Assembly: GCA_038087875.1 (NCBI GenBank)
Contig: CM075995.1
Location: forward strand, 186,001 to 250,000
Origin: Malacoraja senta
Taxonomy: Eukaryota
DNA: 64,000 bases
Direction of reading: 5' to 3'
The notes under the pieces are model-generated. The model was given only the letters and a program-made list of their open reading frames with translations. It had not been told where the DNA came from and ran no database searches. A program made the translations under genes and the position numbers. Shown here piece by piece: positions 1 to 64,000 of the stretch (positions are counted from its first letter, which is position 1; every line of letters begins with the position of its first letter).

Positions 1-481
1 GAGGATGCAGTGAAGATTCACCAGAATGTTGCCTGGGATGGAGCAGTTCATTTATGAGGAGAAATTGGAGAAGCTAGGTCTGTTATTGCTGGAGCAGAGG
101 TGGTTAAGAGGGACATGACTAAGCTATAAAACATTATGAGGGGCATAGAAGGAAGAAACATCTTGCTTATCAACGGCAGATAATACTAGAGGACAAGAAG
201 TAGAGGTTTAGAGGGGAGAAAACGGTGGCTTTGTTTACCCAGAGAGTAACAATTACCTGGAATGTACTGTCTAAAGACAGTGGTTAAAGCTGGGTTGCTG
301 GCAGCTTTTATGAAGCATCTAGATACTACTTGAATCACTTGGGCAATGAAGTCTATGTGCTAAGTCCCAGCAGATGAGATTAATATGGAAGGGTATCCAC
401 ACTGATCAGTGTGGACAAGTTGGACTGAATAATCTGTTTCCATGCTGCATGATTCTACGACTCTTTGACTATGTCATAGAG

Positions 482-903
482 CAGGGGTCGGCAACCTTGT
501 GCTGCATAGGGGCCAGGACGCATGTCTGTGAGCGGATGGCAGGCCACATCTATCACGTGTACACATGGATCCCGCCACCATCCCACCCCGGATGGCAGGC
601 ATCAAATCACATGTTCACATAAGGTAGACAAAAATGCTGGATAAACTCAGCGGGTGAGGCAATCCTTGCATGTCTCACCCGCTGAGTTTCCCCAGCATTT
701 TTGTCTACCTTCGATTTTTCCAGCATCTGCAGTTCTTTCTTAAACGTGTTCACAGAAGGTGCACAGCCATGCCGGCGGCTTTGCGCAGGATGCGGTACAG
801 CCAGAGCTCTGCGCTCGGCGGGCCGGATGATTACGGGGAAAAAAAATCTGCCTGCGCGCCGGATGATTTTGGGTTATGGGCCGCATTCGGTTGCCGAACC
901 CTG
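482..903. mobile_element. hAT-type MITE with a nested palindromic repeat (about 621-745)
   Basis: TIRs CAGGGGTCGGCAACC / GGTTGCCGAACCCTG. Perfect 8-bp TSD TCATAGAG at 474-481 and 904-911. Confidence 0.85.
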
Positions 904-1239
904 TCATAGAGAATAGGCTGCAGGGAAATATATAGGGGAACTAGACTAAGTGGGACCCGTTGGGTCCCATGTTCACACGGGAGGGTTGGTCCCCCAACAC
1001 AATATTCCACCTCCACCAATTCCAATATTGGTGGCCAGTGGGGGAGGGGGGGGGGGTTGTTTCTGGAGCACTAGTATGGGTGTTGTGGGCTGAAGGGACT
1101 GGTTTCCAGAGCGCTAGTATGGCCATTGTGGGCCAAATTGATTCTTAGGATGGCAGCTCAATCACTCAAGCCTGATGTGCTGGCAGCTCACTCACGGCTG
1201 GTGGGCTGGCAGTTGACTCACGGCTATTCCTTGAAATTC

Positions 1240-1722
1240 CATTTCAAGCAGGGTGCAAGGCCACCAAATTCAATTTCCTATCATTTCAAGCAGAGTGCAA
1301 GGCCACCAAATTCAAGTGCAGTTTCATACCACTTCAAGCAGGGTGCAAGGCCACCAAATTCAAGTGCAGTTTCATGCCACTTCAAGCAGGGTGCAAGGCC
1401 ACCAAATTCAAGTGCAGTATCATACCACTTCAAGCAGGGTGCAAGTCCACCAAACTCAAGTGCAGTCTCATACCACTTCAAGCAGGGTCCAAGTCCACCA
1501 AATTCAAGTGCAGTTTCATGCCACATCAAGCAGGGTGCAAGGCCACCAAATTCAAGTGCAGTTTCCTACCACTTCAAGCAGGGTGCAGGGCCAACTCATG
1601 TGCAGTTTTATACCACTTCAACCAGGGTGCAAGGCCACCAAATTCAAATGCAGTTTCATACCATTTCATGCAGGGTGCAAGGCCACCACATTCAAATGCA
1701 GTTTCATACCATTTCAAGCAGG
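1240..1722 (+). repeat. 48-bp minisatellite (about 10 copies) inside the Helitron
   Basis: Unit ccacttcaagcagggtgcaaggccaccaaattcaagtgcagtttcata. Gives the 16-aa periodicity of ORF 1126-1770. Confidence 0.9.
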
Positions 1723-2159
1723 ATGAAACCACCAGAAAACCAGCATAAAACCACACAAAACACTACATAAACACCACACACAGTTCAGTAGACATTCTGT
1801 CTTCTTCATTCATTCAGAAGAAGACATTCAGTGTGTTCAGTTGATTCACAGCTCAGACAGAGTCGTGACCTCTCCCTCCCCCATCTTGCAGAGACTGAGC
1901 CACACCCACACTTCAGGGTTTTATAATCCCTCTCCCCTCCCACCGGAAGGGTCGTGGCCTTCATAGCGTGATTGACAGGAGAGAGATTCTCAACATTTTT
2001 TAAACACTAAAAACACTTTTATTTTTCATTCATGGGAAGAATCCTCTGTACCTGATGAGCGGAGGGGGACTGACCAAAAATCACAGCCGTAAGTGGTAGC
2101 GTTTTATCTAAAATCAATATACAGTGCAAACAGGAAGTTGTCAAGTTTATACTTTTAAT

Positions 2160-2690
2160 CATTTGCCATTTCAAACCAACCACCACCAACAACCATTTGC
2201 AGTGCTTTATTTCAAACCAACCACCACCAACAACCATTTGCAGTGCTTTATTTCAAACCAACCACCACCACCATTTGCAGTGCTTTATTTCCAAACCAAC
2301 CACCATTTGCAGTGCTTTATTTCAAACCAACTGCCACCAACCACCATTTGCAGTGCTTTATTTCAAACCAACCACCATTTGCAATACTTCATTTCAAACC
2401 AACCACCATTTGCAGTGCTTTATTTCAAACCAACCACCATTTGCAATACTTCATTTCAAACCAACCACCATTTGCAGTGCTTTATTTCAAACCAAACACC
2501 ACTAACCACCATTTGCAGTGCTTTATTTCAAACCAACCACCATTTACAGTACTTTATTTCAAACCAACTACCATTTGCAGTGCTTTATTTCAAACCAACC
2601 ACCACCAACCACCATTTGCTGTGCTTTATTACAAAACAACCACCATTTGCTGTGCTTTATTTCAAACCAACCACATTTTCATTTTCAAAC
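2160..2690 (+). repeat. About 31-bp minisatellite inside the Helitron
   Basis: Unit ccaaccaccatttgcagtgctttatttcaaa with a variable number of cca. Confidence 0.9.
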
Positions 2691-4342
2691 CACATTAAGG
2701 GCACTCAAGGTCAGTAAAATCACACTCACAGTTTAGTAGAAATGTCTTCAGTGTTATTCACAGCTCAGACTGAGAGATGTTACCCTCTCGCTTCCCCCAT
2801 CTTGCAGAGACTGACTGAGGCGCTCAACACTTCCGGGTTTTATAGTACCTCCGGGTGTGACCTTCGGGAGAGAGAATCTCAACATTTTCTAAACACTAAT
2901 AACTCTTTTATTTTTCATCGATGGGAAAAATCCTCTTGTCCTGCTCAGCAGAGGGGAACTTTGAGTAAGATGGCCAAAAATCACAGCCGTAAGTGGCAGT
3001 GTTTTTTCTAAAATCAATATACAGAATAACAGGAAATGGTCAAGATCAGACTTTTAGTAATATAGATAACATTGATGGCATTGCTCTGTGACCTCGCATA
3101 GATTTAATGGGCTGAATGGCCATAGGAATATTATAGAGAGATACAACACAGAAATAGGCCTTTATGTCTACTGAGTCCACAATGACCATCGGGAAACCAT
3201 GTAGTCATTAACTTGCAGCACGCACTTTTATAATTCCCAAATTGCTAATGCCTAATTCATAATGTCTCACAGTGCGAGAGACCCGGGTTTCATCCCGATC
3301 TTGGGTGCTGTTTGTGTGGAATTTGCACGTTCTCCCTGAAATTGGGGTTTCCTCCCTCATCCCAGACATGGAGTTTCATAGGTTAATTCGCCTCTGTAAA
3401 TTTCCCTTAATGTGTAGAGAGTGGATGAGAAAGTGAGAAAACATAGAACTAGTGTGTGAAGGGATGATCAATGGTTGACATCGTCTCGGTGGGCTGAAAC
3501 ATCTATACCTTGTTCAATGCCTTTTGATATTTTGAAACAAACAAAAGCAGATGATGCTGCCTGACCCACTGAGTTCCTCAATAGGTCTGCACGAGGTCCT
3601 CTCTACTGGAGAGGTCAATACCTGCAAGGGAGGTTGAGGACAGAAGATGGAGGAAAATTGTAGACACAGGGTGGTTGAGCAGCTCAGCATCCTCTGGAGA
3701 TCATGGATGTATGAAGTTTCGGAATGGGACGTTTCTTGAGTCTCAGTCTGAAGAGGAGTTCCGATCCACAATGTTGCCGGTTTTTCTCCAGTGATGCTGC
3801 CTGATCTGCTGTGTTGCTCCAGCATTTTGTGTCTATTTTTGGTATAAATCAGCATCTGCAGTACCTTGTTTGCAAATTGTTATGAATGTTGCAGAATGAG
3901 AACCAAGTTGGCTCCAAACTTGGGCGATTCTTTGCGTGCTGGTCTCAAAGTGATTCTGCAACCATTCATTAGAATCGCTCCACTCTTTTAAATCTTTATT
4001 TATTCCCTTTATCTTGTATCTGTACACTGTGAGTGGCTCGATGTATTATCTTTTTGCTAACTGGATAGCCCAGCAACAAAAAGCTTTTCACTGTACCTCG
4101 GTACACGTGACAATAATAAAAAACAAATAAATGAAAATAATAAAAAGCAAATAACCTTTCCAGCAATATTTTTTAAATTAACCACAACGCAATGGTTCAA
4201 ATAAATTAGTTTTTAACTGAAATCAGAAAGCATTAGTTACAATTTATAAGACTACTTTGCTTATAACAATCCATCTTTTTCCTTCAGATAAAAGTCTGTT
4301 TTTATGTGATGCCATCACATTATTTATTTCCCTGAAGCAACC

Positions 4343-4482
4343 ATGAGTACTAAAGTTGATATACCAAAGGGAAAGAAGTTGAACAAATATGGAGAACTGG
4401 AAAATATTGAATTGACTGCAGAAGACTGGATTACACGTTGGGAAAAGAAACACATTGGTTTTCATAAGGATGAAATTCACAG
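4343..4482 (+). CDS. TPMT: Thiopurine S-methyltransferase, first coding exon (MSTKVDIPKGKKLNKYGELENIELTAEDWITRWEKKHIGFHKDEIH)
   Basis: ATG at 4343, acceptor AG at 4336-4337, donor GT at 4483. 140 coding nt. LTAEDWITRW..GFH matches the TPMT LTxEEWxxKW..xFH motif. Confidence 0.92.
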
Positions 4483-4760
4483 GTAAATACACATTTCCAG
4501 ACCGAAAGTTTTTGGAATTGTTCATTTTCCGCATTATCTGCATTGATTAGCAGATTGATGCATTGTTCTTTCAGGTTTAGCTAGCTGTTTCTGCGTGATG
4601 TGGTTATGTTATTTATTTTTTAAACTAATCTCAAAGGATGAGGAGAGTAAGGTGGCATGAGATGAGCTGGATACATTCACAGATAAAATTCTGGTAAAAT
4701 TATCCAGATATATGTTGTTACTGCATCAACATGTTGAGGGCTGCAATAGGTTTAATTTAT

Positions 4761-5551
4761 CGTTGGGTTCCATTGTCACACGGGAGGCCTGGTCCCCCAA
4801 CGCAATATTCCACCACTCGCCCATAGCCCCCAACTGTTCAGGCGCAGCTGACGGGTTCTCGTTGTGACACCCCTGATCCCCCTTCCTCCCCTCCCCCAAT
4901 CCCTCCCTCCCTCTCCTTTCCCCGACCCTCAGTCCCTCCCTCCCTCCATAACTCCTCTCCCCTCCCTACCCCCCTCCTATCCCACTATCCCCCACTCCTC
5001 ACCCCTTAACCCCCCCACTCACCCTCCTCCCCTCCCCCACTTTCCCCCCTCTCCCTCCCTACCCCCTCGTCTCCCTCCCTACCCCCTCGTCTCCCTCAAT
5101 CCCCCTCCTCTCCCTCAATCCCTCCAATCTCCCTCCTCACGTCCCCAGGATCTCGAGGTTGCGGCCGTCGGCTTCAGCGCCCGGCCCCGGTCTCAGCGCG
5201 GTTTCCAGGCTTACGGACTCAGCGCGGCTTCCGGGCCTCCGGCTTTATTCTCTTCACCCCGGTGATTGACATCGCGTGCCGGAAGGGGCGTCATTGTCTC
5301 GGAGAATGACAGGAGAGAAGACCAATCTTGAGACAGAAGAGGGGACCAATCTGCACATGCGCGATTTTTATGAATTTTAAACCTTAATAACATTTGTAAT
5401 ATTCCACCGATCGGAACCCAACTTGTAACACTTGCAGCACAGGAGAATGGCGAGTAAGGTGGCGTAAAATAGTAGCTCTATCGGGTACCGTTTTTTTGCA
5501 AATGTAAAAACAATGCAAACCGGAAGAGCACAAGATGAGAGTTTTAGTTAT
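4761..5551 (-). mobile_element. Truncated Helitron of a related family in a TPMT intron
   Basis: Shares cacacgggagg..tggtcccccaac.caatattccacc and caagat.aga.ttttagt with the 941-3066 element. C-rich low-complexity centre. Termini incomplete. Confidence 0.65.
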
Positions 5552-7579
5552 GGACAGACAGACAGACAGACAGACGGATGTCCTTGCTTCTACATAGGAT
5601 GAGTTTCCCTTGAAGCATTCCATTTATGGGAAAACCATTGTCCTTTTTCTTCTTTTCGTGTCTATCTTGTTACAAATGTTGACCTTGCTGTCATCGTCCA
5701 TCCTGAAAAGGACGCAAGCTTCCGGCGACAATAAGTGGAAGCCATGTTGGTAGCAGAATTAGCTCAGGATACTTCCAGTTTCCAGCCCCGCGATGTTCTG
5801 CTTTGGGGCCACCATTGTCCTGAAAGTGCTTTGATCATTGAATGTTCTTAATCATTTTATATTTCATTACAATGTAATCTTCTTGGCCTGATTTTATAGC
5901 ATGATTTGAACTGTTAAATAATTTAAATGCCAAGTTTAATTTCAGAAAATACCCTGCAATAACTCTGGCCTTGATGTCAAGTATTTGTGCGCTTTAAAAA
6001 TGGTAAACACAGATGTACTGAAATGCCGGGGTTCTCATGAAACCTAACATCAAATAAAACACTTTATGCCTTCAGAACAATAGCAAATTAATGCAGATAT
6101 CTGGTATGATTTGTTTACTCTTTAATCTGTACAGTAATGAGTCAGTACTTTCAGTGTCACTGTGTAGATGTAGAACAGAAATGAAAAATTTATTAGCAAC
6201 CTTCTTCATAGCGTCTTCCAGTGTGGAAATAAGCCCTTTGGCCCAACTTGCCCACACTGGCCAACATATCCCATCTACACTAGTCCCACCTGCCTGCGCT
6301 TGGCCCATATCCCTCTAAATCTGTCTTATCCACGTTCATCAAATTATTATTTTTTGAAATCATGAGCATATAGACAAAACCAACCGATTAATTTTATTAT
6401 TGATATCAGGTTATCAAATTCAATTTACTAACCTGATACCAGTAATATTTTATAATTAGCAAAAATAAAGATATTATGTAGTTCACCTCATTTCAATACG
6501 TTATAGGAGTAGTAGTTCTAGCTTTGCCATAGTGTGAGCTGTGACAATTAGTAATTTGTGCAATGGCAAAATGTTACTATTTGTTTTGTTTAAAACTATG
6601 TCAAAATGTATAACAAATCTATTCCCGCCAGTCTATTACCTAATTGTCATTCTGCAGGCTCCCACATTCCATGAGAATTTATTTTTGTTATTTAGCAGTT
6701 GGTTAACTTAACACTCCATTTATGGCCTTTTGTACATCCCTGTTTTAAATGAACTATCGTTGGTGACTGCTATCTCACTCCTCTGGACTTTGCTCCCTAG
6801 ATCTCTGTACGTGTTTAATAGACAATAGGTGCAGGTGTAGGCCATTTGGCCCTTTGAGCCAGCACCGCCATTCAATGTGATCATGGCTGATCATCCCCAA
6901 TCAGTACCCCATTCCTGCCTTCTCCCAATATCCCCTGACTCCGCTATTTTTAATGTTTTATGTGTCATTCCTAACTGTCACTGTATGTCACTTGCGGGCG
7001 GAGCACCAAGACAAATTCCTTGTATGCGAATACCTGGCCAATAAACTTATTTATTCATTCATTCAGCCACTTCATTTTGCGTGTTGTTAAACTTTGTTTC
7101 TGTAAAGCATCTAAAAGTATTTTACAATGATAAAGGTGCTATACAAAAATGTTATTTTTCATTGAGAATTTTTCAAACTACTGCCCCACAAAGAAGAAAT
7201 AAGAATTATTTATCCAGTTTAAGATTAATTAAATAGAATATTTATAAATGAATACTCATTTGGCATCTGAACTCCGAAAATGCCATTTTTCTATGTTGTG
7301 GGCGTGTGATTTATTTTACTCCACTGATTTCTCCTAACTGTTAATTTCCAAACCTACTTTGCATACTGGCTCTCTTCAAACTTAGGACTCACTGCTCAGC
7401 ATGTTTTGGTGATTTTCATGATTAGAAGTATTAATTCATTGAACCCTATCATCAAATTCTTAACTTGGATGGCTTTATGAAGCTGTTTTAAAAAATAAAT
7501 ATTAATATCCTATTTTAAGTTTTGAATTGTAAACAACTATCAGTGCTTATTTGTTTCTTAACTGATTGTATTTTTATAG

Positions 7580-7672
7580 ATTGTTGCAAAAATACTTGCC
7601 TAACATTCAGAATGGAAGGAAGCAAATCAGCATTTTTTTACCACTTTGTGGAAAATCATTAGATATAAAATG
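7580..7672 (+). CDS. TPMT: TPMT coding exon 2 (RLLQKYLPNIQNGRKQISIFLPLCGKSLDIKW)
   Basis: tttatag|...|gtgagt, 93 nt, phase-compatible with its neighbours. Contains the SAM-binding motif I FxPLCGK. Confidence 0.95.
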
Positions 7673-9000
7673 GTGAGTAAATTCGTGATTGAGAATTACA
7701 TTTTTAAATGTTTGGTAATTATTACTCCAGGTTATATGTTATAAAATCAAAAGGGTTCTATGATTGACTGAGGTGCGAGAGACACACGGTTGGAACACGA
7801 CATGGGTGAGGGTTGGGGTCAGAGGAGGGCAGGTGAGTGGACGAAGGCCGAGGTGAGGTCTGGTCGGGGAATAGTGGGTGTTCAGAGAGGATGAGGACTT
7901 GAGAACTATTGTATAGGTGGGGGGTGGTGGGGTATGCTGGTTGGAAGAGGAGGAAGGTGAAGACCCAATAAAACCACCACTGAGGTTGCCTGTATGGAAG
8001 AGGGTGGAGCTGTAGGACACAGGAGAGCCAGACCACGTTGTGTTGGAATCTGTAGCATGGAGACTGAGTTAGTTAGTTGAGTGTTTCCACAGTTGAGTTA
8101 GTCTCACCTGTCCCATATCCCTCTAAACTTTTCCTATCCACTCACCATGAGTCATTTAAACATTGTTATAGTGCTTCTATTTACGACATTCTCCTGCAGC
8201 TTGTTCCATGTACTCACCACCCTGAGTGTGGAAAAATTGCCCCGCAGGTTCCTATTAAAAAATTTCCCCATCTCACCTTAAACCATGTCCTCTGGTTCTT
8301 GATTCCCCTTCTCTGGGTAAAAGACTCTATGCATTCACCCTATCTATGCCCCCACCTGATTGTATTCACCTCTAGGAGATCACCCCTCAGCCTGTGCTCC
8401 TTTACCATAGAGTATTTAATATGGTTATGTCTTTTCGTTTAAATTTCTGTTAAAGAAATATATTAAGGGTTGCAGATGTTGAATGTACTTTACTGCGCAG
8501 CAGTAATAGCAAAGAAAAGAAGGAATACAGAAAATGGTTCCAGACACATTCCTTTGCACCCTTCTCGCATAGTTTTTTGAAGAGACGTCCCAAGGCATTT
8601 CACATGAGCATTGTGAAAAGAAAAGAAATTTATGGGAGTAAATAACAGAAAGTGCTGGAAACACTCTGGAGGTCAAGCCACCTATTGGGAGAAACTGCAT
8701 GGAAACAGGCCCTTCAGCCCACTGCGTCCATAGCAACCATTGATTGTTCTCACTATTTCTATATTAGCCCACTTTCTCATTAACTTCCTACTTAATAAGG
8801 ACAATTTAGGATGGCCAATTAAGCGACAAACCCATACATCTTTGGGATGTTGGGGGAAACCAGAGCACCTGGAGGAAACCAGGATTGAACCCAGGTATCT
8901 GGTGCTGTGATGCAACAATTTTAACAGCTTTGCCCCTGTGCCACCTTTGTGGAAAGCTAAGTGATTAATGTTCCAGCTGTTACCTTAGCTGCAACATTAA

Positions 9001-9723
9001 TGGGCCTGTCCCACTTAGGCAACTTTGTAGGCGACTGCAGGAGACTATGCAGTCGCCACATGTTCGCGGGTGGTTGCCAGGGAGTCGCCTTCATGGTCGT
9101 GAGGAGTTCCCGCATTCTGGGAACTAGTCGCGGCCTCGTTATGTTGAAAAATTAGCGGCGACTAGAATGAAGCCGCCATGGAGAGTAGCGAGAATTCTTG
9201 TGCCGTAGGTGGGTCGCAAGGAGGTCCTAGTGGGTAGCCAGGACGTCGAAGGTTCTCGTTAGTTCTCGTAGGTTGTACCCGGTGCTGACCGGTGAATTTC
9301 ATTGGCTCATTGGGGAAAAAAACATAAGCAGTAGTTTTCAGAACCAAGGATAACCGACCGGTAATGTTAATGTCCGCTGAGCTTCACAGCCATGTATCTC
9401 TGGCTTCTTAAAGGTTGTCTCCACTCCTTCCCCCTCCTTCTCTCCCATCTCCCCCCCTCTTTTAAAGGACTTATCGTACACTGTGCTTTAGCCGTCTTAA
9501 TTACAGCGCCAACCTTCCTGTTCATCGCAGTGTGTGTCTGTATCACCTTGGCTTTGCACCATGTGAATTTCACTCGGACAGCGTCCCCCCGCTAACCCTG
9601 TCCCCCACCTGCATAATGGGCTGGTGAAGGAAGCGATGTGTGTGTGTGTTCCACTCTGACAGTCGCCGTTCCAGTTGCCGTTTTTTCAGTCGCTTGAAAA
9701 ATTGCCTAAGTGGGACAGGCCCA
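9001..9723. mobile_element. PIF/Harbinger-type MITE
   Basis: TIRs TGGGCCTGTCCCACTTAGGCAA / TTGCCTAAGTGGGACAGGCCCA flanked by TAA and TTA. Confidence 0.75.
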
Positions 9724-10723
9724 TTATCTATCTGGTATCATTCCATAAATATTCCTTTTATTTTTTTCAACAACCCCATACCTTATCTGGGATCAAAAAC
9801 TATCTTGGTTTCTTCTGTTCATCAGGTCCAAGACAGTTCTGATGAAGGGTCTTGGACCTGAATTATTAACTGTTTCTCTTTCAACAGAAGCAGTCTGACC
9901 TGCAAACTGTTTCTAGCCCTTCCTGACATCTGCATTTTACTATTTTCACGACTTAATAAACATCTGAGACAAAACTTGCATGTGAGTTGATATAAGGAAC
10001 CTGGATCGGGTGGCGCGGACTTACCATCGCGGAGCCTGGGATCCTTTGCCGAGGATTGCCAGTGAAGGTGCTCCAACCGCGGGGCCTGTGGAATTTAACA
10101 CCATGAAGCACCGGTCTCCGATAAGAAGAAGCCGACTCGGGAACTCCATGTTCCGATCCGTCCCGACGCTGGAGTTTCCATCATCCCGACGAGAGGGCTT
10201 GAACAACGGACCGTCGGCAGCGGTAACTGTGGAGGGCTCAACGGCCCTGACCACGGGTGAATAAGGAGGAAGATGACTGAACTTTATTGCCTTCCGTCAC
10301 AGTGAGGAATGTGGATTCCACTGTGGTGGATGTTTATGTTAAACTTTATTTTATGTGCTGTGTGTATTTTTGTTTTTCACTTAGTATGGCTGTACGGTAA
10401 CTCAAATATCACTGTACAATTGGTGCATGTGACAATAAATGTGTACCTGAACTTGAATTATAGTGCGATATTGTAAAACAATTGTAAGCATTTTCAATCA
10501 CTTTTTGTTTGACTAAATGGGGAATTATTGAGCTTCATTTTATAAGCGAAACAGTTGAGCTTGTAATTTATTTCATTGATGTATATAGAACTATTGTAAA
10601 TTGGCTGCTTTTTTATCCCCACATAACCTCAAAATACTTTTGTGTGACGTCCTGGGGAATTATGTATGTAAATAAAGTTTGTTTTTTTATAGTGTTATAT
10701 CTCTTCATATACTTTCTCTCTAG

Positions 10724-10856
10724 GCTTCATGACCAAGGACATAATGTTGTTGGTGTGGAAATTTCTAAAACAGCAATTGAAGAATTTTTCACAGAGCAAA
10801 ATTTGTCCTACACGCAGAATCTGGTACCAGAAATACCAGGTGCAGAAGTATTTAAG
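10724..10856 (+). CDS. TPMT: TPMT coding exon 3 ([44 protein letters not shown])
   Basis: ctctag|...|gttagg, 133 nt. GHx[17 protein letters not shown] closely matches human TPMT. Confidence 0.96.
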
Positions 10857-12247
10857 GTTAGGGCATTTCCATTTTTCGTCATTATTTAAATTGCCAAGAT
10901 TATATTTAAGTTTGTTCTTTTATCGCAAGGAAATAATTATATTTTAATTTTGTTACAACCTCATATGTAGTTGATCTTATCTGCAAGTCAGTGTCAAATA
11001 AATTTGTAGTTTACAGTAGTACAGAATTTTGCTGGCAACATATTTACAAATGTTTTGCACAAGATCAGGACTTTAAATACTGAAGTTCTGAGCTGCTGGT
11101 TGAGCTTTGATATTCAGTATTCGGCTGCTGTCTGCATGGAGCAGAAACCTGTTGAGATTCCTCAGAGTTGACAGTGGATCTCAGATGAAGATCTGTGAAT
11201 TTACCCCCTCCCTGACTCGGTCAGATGAAGGGTTTCAACCTGAAAAGTCACCAATTATTTTTCTCCAGAGATGCTGCCTGACCCACTGAGTTACTCCAGC
11301 CTTTTGTGTCTCTTCGGCGTAAACCAGCATCTGCAGTTCCTTCTTACACATTCTGCAGCTGCAAAGAAGAATGTCAGTGTCATTTTAGCCTGAGGTTTAT
11401 GAAAACCAATATAAAACTTATGACAAAATAAAAGGAATGGCAAAGACAAATGGTTGGTTCTACTGGGTGCTATTCTTTTTAACATCTGGTAAGGTGGCTG
11501 TGGCTACAAGATACTGATTTTGAAATGTATTTATCGGCTGAAGTTGCAGTATTTCATAGGCTGCATATTGCCTTGCAATGTATAAAGTTGATGTTCCTTG
11601 TTTTTCCCATCTTTCTCCACCATTTTCCCCTACTGAGACTTCTGAGTTGTTTGATTGCACTGTTTGCTCTAGACATAAAGTGATTAAATGTTGACGATTT
11701 TGGTGGAATCAAACATTACAATTGTATAACTTAATTTCTGTAACTTGTTGTATGGTCCACTTCTTTGAGAGGAATAAGTAACTGAAGTCCTGATGTACTT
11801 TTGTTTACCTAAAGAGCAATCCTTAATTTTATATTTCTATTTTCATGCCATTTTATTCTTGATTTAGTTTTACACTTACTTAGCGTTAGCTTTCAGGATT
11901 TCATGACAAACAATGTTTTGTAACAATAATCTATGAACTTTGTAGCAACAATGTGTGATATTATTGAATTATAATATATAACTTGTTAGTATCAATTTGC
12001 CTCTGACACTCTTTCTGTGCATTTAGCAACATTCTGAGCAAAACTCACTAATACCATTTGCTAAAAGTAAAGTTTTAGTTAAGTAGCAAAAACCTAAAAA
12101 TGTACATTGAAATATATTTAAATTCAGTCCACGTAAACTTTGTGCACTATTAAATCTGTGCGGTTGTTTCATGCTGAGAACTATATTCGTAATATTATAA
12201 CATTTAACACTTAAATTTATAGGAAATAGAAACAGGGAACCATTGAT

Positions 12248-14116
12248 TAGCGATGTTACAAAACCTACCATCAGCGGCGCTGTAGATCTGCCACTGCCGG
12301 AATGTGTGATTCCCGAGGCTTTTGGGGGGGGATTAAAATGCAGGTTTGCATTGGTTGTCGGAGAGGGATTTCCGCGGGCTGCTAGCTGATGAAGAAAAAT
12401 CGTTCGGGCTTCGGTTCGTGTTTTTTTTAAATTGCTGGACGATTTAATTGCTGCATTGGTTAAACACGGCTAAAAACGCTTTCAACATTATGGATCGCAA
12501 TATCAGGACAAAACAAAAGGTATGTCGTTTATTTAACATACTATTCTGCTTTTTGGTGTGGTTTCATTTTAATCTTATGATGCGAAAATGTTATTTAGGC
12601 CCACATACAAATTGGCCGTGTCTTGCCTGCCGATATGGGCTTAAATTTATGGCAACGGCAACATTCCAATCGATCACATTCCAGAAACATCCACTCTCAA
12701 GATATATATATTTTTTTGCACAATCATGTCATAAGAACTTCTAAATCATCTATATTTTGTGTTATTGTCTATTCATGATCAATATTTTCATACTAAATAT
12801 CCAGAGTATAGTTTTAGTCAGATGTTTTGTGCAAAAAATAATGATTTTTATTATCTTGAGAGTGGATGTTTCTGGATTAATTTATGGGAATTAAACATTA
12901 AATCCCTTCGATTTGGCACATAAATTCATGACAAAGTGAGATTTATAAAACCATGTGATTTTGTGAATTCTTGTGTGAATGGGATCAGTTTGTTATTTGG
13001 ATACTTAGGCTATTTAATAAATGTAATCTTTTCTTAAGAAATGGATAGATGTTTAGATCTAGTAATTGAATTTAGATGAATATATTTGAGTAGATGAATT
13101 TAATTGATTTGATGAAACTGATGAATATGATTTTTTTGTTGGGTATTTACTATTTGTTTTAGCGTTTAACTTTATCATTTCTACCTTTTTTTCTAAAACT
13201 GCAAATAATAACTTGTTTCTGTTAATGCTGTTCAGTGGGTTTTTTCCTTTGCATTTTAAACGGATGTTTCCGAAGAAGAAATGCAAAATTGTCAATCCAA
13301 ATGCCCAGCAAAAGAGATTGATTTAGACAGCATTCGCAGAGATTATCCAAATTTGGACTACTCCAAATGTGATGATCTACAGGACATTCTTAATGGGAAA
13401 GCAGTGGGCAGAAAGGCATGTCATGCGTGGTTTGAAGATCAAAAACTTGTAGTCTACAATGCCAAAATTGAAAAGTTGAGGAAAAACAAGGTGTACAGAG
13501 TTGCTTATTGGTTACAATCTGAGGAGTATGATGATGCTACTGATTATGATATGCCAATGTACCAGCTAGCAACTGATCTTCTCCATAAAGACTTGGTCCA
13601 TTGCTAGAAATTGTAATTTCTTTACCTATCTGTTATGGACTTACATCATATAATACAATAATATTAAAGTTCTGATCTTGAGAATATCACATCTTTGAAT
13701 TTTCAAGGCAGTCTGGGTGTTTATTACTATTTCCGTCACAACAGTCAATTTTGTAATTAGCTACAATTAGGTAACTAACTAATTATATGCTTTAATTTCA
13801 GGTCATCCAAGTAAAATTTCATATTTGTTTCAGAATGCTTCAATCTATAATAACTGAAAATGTCATTCAGTTCTTTTTAATTTTTAAGAAAGTTATGGGC
13901 TTTTGACTGTCCTCGATCACAGCTTTTGTGTTAAGTCAATGGAAAAGCAATAGGGAACAGGATGCTAATTTCCAAATATGAAAATTGCCATATCTTTTAA
14001 AATACTGAAGATATGAAAGTGAATTAGGTATCAAATTAAAGTTCTTTTTATGCTTTATATGATGGGATAAATTACAGGCTTGATTTAAAAAATCTCAAAA
14101 TTTTGTAACATTCCTA
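12248..14116. mobile_element. Non-autonomous DNA transposon, TAG..CTA ends, 7-bp TSD (hAT/hATw-like)
   Basis: Imperfect 16-bp TIRs TAGCGATGTTACAAAA / TTTTGTAACATTCCTA. TSD CATTGAT at 12241-12247 and 14117-14123. Confidence 0.8.
13281..13607 (+). pseudogene. 108-aa ORF fragment carried inside the DNA transposon; probably the C-terminal remnant of an element-encoded protein
   Basis: Protein-like, non-repetitive ORF in AT-rich DNA, with an in-frame stop shortly upstream. Motif VGRK.CH.W...Y.V.YW...L..DL...DL. Confidence 0.5.
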
Positions 14117-14164
14117 CATTGATATTTGTTGACACAAAAGGACACAAATTGCTGGAGTAACTTA

Positions 14165-14523
14165 AGGGCCTGTCCCACTTGACGATTTTTTTCGGCGACT
14201 GCCGGCATCATTGACGCGTATCAGGTCACCAAAGAATTTGCGGCGGTGACGGGGCGTGATGATGTATGATGTGTAGTGTTCTCCTTTTGCAATGCCAGTA
14301 CTTACCTTATCTTTAACTGACTGTTTCCATAGCATTATTTGAAATCAGAAAGTGGAGAATGTAAGATTATCTTCACTACCTTGCATTTGCTTTCTGATGT
14401 CTTGTTTACCAAGTGTCGCAACATTTTTTTGTCGCCGCTGGATTTCTAAATGTTCAAAATCTTTTGGCGACACTGATATGACGCTGGCAGTCGCCGAAAA
14501 ATTCGCCAAGTGGGACAGGCACT
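14165..14523. mobile_element. PIF/Harbinger-type MITE inserted in a Penelope-type repeat
   Basis: TIRs AGGGCCTGTCCCACTT / AAGTGGGACAGGCACT, TSD TTA. Splits the host repeat gctggagtaactta|ggcagcatctctgg. Confidence 0.8.
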
Positions 14524-14729
14524 TTAGGCAGCATCTCTGGAGAACATGGATAGGTGACGTTTCGGGTCTGGACCCTTCTTCAGACTGAATGTGGTGGGGT
14601 GGGGGGGGGGGAAGAAAGCTGGAAGATGGGAGGGGCAGAGCAAAGCCTGGCAAGTAATAAATGGATATAGGTGAGGGGGGGGTTTAATAGGCAGGTGGTT
14701 GGACAATGGCAAGAGGTCAAAAGTGAGGT

Positions 14730-15510
14730 GTTGCATTTTGGGACCTCTAAGAAGGGCAGAACCTACACAGTGTATATTGTAGGCCTCTGGGAAGTGTTGT
14801 AGAGCAGTGGGATCTAGGAGTGCATGTGCATGGTTCCTTGAAGGTCGAGTCGCAAGTAGATAAGATGGTCAAAAAGGCTTTTGGCACATTGGCCTTCATC
14901 AGTCAGAGTATTGAGTATAGAAGTTTGGAGGTCATGTTGCAGTTGTGTAAGACGTTGGTGAGATCGTATTTAGAGTATTGTGTTCAGTTCTGGGCACCAT
15001 GTTATAGAAAAGATATTGTCAAGCTTGAAAGCGTTCAGAGAAGATTTACAAGTATGTTGCCTGGACTGGTGGGTCTGAGCTATCGGGAGAGGTTGAGTAG
15101 GCTGGGTCTCTATTCCTAGGTTTGCAGAAGGTTGAGGGGTGATTTTACAGAGGTGTATAAAATCATGAGAGGAATAAATCAGGTAGATGCACAGAATCTC
15201 TAGCCCCATGGAGCAATTGAGGACCAGAGAACATATGTTCAATGTGAAGGGGGAAAGATTTAATGGGAATCTGAGTGGTACCTTTTTCGCACAAAGTGTG
15301 GTGGGTGTATGGAACAAGCTGCCAGAAGAGGTATTTGAGGATGGGACTATCCCAACATTTAAAAAAACAGTTAAACAGGTACATGGATAGGACAGGTTTG
15401 GAGGAAAATGGACCAAAGGCAGGCAGGTGGGACTAATGTAGCTGGGACATGTTGGTCGATGAGGGCAAGTTGGGCCAAAGGGCCTGTTTCGACACTGTAT
15501 CACTCTATGA
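14730..15510 (+). mobile_element. CR1-clade LINE 3' fragment (others near 1-470, 25215-25560, 35520-35896, 37980-38430, 48170-48467, 52020-52660, 58700-59300)
   Basis: Translation LEYCVQFWAP..LESVQRRFT..GLYS and a conserved 3' UTR ending ctgtatcactctatgact. Confidence 0.8.
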
Positions 15511-15934
15511 CTTTAACAGACAGAAGATGTGAGCCAAACGGATTGAGCGATTGAGAATTGGGGGGGAAAAAAATATTTTATTTTATTCCACCCACCATGA
15601 TACAATATAATTTAGACGAACCTCCTTTAGATGTATTTTCCAGTTTTGAATGGCCTTGTTATTTGAAATGCTTCAACCTGCCAGAATATGTTATCTGGGT
15701 AGGAGACAGGTGAGGGAACTGGAGGGAAATGAAGAAATGACATCTGGCCTCGCCTTGTATTCTTTTTGATGACAGAGTTTAGTATTTTTACCCATAGAAA
15801 GGCATGTGCTTGCTAATCAGGCTTTCATCTGACCAAAGGAGTACAATCCTATTGATAATGCAACTGGGTGAGAAGAAAGATCAATTTCAAAATGTATTAT
15901 TTTTGAAGCCAATAATCCTTTTCTTCTATTCTAG

Positions 15935-15987
15935 AGTTCTGATCACCGTATTTCCTTGTACAACTGTGATATTTTCAATTTTTCAAG
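15935..15987 (+). CDS. TPMT: TPMT coding exon 4 (SSDHRISLYNCDIFNFS)
   Basis: ttctag|...|gtgagg, 53 nt. Matches human SSSGNISLYCCSIFDLP. Confidence 0.92.
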
Positions 15988-16983
15988 GTGAGGACTAAAT
16001 TAATTCATAGGTATACAGCATAGGGATGAAGTGCTTCAATTCACAATACGAGCCAACCTTTTTGCCATCTACTGTAATCCTATTTGACCCTATTTTCAAG
16101 AGAGAGTTAGATTTAGCTCCTAGGGCTAAAAAAATCAAGGGATGTGGGTAAAAAGCAGAAATTGGGTACCGATTTTGGATGATCAGCCAGGATGGCGGTG
16201 CTGGCTCGAAGGGCCAAATGGCCTACTCCTGCATCTATTTTTATATGTTTCTATTAGGTCTGTATCTTTGTGTGCCGTGCCTTTTGCAGTTCCTGCCTAA
16301 ATGTCTCTTCCAACACCTCCTCTGGCAGATATCTACCAGTTTAAAAAATAATTTTCCCTTGAATCCCTTTTAAAAACCCTTCCTCTCACCTTAAATCTAT
16401 ACCCTCTTGATCCCCCTCCCAAGTGAAAAAAGATCCTGACCACCCTATCTGTTATTTTTACAATTTTATGTATCTCTCTCAGGTCACCTCTCAGACTCTT
16501 TTACTCCAGGGAAAACAACCCAGTCTACTAATCTCTTCTCATAACTATAGTCCTCTAATCCAGCCAAAGTCTTGGTGAATCTCCTCTGCATTCTCTCCAG
16601 CACAATCACATCTATCCTATCGTGTGGCAATTAGAACTCCAAGACTAGCCTAACCAGCAGTTTCTATTGCTGCAAAATAATGTCCGAATTCTTATGTTGA
16701 GTGCCCTAACCTACGAAGACAAATATGCCACATTTCTTCTTTACCACCCTATTGACCGGTGTTCCCATTTTAAGGGAACAGTGTACTTAGATCCCTCGTT
16801 CTCTGTGTTCATTAACATTCCTTAAGGCCATACCATTAATGACATTACCGAGAGACAGCAGTATTTTTTGGTGGGGTTTTTGCACAGTCAGAAATAGATT
16901 TTATAATGTCAATGCCATATTTTGTTTGATTATTCTATTCCAAAATTATTTTTAAAACATGTATTTTTATTTCGAATGTATAG

Positions 16984-17058
16984 TTTGATTGCTGGAAAGT
17001 TTGATGGGATCTGGGACAGTAAATCTTTGGTAGCGATCAACCCACCTGACCGACAACG
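16984..17058 (+). CDS. TPMT: TPMT coding exon 5 (LIAGKFDGIWDSKSLVAINPPDRQR)
   Basis: tatag|...|gtgagt, 75 nt. Matches human [21 protein letters not shown]. Confidence 0.93.
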
Positions 17059-19295
17059 GTGAGTAGTTTTCTGCTATTCTGGGAAGAATACAGATGCACC
17101 ATAGAAAGCATTTTATCAGGATGCATCACAGCTTGGTTTGGGAACAGCTTCATCCAAGACAGCAAGAAATTGCAACAAAATTACAGCAAATTGTGGACGC
17201 AGCCCAGACCATCACACAAACCAACCTCCCTTCTATTGACTCCATTCATACCTCACGCTGCCTCGGCAAGGCCAGCAGCATAATCAAAGACAAGTCGCAC
17301 CCTGACCACTCCCCGCTCCCATCAGGCAAACGGTACAGAAGTGTGAAAATTCACACCACCAGATTCAGGGACAGTTTCTTTCCAGCTGTTATCAACCAAC
17401 CACAACCAGAGAGCAGTGCTGAACTACTATCTTCCTCTTATAGGACCCTCGGACTATCCTTGATCGGACTTTGCTGGCTTTACCTTGCACTAAACGTTAT
17501 TCCCTTGTCATGTATCTCTGTACACTATAACTATAATCATTTATTGTCTTTCTGCTGACTGGTTAGCGTGCAACAAAAGCTTTACACATGACAATAAACT
17601 AAACTGAAACTGAACTGTATTTCAGCTGAATATGAACAAAATCACAGAACAAATAAGACATTACATCTTTTGTGAATCAATTTACATTTTAAACACCATT
17701 AATGCTTGTAATAGCGTAAGTTACGGGGGTTATCTTGGGTCCCCACACTTGAGTTCGCGATTAGCTTATCTCCCTCACTATCAGCCATGATATACTTTGT
17801 TTCAGAACACAATTGTGAAGCACTCTGAAGGAATGCATTTGAATTCTGTTTAGCATTTCCAGGAGAACATAACTTGGATCAGAAAATGTAGATGGTGACC
17901 TTGCCAACTCACATTCTTCTTACACCACGAATTGCATATTAGCAGCATTGATATATTAGCCCATGAGAATGTAGCTTTTTTTGTTAAAATGTATTTAAAA
18001 AATGCAATTTAACAAAAAAAATATTTAAAAAGGGGGGGGGGGTCAAATTAGGCGAGTTCTGATGGAAAGTCATTCATCTATAATATTAACATTTGCTCTC
18101 TTTACAAATACATACTCTTACCACATTATATTTCTGACCTCAAAGCTGTGGTACTTTCCTCCTCAGAAGATATAGCTTTATAATAAAGAAATAGATATAG
18201 CATGTCAGATTTTTTTTTTAAATGATGTCAACATTTACCTTGGGACAGGCTAGGCTATTTTGTTTCTGGAGCCTAGTCCATCATGGGATAATTCAGGATA
18301 TGTGACCTAAATCCTGTTACCCACTCTTACACTGTGTTTCTTAACACCTTCAATTATCAAAAATACTTCAAACTTGAATTCAAAATCAATAATCTGCACA
18401 GCATCAGTTGCCATTTGCAGATATGATTTCGTAATTTCTATCACCCTCTATATATAGAAATATTTTCCAACATGACACGTGAAAAGCCTAACTCCAATTA
18501 TATCATAGTTGTACTAACTTCCAAGCCTAACTAGTTGTAGTTATAATTGTACTGTATCTCCCAACATCGGCCAGCTACAACTGGAAAAATAGATTGTCTC
18601 TATCTGCCCTTAACATATCCTTCAGATAAATTATCCCTTAATTGTCCACATTTTATGAATTGCAACTCTGTGTCATTCCACTTTGTAAATTAATCCTTGG
18701 AGTTCAGTTATGTGTCTGAATGTGGTTCAACACACTATTGCTAACGTTTACTTTTATTGATAATTAAACCTTAAACATTTTATTACAATCAAGAATAAAT
18801 TAGATTTCTACTCTAATTGTTATATCCATATACTTGTTTACCGTTGAAAAGAAAGGCTTAAAATTATGTCCCCTTCACAACTCATGATATCCAAGCTATT
18901 TTATGGCCTTGGTTGTGTGATTTAATATTATAATGTAAAAATTGTGATTATCTTATTTTTACACAATATGCTTCTTAACCTGGATGTCAGGATAATCCTC
19001 AGCAATGCAAACTATTGCTGGATCTTTTATTCTAGTTTATTTTGGTTGTGTATGTGTGGGGGGTGGGAGAAACATGTTTTTGGTCTCTTCCTTCGGGGGG
19101 ATGCGACCTTTTCTTGTCGTATCCCCCGTCTCCGTCTCCGTCTGCGCTGAGGCCTAATGGCGGAGCTGGCGGCCTCCAACTGGGACTGACCTCGAGGCTC
19201 CGGAGGCAGAGCCAGGACTTACTAACGCAAGGCTGGCCGACGTCCGGGCCGTGGTGGCACTGCGGCGGCGGCCCGATTTCGGAGCCTCGGAGGCT

Positions 19296-19600
19296 CAGCG
19301 GTGGCGCAGTGGTAGAATTTCTGCCTTACAGCGCCAGAGACCCGGGATCGATCCCGACTACGGGCGCTGTCTGTATGGACTTTGTACCTTCTCCCCGTGA
19401 CTGCGTGGATTTTCTTCGAGATCTTCGGTTTCCACCCACACTCCAAAGACGTACAGGTTTGTAAGTTAATTGGCTTGGTATAAATGTAAATTATCCCTAG
19501 TGTGTGTAGGGTAGTGTTAATGTGTGGGTATCGCTTGTCGGCGCAGACTTGGTGACCTGAAGGGCCTGTTTCCGTGCTGTGACTCGAAAACTAAAACTAA
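19296..19600 (+). mobile_element. tRNA-derived SINE (other copies near 35192-35500 +, 48011-48630 +, 51023-51320 +, 56885-57130 -, 63509-63738 -)
   Basis: Pol III A-box gtggcgcagtggtag and B-box-like gggatcgatccc, shared core gttc/cttctccccgtgac, LINE-like tail (ctaaa)n. Confidence 0.8.
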
Positions 19601-19815
19601 AAGGGCTTATTTGCTTGTATGGCAGTAGCTAACCTCAAGAAGTTATTAAATTGGCTTTACAGAAATTTGCAAGGTGATAAATCTGCTCTCTCTTTGTTAA
19701 AGGTAAACTTAAGGAAGTGAGAAACATGGAATACATGCATGAATGTTTGAAGTAGCGACTGTGTAAATTGGTGGTTCAAATTCACACTTCTTTAGGAATG
19801 CTGCAATGCTGTTAA

Positions 19816-19998
19816 AGGGCCTGTCCCACTTGGGCTTCATTTGCAAGCCACACAGATGGCGCGCAAAGATTTTGTACATCCCAAAATCTTGGGGCACCGC
19901 GCGCGACCGCGCATCACTGCCTACGTCACCACGCACGCGTAATGCGTAAACGTGACGTGTAAATGATGCACAAATGACGCCCAAGTGGGACAGGCCCT
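19816..19998. mobile_element. PIF/Harbinger-type MITE
   Basis: TIRs AGGGCCTGTCCCACTTGGGC / GCCCAAGTGGGACAGGCCCT, TSD TAA. Confidence 0.8.
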
Positions 19999-21411
19999 TA
20001 AGTATATCATTGACCATACACAGATACTGTGAGACAAAGCCTGACTGGGACACAAAGTGTTAGAGTAACTCAGCGAGTCAGGCAGCATCCCTGGAGAAAC
20101 GAGCATCTGAAGAAGGATCCCGACCCAAAATGTCACCTATCCAGGAATACTGCTTGGCCCACTGAGTTACTCCAGCACTTTATGTCTATTTTAGTAAGTC
20201 GGAATCTGCAGTTTCTTGTTTCTAAAACTTGACAGTGCTTCAACTTTATAAACACCAAGTTCCCCACGTACCCAAACATTAAAGTTTGCCTTAAAGCTCA
20301 TTTTACTTCCTTCAATATGCAATATCATGGCATTCTCATTGTCAAGAGAGTCAAGAGTAAAGAGTGTTTAATCATCATATGTACCGACAACAGAAGTGAC
20401 ATTTCTTCCTTCTGCTGCCTTCAAACATGTTTGAATGACAATAAAAGAAATTCAATTCAATTATAAACTCACCAACACCATAACACACAAATAAATATGT
20501 AATAAAATAATATATTAGTAACAGTAATACTACTTATCATGTATCTGTACACTGCAAATGGCTCGATTATAATCTCTGCTGGCTATGTACAAGTGACAAT
20601 AAACTTACTGAACTGAACTACTAGGATAATAGCAGTATTAGTGCAACCAAATAGCGCAAAATATCGAAGTCCGCAGTGCAACCAAAAATACAATCCATAG
20701 AAGATCCTGGTTGTTGAGGTAGTGGTTAGTATTGTGCAGTGTTCAAGAGCCTGATGGTTGCGAGGAAGAAGCTGTTCTTGAACCCGGTGGTCATGGTTTT
20801 CAGGCTCCTGCACCACCTTCTTTCCGATGGTAGCAACGAAATGAGAGCATTGCCAGGGTGGTAAGAGACTTTGGTGATATTGGCTGCCTTCTTGAGTCAA
20901 CACGTCCTATAGATCCCTCAGTTGGTGGGGTGGTCTGTACTCATAGAGACACAAAATGCTGTAGTAACAAAGCAGGCCAGGCGCAGGCATCTCTGGAGAG
21001 AACAAATGGGTGACGTTTCGTGTCGAGACCTTCTGTACCTGTGATGGAATAGGCAATGGGTTCTTCCACACCAAAGTATCAAGTCAAAACCACAAAAATG
21101 GATTATGTTGCCATATGTTTGTAAGGTTTCTTGAGTGGCGCTGCAGAAACAGATGCAAGACACTTCAAATAAATTAAAATACACTTCAAATAAATAAAAT
21201 AAAGCCTTCCAGTTCACACGTTCCTTGCACCAGGAAGTGCAAATTTATGTATTGTCTTTCCGATGACTGGTTAGCACCCAACAAAAGCTTTTCACTGTAC
21301 CTCGGTACACGTGACAATAAACTAAACTGAAGATGGACACAAAGGGCTAGAGTAACGCAGCGGGACAGGCAGCATATCTGGAGAGAAAGAATGGGTGACG
21401 TTTCGGGTCAG

Positions 21412-22925
21412 ACATAGAAACATAACATAGAAAATAGGTGCAGGAGGAGGCCATTTGGCCCTTCAAGCCTGCACCGCCATTCATTGTGATCATGGCTGAT
21501 CATCCACAGTCAGTAACCCGTGCCTGCCTTCTCCCCATATCCCTTGATTCCGCCAGCCCCTAGAGCTCTATCTAACACTCTTTTAAATTCATCCAGTGAA
21601 TTGGCCTCCACTGCCTTCTATGGCAGAGAATTCCACAAATTCCCAACTCTCTGGGTGAAAAGGTTTTTTCTCATCTCAGTTTTAAATGGCCTCCCCTTTA
21701 TTCTTAGACTGCGACCCCTGGTTCTGGACTCCCCCGTCATTGGGAACATCCAGCTTGTCCAGTCCTTTTCTCATCTATTGGTATTGAGGGAGTGCAGTGT
21801 AGGTTCACAAGGTTAATTCCCGGGATGGCGGGACTGTCATATGCTGAGAGAATGGAGCGGCTGGGCTTGTAAACTCTGGAATTTAGAAGGATGAGATGGG
21901 ATCTTATTGAAACATATAAGATTATTAAAGGTTTGGACACGCTAGAGGCAGGAAACATGTTCCCGATGTTGGGGTAGTTCAGAACCAGGGGTCACAGTTT
22001 AAGAATAAGGGGTAAGCCATTTAGAACGGAGACGAGGAAATACTTTTTCACACAGAGAGTTGTGAATGTGGAATTCTCTGCCTCTGAGGGCGGTGGAGGC
22101 CAGTTCTCTGGATACTTTCAAGAGAGAGCTTGAGAGGGCTCTTAAAGATAGTGGAGTCAGGGGATATGGGGAGAAGGCAGGAACGGGGTACTGATTGTGG
22201 ATGATCAGCCATGATCACATTGAATGGCGGTGCTGGCTCAAAGAGCCGGATGGCCTACTCCTGCACCTATTGTCTATCCTTCTAAATTACAGTGAATACA
22301 AGCCCATTCTTTCCAATCTTTCCTCATATGATAGTCCGGCCATCCCATGGATTCTCATGAACCTACGCTGCACTGCCTCAATCACAAAGATGTCCTTCAA
22401 ATTAGGAAACCAAAACTGCACACAATACTCCAGATGTGGTCTCACCAGAGCCCTGTACAACTGCAGAAGGACCACTTTACTCCTATACTCAAATCCTCTC
22501 GTTATGAAGGCCAACATGCCATTACCTTTCTTCACTGCCTGATCTACCTGCCTGTTTACTTTCAGTGACTGGTGTACAAGGACACCCAGTTGCACTTCCC
22601 CTTTTCCTAATCTGACACCATTGAGATAATAATCTGCCTCCTTGTTCTTGCCCCCAAAGTGGATAACCTCACATTTATCTACATTATACTGCATCTGCCC
22701 ACTCACTCAACCTGTCCAAGTCACCCTGCAACCTCTTAGCATCCTCTTCGCAGTTCACACTGCCACCCAGCTTTGTGTCATCTGCAAATTTGCTCGTGTT
22801 ATTTTTAATCCCATCATCTAAATCATTAATATATATCGTAAATAGTTGCGGCCCCAGCACCGAGCCTTACGGCACTCCACTCGCCACTGCCTGCCATTCT
22901 GACAGGAACCCATTTATTCCTACTC
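21412..22925. mobile_element. Nested CR1 3' fragments in alternating orientation (-, +, -)
   Basis: Minus copy at about 21412-21770 and 22277-22925, interrupted by a plus copy at about 21780-22276. CR1 RT C-terminal motifs in ORF 22287-22706. Confidence 0.8.
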
Positions 22926-23186
22926 AGACCCTTCTACTCAACTCAAAACGTCACCCATTCCCCCTCTCCAGAGATGCTGCCTGTCCCGCTGAGTTACTCC
23001 AGCACGTTGTGTCTTTCTTCGGTTTCGACCAGCACCTGCAGTTCCTTCCAACACATTTCGTGAAACTAAACTGAACTGAAATCAAGAGTATTGGGAAAAG
23101 AGATTTGGAAGGGATGTTAAGGTGGACCTTCTTCCCCCAGAGAGATGGTTGCTCGAGCTGTGGGGAGACATCTCTGCATGCTCAGC

Positions 23187-24419
23187 TCAGGGCACCTCGG
23201 GAGCGGCGTAGATCTTGCATGTGTGGTCTCCGCTGTCCAACACCACCAGCTCGCCGTCAGCGGTGCACGCCAGCCCCGCCGGCCGGACCAGGCCCTCGGC
23301 GATGAGGACTCGGTAGCGGAGGGTTCCCGCGGCGATGCCCTCCACAAGACCCACCGTGCCCCCCAGCCCGTCGGCCACCAGCACGTTGCCTCGCCCGTCC
23401 GCGGCGATGGCGGAGAGGCCGGCGGGGAGCCGGGCCGGGCTGAAGACGGTGCTGTCGAGTTGGCGGATGAGTTGGCGGCGGCTGTTGAAGGTCTTGAGGC
23501 GGATGCAAGAAGAGGAGGAGGAGGAGGAGGAGGAGGAGGAGGAGGGTGGGAGAGGTTGCAAATGCTCCACCACGTGGATGCAAGAGTGTAGCTGGCACAC
23601 GGCCACCTCCCGCGGACACTGCAACCCCTCGCTCACGGTGTCGGTGCTCAATAAGCCGCCGCCGGGCAGGTGCAGGCTGAGTAGCAACAAGGTACCTCGC
23701 CGGGCGTCGGTCACAGCCACCTGGTCGGAGCCCGGACCGGCCGCCACTCCCCAGGGTAAAGCCAAGTCGCCCTGGATGATCTTCGGGCCCGGCTTTTGGC
23801 TCTGTCCCAGGGCGAACACTTTGAGGGACGAGTCCCCGCCGTCGGCCACCACCAGCAGCAACCCACCGCCGGCCAGCGCCACACCCAGCGGGTACAACAA
23901 GCCGCTCAACCCGGAGGCAGCGGCAGCGGCTGCGGGCTCCAGTGAATCCTCCTCTTCTCCCCGCTCCCACAGCCGCAGCGGGCGGCGGGGGTCGTCGTCA
24001 GCCACGGCCAGCGCCCCGGAGCTGGGGCAGACAGCCAGCGCCCGGGGGTTGAGCAGCTTCCCCCAGCCGCCGAGCACGGCCGTGAGCCGGGGCTGAGTAG
24101 TGAGGGGACACGGGCTGCTGCTGCTACCGCCGTTACCGCCGCCCTCGGCCACCGGGCTCAGCAGCTCCGCCAGCTGCAGCAGAGGCAGGCAGTCGGTGGC
24201 TTGTGAAGCCGGCCCGCAACGCCGACAGAACGGGCACTGCAGCAGCTGCCGCCCTCCGTGGGACAGGGCCCCGGCGCATTGGCGGCACACGGCGTGGCCG
24301 CAGGGCAACACGCAAGGCCGGCGCTCCGCGCTGTCGCTGTAGATCTCCAAACACACTTTGCACTCCAGCACGTTGAGCTGGATGTCCCGCAGGAGGCTGC
24401 TGGCGGCGAGCAGGGACAT
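23187..24419 (-). CDS. NHLRC1: E3 ubiquitin ligase malin (RING finger + NHL repeats), intronless CDS, 410 aa
   Basis: RING CKVC..RRPCVLPCGHAVCRQC..CPFCRR, then GGWGKLLNP and NHL-type repeats (YPLGVA, PWGVA, PAGLA). GC/CpG-rich. Next to TPMT and KIF13A as in human. Confidence 0.95.
   Translation of the reverse strand: MSLLAASSLLRDIQLNVLECKVCLEIYSDSAERRPCVLPCGHAVCRQCAGALSHGGRQLLQCPFCRRCGPASQATDCLPLLQLAELLSPVAEGGGNGGSSSSPCPLTTQPRLTAVLGGWGKLLNPRALAVCPSSGALAVADDDPRRPLRLWERGEEEDSLEPAAAAAASGLSGLLYPLGVALAGGGLLLVVADGGDSSLKVFALGQSQKPGPKIIQGDLALPWGVAAGPGSDQVAVTDARRGTLLLLSLHLPGGGLLSTDTVSEGLQCPREVAVCQLHSCIHVVEHLQPLPPSSSSSSSSSSSSCIRLKTFNSRRQLIRQLDSTVFSPARLPAGLSAIAADGRGNVLVADGLGGTVGLVEGIAAGTLRYRVLIAEGLVRPAGLACTADGELVVLDSGDHTCKIYAAPEVP
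23508..23543 (-). repeat. (TCC)10(TCT)2 coding microsatellite giving Ser12 in NHLRC1
   Basis: Read directly: aga aga (gga)10 on +. Confidence 0.95.
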
Positions 24420-27400
24420 CGGCCTGGAGGTGGTGGAGGGAGGACTTAATCCAGAAAGGGTTTTTGGGAAGAAAGAGCTACCTTAAATGTAGTTGCCTCC
24501 CCACCACCTCTCCTTCAACTCAGCCGCCCTCACCCACGTCTTCTGTGCAGGAAGGAACTGCGGGTGCTGCTTCAAAAGCGAAGATATAGACACACACACA
24601 AGTAACTCAGCGGGACAGGCAGCGGCTCTGAAGAGAAGGAATGGGTGACGTTTGGGATCGAGTCCCATCACTGACGTCTTCTTCTGGCCACGGGCCCCAC
24701 AAGCCAGACCACATGCAAGAGCCTGTCAGCGGTACCGTGAGCCTGCCTGCTGGGGCTGGCACGAATTACACTCCTTGTTCCTCTCCGGTTCAATGCATGT
24801 CAACGAAACACGCAAGGGAAATGGTGCACAGCAAAGACGGAGCAAAAATAAGAATCCATAATTTAAAAAAAAAGTAGAGGTGCTGACTATCTTTTCTTCC
24901 ACTTGTTCCTTCTGCCTGGTTATAAGATCACATAGACACAAAATGCTGGAGTAACTCAACGGGACAGACAGCATCTCTGGGTAGAAGGAATGGGTGACGT
25001 TTGTGGTCGAGACTCTTCTTCAGACAGATGGTCTTAAGATCAGATTCTCCCAAGATGTAGAACATATATAGTACAGCGCAGGAACATGGCTTTCGACTAC
25101 AATGTCTGATAATGCCACGATAAACTGCTTGCTTTCTGGCTCCACTTTAGTCCCACCATCCTCGTCTTTTGGCGCTTAGTTCGTAGGGAGTGTGTAGAAC
25201 AGAAGAAGATAGAAACAAAGATAATAGGTGCAGGAGTAGGCCATTCAGCCCTTCGAGCCAGCACCGCCATTCAATATGATCATGACTGATCATCCAAAAT
25301 CAGTACCCCGTTCCTGCTTTTTCCCCATATCCCTTTATTCTGTTAACACCAAGAGCTATAGCTAATTCTCTCTTGAAAACATCCAGTGAATTGGCCTCCA
25401 CTGCCCTCTGTGGCAGAGAATTCCACCTCTGGGTGAAAAAGTTTTCCCTCATCTCAGTCCTAAATGGCCTCCCCCTTATTCTTAAACTGTGACCCCTGGT
25501 TCTGGACTCCCCCAACATCGGGAACATTTTTCCTGCATCTAGCCTGTCCAATCCCATTAAGAAGATGTCTTGATCGGTTTGTTCCAGGGCCTGGCCAAGC
25601 TGGCCATTCGTGGGTTACGTCGCCAGGCAGAGGGCGGCTCTGCCTGAGCTGACTGCTGGCCCCTTTCCCCTTTCCTTGAGAAAGAACACACAACGCTCAC
25701 GAGCACCACAGAGGATTTCCGAGACCGCTGGGCATAGTAATAAGAATATTTGGTGATTTTTCTATTATTATGGTGGTAGGTGTGTGTTTTTGTTTGTTTT
25801 GTCAATATTATTGTAAATAATTGGATAAATTTAGTTTTGATTAAAAAAAACTAATTAAATCTGCCTGCACATATTTTATAAACCTCCTCCCCCCCCATTC
25901 TCTACATATTTATGTACATATCTAATGCTTGTTAAAACCACTATTGTATTTGATCCACCGCTGCCCCTAACACACATTGCAGGCACCCATTAATTTACCC
26001 TCTTTAAAAAAAACACATGTCTCCTTTAAACTTTGCCCCTCTCACCTTCATGCTATGCCAATGTTGGTGCATTGGGAAAATGTGTGAACTCCACAGACTG
26101 TATCAGAGGTCACGATTGAATCCAGGGTGCATAGAACTGTGAGGGGAAGATACAGATTGCAGAATATAGTTCTCAACATTGTCGTGCACCAGTTCCAGAG
26201 TCAAAGTCTAATGACAACAATGGGGTAAAGGTGAATTGTACTAGCTTATGGAAGGACCGTTCAACAGCCTGATAACGGAGGGGAAGAAGCCGTTCCTGAG
26301 TCTGGTGGTGTGCGTTTTCAAGCTTCCGTACTTTTTGCCAGATGGGAGCAGGGAGGACGAGAAATGACCAAGGTGGAACTAAGTCTTTGGTTATATTAGA
26401 AAGACACAAAATGCTGAAGTAATTCAGCTGGTCAGGCAGCATCCTTGAAGAACATGGATAGGTGGCTAGAAAGGTGGCTTTCCAGGTTAGCATCCTTCAG
26501 ATTGATTATATTGGCTGCTTTTCTGAGGCTGGCGATGTGCAGATAGAGTGGGGAAGAGTCTGGTCTGTGTGATGGTCTGGCCTTCACCTACAACTCTCTG
26601 CAATTTCTTGTGATCTTGGGCAGAGCTGTTCCCAAATCAAGCTGTGATGCAACCCGACAGTACACTTTAGGTTAAATAAATTATTTTAATCATCATAGTA
26701 AACTCTTCTCAATACCTGAGATTTTGATCACTTTCAAAAATACTGCAAAGGTGATCTGTTGATTTAAATTCTGCTTCTGACATTTACCATGCACACATGG
26801 CCCTCAATCCAAGCATGTTTGATCTAACAATACAAATGTTTTACAAAATGCATAGAAACAAAATCATAATCACATTCTGCATTCTCCCTTCAGAGAAAAA
26901 TAGAATCTTTGTTATCATTTAATCCATCATTTTAAAAACATTTAAATAATTCTGATATACTTCATACTTCCTATTCAAACAAACCAGTGTTCAAAACCTA
27001 ATCCAGCATCAGTGAGATGAAATTATCTAAATTCTCAAGAAAGAAAGGTATGATTTTTCAAGTCATTAATAAGATGAACCCAGCACAGTTAAGGAATTAT
27101 GAATTATTATGAATGTTTTCCACACGCATTTTGTGGGACACCAGTAGCACCGTGCTGAGTATTTCACGATTGTGAAAATCTACGTTTAGAGCCAAAAGTG
27201 GAAATATTATGAGAGTTGATTCAAGGTGGGTTGTAAAGGAGTGAGAGATTGAATATTCAGAGTGGTAATTCAAGTGCTGGGCCATTTTAAAGATGTGGTC
27301 CCTTATGGTGATATCATAGGGGCTGTCACTGGAGATTAAAAGATGCAGAATTTGGGAGGTATACGGTTAGGTTTAGGTTTATTATTGTCACATGTACCGA

Positions 27401-27953
27401 GGTACAGTGAAAAGTTGTTTTGCATGTTAACCAAACTGATCAGATATACATACCATACATAGATACAATCAAGATAAACTCAAGTACAATAGATAGAGTA
27501 ATGGGGGTTACAAACAGGAGATAGATGAAGTCACATGATGAACCACAGAAGGAAAATTAAGCCACAAAGGATAAAAAATACTAATTATGGCTGTCAGGGA
27601 AGTGGAAGCCAACGCTAGTTTAGGGAACTAAGGTTATAGACAACAAAGATTAGGTAACAGGATATGGCAAGCAATGGAGGGATATGGGTCACATTAAGGC
27701 AGAGGAAATTAGTTCAACTTGGTATCATGTTCAGAATACATATTGAGGGTTGAAGGGCCTGTTCCTATGCTGTAATGATCTATGATAGGACACTGGTGTT
27801 AGAGTTTAGAATTAATGGTTTATGACAAAATAACTATTAGAATAGTCTTGCAGAAAAGAGGGATTAACTGGCAGATGCATTTAGGTAGTGCTCAGGATGA
27901 AGAAGGTACAAACTTAGAATGGAGGCAAAAATGTCCAGATCATGGTTTATAAA

Positions 27954-27974
27954 GTGTGTGTGTGTGTGTGTGTG
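27954..27974. repeat. (TG)n microsatellite
   Basis: gtgtgtg... read directly. Confidence 0.9.
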
Positions 27975-28720
27975 TAATTGATGTCAAGTACAGAATTTGA
28001 GTCAAGATTGAAGATAATGGTATTCTTTGCTAGTCCATCTAACTATTGAATGCATTTTGATATATAAATAGAAAGCAGAGGGTTTCATAGCAGTGCTATA
28101 GAGGGAAAATTGTGTGTCATTGAGATATGGCAGATGGCCTTGTGTTATAATGCTTCCGAAAGGCAGGAAGTTGTTGAAAACGACAAAGACCAGGGACATT
28201 TCAAGTAACCGTGCACAGCTAGGAAGTGAAACCAATGAAGCAAATATTCCAGAAGTAACTAAATAAATGGTATGGACTGGAAACTCCATTGAGTATGAAA
28301 ACAAAAGGGGATCCGTTGAATGAAGATGTTGCAGTAGAAAATGCCAATACAGTAGAAAAATGAGCTCAATTGGCCATCAAATCTGAATGGCCTGTTGTTA
28401 AAGAAGGAACTGCAGATGCTGGAAAATCGAAGGTACACAAAAATGCTGGAGAAACTCAGTGGGTGCAGCAGCATCTATGGAGCGAAGGAAATAGGCAACG
28501 TTTCGGGCCGAAACCCTTCTTCAGACTGATAGGGGGTGGGGAGAAGAAAGGAAAAAAGGAAAAAAGGCGGAGGAGGAGCCCGAGGGCTGGGGGATGGGAG
28601 GAGACAACCAGAGAGCTGATGAAGGGGAGGGGACAGCAAGGGCTAGCAGAATTGGGAGAATTTATGTTTCTCCTGTTTATGTGCTGCCTGTGAGGCCTGT
28701 TTATGTGCTGCAAATGGTAT

Positions 28721-31700
28721 TTCTTTTTTTTTAATTTTTTTTTAAAAATATTTTTATTTTATTAGAAGTAAGTACAATTGTATACAATCATATTTTCATA
28801 ATACCTTTTATGTACAGCTTCTTATTTAAAAAAAAATTTGAAATAAAGAAGAAAAAGAAAAAAGTTAGATAATGAAAAATAGAAAAATGTGAGATATATA
28901 GTGTGTGAAAAAGAAAAATAAAGAATGAAATAAGAAAGTTGAGACATAGAAAATAGAAGAAAGAGAATAAATGAAAAGAAGAGAAGAAAAGAAAATAGAA
29001 GGAGATCATTTATAATCTTGACCATCCGCAGTCACGGATTAGCTTTTACACCTGTTTTGCACCATACGTTTCCAAAAAGACGACAAATGGAGACCAACTC
29101 GTTATGATTTGGTCAAATTTATCTATTAGGAGGAATCGCATTTCCTCAAGATGTGCGGTATCCAACATACTTGCAATCCACATTTTGAGCGTTGGTATTG
29201 GTGTATTTTTCCAAAATTTCAATATTAATTTTTTTGCTATTATTAAACCATAATTAAAAATTGACTTTTGAGATGAGCTCAATTTGTTCCCGTCTTCCAT
29301 TACCCCAAATATAATCAATTCATTATTGGGTTCCATTTTTGTCTTAAATAATTTTGTAAATATTTCGAAAATATCACTCCAAAATCCATGAAGTTTTATA
29401 CAAGAAACAAAAGAGTGTGTTATAGTTGCTTCTTGGATTAAACATTTATCGCAAATGGGCGATATATTTGGATACAATTTATTTAATCTTGTTTTTGAGT
29501 AATATAATCTATGTAAAATTTTAAATTGGATTAGATTATGTCTTGCGTTAATCGAACACTTGTGAATTTATGTCAAATACTTTTCCCATGTAGCCTTCGT
29601 AATTTTTATCAATAATTCCCGTTCCCACTCTTCTCTAATTACCTCGGTCACAGGTAAATCTATATTTAAGATACTATTATATAAATATGCTATTAATTTT
29701 TGTGTATCAGCTTTTATATTCATTACTTCTTCTAGTAAATCAGGAGTTATTTTTTGATATCCCTGTATGTATGTCTTCAAAAAATTACAAATCTGAAAAT
29801 ATTTAAAATAATGAGTGTTTTTCAGTTTAAATTTTAATTGTAATTGTTGAAATGATAATAAATCTCCCATTTCATACATATCCCCGATCCTTTTAATTCC
29901 TAAACTTTCCCATTGATTATATATTTTATCCATCATAGATGGTTTAAATAAAGGATTATTCGCTATCGGTGTTAACAATGATAGGTTTCTTAATTTTAAG
30001 GATAGTTTTATTTGTTTCCATATTCTTATTGTATCTTGTATAATTGGGTTTTTCTTATATATTGTATTGTTCATTTTTTTCGGGGAGAAGAGGATTGTTC
30101 CTATATTACAAGGATAACAATCCTCTTTCTCCATTTTTATCCATTCTGTCTGTTGAGTTGAACTATCCAACCAGTAAATTATATTCTTAATATGTATTGC
30201 CCAATAGTAATACAAAAAATTAGGGAGTGAAAGTCCCCCGACATCTTTTGGTTTACATAAGTGTTCTTTTTTAATTCTATGTGATTCGTAATCCCAAACA
30301 AAATTAGTAATATTAGCATTCAGTTTAGAGAAGAAATATTTTGGTACATATACTGGTATAGATTGAAATAAGTATAATAACTGTGGTAAGAAGCTCATTT
30401 TAATAGCATTTATTCTGCCTATTAATGATAAAGGGAGTGTTTTCCAAAATTTTATCATTATATTAAGTTTATTTATTAAGGGTATAAAATTAGCATTGAA
30501 TAAAGCTTTATGTTTTCTAGTAATCTGTATACCCAGATATTTGAATTTTTCTGTTGCTATTTTAAAGGGGAATTTCAATAAGTGTGTGGATTCTTGAGGT
30601 TTTAACGTCATAATTTCACTTTTGTTCCAATTTATTCTATATCCTGAAAAGGACCCAAATTCCTCTATTAAATTTAATAAATTTGGTATACTCGTTTGTG
30701 AATTTGTTATATATAACAAAATATCGTCTGCATACAATGAAATTTTATTATTTGAGTCCCTAGTATTATAACCCTGAATATTCGGATGGCTTCTTATACT
30801 TTCAGCCAGAGGTTCTATCATAAGGGCAAATAGCAGGGGTGATAAAGCACATCCCTGCCTATTACCCCTTGATAATTGAAATTTTTGAGATAACATGCTG
30901 TTAGTTAATATTCTTGCCATCGGTTTATCATATAATAATTTCACCCATGCAATAAAATTCTCTCCCATATTAAATTTTTGTAATACTATGTATAAATACT
31001 GCCATTCTACCTGATCAAATGCTTTCTCTGCGTCCAAAGAAATAATTGCTAAGTCTTTTTCTTCCTTTTTATGTGAGTACATTATATTAAACAGGCGTCT
31101 CAAATTATTAAATGAATATCTTTTGGGTATAAACCCCGTTTGATCAGGGTTTATCAATTTACTAATATATTTGCTTAGTCTTCTAGCTAAGGTCTTTGCT
31201 AGAATTTTCTGGTCGGTATTTAAAAGTGATATAGCTCTATATGAACCCGGTTCCTCTAGATCTTTATCTTTCTTTGGAATAAGCGTAATAGTTGATTCTG
31301 CTAATGTTTCAGGTAATTTATTTTCTTTAAAAACGTGAGTATATAAATTAAATAGATCGGGGGTCGTTATCTCATGAAACTTTTTATAGAATTCATTACT
31401 AAAACCATCTGGTCCCGGTGTCTTACCATTTTTCAGCAATTTTATTGTTTCACCTATTTCTTCGATTGTAATTTGCGCTCCTAGTTCTTCTTGTTCCAAA
31501 AGGTCAAGTTTTGGTAGATTACATTTATCTAAAAAATTTGTAATTTTACTATCTTCTGTTTTGGTTTTTGATGTGTATAAATTCTGATAAAATTGAACAA
31601 ATCTTTTATTGATATCTTTAGGTAGTGTTAGTAATTCACCATTCTCAGATTTAATTTTATTTATAGTATTTTCCTTTTCCTGTTTTTTCAATTGACGCGC

Positions 31701-33426
31701 CAACAGCTTATGTGGTTTGTCACCAAACTCAAAATGTTCCTGTTTTGTAATTTGGAATAATCTTATTACTCTTGCCGAGAGAATTCGGTTAAGTTTAAAT
31801 TTCAGTAGTATTATCTTATTATGCTTATCTATAGTGGGATCTTTAGCATTATCTAACTCTAACTGTCTTATTTCTTGTTCTAACAGCATCTGTTCAGTTT
31901 TATTCTTATTTTGAAAAATTTCATATGAAATTATAATTCCTCTAATAAATGCTTTAAAAGTTTCCCATATTAAAGAAGGTGAGGTACCTGGTGTATCATT
32001 TATCTCAAGAAATGATATCATTTGTTGTTTCAAATATTGATAACCCTGTAGGTCATTTAATATATATGTGTTAAACCTCCAAAAAAAATTCTTTCCCGGC
32101 ATTCCTTCAAATTTTACTAAAAAAGTCAATGGAGAGTGATCAGAAATACTACTAATATGGTAAGTTGGGTTAATTATATATGGCATTAATTTTCTATCCA
32201 CTAAAAAATAATCAATTCTTGAGTATGTTTTATGTACCGAAGAGTAAAACGAGTATTCCCTTCCTGCTGGGTTAGCAGATCTCCATACATCTGTTATGTT
32301 AGTATTTTTTATATATGTATTTAGAAATTCACTAGTCTTAGATTTTGTATTACTCCTTCTTTGTTTTGCTGATTTGTCTAAGTAAGGATCTAAAACACAA
32401 TTGAAATCCCCTCCTATTATGACATTTTGATAATTAAACTCCAGTATTATATCTATAATTTTCTCAAAAAATTGAGGGTTATCAAAATTCGGAGCGTAAA
32501 TATTTACCATAGTTATTGGGGTAGCATAAATTTCTCCCGAAACTATAATATACCTTCCCTCTTTATCTGATATAGTATTCTTTAATTTGAACGGTATACC
32601 TTTTCGAATAAGAATAGCCGTACCTCTAGATTTAGAAGTAAATGACGAATAATATGTTTGGCCTATCCACTTCGCCTTTAATCTCATTTGTGTTTCCTGT
32701 TTCATGTGAGTTTCTTGCAAGTAGATTATGTCGCTTTTCAAAGATTTTAGGTGAGCAAAAATTTTACCCCTCTTTATTGGTTCATTGGCACCCCTTATAT
32801 TCCAACTACAGAATGTGATTCCTCCATTCTTTATTTGCCTATCGTCCTGCATTGTATATCAAAGTGATGTTCTTGAAACATATGGTGCAAACAAATACCT
32901 CCGTGTTCTGGACGTTGGGTGGTCATTCCAAATTTTTAAGTTTACATTACATCTCCATCTCCAAAAGTGCCTTAGATAAAGCAAGAAAAGTTGTGATTTA
33001 CAATTAATTAAGTGATTTTTAAAAAAAAGTGAAATTAAGGTATCTAAAAGCAGGTACCTTAAAGACAAATAGCCACCTAAGGTGGCGAAAGAATTATAGA
33101 CTTCCTTTGATGTTATTTTACAGTGAGCCCCAATCCCTTATTAACACCTCGTAAAAAATAATTTAAAAAAAAACCTACAAACCATCTCGTTTATTCTTGT
33201 ATAACTTTATCAAACTAGCGTTAGTAAAATGCCCCCCAAAAAATTAATTAAAAAAAAAAATATATAGTAATAATAATAATAATAATAACAAAAATATGCA
33301 AAGATAAAATATTAAAGAGTTAAAAAAAAAAAAGAAAACATTAATGTAATTAAACCCCAAATCCAAATATAAACCACAACCTATTCTAATTTCTATAAGT
33401 ATTTGTACTGTACCAATTTATCTAGC
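28721..33426 (-). mobile_element. 5'-truncated L1-clade LINE with nearly intact ORF2 (APE endonuclease, RT, C-terminal Cys/His region)
   Basis: ORF2 32852-29046 with one in-frame TAA at 29570-29568. Motifs SWNIRG, YLQETH, GGDFN, SDH, LDAEKAFD, QGCALSP, YADD. A-rich tail. 16-bp TSD GTGCTGCAAATGGTAT at 28705-28720 and 33427-33442. Confidence 0.93.
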
Positions 33427-34127
33427 GTGCTGCAAATGGTATATGTGGAATGTAATATTCCATGGAAAGAAAGTCAAAATTGATGCCATTTCCGATTCTG
33501 ATTTGAACCTTTCTGGTACCCGATGCAAAAATAGATCTCTGCAATTATAGAGTTTCAAACATGAAAACGGTATGGTTGGGCTCAGATCTGGGAAACACAT
33601 GAAAATAAAGCTCAGTTGAACTTGGGGTGAGGGTTTGCAAGATTGTCAATGGTCAAGATTGGGTTGAGTGAATATGTGGAAAATTATGTTTGAAAAGGAG
33701 GTTGATGGAGTAAATATTCGCGCTAATGAATGCAGTATTACTTAAAACGAATTTGGTGTGTGTAGATCCATAAAAAATACACACAGAATATCCATAGAAA
33801 TTCTGCGACAACATGATTCAAAGCCCAGTTTTGGTCACCTTAGATTCACTTAGCTTCTGTCATTGTATGAAGGACATACTGGAAAAACTCAGATCAGCCA
33901 GCATTTGTGGCAAAAGGAATTGTTAATATTTCAGGTTGAAAACCTCATTCATTGTAAGTGCAGAGTTCTAATTATAGATGCTGAACCTGAAATTCGACTC
34001 CTTTTCCCTTTCCACATATGCAGTTTGACCTGCTGAGTTTTCCCAGCGTTTTCTGGTTTTTATTTCAGATTTTCAGCATCTGCAGTTTCCAGATCTTGTA
34101 CGAAGGCTAGGACTGTGCATTGGTCTT

Positions 34128-34234
34128 TTACTTAATTAGATAGATTTCTTCAATGAAGGAATCCAGACCCCACGAAATCTGTTGCTCAGTCATAGCATCC
34201 AATGATTCCATCAACCGAATGTTGCATGATTGGC
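34128..34234 (-). CDS. TPMT: TPMT terminal coding exon, on the minus strand ((G)QSCNIRLMESLDAMTEQQISWGLDSFIEEIYLIK*)
   Basis: Minus-strand acceptor ttctttgcag|GC, 107 nt ending in TAA. Aligns to the human C-terminus [34 protein letters not shown]. Confidence 0.88.
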
Positions 34235-35896
34235 CTGCAAAGAATCCAAAAGTAAACGCAAGGAAATACACTCAAGGTAGCATTTTTTAAAAGAACAAAG
34301 TTAAAATAAAATTGTTGGCAGTGAAAAAACTGGCAACAATTTTAATACCAAATTAGGTCGCATATTTGAGTGTGATCAATAAAGTATCAGCAAAATTATT
34401 TACATAGAGTGCTACAATAGATGAACAATTCAAGAAAATTTGACCTCAAGACTTAAAAGGAGAAGTTGGTGAGATGAGCAAATGATTAATCACAGAGTCA
34501 GGTTTTATGTAGAGCCCTGCAAGAATGGGAAGAGGGATGGAGTTGTTAAGGGAGGGAATTTATAGGGCCTTAGTAATGGACATCACAGCCATCCACAACA
34601 AAAAATATTAAATTCAGTGACAACAATGCTTAATGCAGAGAAGTGCAAGGTGTTGCATTTTGGCCGCACAGTCATGAGTGTAAAGGAGGAGAATAGTAGA
34701 GGGCTGAGAACGCATCCTTGCGGGGCACCGGTGTTGAGAATTATTGAGGAGGATGTGCGGTCAGCTACCTGCACTGATTGTGGTCTGTGGGTCAGAAAGT
34801 TGAGGATCCGGTGGGAGAGGGGAGATTCTGACTACAAGGTCCAGGAGTTTGGATGGGATTATGGTATTGAAAGCGCACCTACAGGCAATTGACTTGAAAG
34901 CAGCAGACTCAGACTTCACCTGGGGGTCGACCTTGCAGTTCATCCAAGGTTTCCAGATGGAGGACACACACGTTGCCTCCAATAAGAAACAGCTGCCCAG
35001 GTTTGCAGATCATGAAGTGATCTCCCTACATTCAGGAAATTAAACATGAAGGAGCAGAGTGAATTACAAACCAAAGCTAGCATGTTTTATTATTTTGTTA
35101 GACCAAATATACTTCAATTCTATTTATACAGCATTACTTCAAAACATTACATGAGCCAAAATGCAGATGATCCTTCACTTGAGAGTTGAGGACGGCACGG
35201 TGGCCTTGGGGTGGAGATACTGCCTTACAGCGCCAGAGACCCAGGTTCGATCCCGCTTAGGGGTGCTGACTTTCTGGAATTTGTACACTCCCCCCGTGAC
35301 CTGCGTGGGTTTTCTCCGAGATCTTTGGTTTCCTCACACACTCCAAAGACGTACAGGTTTGTACGTTAATTGGCTTGGTATAAATGTAAATTGTCCCTAG
35401 TGTGTGTAGGGTAGTGTTAGCGTGTGAAGATCTTTGGTCGGCGCGGACTTGGTGGGTCAAAGGGCCTGTTTCCGCACTGTATCTCTAAACAAAACTAAAT
35501 TAAAGTTGAGGCTGGTGAAACATAGAAACAGAAAATAGGTGCAGGCGTAGGGCATTCGGCCCTTCGAGCCTGCACCGCCTTTCAATATGATCATGGCTGA
35601 TCATCCAACTCAGTATCCTGTACCTGCCTTCTCTCCATACCCCCTGATCCCTTTAGCCACAATGGCCACATCCAACTCCCTCTTAAATATAGCCAATGAA
35701 CTGGCCTCAACTACTTTATGTGGCAGAGAATTCCACAGATTCACCACTCTCTGTGTGAAAAAAAAAATTCTCATCTCGGTCCTAAAAGACTTCCCCCTTA
35801 TCCTTAAACTGTGACCCCTTGTTCTGGACTTCCCCAACATCGGGAACAATCTTCCTGCATCTAGCCTGTCCAACCCCTTAAGAATGTTGTAAGTTT

Positions 35897-36096
35897 NNNN
35901 NNNNNNNNNNNNNNNNNNNNNNNNNNNNNNNNNNNNNNNNNNNNNNNNNNNNNNNNNNNNNNNNNNNNNNNNNNNNNNNNNNNNNNNNNNNNNNNNNNNN
36001 NNNNNNNNNNNNNNNNNNNNNNNNNNNNNNNNNNNNNNNNNNNNNNNNNNNNNNNNNNNNNNNNNNNNNNNNNNNNNNNNNNNNNNNNNNNNNNNN
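35897..36096. other. Assembly gap (200 N)
   Basis: Run of exactly 200 N. The left contig ends inside a CR1 3' fragment. Confidence 0.99.
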
Positions 36097-39000
36097 GTCT
36101 CCAGTCATCTTGGACTCCATGCCACTGGATCCTGACCCAGATCTGTCAAGGACCGTGGGTTGGCTGTCCGTGCACCAGTCTCCCCACGTTAAACAAAGTC
36201 ACGCACAGGCGTCCTCCATAGAGAGGACAGTCATACTCGTTTTTAGTGACCACCGATGATGATGGTGTTCATTGGGGGGGGGGGGGGGGATCATGGTCCT
36301 GGAACAGTTACGAGCTGTTCAATATCTGCTGCCCAGCCTCTAAGGTAGATGTTGATCTGCTGTAACACAATGGCACCACCCTTGATGACAATACTGAAAT
36401 GGGTGCAGATTGGGTGGGGATTACGCATTTGAAATCATGTTAATAACGAGATGAAAAAGTCAGGAGTGTCATGATTAATAAGTGTGTCAGTGGTTACGGG
36501 GCGAAGGCAGGTTGAGAGGGAAAGATAGATCAGCCACGATTGAATGGCGAAGTAGACTTGATGGGCCAAATGGCCTAATTCTGCTCCTTGAACCTATGAG
36601 GAGGGGGGGTAGGGATGTCCGCAGAGTTAGAAACATGAGAAGGGATCTGTGTGAGGACTTCTTACGAAATAAATAGGCTGGGAGGCAGAAATGATGGAAG
36701 AAGAGCTTGACATGATGATGGGCCTGGAACTCGTTGAGATGTGGATGCAGGGGTACAAAATTAAGTCTATGCTAAGGATATTGTACTCAGCATCAAACTG
36801 GTGGAGTTTATCTGCAGGATGTATGGAGTTGGAGCTGGATCAAGCCATGAGGTCATAATGGAGTAATGGAAGGATTAACAGTGGGAATATTGCTTGGAGA
36901 GGGGCGGGAGAAGAATAGAGGGTGCTGTTAGTTTGGGGCTTTGGTGAGATCAAAGACAGGTTTAAAAAAAAAGAAAAAGGAAGCTATTTAAATGGAGCGA
37001 GAAGGCACTGGAGATGCTTGAGATTAGTGTCAGCAGGTAGGGAGGGGAATGGGCTATAATATCAGGAATGGGAGTTGCGACTGGACCTACTGTCTCTGTC
37101 AGGAAATCTTTGATCTCAGGACTGGTACTCCAGCGGTAAACACCTTGGCTGTTTGCGGTGTTGTTGGGAAGCGGCTAATTGAAGTTGGTAAGTGGGAGGC
37201 AGTTACATCTGGAACTCAGGGCTTGCCTTTATTGGTTTTAATATCAAATAAGCAGGGGAATTGCAACCAGTGGTCGCCCTGTTGATGGTTGGCAGGGAAA
37301 GGGAACCTTGTTTGTAGCAGAGAGGCAGCATTCAGCTTTATAGGCGGATTTGTAGTAAGAGAATTGAGCTCAATCGGGACCAGAGCGTTTGTTTTATTCT
37401 GGTCCAGAAATTAATTATAGAGAACTGATTAGAACGGGGGTCAAGGGTTATGGGGAGAAGGCAGGAGAATGGGATTAGGAGGCAGCGATCAGCCATGATT
37501 GAATAATAATAATAATAATAATACATTTTATTTATGGGCGCCTTATACCAAAGTCTCAAGGACACCTTACAGAGTTTAACAAGTAAGAAACAAATAATCG
37601 GAGTAAAATAAATTATAAAGACATCACCAATACACAAATTAAAGACAGAATTCGATCCAAAGACACAAAAAAAAAATCTGAAACACAATGTGAAGAGAGA
37701 GCAGCGGCAGCTAAACCGCGCCAGCGTCCACTCTCCCTTCCGACCGCCATCTTGGACACAGACTAAAATAGACACTACATACAAAAATCATCCCCCCACA
37801 ATGGTTACCACTGTGGGGGAAGGCACAATGTCCAGTCCCCATCCCCAGTTCTCCCACAGTCAGGCCTATTGAGGCCTCCGCTATTGCCTCTACGGAGGCC
37901 CAATGTTCCTGGCCGTTCTCGGCGGGTGCTGTTGCCCCGGCGTCAGGAGAGTCCTCTCAGTGGCTGGGCGGAGTAGACTCAATAGACAATAGACAATAGG
38001 TGCAGGAGTAGGCCATTTGGCCCTTCGAGCCAGCACCGCCATTCAATGTGATCATGGCTGATCATCCCCAATCAGTACCCTGTTCCTGCCTTCTCCCCAT
38101 ATCCCCTGACTCTGCTATTTTTACAAGCCCTATCTAGCTCTCTCTTGAAAGCATCCAGAGAACCTGGCTCCACCGTCCTCCGAGGCAGACTCACCACTCT
38201 CTGTGAGAAAAAGTGTTTCCTCGTCTCCGTTCTAAATGGCTTACCCCTTATTCTTAAACTGTGGCCCCTGGTTCTGGACTCTCCCAACATCGGGAACATG
38301 TTTCCTGCCTCTAGTGTGTCCAAGCCCTTAACAATCTTATATGTTCCTTCTAAACTCCAGAGTGTACAAGCCCAGCTGCTCCATTCTCTCAGCATATGAC
38401 AGTCCCGCCATCCCGGGAATTAACCTTGTAACTCGATGTGCCGAATGGCCTAATTCTACTCCTATAACATATGTGAACATGTGTTAAGAGCAAGGAGAAC
38501 CCCAAGCAGCATCGGGTGGCCTGAGGGCATGTTGGAGATGCAAGGAGGACAGAGATACGGCAGCATTCCTCCGTGCTTCTTGATTAAGAGGCTGAGGTGC
38601 TCAATCAAGGCACTGCAACACTCCAATTGTAATGGTACAATAACAAGTGTTATACCACTCCAATGATACATATCAGAACTTTTCCGTTAGAAAGTTAATA
38701 GTTCGCACACCAACATCTTTCAAAAAGGAACAAATGAAATAGGAGGTAAGTTTTTGTACACAAGAGCACTAGGATCAACAATTTTAACATTGTACATTAG
38801 TAAATTCGAGGCACTAAGGCCAATTCTGACATTATGTTAACATGCGCCAGAAAATTATACCATATACTTTTGTTACACTGAAGGATACAATTATAATGAA
38901 TAAATAAAGATATAGGAGCAGAATTGAGCCATTCGGCCCATTGCGTCTGCTCCACCTTTCGATCATGACTTATCTATTTTACCTCTCAGTCCTATTTACC

Positions 39001-39382
39001 CGCTTTCCTCTGTAACCTTTGACGCCCTTATCAAAAAGTACGAATCAAATAATAGTTTAAGAAGGAACTGCAGATGCTGGAAAATCGAAGGTAGACAAAA
39101 ATGCTGGAGAAACTCAGCGGGTGAGGCAGCATCTATGGAGCGAAGGAAATAGGCAACGTTTTGGGTCGAAACCCTTCTTCAAATAGTAGGTTTGTTAACT
39201 TTGAGTAATTGCTATCCAGCTGTGCAGAACCCTGCAGTTTGTTATTTTAATTTTTTCCATTAACTTTCTCTGTACAGGTTTGCTTTCATGTTAACTTAAT
39301 AAATGATAGCTTGGGACAGGAAGATGTTACAGGATAGCTCATGCAGGAATATTATGATTTAGATAGTTACCGACATAATTTA

Positions 39383-40075
39383 TATAACCATATAACAATT
39401 ACAGCACGGAAACAGGCCATCTCGGTCCTTCTAGTTTGTGCCGAACACTTATTCTCCCCTAGTCCCATCTACCCTCCATTCCTTTCCCTTCCATATACCT
39501 ATCCGATTTATTTTTAAATGATAAAATCTAACCTGCCTCCACCACTTCCACTGGAAGCTCATTCCACACAGCTATCACTCTCTGAGTAAAGAAGTTCCCC
39601 CTCATGTTACCCCTAAACTTTTGTCCCTTAATTCTCAAATCATGTCCTCTTGTTTGAATCTTCCCTACTCTCAATGGAAAAAGCTTATCCACGTCAACTC
39701 TGTCTATCCCTCTCATAATTTGAAAAACCTCTATCAAGTCCCCCCTTAACCTTCTGCGCTCCAAAGAATAAAGACCTATCTTGTTCAACCTTTCTCTGTA
39801 ACTTAGGTGCTGAAACCCAGGCAACATTCTAGTAAATCTCCTCTGTACTCTCTCTATTTTGTTGACATCTTTCCTATAATTTGGTGACCAAAATTGTACA
39901 CCATACTCCAGAATTGGCCTCACCAATGCCTTGTACAATTTTAACATTACATCCCAACGTCTATACTCAATGCTCTGATTTATAAAGGCCAGCACACCAA
40001 AAGCTTTCTTTACCACCCTATCTACATGAGATTCCACCTTCAGGGAACTATGCACAGTTATTCCTAGATCCCTGA
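39383..40075 (-). mobile_element. CR1-clade LINE 3' fragment
   Basis: ORF 39528-40055 with LYKALVRPILEYGVQFWSP..LYSLERRRLRGDLIE. Confidence 0.85.
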
Positions 40076-40236
40076 ATTTACCTGGAAGATGTAACAGGGT
40101 AGTTCATGCAGGAATATTTTGATTTAGATAGTTACCGACATAACTTACCTGCCATTTCATTACTTCTTGAATTGATACCGAAGTTTATGTAAAAAAACAA
40201 CATATTTTTTTTAAAAGCAACGAGTCTTACTGCTGA

Positions 40237-41765
40237 TCAAGTCAAGTCAAGTGTCAAGTGAGTTTATTGTCATGTGTTCCTGGTAGGACAATGAAATTCT
40301 TGCTTTGCTTGAGCACAACAGAACATAGTAGGCATTTACTACAAGGCATTCTATAAATATATACACAATGGTCAATATACTGATAAAGTGCAAATAACAG
40401 TATTGCTAGTAAAGTTCAGTGTTATGTCCGAGCCAGGTTTAATAGCCTGATGGCTGTGGGGAAGTAGCTGTTCCTGAACCTGGTCGTTGCAGTCTTCAGG
40501 CTCCTGTACCTTCTACCTGAAGGTAGTAGGGAGATGAGTGTGTGGCCAGGATGGTGTGTGTCCTTGATGATGCTGCCAGCCTTTTTGAGGCAGCGACTGT
40601 GGTAGATCCCCTCGATGGAAGGGAGGTCAGAGCCGATGATGGACTGGGCAGTGTTTACTACTTTTTGTAGTCTTTTCCTCTCCAGGGCACTCAAGTTGCC
40701 GAACCAAGCCACGATGCAACCGGTCAGCATGCTCTCTACTGTGCACCTGTAGAAGTTAGAGAGAGTCCTCCTTGACAAACCGACTCTCCGTAATCTTCTC
40801 AGGAAGTAGAGGCGCTGATGTGCTTTCTTAATAATGGCATCATTGTTCTCGGACCAGGAAAGATCTTCAGAGATGTGCACGCCCAGGAATTTGAAGCTCT
40901 TGACCCTTTCAACCATCGACCCGTTGATATAAATGGGACTGTGGGTCCCCATCCTACTCCTTCCAAAGTCCACAATCAGTTCCTTGGTTTTGCTGGTGTT
41001 GAGGGCCAGATTATTGTGCTGGCACCATATGGACAGTTGCTCGATCTCTCTTCTATACTCTGACTCATCACCATCAGTGATACGTCCCACAACAGTGGTG
41101 TCATCAGCGAACTTGATGATGGAGTTCGCACTATGTCCGGCTACGCAGTCATGAGTATAGAGTGAGTACAGCAGGGGACTGAGCACGCAGCCTTGAGGTG
41201 CTCCCGTGCTAATTGTTATCGAGTCTGACACATTTCCACCAATACGAACAGACTGTGGTCTGAGAGTGAGGAAGTCGAGGATCCAATTGCAGAGGGATGC
41301 GCAGAGACCCAGTTCTGCGAGTTTGGTAACCAGCTTGGAGGGGATGATTGTGTTAAATGCCGAGCTGTAATCGATGAATAACAGCCTGACATATGAGTTT
41401 TTGTTGTCCAAGTGGTCCAGAGCGGAGTGGAGGGCCAGCGAGATCGCATCCACCGTTGATCTGTTGTGGCGGTAAGCGAACTGCAGTGGGTCCAGGTTTT
41501 TGTCGAGGTAGGAGTTGATCTGCGTCATGATCAACCTCTCAAAGCACTTCATCACCACAGGCGTTAGTGCCACAGGTCGATAGTCATTGAGGCACGTTAC
41601 CTTACTCTTCTTGGGCACTGGTATAATTGATGCCCTTTTGAAGCAGGTGGGGACCTCAGAAGTGAGAGGTTGAAAATGTCTGTAAAAACTCCAGCCAGTT
41701 GGTCCGCACAGGTTTTTAGAACGCGACCAGGTATACCATCAGATCCAGGAGCTTTTCGGGGCCTG
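40237..41765 (-). mobile_element. Rex1/Babar-type LINE, RT and 3' end
   Basis: ORF 40422-41618 with [35 protein letters not shown]. (cttga)n tail. Shorter related fragments near 17090, 20700, 26200, 34660, 41840, 50270 and 58140. Confidence 0.85.
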
Positions 41766-42271
41766 GACCTGATCCAGATCCAGGTCAGATCCAGGATCAA
41801 CACTGTGCTTACGGAAATTCAGCATGTCTCTAATTACTCTTACCAATTTATACAGATGCACTGTAGAAAGCATTCCTCTAGGGATGCATTAAAGCTTTGT
41901 ATGACAACTGCTTTGCCCAGGACTGGGAAGATATTGCAGCGAGCCGTGGATGCAGCCCAGCTCATCACACAAACAGCTTCCCACCCATCGACTCCAACTG
42001 CACCACGCTGTGTCAGGAAAGCACCCAACATAATCAAAGACCACTAGTCATTCTCCCTCCTGTCGAGCAGAAGATATTAAAAAAACATACAAGATTCAAG
42101 AGCAGCTTTTCCCCCACCATTATCAGAGTGTTGAGTGAACCTCTGGTATGCTAAGTCTCGGAAGGAACTGCACATGCTGGTTTAAACCAAAGACGCTGGT
42201 TTAAACCAAAGATAGACACAAAAAGCTGGAGTAACTCAGCGGGACAGGCAGCATCTCTGGAGAGAAGGAGG

Positions 42272-42304
42272 GTGACGTTTCGGGTCGAGACCCTTCTTCA
42301 GACT
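42272..42304 (-). ncRNA. Candidate minimal type-I hammerhead ribozyme core in a Penelope-type repeat (intact cores also at 14554-14586 and 28495-28527)
   Basis: Minus strand reads CUGAAGA-A-GGGUC-UC-GACCC-GAAA-CGUC: both conserved boxes, stem II, ACGU palindrome and a GUC triplet. Stem I is weak. Confidence 0.55.
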
Positions 42305-42844
42305 GGTATGCTAAGGATGTATTTGTGATCTCCCAATCTACCTCGTGACAGCCCTTGTACTTTTTTTTAAAACAAATCTGCAGCTTTGCTGTAACACTAA
42401 ATTCTGCACATCATCCTTTTTCATTTGTACTGCCTGTTGTACTCATGCCTGGTATGATTTGCCTGGATAGCATGCGAAGCAGTTTTATCACTGTATCTCA
42501 GTACATGTGACAATAATTATCCATATCCTGCAATGTAAACAAAATTGACCCCCTGCATTGAAGTGACACAACACAATCTTGGTGTTTAAACTAATGATGG
42601 GGATGATCCTTCAGCACAAACTTTTAAAATGCCATTATAGGAACAAATAGATTTTGTTTAATGGTCATTGCACGAGGAGGAGCTAAAAAATCTCTGACGT
42701 AGGGTACACCAAAACATTGGGATCCCCTGGTGTCTAGTTATTGCTTATTGTTCAAATATATTATTACTCTGCTTCATTCCCTGTTTGTATATGGGACTAG
42801 TGTAATGTGGACAAGTTAGCTCGAAGGGCCTGTTTCAACACTGT

Positions 42845-45800
42845 TAGAAACATAGAAACATAGAAATTAGGTGCAGGAGTAGGCCATTCGGCCCTTCGAG
42901 CCTGCACCGCCATTCAATATGATCATGGCTGATCATCCAACTCAGTATCCCGTACCTGCCTTCTCTCCATATCCCCTGATCCCCTTAGCCACAAGGGCCA
43001 CATCTAACTCCCTCTTAAATATAGCCAATGAACTGGCCTCAACTACCCTCTGTGGCAGAGAGTTCCAGGGATTCACCACTCTCTGTGTGAAAAAGTTTTT
43101 CCTCATCTCGGTCTTAAAGGATTTCCCCCTTATCCTTAAGCTGTGACCCCTTGTCCTGGACTTCCCCAACATCGGGAACAATCTTCCTGCATCTAGCCTG
43201 TCCAACCCCATAAGAATTTTGTACGTTTCTATAAGATCCCCTCTCAATCTCCTAAATTCTAGCGAGTATAAGCCAAGTCTTTTTTTTTTTAAATTATTTT
43301 TATTAGAAGTACGGTAATTTACAGTAATACACAACACTTATATCTTAGTACATTTTTTATACCGCTTCATTTTTTGAGCTTTAAGAGAAAGATAGAAGTA
43401 AGAAAAGTAAAGAAAGTGCGCAAGAGTCGTGAAGTGCAAAAGAGTGTTGTGAAAAGAAAGCCCCTTAGAAAAGAAGTTAGAGAAGGAAGTAAAGTAAGAA
43501 AGCAGATCCTAGAAAAGAAAGAAAAAGAAAGTAGGAACAATCGCAGAAAGGGAACCACCGACCAAGTCTGTTTTTATTGTTTTACCTCCCATTACCAGGT
43601 CCTGATACCATTCTTTATTTATTTATTTTTTAAATTACTATTGCACCTCATGCTTGTAATAGGTCCAAAAACGTAGACCACGTCTTTTGGAATTGGTCTG
43701 CTTTCCCTGCTAAGAGGAATCTCATCTCTTCCAGATGTAATGTTTCCAACATATTTGATGTCCACATTTTTATTGTTGGTGTGGGTGCATTTTTCCAGAA
43801 TTTAAGTATGAGCCTTTTACCCATTATTAGCCCGTAATTGAATAAGTTCTTCTGGTACACATTTAATTCAGGGATACCTTCCGATATTCCAAAAATGATC
43901 CATTCTGGTTTTGGTACCAGTTTTATTTTAATTAATTTTGAGAAAATATCAAATATTTCATACCAAAAATTTTGGATTTTTGTACAAAAAACAAAAGAAT
44001 GCGCTATGGTAGCTTCTTGACATAGACATTTATCACAGATTGGTGAAACATTAGGAAAGATTTTATTTAATTTAGTTTTTGAATAATATAGTCTATGTAA
44101 TGTTTTGAATTGGATGAGCGTATGTCGTACGTTGATCAAACATTTATGCACCTGTAGTAAATGGTTATCCCAGCTCTCTTTTGAAATTTTTATAGCTAAT
44201 TCCTGGACTTCCCCAACATCGGGAACAATCTTCCTGCATCTAGCCTGTCCAACCCCATAAGAATTTTGTACGTTTCTATAAGATCCCCTCTCAATCTCCT
44301 AAATTCTAGCGAGTATAAGCCAAGTCTATCCAGTTTTTCTTCATATGAAAGTCCTGACATCCCAGGAATCAGTCTGGTGAACCTTCTCTGCACTCCCTCT
44401 ATGGCTATAATGTCCTTCCTCAGATTTGGAGACCAAAACTGTATGCAATACTCCAGGTATGGTCTCACCAAGACCCTGTACAACTGCAGTAGAACCTCCC
44501 TGCTCCTATACTCAAATCCTCTTGCTAAGAAGGCCAACATACCATTCGCTTTCTTCACTGCCTGCTGCACCTGCATGCCTACTTTCAATGACTGGTGTAC
44601 CATGACACCCAGGTCTCGCTGCATCTCCCCATTTCCTAATCGGCCACCATTTAGATAATAGTCTGCCTTCCCGTTTTTGCCACCAAAGTGGATAACCTCA
44701 CATTTATCCACATTATACTGCATCTGCCAAACATTTGCCCACTCACCCAGCCTATCCAAGTCACCTTGCAGTCTCCTAGCATCCTCCTCACAGCTAACAC
44801 TGCCCCCCAGCTTAGTGTCATCCACAAACTTGGAGATGTTGCTTTCAATTCCCTCATCCAGTTCATTAATATAAATTGTAAATAGCTGGGGTCCCAGCAC
44901 TGAACCTTGCGGTACCCCACTAGTCACTGCCTGCCATTGTGAAAAGGACCCGTTTACTCCTACTCTTTGCTTCCTGTTTGCCAGCCAGTTCTCTATCCAC
45001 ATCAATACTGAACCCCCAATACCGTGTGATTTAAGTTTGTATCCTAATCTCTTATGTGGTACCTTGTCGAAAGCCTTCTGAAAGTCCAGATACAACACAT
45101 CCACTGGTTCTCCCCTATCCACTCTACTAGTTACATCCTCAAAAAATTCTATAAGATTCGTCAGACACGATTTACCTTTCGTAAATCCATGCTGACTTTG
45201 TCCAATGATTTCACCACTTTCCAAATGTGCTGCTATCCCATCTTTAATAACTGACTCTAGCAGTTTCCCCACTACCGATATTAGACTAACTGGTCTGTAA
45301 TTCCCCGTTTTCTCTCTCCCTCCCTTCTTAAAAAGTGGGGTTACGTTTGCTACCCTCCAATCCTCAGGAACTACTCCAGAATCTAAAGAGTTTTGAAAAA
45401 TTATCACTAATGCATCCACTATTTCTGGAGCTACTTCCTTAAGTACTCTGGGATGCAGCCTATCTGGCCCTGGTGATTTATCGGCCTTTAATCCATTCAA
45501 TTTACCCAACACCACTTCCCGACTAACCTGGATTTCACTCAGTTCCTCCATCTCCTTTGACCCGCGGCCCCCTGCTATTTCCGGCAGATTATTTATCTTC
45601 CTTAGTGAAGACGGAACCAAAGTAGTTATTCAATTGGTCCGCCATATCCTTGTTCCCCATGATCAATTCACCTGTTTCTGACTGCAAGGGACCTACATTT
45701 GTTTTAACTAATCTCTTTCTCTTCACATATCTATAAAAACTTTTGCAGTCAGTTTTTATTTTCCCTGCCAGTTTCCTTTCATAATCTATTTTCCCTTTCC

Positions 45801-47640
45801 TAATTAAGCCCTTTGTCCTCCTCTGCTGGTCTCTGAATTTCTCCCAGTCCTCTGGTATGCTGCTTTTTCTGGCTAATTTGTACGCATCATCTTTTGCTTT
45901 GATACTATCCCTGATTTCCCTTGTTATCCACGGATGCACTACCTTCCCTGATTTATTCTTTTGCCAAACTGGGATGAACAATTTTTGTAGTTCATCCATG
46001 CAGTCTTTAAATGCCTTCCATTGCATATCCACCGTCAACCCTTTTAGAACTAATTGCCAGTCAATCTTGGCCAATTCACATCTCATACCCTCAAAGTTAC
46101 CTTTCTTTAAGTTCAGAACCGTTGTTTCTGAATTAACAATGTCACTCTCCATCCTAATGAAGAACTCAACCATATTATGGTCACTCTTGCCCAAGGGGGT
46201 ACGCACAACAAGACTGCTAACTAACCCTTCCTCATTACTCAATACCCAGTCTAGAATAGCCTGCTCTCTCGTTGGTTCCTCTACATGTTGGTTTAGATAA
46301 CTATCCCGCATACATTCCAAGAAATCCTCTTCCTCAGCACCCCTGCCAATTTGATTCACCCAATCTATATGTAGATTGAAGTCACCCATTATAACTGTTT
46401 TGCCTTTGTTGCACGCATTTCTAATTTCCTGTTTGATGCCATCCCCAACTTCACTACTACTGCTAGGTGGCCTGTACACAACACCCACCAGCGTTTTCTG
46501 CCCCTTAGTGTTTCGCAGCTCTACCCATACCGATTCCACATCCTCCAAGCTAATGTCCTTCCTTTCCACTGCGTTAATCTCCTCTCTAACCAGCAACGCT
46601 ACCCCACCTCCTTTTCCTTTCTCTCTATCCCTCCTGAATATTGAATATCCCTGGATGTTCAGCTCCCAGCCTTGGTCACCCTGGAGCCATGTCTCCGTGA
46701 TCCCAACTATATCATAATCATTAATTGCTATCTGCACGTTCAACTCATCCACCTTATTACGAATGCTCCTTGCATTGAGACACAAAGCCTTCAGGCTTGT
46801 TTTACAACGCTCTTACCCCTTATACAATTGTGTTGAAAAGTGGCCCTTTTTGATTTTTGCCCTGGATTTGTCTGCCTGCCACTTTTACTTTTCACCTTGC
46901 TACCTATTGCTTCCGCCCGCATTTTACACCCCTCTGTTTCTCTGCTCACCCATTTAAGAACCCCACCACCTCTTATTCTCTGTTTATTATTGTTTTCTTC
47001 TTTCCCCCCTACATGTTGGGTCTGAGTGCTTTCCTTCTCTGCCTCCTGCCTCACACACTGTCTAATAGCATTCTCTATTTGAGTCCCTCCCCCCAACTAT
47101 TCTAGTTTAAAGTCTCCCCAGTAGCCTTTGCAGATCTCCCCGCCAGGATATCGGTCCCCCTCAGGTTCAAGTGCAACCCATCCTTTTTGTACAGGTTGAA
47201 CCTTCCACAAAAGAGGTCCCAATGATCCAGAAATTTGAATCCCTGCCTTCTGCACCAGTCCTTCAGCCACGCATTTATCCTCCACCTCGCTCCATTCCTA
47301 CTCTCACTGTCGCGTGGCACAGGCAGTAATCCCGAGATTGTTACCTTTGCTGTCCTTCTCTTTAACTCCCCATCCTAACTCCCTAAATTCTCCTTTCAGG
47401 ACCTCTTCTCTTTTTTTACCTATGTCATTGGTACCTATATGTACCACGACCTCGGGCTCCTCTCCCTGCCCTTTCAGGATATCTTGGACACGTTGAGACA
47501 CATCACAGACCCTGGCACCAGGGAGGCAAACTACCATCCGGGTCTCCCGACTGCGTCCACAGAATCGCCTGTCTGACCCCCTAACTATAGAGTCCCCTAT
47601 TAGTATTGCCCTCCTCTTCTTTTCCTTACCCTTCTGCGTC
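42845..47640 (-). mobile_element. Near full-length CR1-clade LINE (SGNH/GDSL-esterase ORF1, EN-RT ORF2), interrupted by an L1 fragment
   Basis: ORF1 pieces LIGDSIVR..LPGA..VVHIGTNDIG (47097-47642). ORF2 EN 46785-45589, frameshifted into RT 45620-44196 (LDFQKAFD, QGSVLGP). 3' (tttctatg)n tail near 42850. Confidence 0.9.
43281..44200 (-). mobile_element. 3' fragment of an L1-clade LINE nested in the CR1
   Basis: ORF 43648-44151 is homologous to the C-terminus of the 29-kb L1 ORF2. Poly-A tail at 43281. Flanked by a 127-bp direct repeat. Confidence 0.88.
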
Positions 47641-49840
47641 ACTCTATGACTCTATATGTACATAGTATGTTGGCAATTTATATTCCTATACTTCAGGCAG
47701 TGACAATTGGACTGATGTGACAATTTTCAAATTCGATTAGTGCCTCGGGAAGACTCGATTAAGTCCTGGGAAAATTTAGATCCACAGATTAGTTTTCTGA
47801 AGTTAATCCACTGGCGACCAACCTTCAACACTTTAAAATGTTGCAGTATCACAGTTTGTAGACGCATAAGAGTCCTCAGTCGACTAACCAAACAAATAGT
47901 CATTTTTGAATGCTGTTATTTTGTTGATCTGTCTTCATTCAAAAACACAAACTAGTTCATAGCTATGTAAGATGCATAGTATCACTGGCCTTTAAATAGA
48001 TTCTCACAATGCGGCACGGCGACACAGCGGTAGAGTTGCTGCCTTTCAGCCCTTGCAGTGCCGGAGACCCAGATTCGATCCCGACTACGGGTGCTGTCCG
48101 TACGGAGTTTGTACATTCTCCCCGTGACCACGAGGGTTTTCTCTCAGATCTTCGGTTTCCTCAGTTTAAGGCCACAGTTTAAGAATAAGGAGTAAGCCAT
48201 TTAAAACGTAGACGAGGAAACACTTTTTCTCACAGAGAGTGGTGAGTCTGTGGAATTCTCTGCCTCAGAGGGCGGTGGAGGCAGGTTCTCTGGATGCTTT
48301 CAAGAGAGAGCTAGATAGGACTTAAAAATATCGGAGTCAGGGGATATGGGGAGAAGGCAGGAACGGGGTACTGATTGGGGATGATCAGCCATGATCACAT
48401 TGAATGGCGGTGCTGGCTCGAAGGTCCGAATGGCCTACTCCTGCACCTATTGTCTATTGTCTATTGTCCCCCACACTCCAAAAACGTATAGGTAAGTAGG
48501 TTAGTTGGATTGGTGTATGTGTAAATTGTCCCTAGCGTGTGTAGGATAGTGTTAATGTGCGGGGATCGCTGGTCGGCGTGGACACGGTGGGCAAAAGGGC
48601 CTGTTTCCGCACAGTATCTCTAAACTAAACCGCTTTAATAAATACCTGTGCAGTATTATCATACTGCATTGGGATTCCATGAAAGAAAAAAAATTGCCAA
48701 TATAATTACGTCAAAACTCAAATGTACAGAAAAAAATCCACAGAGCACGGTTTTCCAGGCTGTAGAATGTATTCTAAAACACTGAAATGCTGTACCAATT
48801 AAATACAGTTTTGCTGAAATAATATATATTACAACTCTGTACAGTCATACAAAAACACTACGAAGGGAAAATATATACAAAAAATCTAATTCAGCAGCTC
48901 TTGAGCAAGTCCCAAGTTTTTCATTGTTAAAATTAACAGTTGACCTTTCATGATCACATTTCTCCAAACAGACGCACTCTTAAGTACCTACAATTTTGCA
49001 CAACTCTAATGTACACTGGATGGCTTTAAAAACAGTCTTTAGTCCAATCAGATTATACCTTAACTGCATGGGATGCAGTAAACCTTTCAATTATATATGA
49101 TCCTGTGCATAAATTATTTTTAACCATATCATCCAATGAGATGTTTCATTATATATACACAACTTTGTTGCAAAATGTACCATCACTTTGCATTCTTCGG
49201 TAAATGCATGCACACATACTCATAACCCATTACAACAAATCTTCTGTCTGTCCCCTACATTCTTGCAGTAATACTGTTCAAGCACTAAACTGCCAACAGG
49301 TAAATCAGACTACAGGTGTTTAGACTTGTAACATACAAAGCTCCAAGCTACAGGTCCAAGCTCGTAATTGAACCAGGACCCAGGTGAAGCTAAATCAGCA
49401 GTGGTAAACATTGGAAGACGACAACTTTTATAGAAGAATCAGATTTGTTTAAATGTGCTTATCAGACAATAGAAATAAGGCAGCGTTATACAGAGTAACA
49501 CAAACACGGCACAAGTTAATAAAATCAAAAAAGGCCCCTACAGCCTAGAACACAATTGTACGAAGGTCAAAATTAAAATTAAGAGGCTCCTGACTCTAAT
49601 CAAGATCTTTGGTAATTATGGACCAATTTAGAGATCTTTGTGATTTGCATCCAAATTATTTCTAACAAAATACCTATTTACTGATTAATCTCAAGTTACT
49701 TTAATGCAGAAGGTGATGCTCCCCGTGCTGAAGTTAACGGTATTTTGCATAGCCTAGCCACTTTTTAGTGTACTTTTGATGTATTACCAGCAAATATACT
49801 TCATCTTTTTTTTTTTTACAAAAAGGTAAAATATTAAAGT

Positions 49841-49846
49841 TTTATT
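49841..49846 (-). promoter_or_regulatory. Candidate proximal polyadenylation signal (AATAAA) of KIF13A
   Basis: tttatt on +, about 105 nt after the stop codon. The true 3' UTR may be longer. Confidence 0.35.
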
Positions 49847-49951
49847 CTATCCTCTATATCACAGAGTAATATAAACAAAAACTGTACATGGTATAAAATG
49901 CTCAAACAAGAGGCCTATACAGTAATGTGTAATAAGTGCAAATGGTGCTGT

Positions 49952-50235
49952 TCAGTTAGTCCAGGATTTTCTGTTGTTCTGCTTCTTGGAGGATGCAGTG
50001 ACTCCTGATTTGTGAAGTGCTGTTGCTTCAGGTTTGCTGGATGGGGTCACCTGCGACCTCCCGAGATTGACACTTCTGCGCTTCTCATGACCCGCGGACG
50101 CCGGCCCTTCAGCGAGGTTGCCGTGCCGTGTTACAGTGAGGGGGACCTGAAGAAGCCGGTTCGGGCGAACAAAAACACCGCAACTTGGATCGCAGCGGAA
50201 GTATTCCTTTCCGTGAATGCTGCCTTGATGTTTCC
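49952..50235 (-). CDS. KIF13A: KIF13A last coding exon (GKHQGSIHGKEYFRCDPSCGVFVRP...NNRKSWTN*)
   Basis: cacgcag|GG AAA CAT; the phase-1 junction completes the CAP-Gly domain. TGA at 49954-49952. Confidence 0.92.
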
Positions 50236-52735
50236 CTGCGTGAGTTACAAGCGAGGAGACAAAAGTAAGTAAGTAAGTAAGTTTATTGGCCAAGTATTCA
50301 CATACAAGGAATTTGCCTTGGTGCTCCGCCCACAAGTAACAACATGACATACAGTGACAGTTACGAATGACTCAGAAAACACTAAACATTAATAATAATA
50401 ATACATTAATGATAAAACACCATTGATCAAGCACGTGAACCAACAAAATACCAGATCAAAGGGAGGCTACAGATTTTTGGCTGTTGAGTAGAGCAACTAC
50501 TCGAGGATAAAAACTGTTTTTATGTCAGGCTGTGGCAGCTTTGACAGTCCGGGGTCGCCTTCCAGAGGGAAGTGATTCAAAGAGTTTGTGGCCAGGGTGA
50601 GAGGGGTCAGAGATGATCTTGCCCGCTCGCTTCCTGGCCCTTGCAGTGTACAGTTCATCAATGGAGGGGAAGGTTGCAGCCAATAATCTTCTCTGCTGAT
50701 CGGACGATTCGCTGCAGCCGGCAGGTGTCGTGCTTGGTGGCTGAGCCAAACCAGACCATGATGGAGAAGGTGAGAACAGACTCTACGATGGCCGTGTAGA
50801 ATTGGACCATCACTGAAAGCAGCACTGAAACGTAGTTTTCCCCGAAAGATTCACAGTAACCAACAAAAACTGGATGCTTTCAAGAGAGAGTTAGATTTAG
50901 CTCTTAGGGCTAAAGGAATCAAGGGATATGGGGAGAAAGCAGGAACGGGGGTACTGATCTTAGATGATCAGCCATGATCATATTGAATGGCGGTGCTGGC
51001 TCGATGTTTCCATGTGTCTAAGGGCAGCACAAAGGCGCAGCTGGTTGAGCTGTTGTCTCTCACAGCACCAGACACCCAGGTTCGATCCCGACCTCAGGTG
51101 CCGTCTGTGTGGGTCTTGCACGTTCTCCCTGTGACCGTGTGGGTTTACTCCCACATCCCAAAGCCTTGCAGATTTGTGGGCTAATCGGCCTCTGTATATT
51201 GCCCCTAATGTGAGGGTAGTGGATGCCAATGTGGGATAACAAGGAACTAGTGTAAACAGGTGATCGAAGGTTGGCGTGGACTTGGTGGGCCGAGGGCCTG
51301 TTTCCACGCTGTGACTAAACTAACCAAAAACAAAACATGAGAACACCACATTTAAGAAAGTGTAAATCTACATAAATAGACTTTACACTATCTAGCTTTG
51401 GAAAAAAATCGATTGCCTGAAAAAAATGGATCGGGTAAATGCAGAGTCTTTTGCCCAATGTAGGGGAATCAAGAACAAGAGGACATAGGTTTAAGGTAAG
51501 GGAGCAAAGGTATAATATGAACCTGAGGGGTAACATTTTTACATAAATGGTGGTGGATATATGAACGAGCTGCCAATGGAGGTAGTTGAGGCAGGTACTA
51601 TTGTTACATTTAAGAAACATTTGGACAGGTACATGCAGTGAACAGGTTTAGAGGGTTATGGGTCAAACGCAGGCAGGTGGGACCAGTGTAGATGGGGCAT
51701 GTTTGCTGGGCTAGTTGGGCCGAAGGGCTTGTTTCCACGCTGTATGACTCTGACTCCGTGTACTAGATTACGATTCCTAATTGTTGATTACGTAACTATT
51801 ATTCTAAGGATTAATCGAATTGCCCAACAAACTGAATTAAATAGTCGGTGTTCTTGAAGTGCACGATTGCTGAAGGGTTAGAAGATGTAAAGGAACAATG
51901 AATATTAACAGTGGAAGACAGTACAAAGGATCTGGCAAAATGCCTGTCTTGGCTCAGTTGTCATTGCAGGAACTGGGGGCCATTCAGTACTTGGTCAGTT
52001 TTCTCATTTGATTCTTGGCAGGAAAGATACTGTCATGCTTGAAAGAGTTCAGAGAAGATTTACGAGGATGTTGCCAGGACTAGAGGGCCTGAGCTATAGG
52101 AAGAGGTTGAGTAGGCTGGGTCTCTATTCCTTGGAGCGCAGGAGGATGAGGGGTGATCTTATAGAGGTGTCTAAAATCATGAGAGGAATAGATCGGGTAG
52201 ATGCACAGTCTCTTGCCCAGAGTAGGGGAATCAAGGTCCAGAGGACATAGGTTCAAGGTGAAGGGGAAAGATTTCATAGAAACATAGAAAATAGGTGCAG
52301 CAGGAGGCCATTTCGAGCCAGCACCGCCATTCATTGTGATCATGGCTGATCGTCCCCAATCAATAACCCGTGCCTGCCTTCTCCCCATATCCCTTGATTC
52401 CACTAGCCCATAGGAATCTGAGGGGTAACTTTTTGACACAAAGGGTGGTGGGTGTATGGAACAAGCTGCCAGAGGAGGTAGTTGAGGCTGGGACTATCCC
52501 AATGTTTAAGAAAAAGTTAGACAGGTACATGGATAGGACAGGTTTGGAGGGATATGGACCAAGCTCAGGCAGGTGGGACTAGTGTAGCTGGGACATGTTG
52601 GCTGGTGTGGGCAAGTTGGGCCGAAGGGCCTGTTTCCACACTGTATCACTCTAGGACTCTATGATTCAATCACAATTGATTAACATGATCACGTATCACA
52701 TTTTGTAAAAGCAACGGGGACACGTTACTACTCAC

Positions 52736-53897
52736 CAGCTGGAGTATCAAGCTCAACCCCAACCCAGAGTCCGGCAGAGAAATCCACTGCACCAACATAT
52801 CGAATGGTTCCATTCTTGTTGTTGCCAACGCATGCACGTGCATCCAGCGTGATCCAGCTTGGCAGAGGGCCGCATTGCTCCGCAGAATTACTATCCTCAG
52901 CGTCCAATAAATCGGAAAGGTTCCTCATGCCGGAGTTGTCTGGGCTGGTGGAGTTATCGGAGGCTTCTTCATGATCAGCTTCTCCACAAAACACTGGGTT
53001 CTCCATGGCGTTTGCTAACCTATTATCAAGGACTGTCGTCTGCGCTTGCTCGCGGCCAATGCCGCACGAGTCGTCGGGAAGCTCGGAAACGTCATTCGTA
53101 CATTTCTCCTCAGGACTTTGCCACTTTTCGTCCAATTCTAGGCTGTCCACGGAAAGTCTGTTCGAGTCATCAGAGGACCCTGTGCTGTACACCATGGGTT
53201 CATCTGGTAGCTCAAGATCCTTCCTTGTGTCCTCAACACCCTGAAAATCTGTGAAATCCTGGCTGCTGAAAATGTCTACATTCATTATGGAATTGAAAAC
53301 ATCAGGTCCCCCCTCTTCCACTCTGCTTTCCCGTGGGCTTATTGTGTACATGCAAGACGAGGAATCTGATGCATTTGTCTCTGGGAGGGTTCTATAAACT
53401 AGGATAGATTTAGACTCAATGAACTGCTGCAATACTGAGGTATCTTTCAATAAGGCACAATTTTTCGGGAGGGATGTGCTCTTTTGCATTTCATTTAAAT
53501 TTCCATTCTGTTCCCGATCTCTGTTTTCCTTCTCAGAAGATAACTTTAAATCAGATACACTGGTCTGCAGCTCAGAGTCTCGCGACTGATTACTGTCCGT
53601 GTTCTCTGTACCAGCGAATGCCACATCAGAGAGCGTTGCGTTGGAAGCACTATGGGAGAAGTACCCACTGGTCATACTGCTGGTAGTTGGACTCCGGGAG
53701 ACTTCATTGTCGAGGAATCGAGAACTGAGGAATTCTGGCTTCGAAGAGAACAAATCCCTGTTTTCAAGGCTTGCATTATATACATCGAAGTCCGCAAAAT
53801 CTTCAGGAATGTATGGTTGGAAGCCATGACAGTGTTGAGAATCACTTGTTTTCTTGCTGAGGTTCCCCACTTCGTAATCCTCCTCCTCCTCAGAGTC
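52736..53897 (-). CDS. KIF13A: KIF13A penultimate coding exon (tail region and first half of CAP-Gly)
   Basis: atatag|GAC TCT GAG GAG...GCT G|gtgagt, 1162 nt open. Contains the KIF13A-type YNASLENR..EVSRSPTTSSMTSGYFSHSASNATLSD and GTIRYVGAVDFSAGLWVGVELD. Confidence 0.92.
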
Positions 53898-54169
53898 CTA
53901 TATAGCAAGAATATTTGCAGAATGATCATATTTCTGCACTTTACCACAAAGTCAGAAAATGTGTGTCATATTTAGGTGAGGAAGCATGGTGGATCAGAAG
54001 GGACACTTGATTTCTGGTTGGATCATTGAGTTACAAAATGTCTCCAATTAAAAGCTGTAATCTTGCTTACAATGCAGTAAGTACTGCTTATACTTTCTTT
54101 GTTTAAAAGTTTGCTGAAGTGTCCTGATCACTCTACGCCTGCTATGCAAGCCAAATATGATGGACCTAA

Positions 54170-54484
54170 AGGGCCTGTCCCACTGTACGAGGTAATTCAG
54201 GAGTTCTCCCGAGTTCTCCCCTGTTTGGAGCTCGTGTAATGTACGTAGGGGCTCGTACGAGTAAAAAGCAACTATTTTTTTCATCACAAGTATTTTTTTA
54301 CTCGTGGACATTTTTCACAGTGTTGAAAAAACGTCACGAGTTTACCGGATTTCCCGAGTACCTACCGTTACTCGTACGAGCCGCTACGTGACTTCCACGA
54401 GCTCCTACGGACCCGCTACGTACATTACACGAGCTCGAATCAGGGGAGAACTCTTGAATTACCTCGTACAGTGGGACAGGCCCT
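54170..54484. mobile_element. PIF/Harbinger-type MITE
   Basis: TIRs AGGGCCTGTCCCACTGTACGAGGTAATTCA / TGAATTACCTCGTACAGTGGGACAGGCCCT, TSD TAA. Confidence 0.82.
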
Positions 54485-57400
54485 TAAGTGATAAACCGAC
54501 AACTCATGAATGTGATTATGAGTTGAAAAATGGATGCACAAGGTCAAAAGTGCAAATTATGTTATGCAATTTATTAAATACCAAAGAACATTCAGTTGTT
54601 TAAATTGCATAATATAATGCACTGAACTCTATTAAATACCAAAGAATATTTAGTTGCAGAGAGTACAATTTTAGGACATAGCAAAGACTTTATTCCTAAT
54701 TGAGATTCCTACAACACAAATATTCATTAATAAGGAAGGTTTTGGTTGCATGTACCACACGGTTGTAACGACTGAACTGATTTCAAGTGCTTTTCTGACA
54801 CATGCTTCGTCACCTTAAAGTGTGAAAGGTAAATAATTCATCAAGTTTAATATTAGATAATGGTGGCACCATTTCCCCCCGACGTAAATTGAATTGATAT
54901 CACCTGCAGCAGTGAATGGTAGGATCTCAACTTCTTTCAAGTTTTACTTTTAGACTTTGGAGACGAAGCCCCGAAAACACCACCAAGTCCGCGCCGACCA
55001 TCCGATAACCCCGTACACTAACCTACTCACACTGGGGACAATTTACAAAGTTACCAAAGCCAATTAACCTACAAACCTGTACGTCTTTGGAAAGTGGGAG
55101 GAAACCTGAGCACCCGGAGGAAAAACCACGCGGTCACAGGGAGAACGTGCAAACACCATTTAGACAGCACTCGCAAATTATTTTGCTAATGCTATTTTTC
55201 ATAAAGGCAAGACTTGGATGGGGTGGGAAAAAGAGAGGAGGTTTGTTTGTAAATGATTTAGGATGGCTTTAGGACATCACAAGCATTCATAAAAAGGCAG
55301 AACAGTGCTTTTGAGAAATTATAGAAGCCATTGTTTTTGAGGAAAATACAGAAGAAAATAGGAAATAAGACTTCTTTTGGTGATGTGGATTGAGGAAGAA
55401 GTATTGATCACGAATATATAGAATTATATACAGGTATCTACCCAAAAGGAATGATGAAACATTACAGGAAGATGGCTGAAGATCTCTCTCCACCTCCTCT
55501 GTGTTCTCTTTTATCAAAGCATGAAGCAAAATAAAGGAACAATAATAAGAGACAAATGATGGTTGGACTCTTTCACACATGGTGTTAAAATGAAAGGACT
55601 TTGTAAAATGAAGGTCAACACGTCCCCTGTGTAACTTCTTCAATATGTTGCCAAGTCATTACATATTTGGTGTAGATATATATATTGCAGATGGACTCAG
55701 TGTTCTGTACATTTTGTACTGATCGGGGGCGATTGTGCTCATGTACTGGGATAGTCCTGCTGAGCTGCATGCAAGAAAAATGTATTTCACTTAACCTGCT
55801 GCATGCACAATATAGAAACCATTGAACCACCATTGATAGATGCTGTGGAAAAGGGTGAGAGTGGTGATTCTTGGCCATTGCCTATCAATGTTCTAGCAGT
55901 CAAAATGTGACAAATTAATTTTCAGCATCATCGTTGCAAACATCAACGGGCACGGTGCCTTCCAACGCTGTGTACGACAGTGATCACAACTTCTACTGAA
56001 GTGTGGGTGGCCGTTGGCTCGCTAGGAGCTCATCCGCCCTTTGACAGGTCTTGTTTTTGGTCCTGCTGGGGGTCCACAGCCGCCTTCTCACCTGGCAAAC
56101 CAGGTGGGGGAGACGGTTTAGTCACCGACTATCCGGCCATGGAGCAGGTAGCACGGGATTACACGGGGGGGGGGGGGGGGGGTAAGCTGACAAAAAAAAA
56201 ATAATTTTGGAGTCTTCCCTATTAAGTAATCGAGTAGTTAATCTGAAAGTAATTACTAATCGTTATCTAAAGAGTGGTATATCAATATCTTTAAATTGAC
56301 TTCCATATTTCCTCCCCCAACAGATTAAATATAACAGGTGCCATGACATATCGATATTAAATCTTGATGAATTACTTCCACCATGATATTAGAATAGTGC
56401 ATTGATGTGATTAAAATAAATTCAGAGATGAGACCTTTTTAATAATGTAGAATACTAATCATACACCGAATGATACTGGAATCAGAGCTAAGCAAGCTGA
56501 GAAAAAGCCAAAGGCAATTAACTTTCTTATTATTATTAATCCTCCATATGTAAATATTTGTTCTTTGTATAGAACGAAAATTAAAAACCTACCCACGTAG
56601 TTTTGTCAAAATAAGAAGAGCTATATAAAAAAGGACATTTATTTTCTCAATGATGATTTCTGGATTAAAGAAATCAATAATTTAAACCTTGGCTTTTTAA
56701 TAAAAATTCAAGTTATCAGTATTGGGAAGGTAATATTCTTGTGAGCATATGTTTAGTTTAGAGAAAGCGTGGAAACAGGCCATGATTAGATCAGCCAGGA
56801 TTGAATGGCAGAGTAGTCTTGATGGGCCGAATGGCTTAATTCTGCTCCGATCACTTATGAACATGAACTTATGAGGTCCTTCTGCCCAACAAGTTGGCAC
56901 AGACCAACAATCCCTGTACACTAGTTCTATCATACACAATGGGGACAATGTACAGAAGCCAATTAACCTACAAACCTGCACGTCTTTGTAATGTGGGAGG
57001 AAACCACAGCACCCGGAGAAAACCCACGTGGTCACAGGGAGAATGTACAAACTCCGTACAGACAGCACCCATAGTCAGATTTGAGCCCTGGTCTCTGCCA
57101 CTGTAAGGCAGCAACTCTACCATTGCACCTATTTGTCACTCAATTGTTAGTGATAAAGAGATAAAAGTGTGGTCACATTATTGGTACCTTTTGATGTGGA
57201 AGAGGACATGAAAAAAACCCAACTGTGAATACATTGCAAATATCTGCAAATGCAACAGCATGAATCAAACAATTTTCTGGAGTCTATTCTCATCTGCACC
57301 AAAATCATGAAAAAAAGTTTCCACTGAGTTTCTAGGTGAATTAAAAATAAGATTTATTGAGGATGTTTGGGTGATTTCATCATTCAACTGATCAGTGGAA

Positions 57401-60400
57401 ATATTCCATTCATGTGATTTGGCAAGAATATATTATATCTCACACTGATCCTTTCGGAACACCATCAGTCACAGGCCTCCGGAGAGAATAACACTCCTCT
57501 AGCCCAATGCTCTCTCTTTGTGGCAGAATCATTTGCTTGCCAAATCGGCTGCCACTCTACCGATGTGCCAAATCAAATGGTGGCACAGTGGCACATCGGT
57601 AGAGTGGCAGCCTTACTGCACCAAAGACCCGAGTTCGATCCTGACTACGGGCGTTGTCTGAGCGGAGTTTGTACGTTCTCCCCGTGGATTTTATATATAT
57701 AGAAAATATATGTGAAATGTGAAAACAGATATGACAGCAACTTTTAAGAGGCATTAAGAGAAGCACGTGACCAGGCAGGGAATGGATGTAGACCATGTGC
57801 AGGCAGATAGATTTAGTTTAATTTGCCATCATGGTTGGCACAGACTGCGAGAGCAAGCTTGAACTATTATCTACCTCATTGGAGACCCATAGACTATCTT
57901 TGATCGGACTTTACTGGTTTTATCTTTTCCCTTTATCATGTATCTGTACACTGTAATGGCTCGATTGTAATCATGTTTAAGAAAGAACTGCAGATGCTGG
58001 AAAAATCGAAGGTAGACAAAAATGCTGGAGGAACTCAGCGGGTGAGGCAGCATCTATGGAGAGAAGAAATAGGCGACGTTTTGGGGCGAGATTATATGTA
58101 ATCATGTATTGTCATGTAATCATGCATTGTCTCTATGGAGAGTCGGTATGTCAAAGAGGACTCTCTCGAACTTCTACAGGTGCACAGCAGGGAGCATGCT
58201 GACTGGTTGCATCGTGGCCTGGTTCGGCAACGTGAGCGTCCAGGAGTGGAAAAGGATGCAGAAAGTTGTAACCATGCCCAGTCCATCATCGGCTCGGACC
58301 TCCCCACCATCGAAGGGATCTATCGCAGTCGCTGCCTCAAAAAGGCTGCCAACATCATCAAGGACCCACACCGCCCTGGCCACACACTCATCTCTCCGCT
58401 ACCATCGGGAAGAAGGTACAGGAGCCTGAAATCTGTTACATCCAGGTTCAGGAACAGCTTCTTTCCCACAGCCATCAGGCTATTAAACTCGCCAACAAAC
58501 ACTCTGAACTGTAACAGCCTCTTGCACTTTATCTGCTTATTTATGTGTATATTGAACTGAACTGTTCTGTATTTTTGTTTACAATACTCTGTTGTGCTGC
58601 AGCAAGCAAGAATTTCATTGTCCTATCTGGGACACATGACAATAAACCTCTCTTGGCTCTTGACTCTTTCCGCTAACTGTTTAGCACTCAACAAAAGTCT
58701 GTAGTTTCTTCTGCAGTTGTATACGGCTCTGGTAAGAACACATCTGGAGTATTGTGTACAGTTTTAGTCTCCTAATTTGAGGAAGGACATCCTTGTGATT
58801 GAGGCAGTGCAGCGTAGGTTCACGAGATTGATCCCTGGGATGGCGGGACTGTCATATGAGGAAAGATTGAAAAGACTAGGCTTGTATTCACTGGAGTTTA
58901 GAATGATGAGGGGGAATCTTATAGAAACATATAAAATTATAAACGGACTGGACAAGCTAGATGCAGGAAAAATGTTCCCAATGTTGGGCGAGTCCAGAAC
59001 CAGGGGCCACAGTCTTAGAATAAAGGGGAGGCCATTTAAGACTGAGGTGAGAAAAAATGTTTTCACCCAGAGAGTTGTGAATTTGTGGAACTCCCTGCCA
59101 CAGAGGGCAGTGGAGGTCAAATCACTGGATGGATTTAACAGTGAGTTAGATAGAGCTCTAGGGGCTAGTGGAATCAAGGGATACGGGGAGATGGATGGCA
59201 CGGGTTATTGATTTGGGACGATCAGCCATGATCACAATGAATGGCGGTGCTGGCTCAAAGGGCCGAAAGGCCTCCTCCTGCACCTATTTTTCTATGTTTT
59301 CTAAAAGCTTTCCACTGTACCTCGGTACACGTGACAATAAACTAAACATCAGGAGCTGCGGAGCCTGTTTGTGTTTTGTACAGTTCGATATTTGACAACT
59401 ATGATTTGTGCACTTGAGCTGTAAAACATGATTGCTGTTAGTCAAACAAAACTCAGATTCTGTGACATTCAGTGCAGAAACTGCACAGCCCAAAAGTTCA
59501 CCCTTAATATCTACAATTTGGATTATAAAAAAAAAAAAATAAGCCTTTACTTTCCACCAAGGTTTAAGCAAGAAATTGTCTGACTTTGTCTCAGCTGCAG
59601 CACTTTAAAATCAACAAATCATGCCAGGAGATTTTTAATCATTTAGATATCTTTTTGTAATTAAAGTCAATTTTCATTTCAACAGTTGCAGATTAACAAA
59701 TACTTTTTTAAAATCCAGAGAGATTTCCATAATTCAAAAGACTATTCTGGGAAGAGAAAATGTTGCGTGTTAGAAGGGAAATATACCTCCAGGAAATAAA
59801 AACACTAGTGGGAGGCAACTAATCAATTTTCATTGGTGTCAACAACTAGTCCCTAGAAACAGATGAAATAAGTCATATTTATAAAATTAACATCAAATAT
59901 TCACTGCTTATTTCATAATAACTTAAGGGTGGGTACATGGTAAAACATCTGGAAATCACTTATCTAAATAGGAATTCAGACTGCAACAGAGTAAAACTTA
60001 CACCTTTTCGATTCAAACGGAAGATGTGTTTGCCAATTTAAATGGCAGGAAGGATGGCTGTCACCTATCGGCACTGAATCATGTGCAGTGGATACGTACA
60101 AAATGTTAACAATGAATGCAGAACATAAATTAGAAAGCCAGCATAATGTTAACCAAATCGGATCAAACAAAGCCCACAGGTTAGAAGAGGGATTGTGAAA
60201 ATGTGTGTGCTCTTTAGACTGCAGCCTGAATCCTATGTGTTCCTGTTGCTTTCACAAGCTCACATGCTGGAGGTAGTGCAGTTATGGTGCTCCTCAGAAT
60301 CTGAAGTCTAGGCTACGAAGAAGTAATTAATATCTTGAAATTCTACAAAATGTAGATGCCATTGTTGATGTCATTAGCGATATACTTGAGGAAAAGGAAA

Positions 60401-60614
60401 AAGTAGTTCCAAATAGTACTGTAATTTAATTTGTAGAGGTAAGGCAGCAGAAACCAGTTCAAATTAATTAAAGGCAAATTTAAGAGAAGCATCGGAAAAT
60501 GTATCTTCACAAATAATGATCAACTCCTGAAATAGAATTATAATTATGTTGGTGATAAATTTATAACTGTTACCAACAGAATTGGATTTTTGTAGAACAT
60601 ATTAAGAACAGCAA

Positions 60615-60810
60615 GATAGACACAAAAAGCTGGAGTAACTTAGAGGGTCAGACAGCATCTCTGGCGAAAAGGAATAGGTGACGTTTCAGGACTCCACCCC
60701 GAAACGTCACCTATTCCTTTTCTCCAGAGATGCTGTCTGACCCGCTGAGTTACTCCAGCTTTTAGTGTCTATCTTCAGTTTAAACCAGCATCTGCGGTTC
60801 CTTCTTACAC
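60615..60810. repeat. Palindromic Penelope-type dispersed repeat (many partial copies, e.g. 621, 3545, 11270, 14130, 20050, 21330, 24600, 28400, 39060, 42160, 57980, 62380)
   Basis: Inverted arms of about 75 bp, aagatagacacaaaa.gctggagtaact...gtgacgtttc / gaaacgtcac...tgtctatctt. Flanked by the 14-bp direct repeat attaagaacagcaa. Penelope assignment is inference. Confidence 0.65.
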
Positions 60811-62654
60811 ATTAAGAACAGCAAAATGTGTTTCGCACCTATAATTAGTAATCTTTACAAATTTTCCCAAGACGGCCCGGTGGACGGTGACATCGGGAGC
60901 TCGCGGGTCCCTGGTGGGAGACCGCCTTTCGGAGCTCCCGCAACGGCAACTTCTCCCGCCCGAGTTGCGGGGTTGAAGATGACCTGGAGCGGGGCCTTAC
61001 ATCGTCCGGCGCGGCTTTAAATTGCCGCGGGACTTGCTAGCGCCCGCCGGGGGCTCCAACATCAAGACCCGGAGCGCGGCCTTGCATCGCCCGGCGTGGC
61101 TTTAATGGCCGCGGGACATATTTACCACCGCCCGCCGGGGGCTTTGACTTTGACATCGGGAGGAGAATGAGGAGTGCAGGGGAGAGATAAGACTTTGCCT
61201 TCCATCACAGCGAGGAGGAGATTCACTGTGATGGATGTTTGTGTAAATTGTGTTGTGTCTTGGTTCTTTTTACTTGTTTGTATGACTGCAGAAACAGAAT
61301 TTCGTTTGAACTTAGGTTCAAATGACAACAAATAAATTGTATCATTGTATCATATTTCATCCATTGAGATAGCAGGCAAACTAACTATTAATACAACTGC
61401 ATCTGAGGAGGATGTTGAAAGAGTAGCGTGTTCTTGAACATAAATGAATGAATACTTTATTGTCACATGTGACAAGTCACAGTGAAATTCTTTGCTTGGT
61501 TTGCATACCTAAGGTATGCAAAGAGTCGCCACATAAATTACACTGACATAGTTAAAATTTAGCCTGAATAGAACATTTATTTCTGAATTTGTGAAATTAA
61601 TTAAACAAAGTATTGGGGATTGAAAAAATATACACCTTTTTATAATTAGAACAGTCCAAAAGAACCTGAAACAAAACAAGCTAAGTTCTTTTACTTTCTC
61701 AGAAAACAATACAAGGGCATCCATCCGTGAGCTGCCAGAGGGAGATTCATAATATAGCATCTAGCGGAGCTTTTGAAGTGGAGTAAAAATGTACGGCACA
61801 AACCATTGTTAAGGTAATGCACACGTTGGCAAGTTCCCTATTGGTCTTGTTAAGGAAAAGATATTCATTATAGCTTTTGAATGGCAATTTTCCATTATTT
61901 AGTTTCTTCCCAATTAGTTTGAAATTTATAGACATAATAAGTTCAGAAATTCTAGGATTAGAATTTGGCAATTCAGCCCATCAAGTGTACTCCGCCATTC
62001 AATGATAGCTGATGTCTCAACCCCCATTCTCCTGTCTTCTCCCCAAAATATCTGCCACCCTTGTCACTGATATCTGCCAGCCATGTCAATAATATTTCAA
62101 ATTTATGTAATTTTATTTAAATAACAAACTTATTCAACCAAATGTATTTATGCTTTAAATCACATTCGTATGGAACATGAGATCAGATTCTAGATCTAAA
62201 TCACAGTGGAATAAGGCATGATTTTCACATCGTAGAATGCAATTTACGATTGTGTCTTAAGTAGTCCTCATTTCAAAACTGTGTTGTGTTTTTTTCCTGG
62301 AAAAACATTGAAATCCTAAACTTGTCTGCAGAAGAGAAAGAAAGTTATGGCTGCATTTGCAAATGTTTCAACCATAAATCGAAGACAGACACAAAATGCT
62401 GGAGTAACGCAGCGGGACAGGCAGCATCTCTGGAGAGAAGGAATGGGTGACGTTTCGGAAGGGTCCCGACCCGATTCCTTCTCTCCAGAGATGCCGCCTG
62501 TCCCGCTGAGCCACTCCAGCATTTTGTGTCTATCTTCGAGTTTAAACCAGCATCTGCAGTTCTTCGGTACACATTGTTTCAACCATAATGCTAGTGAAAG
62601 GACCTTAATCCCACCACCAAGTATTATGAGGGTAAAAAAAAAGGCGAAACTTAC

Positions 62655-62768
62655 GAACGTGTCCTCATTTTCGTTACTGTTTTCTACTGACATGCTGTTG
62701 GCAGGGCTTCCTGTGGGCACCACACTGTGTACCAGCAGCATGTTTTTATCCTGAGGGGGAGACATGCT
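62655..62768 (-). CDS. KIF13A: KIF13A internal coding exon (SMSPPQDKNMLLVHSVVPTGSPANSMSVENSNENEDTF)
   Basis: ttgcag|AGC...TTC|gtaagt, 114 nt, phase 0-0. Resembles human KIF13A SMPPPQ...IVPSGS..SMPVE, which precedes DSEEE. Confidence 0.8.
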
Positions 62769-64000
62769 CTGCAACGGTCGAGACAGACAATGGCACAACA
62801 TCACACCACAAATGACAGTTCATTAATCAGGCCACAAGCATGCAAGTTAGTTGATCAACAAACATCAATATTCTACACAAGCAACGGCGAATTGCATTTC
62901 ATCAGCAAAAATAACTTGTGCATCTTCACCCGTATCAACGAGTCAGATCGATTTAAGAAAAAAAAAACGGAAGCCTGTCATAATTAAAACAAAAGGTGCT
63001 GCAATTTGTTGCTCTTCATGCAAAACTGGCACATCTGCTTTGCACACCAGGGGGATGTTCATTCTCCACGCTATTCGAGACACTACTTGACATGCACATG
63101 GAGCTTTATTTTTTTTAGAATACGGACATGCACAGCTTTAGGTTGCAGCGAGTTTTAAATCTTCTCTGCAGAGCTTCATGCAGATTATTTAATTCAGTTA
63201 CCCGAACCCTACTCATATAAAAGGAACTTTGCACTGAGCCTAAATGGTATATGCTATTCAGCAGCACCAATGTTGATTGCCACCATGAACTCTTCCATGA
63301 TGCAATATTAATTTGATTAAAGGGGTTACTATAGTTTTAGGAAAGCAATCCATCAGGCCTGTTCCCCCCCTCCCCTTATTTCCCCATATCCCTTCAAATG
63401 ATTCTCTCTCATACATGCCCATCAACTCCCCTTTGATTCATTACCATGTAGTTACATGAGGGACAATGTACAACAGCCAATTAAGCTACTAGCAAGTGTT
63501 TGTTTAGTTTTGTTTAGTTTACCGCCGACCAGCGATCCCCGTACACTCGCACTATCCTACACACTAGGGGCAATTTCCAATTTTTACCGAAGCCAATTAA
63601 CCTACAGGCCTGCACGTCTTTGGAGTGTGGGAGGAGCCGGAGAAATCCCACGCAGGTTACAGGGAGAACGTACAAACTCCATAGAGACAGCGCCCCCGTG
63701 CCTCTGGCGCTGTAAGGCAGCAACTCTACCGCTGCCGTGGGGCAGAACTGGAGCATTTTTCAGAATCTACATGGTCACGGGAAGAGTATGCAAGCTCACC
63801 TAAATAGCACCCAAGATCAGGATCCAGTCTGGGCCATTAGACTCGTGACGCCGCAGCACTTACAACTGGGCCGCTGTGCTGCCCCACGATCATTATCAAG
63901 TTAAAAAACTCCCAACCAGCCGCTGAAATCCAGGTTGCTAAGCATATTTCTTTTAGAGGTACCAGTAAATATTTGGAAAACATTGCATGACGGAGGATGA

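Follow-up and report, generated by a model that had tools for sequence, protein, structure and literature searches.

In the 64-kb window studied here (the whole stretch of Malacoraja senta DNA that was analysed), the TPMT gene is split between strands: five undamaged coding exons lie on the forward strand, the terminal coding exon, equally undamaged, lies on the reverse strand, and NHLRC1 sits between them (Table 1). The likeliest explanation, on odds that are a matter of judgement, is a local mis-orientation in the assembly, in which case the animal itself would probably carry an ordinary, collinear TPMT. A real and very recent inversion that breaks the gene is an unlikely reading, and yet one with enough in its favour to be weighed at length.

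The first-pass annotation of this DNA had proposed five phase-compatible TPMT exons on the forward strand, up to 17058, and a terminal exon on the reverse strand with its acceptor and stop intact, none of them decayed. All of this holds. Exons 1-5 have AG/GT at every internal boundary, their phases chain and they add up to 494 nt, with four measured introns of 996-5,078 nt; exon 8 is found by tblastn with the TPMT protein P0002 (E 5e-16). In size the exons match those of human TPMT as given in that annotation. Since stops, frameshifts and lost splice sites are absent from 6/6 exons, TPMT is not a pseudogene by the condition of its exons. As a single gene its collinear exon chain is incomplete, with 131 nt absent and exon 8 on the opposite strand.

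Table 1. Features of the TPMT-NHLRC1 region, in positions of the 64-kb window (aa, residues identical to P0002).
Feature	Positions	Strand	Remarks
TPMT coding exon 1	4343-4482	+	140 nt; ATG, GT donor; 43/46 aa; Pfam TPMT E 0.021
TPMT coding exon 2	7580-7672	+	93 nt; AG/GT; 29/30 aa; Pfam TPMT E 9e-4
TPMT coding exon 3	10724-10856	+	133 nt; 42/44 aa; PDB TPMT 2bzg E 2.6e-13
TPMT coding exon 4	15935-15987	+	53 nt; AG/GT; 15/17 aa
TPMT coding exon 5	16984-17058	+	75 nt; 24/24 aa; immediate stop on read-through into the intron
Gapless orientation-switch interval	17059-21242		candidate sites: hairpin 17976-18020, repeat/SINE junction 19298/19299
Nested retroelement stack, collinear	21243-23153		probably excluded as breakpoint, going by target-site duplications
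NHLRC1 (malin)	24419-23187	-	single intact exon, ATG to TGA; 410 aa; RING + NHL
TPMT terminal coding exon (exon 8)	34234-34128	-	107 nt; pyrimidine tract + CAG acceptor, TAA stop; 31/34 aa
Young LINE-like element, 3' end; contig terminates within	35517-35896	-	92% over 382 nt to copy 42847-43228; type read by eye
Assembly gap	35897-36096		200 N; predicted seat of exons 6-7 and second junction
Putative KIF13A-type kinesin, last two exons	49955-53816	-	3' end faces gap

Judging by their sequence, the six exons are pieces of one gene and not old paralogues. The decisive comparison is with P0002, a complete 243-aa TPMT (E 7e-68 to PDB 2bzg, a vertebrate TPMT of family PF05724) which was among the 3 proteins returned for exon 3. 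It is known solely from Logan contigs, the longest of 2,623 nt, a length that suggests that it is probably a spliced transcript; it comes from a relative and not from M. senta, which limits its weight as a witness for an intact gene here. Across the six exons 184/195 residues are identical to P0002, which is the top-scoring match for each of them among 16 aligned proteins; the electric ray Narcine is next and the sharks are further removed, an order that marks the sequence as batoid. Exon 8 shares 31/34 residues with P0002, 26/34 with Narcine, 20-23/34 with the principal copies of sharks and chimaeras and 16/34 with P0020, the second catshark TPMT paralogue (P0052, an isoform with a different end, is uninformative for this exon). 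The divergence of exon 8 from P0002 is not significantly above that of exons 1-5 (153/161; Fisher p 0.41), and exon 8 and P0002 have the same early C-terminal stop, a point past which the remaining cartilaginous-fish proteins continue. It is this match to a single full-length protein, together with the common stop, that argues for one gene. Among the options first listed for this locus, two old paralogues in opposite orientation thus fall away, given the identities of exon 8 to P0002 and P0020 and its stop, while the evidence favors a recent inversion or an artefact. The sole paralogue version left is a very recent duplicate, which is possible.

Two exons are missing from this set. Subtraction of the 494 nt of exons 1-5 and the 107 nt of exon 8 from the 732 nt of TPMT coding sequence leaves 131 nt, that is, exons 6-7, which bears out the earlier observation that two intervening exons of 86 and 45 nt had no match on either strand. 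Residues 166-208 of P0002, which they should encode, are unmatched in all six frames of the whole window, and tblastn agrees. Their best ungapped scores, 27/156 and 27/77, are at background on a scale where, on both strands, the six real exons score 80-245 and their next-best matches 13-37. They were sought in particular beyond the gap, at 36097-64000, and not found there. The gap is the only run of Ns in the window, and the contig ends at 35896, leaving just 1,662 nt of sequence upstream of exon 8 as read on the reverse strand. With introns of the length measured for exons 1-5, failure to find exons 6-7 is what is expected if the flipped block is truncated by the gap; they are probably located in it, if the block is indeed flipped. 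Therefore, their absence is not separate evidence for the loss of TPMT.

The neighboring genes bear on which part is turned round. We take TPMT, NHLRC1 and KIF13A to lie on one strand in human, with the 5' end of KIF13A adjoining NHLRC1. That the three are neighbors, strand aside, is stated in the accessible part of PMC8310580. A turtle gene model in which TPMT is fused to NHL repeats (P0058) supports the co-orientation of TPMT and NHLRC1 as the ancestral state. The block with exon 8 and NHLRC1, both on the reverse strand, preserves this co-orientation internally and, as the first-pass annotation noted, is flipped relative to exons 1-5. Beyond the gap lies a kinesin-3 that would best be read as KIF13A-type, because the first 130-200 residues of its large exon are matched by KIF13 proteins that lack CAP-Gly, and the long KIF13B-type proteins match this exon solely in its CAP-Gly part (the distinction of KIF13A from KIF13B follows PMC9081326, as far as its accessible text goes). 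The ESM Atlas returned generic CAP-Gly clusters under 0.9 and nothing else; a scan of metagenomes with NHLRC1 yielded 187 pattern matches, 0 of them confirmed. One large inversion would not produce this order, which leaves two candidate readings: KIF13A may face NHLRC1 in batoids, or the contig past the gap may be reversed too.

The point where the orientation switches can be narrowed considerably. As was claimed at the outset, there is no gap between 17058 and 23187, and the junction is gapless. Within the stretch at 21243-23153, a cluster of LINEs with a 6-nt duplication on its flanks sits in the middle of a palindromic element, which is itself flanked by a duplicated 12-nt tail. A break inside this stack would separate the paired flanks, and for this reason we infer that the breakpoint does not lie there and that the gapless junction falls mostly within 17059-21242. 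Once the continuous repeat blocks are removed, 2,235 nt of breakpoint space remain, including 1,683 nt at 17616-19298 and 33 nt at 23154-23186, with a break inside a small simple repeat being possible in addition; three quarters of the possible space has no other copy in the window. Two candidate sites stand out, namely a hairpin with 21-bp arms and the point where a GC-rich repeat stretch abruptly meets a 5'-clipped SINE. No cut element of the candidate interval was found to continue at 36097-38000 or anywhere else in the window. The flipped block measures 14.7-18.8 kb.

Two other pointers to the breakpoints were tried and rejected. The T-versus-A skew lies between +0.08 and +0.11 in 4/4 introns, reaches +0.13 at 18401-19300 and turns negative at 19301-21320 and over most stretches further right; however, a reverse-strand LINE fills 20347-21063 and 17601-18400 is flat (+0.01). 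An inverted pair of LINEs at 21807-22277 and 37989-38429 belongs to a many-copy family and has its left arm inside the collinear stack. Words of positions 15516-24543 occur in sequencing runs (23/24 among the matches listed), with shares of 0.69 and 0.67 in two runs of one study; such shares are uninformative on the junction. RNA runs containing this segment were not found among the matches listed.

The pattern resembles both known assembly mis-orientations and known gene-breaking inversions. We favor mis-orientation because the exons are undecayed, a close relative has a full-length protein, and the short reversed block ends at the only gap. In addition to Narcine, eight other shark or chimaera species of the alignment have annotated full-length TPMT orthologues. 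The animal would then have the ordinary order, in which NHLRC1 comes after TPMT exons 1-8, and a block comprising the end of intron 7, exon 8 and NHLRC1 would have been turned round in place during assembly. The wrong end of this block would have been joined to intron 5, either as a small mis-oriented contig whose left join was closed or through a misjoin at the tip of a contig; exons 6-7 would belong to the unassembled part that the gap represents. Consistent with this, the block is the terminal piece of its contig, and the retroelement in which that contig ends has a similar copy nearby. Errors of this kind occur even in high-quality human assemblies: in the accessible part of PMC9668749, 1-25 misorientation errors are given for nearly all of them and 1-9 chimeric contigs for over half. 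Mis-oriented pieces and gapless chimeric joins of long-read/Hi-C assemblies, as described there, are like the present case in the short reversed block that touches a gap and the intact gene that is split; they differ in that the errors were put down to long segmental duplications on their flanks, which are not visible at this junction. Also against mis-orientation are the absence of Ns at the junction and the largely single-copy breakpoint space within the window. Indeed, there appears to be no obvious repeat at the junction to mislead a long-read assembler, because the best inverted repeat around the flipped block (about 470 nt at 86%) sits in the interval excluded as breakpoint.

These same features lend substance to the next reading, in which the inversion is real and very recent, or heterozygous or polymorphic. 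It would have cut TPMT in intron 5 at one end and, at the other, the DNA downstream of NHLRC1, at a point now hidden in the gap or close to it. We regard it as unlikely overall. Its strengths are the gapless junction in mostly unique sequence, the lack of any long repeat that could cause a misjoin, and the candidate hairpin, of which one was observed in the interval and none in 40 Markov simulations of it (0/40); yet five hairpins of this type occur in the window, and four of them lie outside the candidate interval. The block's contact with the gap likewise tells against a real inversion; a heterozygous inversion, too, would tend to end in a gap on one side. For HG002, the portion of PMC9668749 that is available puts real inversions ahead of errors, 30 to 11 among 41 testable inversions between haplotypes, the 11 errors being flanked by long segmental duplications of a type that is not seen at this junction. 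In repeat-rich non-model genomes, on the other hand, we judge gene-breaking inversions to be rarer per genome than local assembly errors, and the lack of decay in any TPMT exon also speaks against a real inversion. Its closest known counterpart is the intron-22 inversion of human F8, which likewise leaves the 5' exons on one strand, the 3' exons on the other and all of them undamaged. In F8 the inversion takes place between near-identical inverted repeats that are kilobases long; a pair of this kind was not found flanking the block or in the candidate interval here, although the second junction is outside the called sequence and may be in the gap.

If the arrangement is real, the assembled allele would be null, since intron 5 brings a stop at once, giving a 165-aa product without the C-terminal third of the enzyme, and a join of exon 5 to exon 8 is out of frame. 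Such an allele would probably be carried alongside an intact one. In favor of this reading, living people carry TPMT nonsense alleles (PMC7705256, in the part accessible). Where human TPMT has Arg152 and Arg226, both the window and P0002 carry Ser and Gln in the alignment. We take these two arginines to be the substrate-contacting ones of human TPMT. One may tentatively envisage, as a doubtful extension of the inversion reading, a batoid TPMT with both of these arginines already replaced, which is being lost, ahead of any decay, through a segregating inversion of exons 6-8 and NHLRC1.

We consider it improbable that the locus holds a recent inverted duplication, with a truncated copy (exons 1-5, forward) facing a near-identical complete copy on the reverse strand whose exons 1-7 collapsed into the gap. 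Sharks do have two TPMT-like genes on contigs of equal length, hence on one chromosome (P0011/P0020 and P0008/P0052), and near-identical inverted copies break assemblies, which would explain the gap. Nevertheless, no second copy of any TPMT exon was found in the 64 kb, an old paralogue is excluded by the identity of exon 8, and the gap would need to hide a gene of roughly 15 kb or more together with a promoter.

Least credible is a reading in which the inversion is fixed and trans-splicing rescues the gene by joining a forward transcript (exons 1-5) to a reverse one (exons 6-8), a possibility rightly deemed remote from the start: the exons on opposite strands are intact and an insect precedent exists in Drosophila mod(mdg4) (PMC4667647), but a promoter upstream of exon 6 would be required and none is shown, the phase 2 end of exon 5 does not fit the phase 1 start of exon 8, which means that exons 6-7 are still needed, the accessible text of that article offers no vertebrate case ('vertebrate' occurs 0 times), and far simpler explanations fit. 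While mod(mdg4) also has the exons of one protein on opposite strands, there, as far as that text goes, the arrangement has been conserved and the existence of the joined mRNAs confirmed, whereas here we have one assembly, genes read from DNA alone and relatives with full-length proteins. Explanations of some other, unspecified kind are about as improbable.

Papers on TPMT in skates or rays, or on this locus in them, were not found among the matches listed, in which subscription literature is thinly covered. The accessible portion of a paper on a thorny-skate supergene (PMC11772779) makes no link to the locus, with 0 matches for these genes in 5 supplementary files. The arrangement would be a major surprise only if trans-splicing were true, and nothing favors that over the simpler readings. 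Should it be an assembly error, the consequence is one of curation: the annotation would wrongly show TPMT as truncated or lost and would put NHLRC1 on the strand opposite to its true one, the animal's own gene being normal. Should it be real, a cartilaginous fish would carry a naturally occurring null allele of TPMT, which would add a new example of inversion as a route to gene loss and would help to ask what role TPMT plays in animals that never meet thiopurine drugs.

At 36097-64000, beyond the 200-N gap, the 3' end of KIF13A faces the TPMT/NHLRC1 block, an arrangement that is the reverse of the human order of these genes. This orientation may reflect either another mis-orientation or a rearrangement of older date. 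The KIF13A-type kinesin itself has a C-terminal CAP-Gly domain spread over two exons (Pfam E 9e-9), a domain that PMC9081326 reports as a feature telling KIF13B from KIF13A. The same arrangement is found in several relatives (P0087-P0090, P0097 and P0101); hence, the CAP-Gly domain is probably ancestral, with loss in some lineages.

Several repeats and low-complexity tracts accompany the genes (see table). The long, AT-rich and decayed L1-like retroelement displays the reverse-transcriptase YADD motif; further along, a related element is present as a fragment. NHLRC1 contains a poly-serine tract as well as Gly-rich and Ala-rich low-complexity stretches. The 115-aa open frame in TPMT intron 3 gives only a weak Pfam match (DUF7447, E 0.24), and is probably a transposon remnant.

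Repeats, open frames and coding sites in the window
Feature	Position	Strand	Context
Minisatellite, 48-bp unit, 10.3 copies	1239-1722		upstream of TPMT
Minisatellite, 31-bp unit, 13.5 copies	2226-2678		upstream of TPMT
Open frame, 115 aa	13260-13607	+	within insertion in TPMT intron 3
Arg152-equivalent site	17015-17020	+	TPMT exon 5
GAG repeat, 11.3 units	23512-23545		poly-serine tract of NHLRC1
L1-like retroelement	about 28700-33200	-	between NHLRC1 and TPMT exon 8
TPMT exon 8	34234-34128	-	includes Arg226 equivalent
L1-related fragment	near 43300-44200		
CAP-Gly exons	53816-52737, 50239-49955	-	KIF13A-type kinesin

Two diverged TPMT-like genes are found on one chromosome in both the catshark (P0011/P0020) and the sevengill shark (P0008/P0052); no second TPMT copy was seen within the 64-kb window. 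Alignment of the TPMT proteins revealed substitutions at two substrate-contact positions shared by the window, the full-length 243-aa protein of a close relative (P0002) and the electric ray Narcine: the equivalent of human Arg152 is Ser, and that of Arg226 is Gln or Leu. Arg152 is retained in all 13 remaining aligned proteins. In the mouse structure, as described in PMC7705256, the residues at these two positions are the sole polar ones close to 6-mercaptopurine. Batoid TPMT may have an altered substrate or lower activity.
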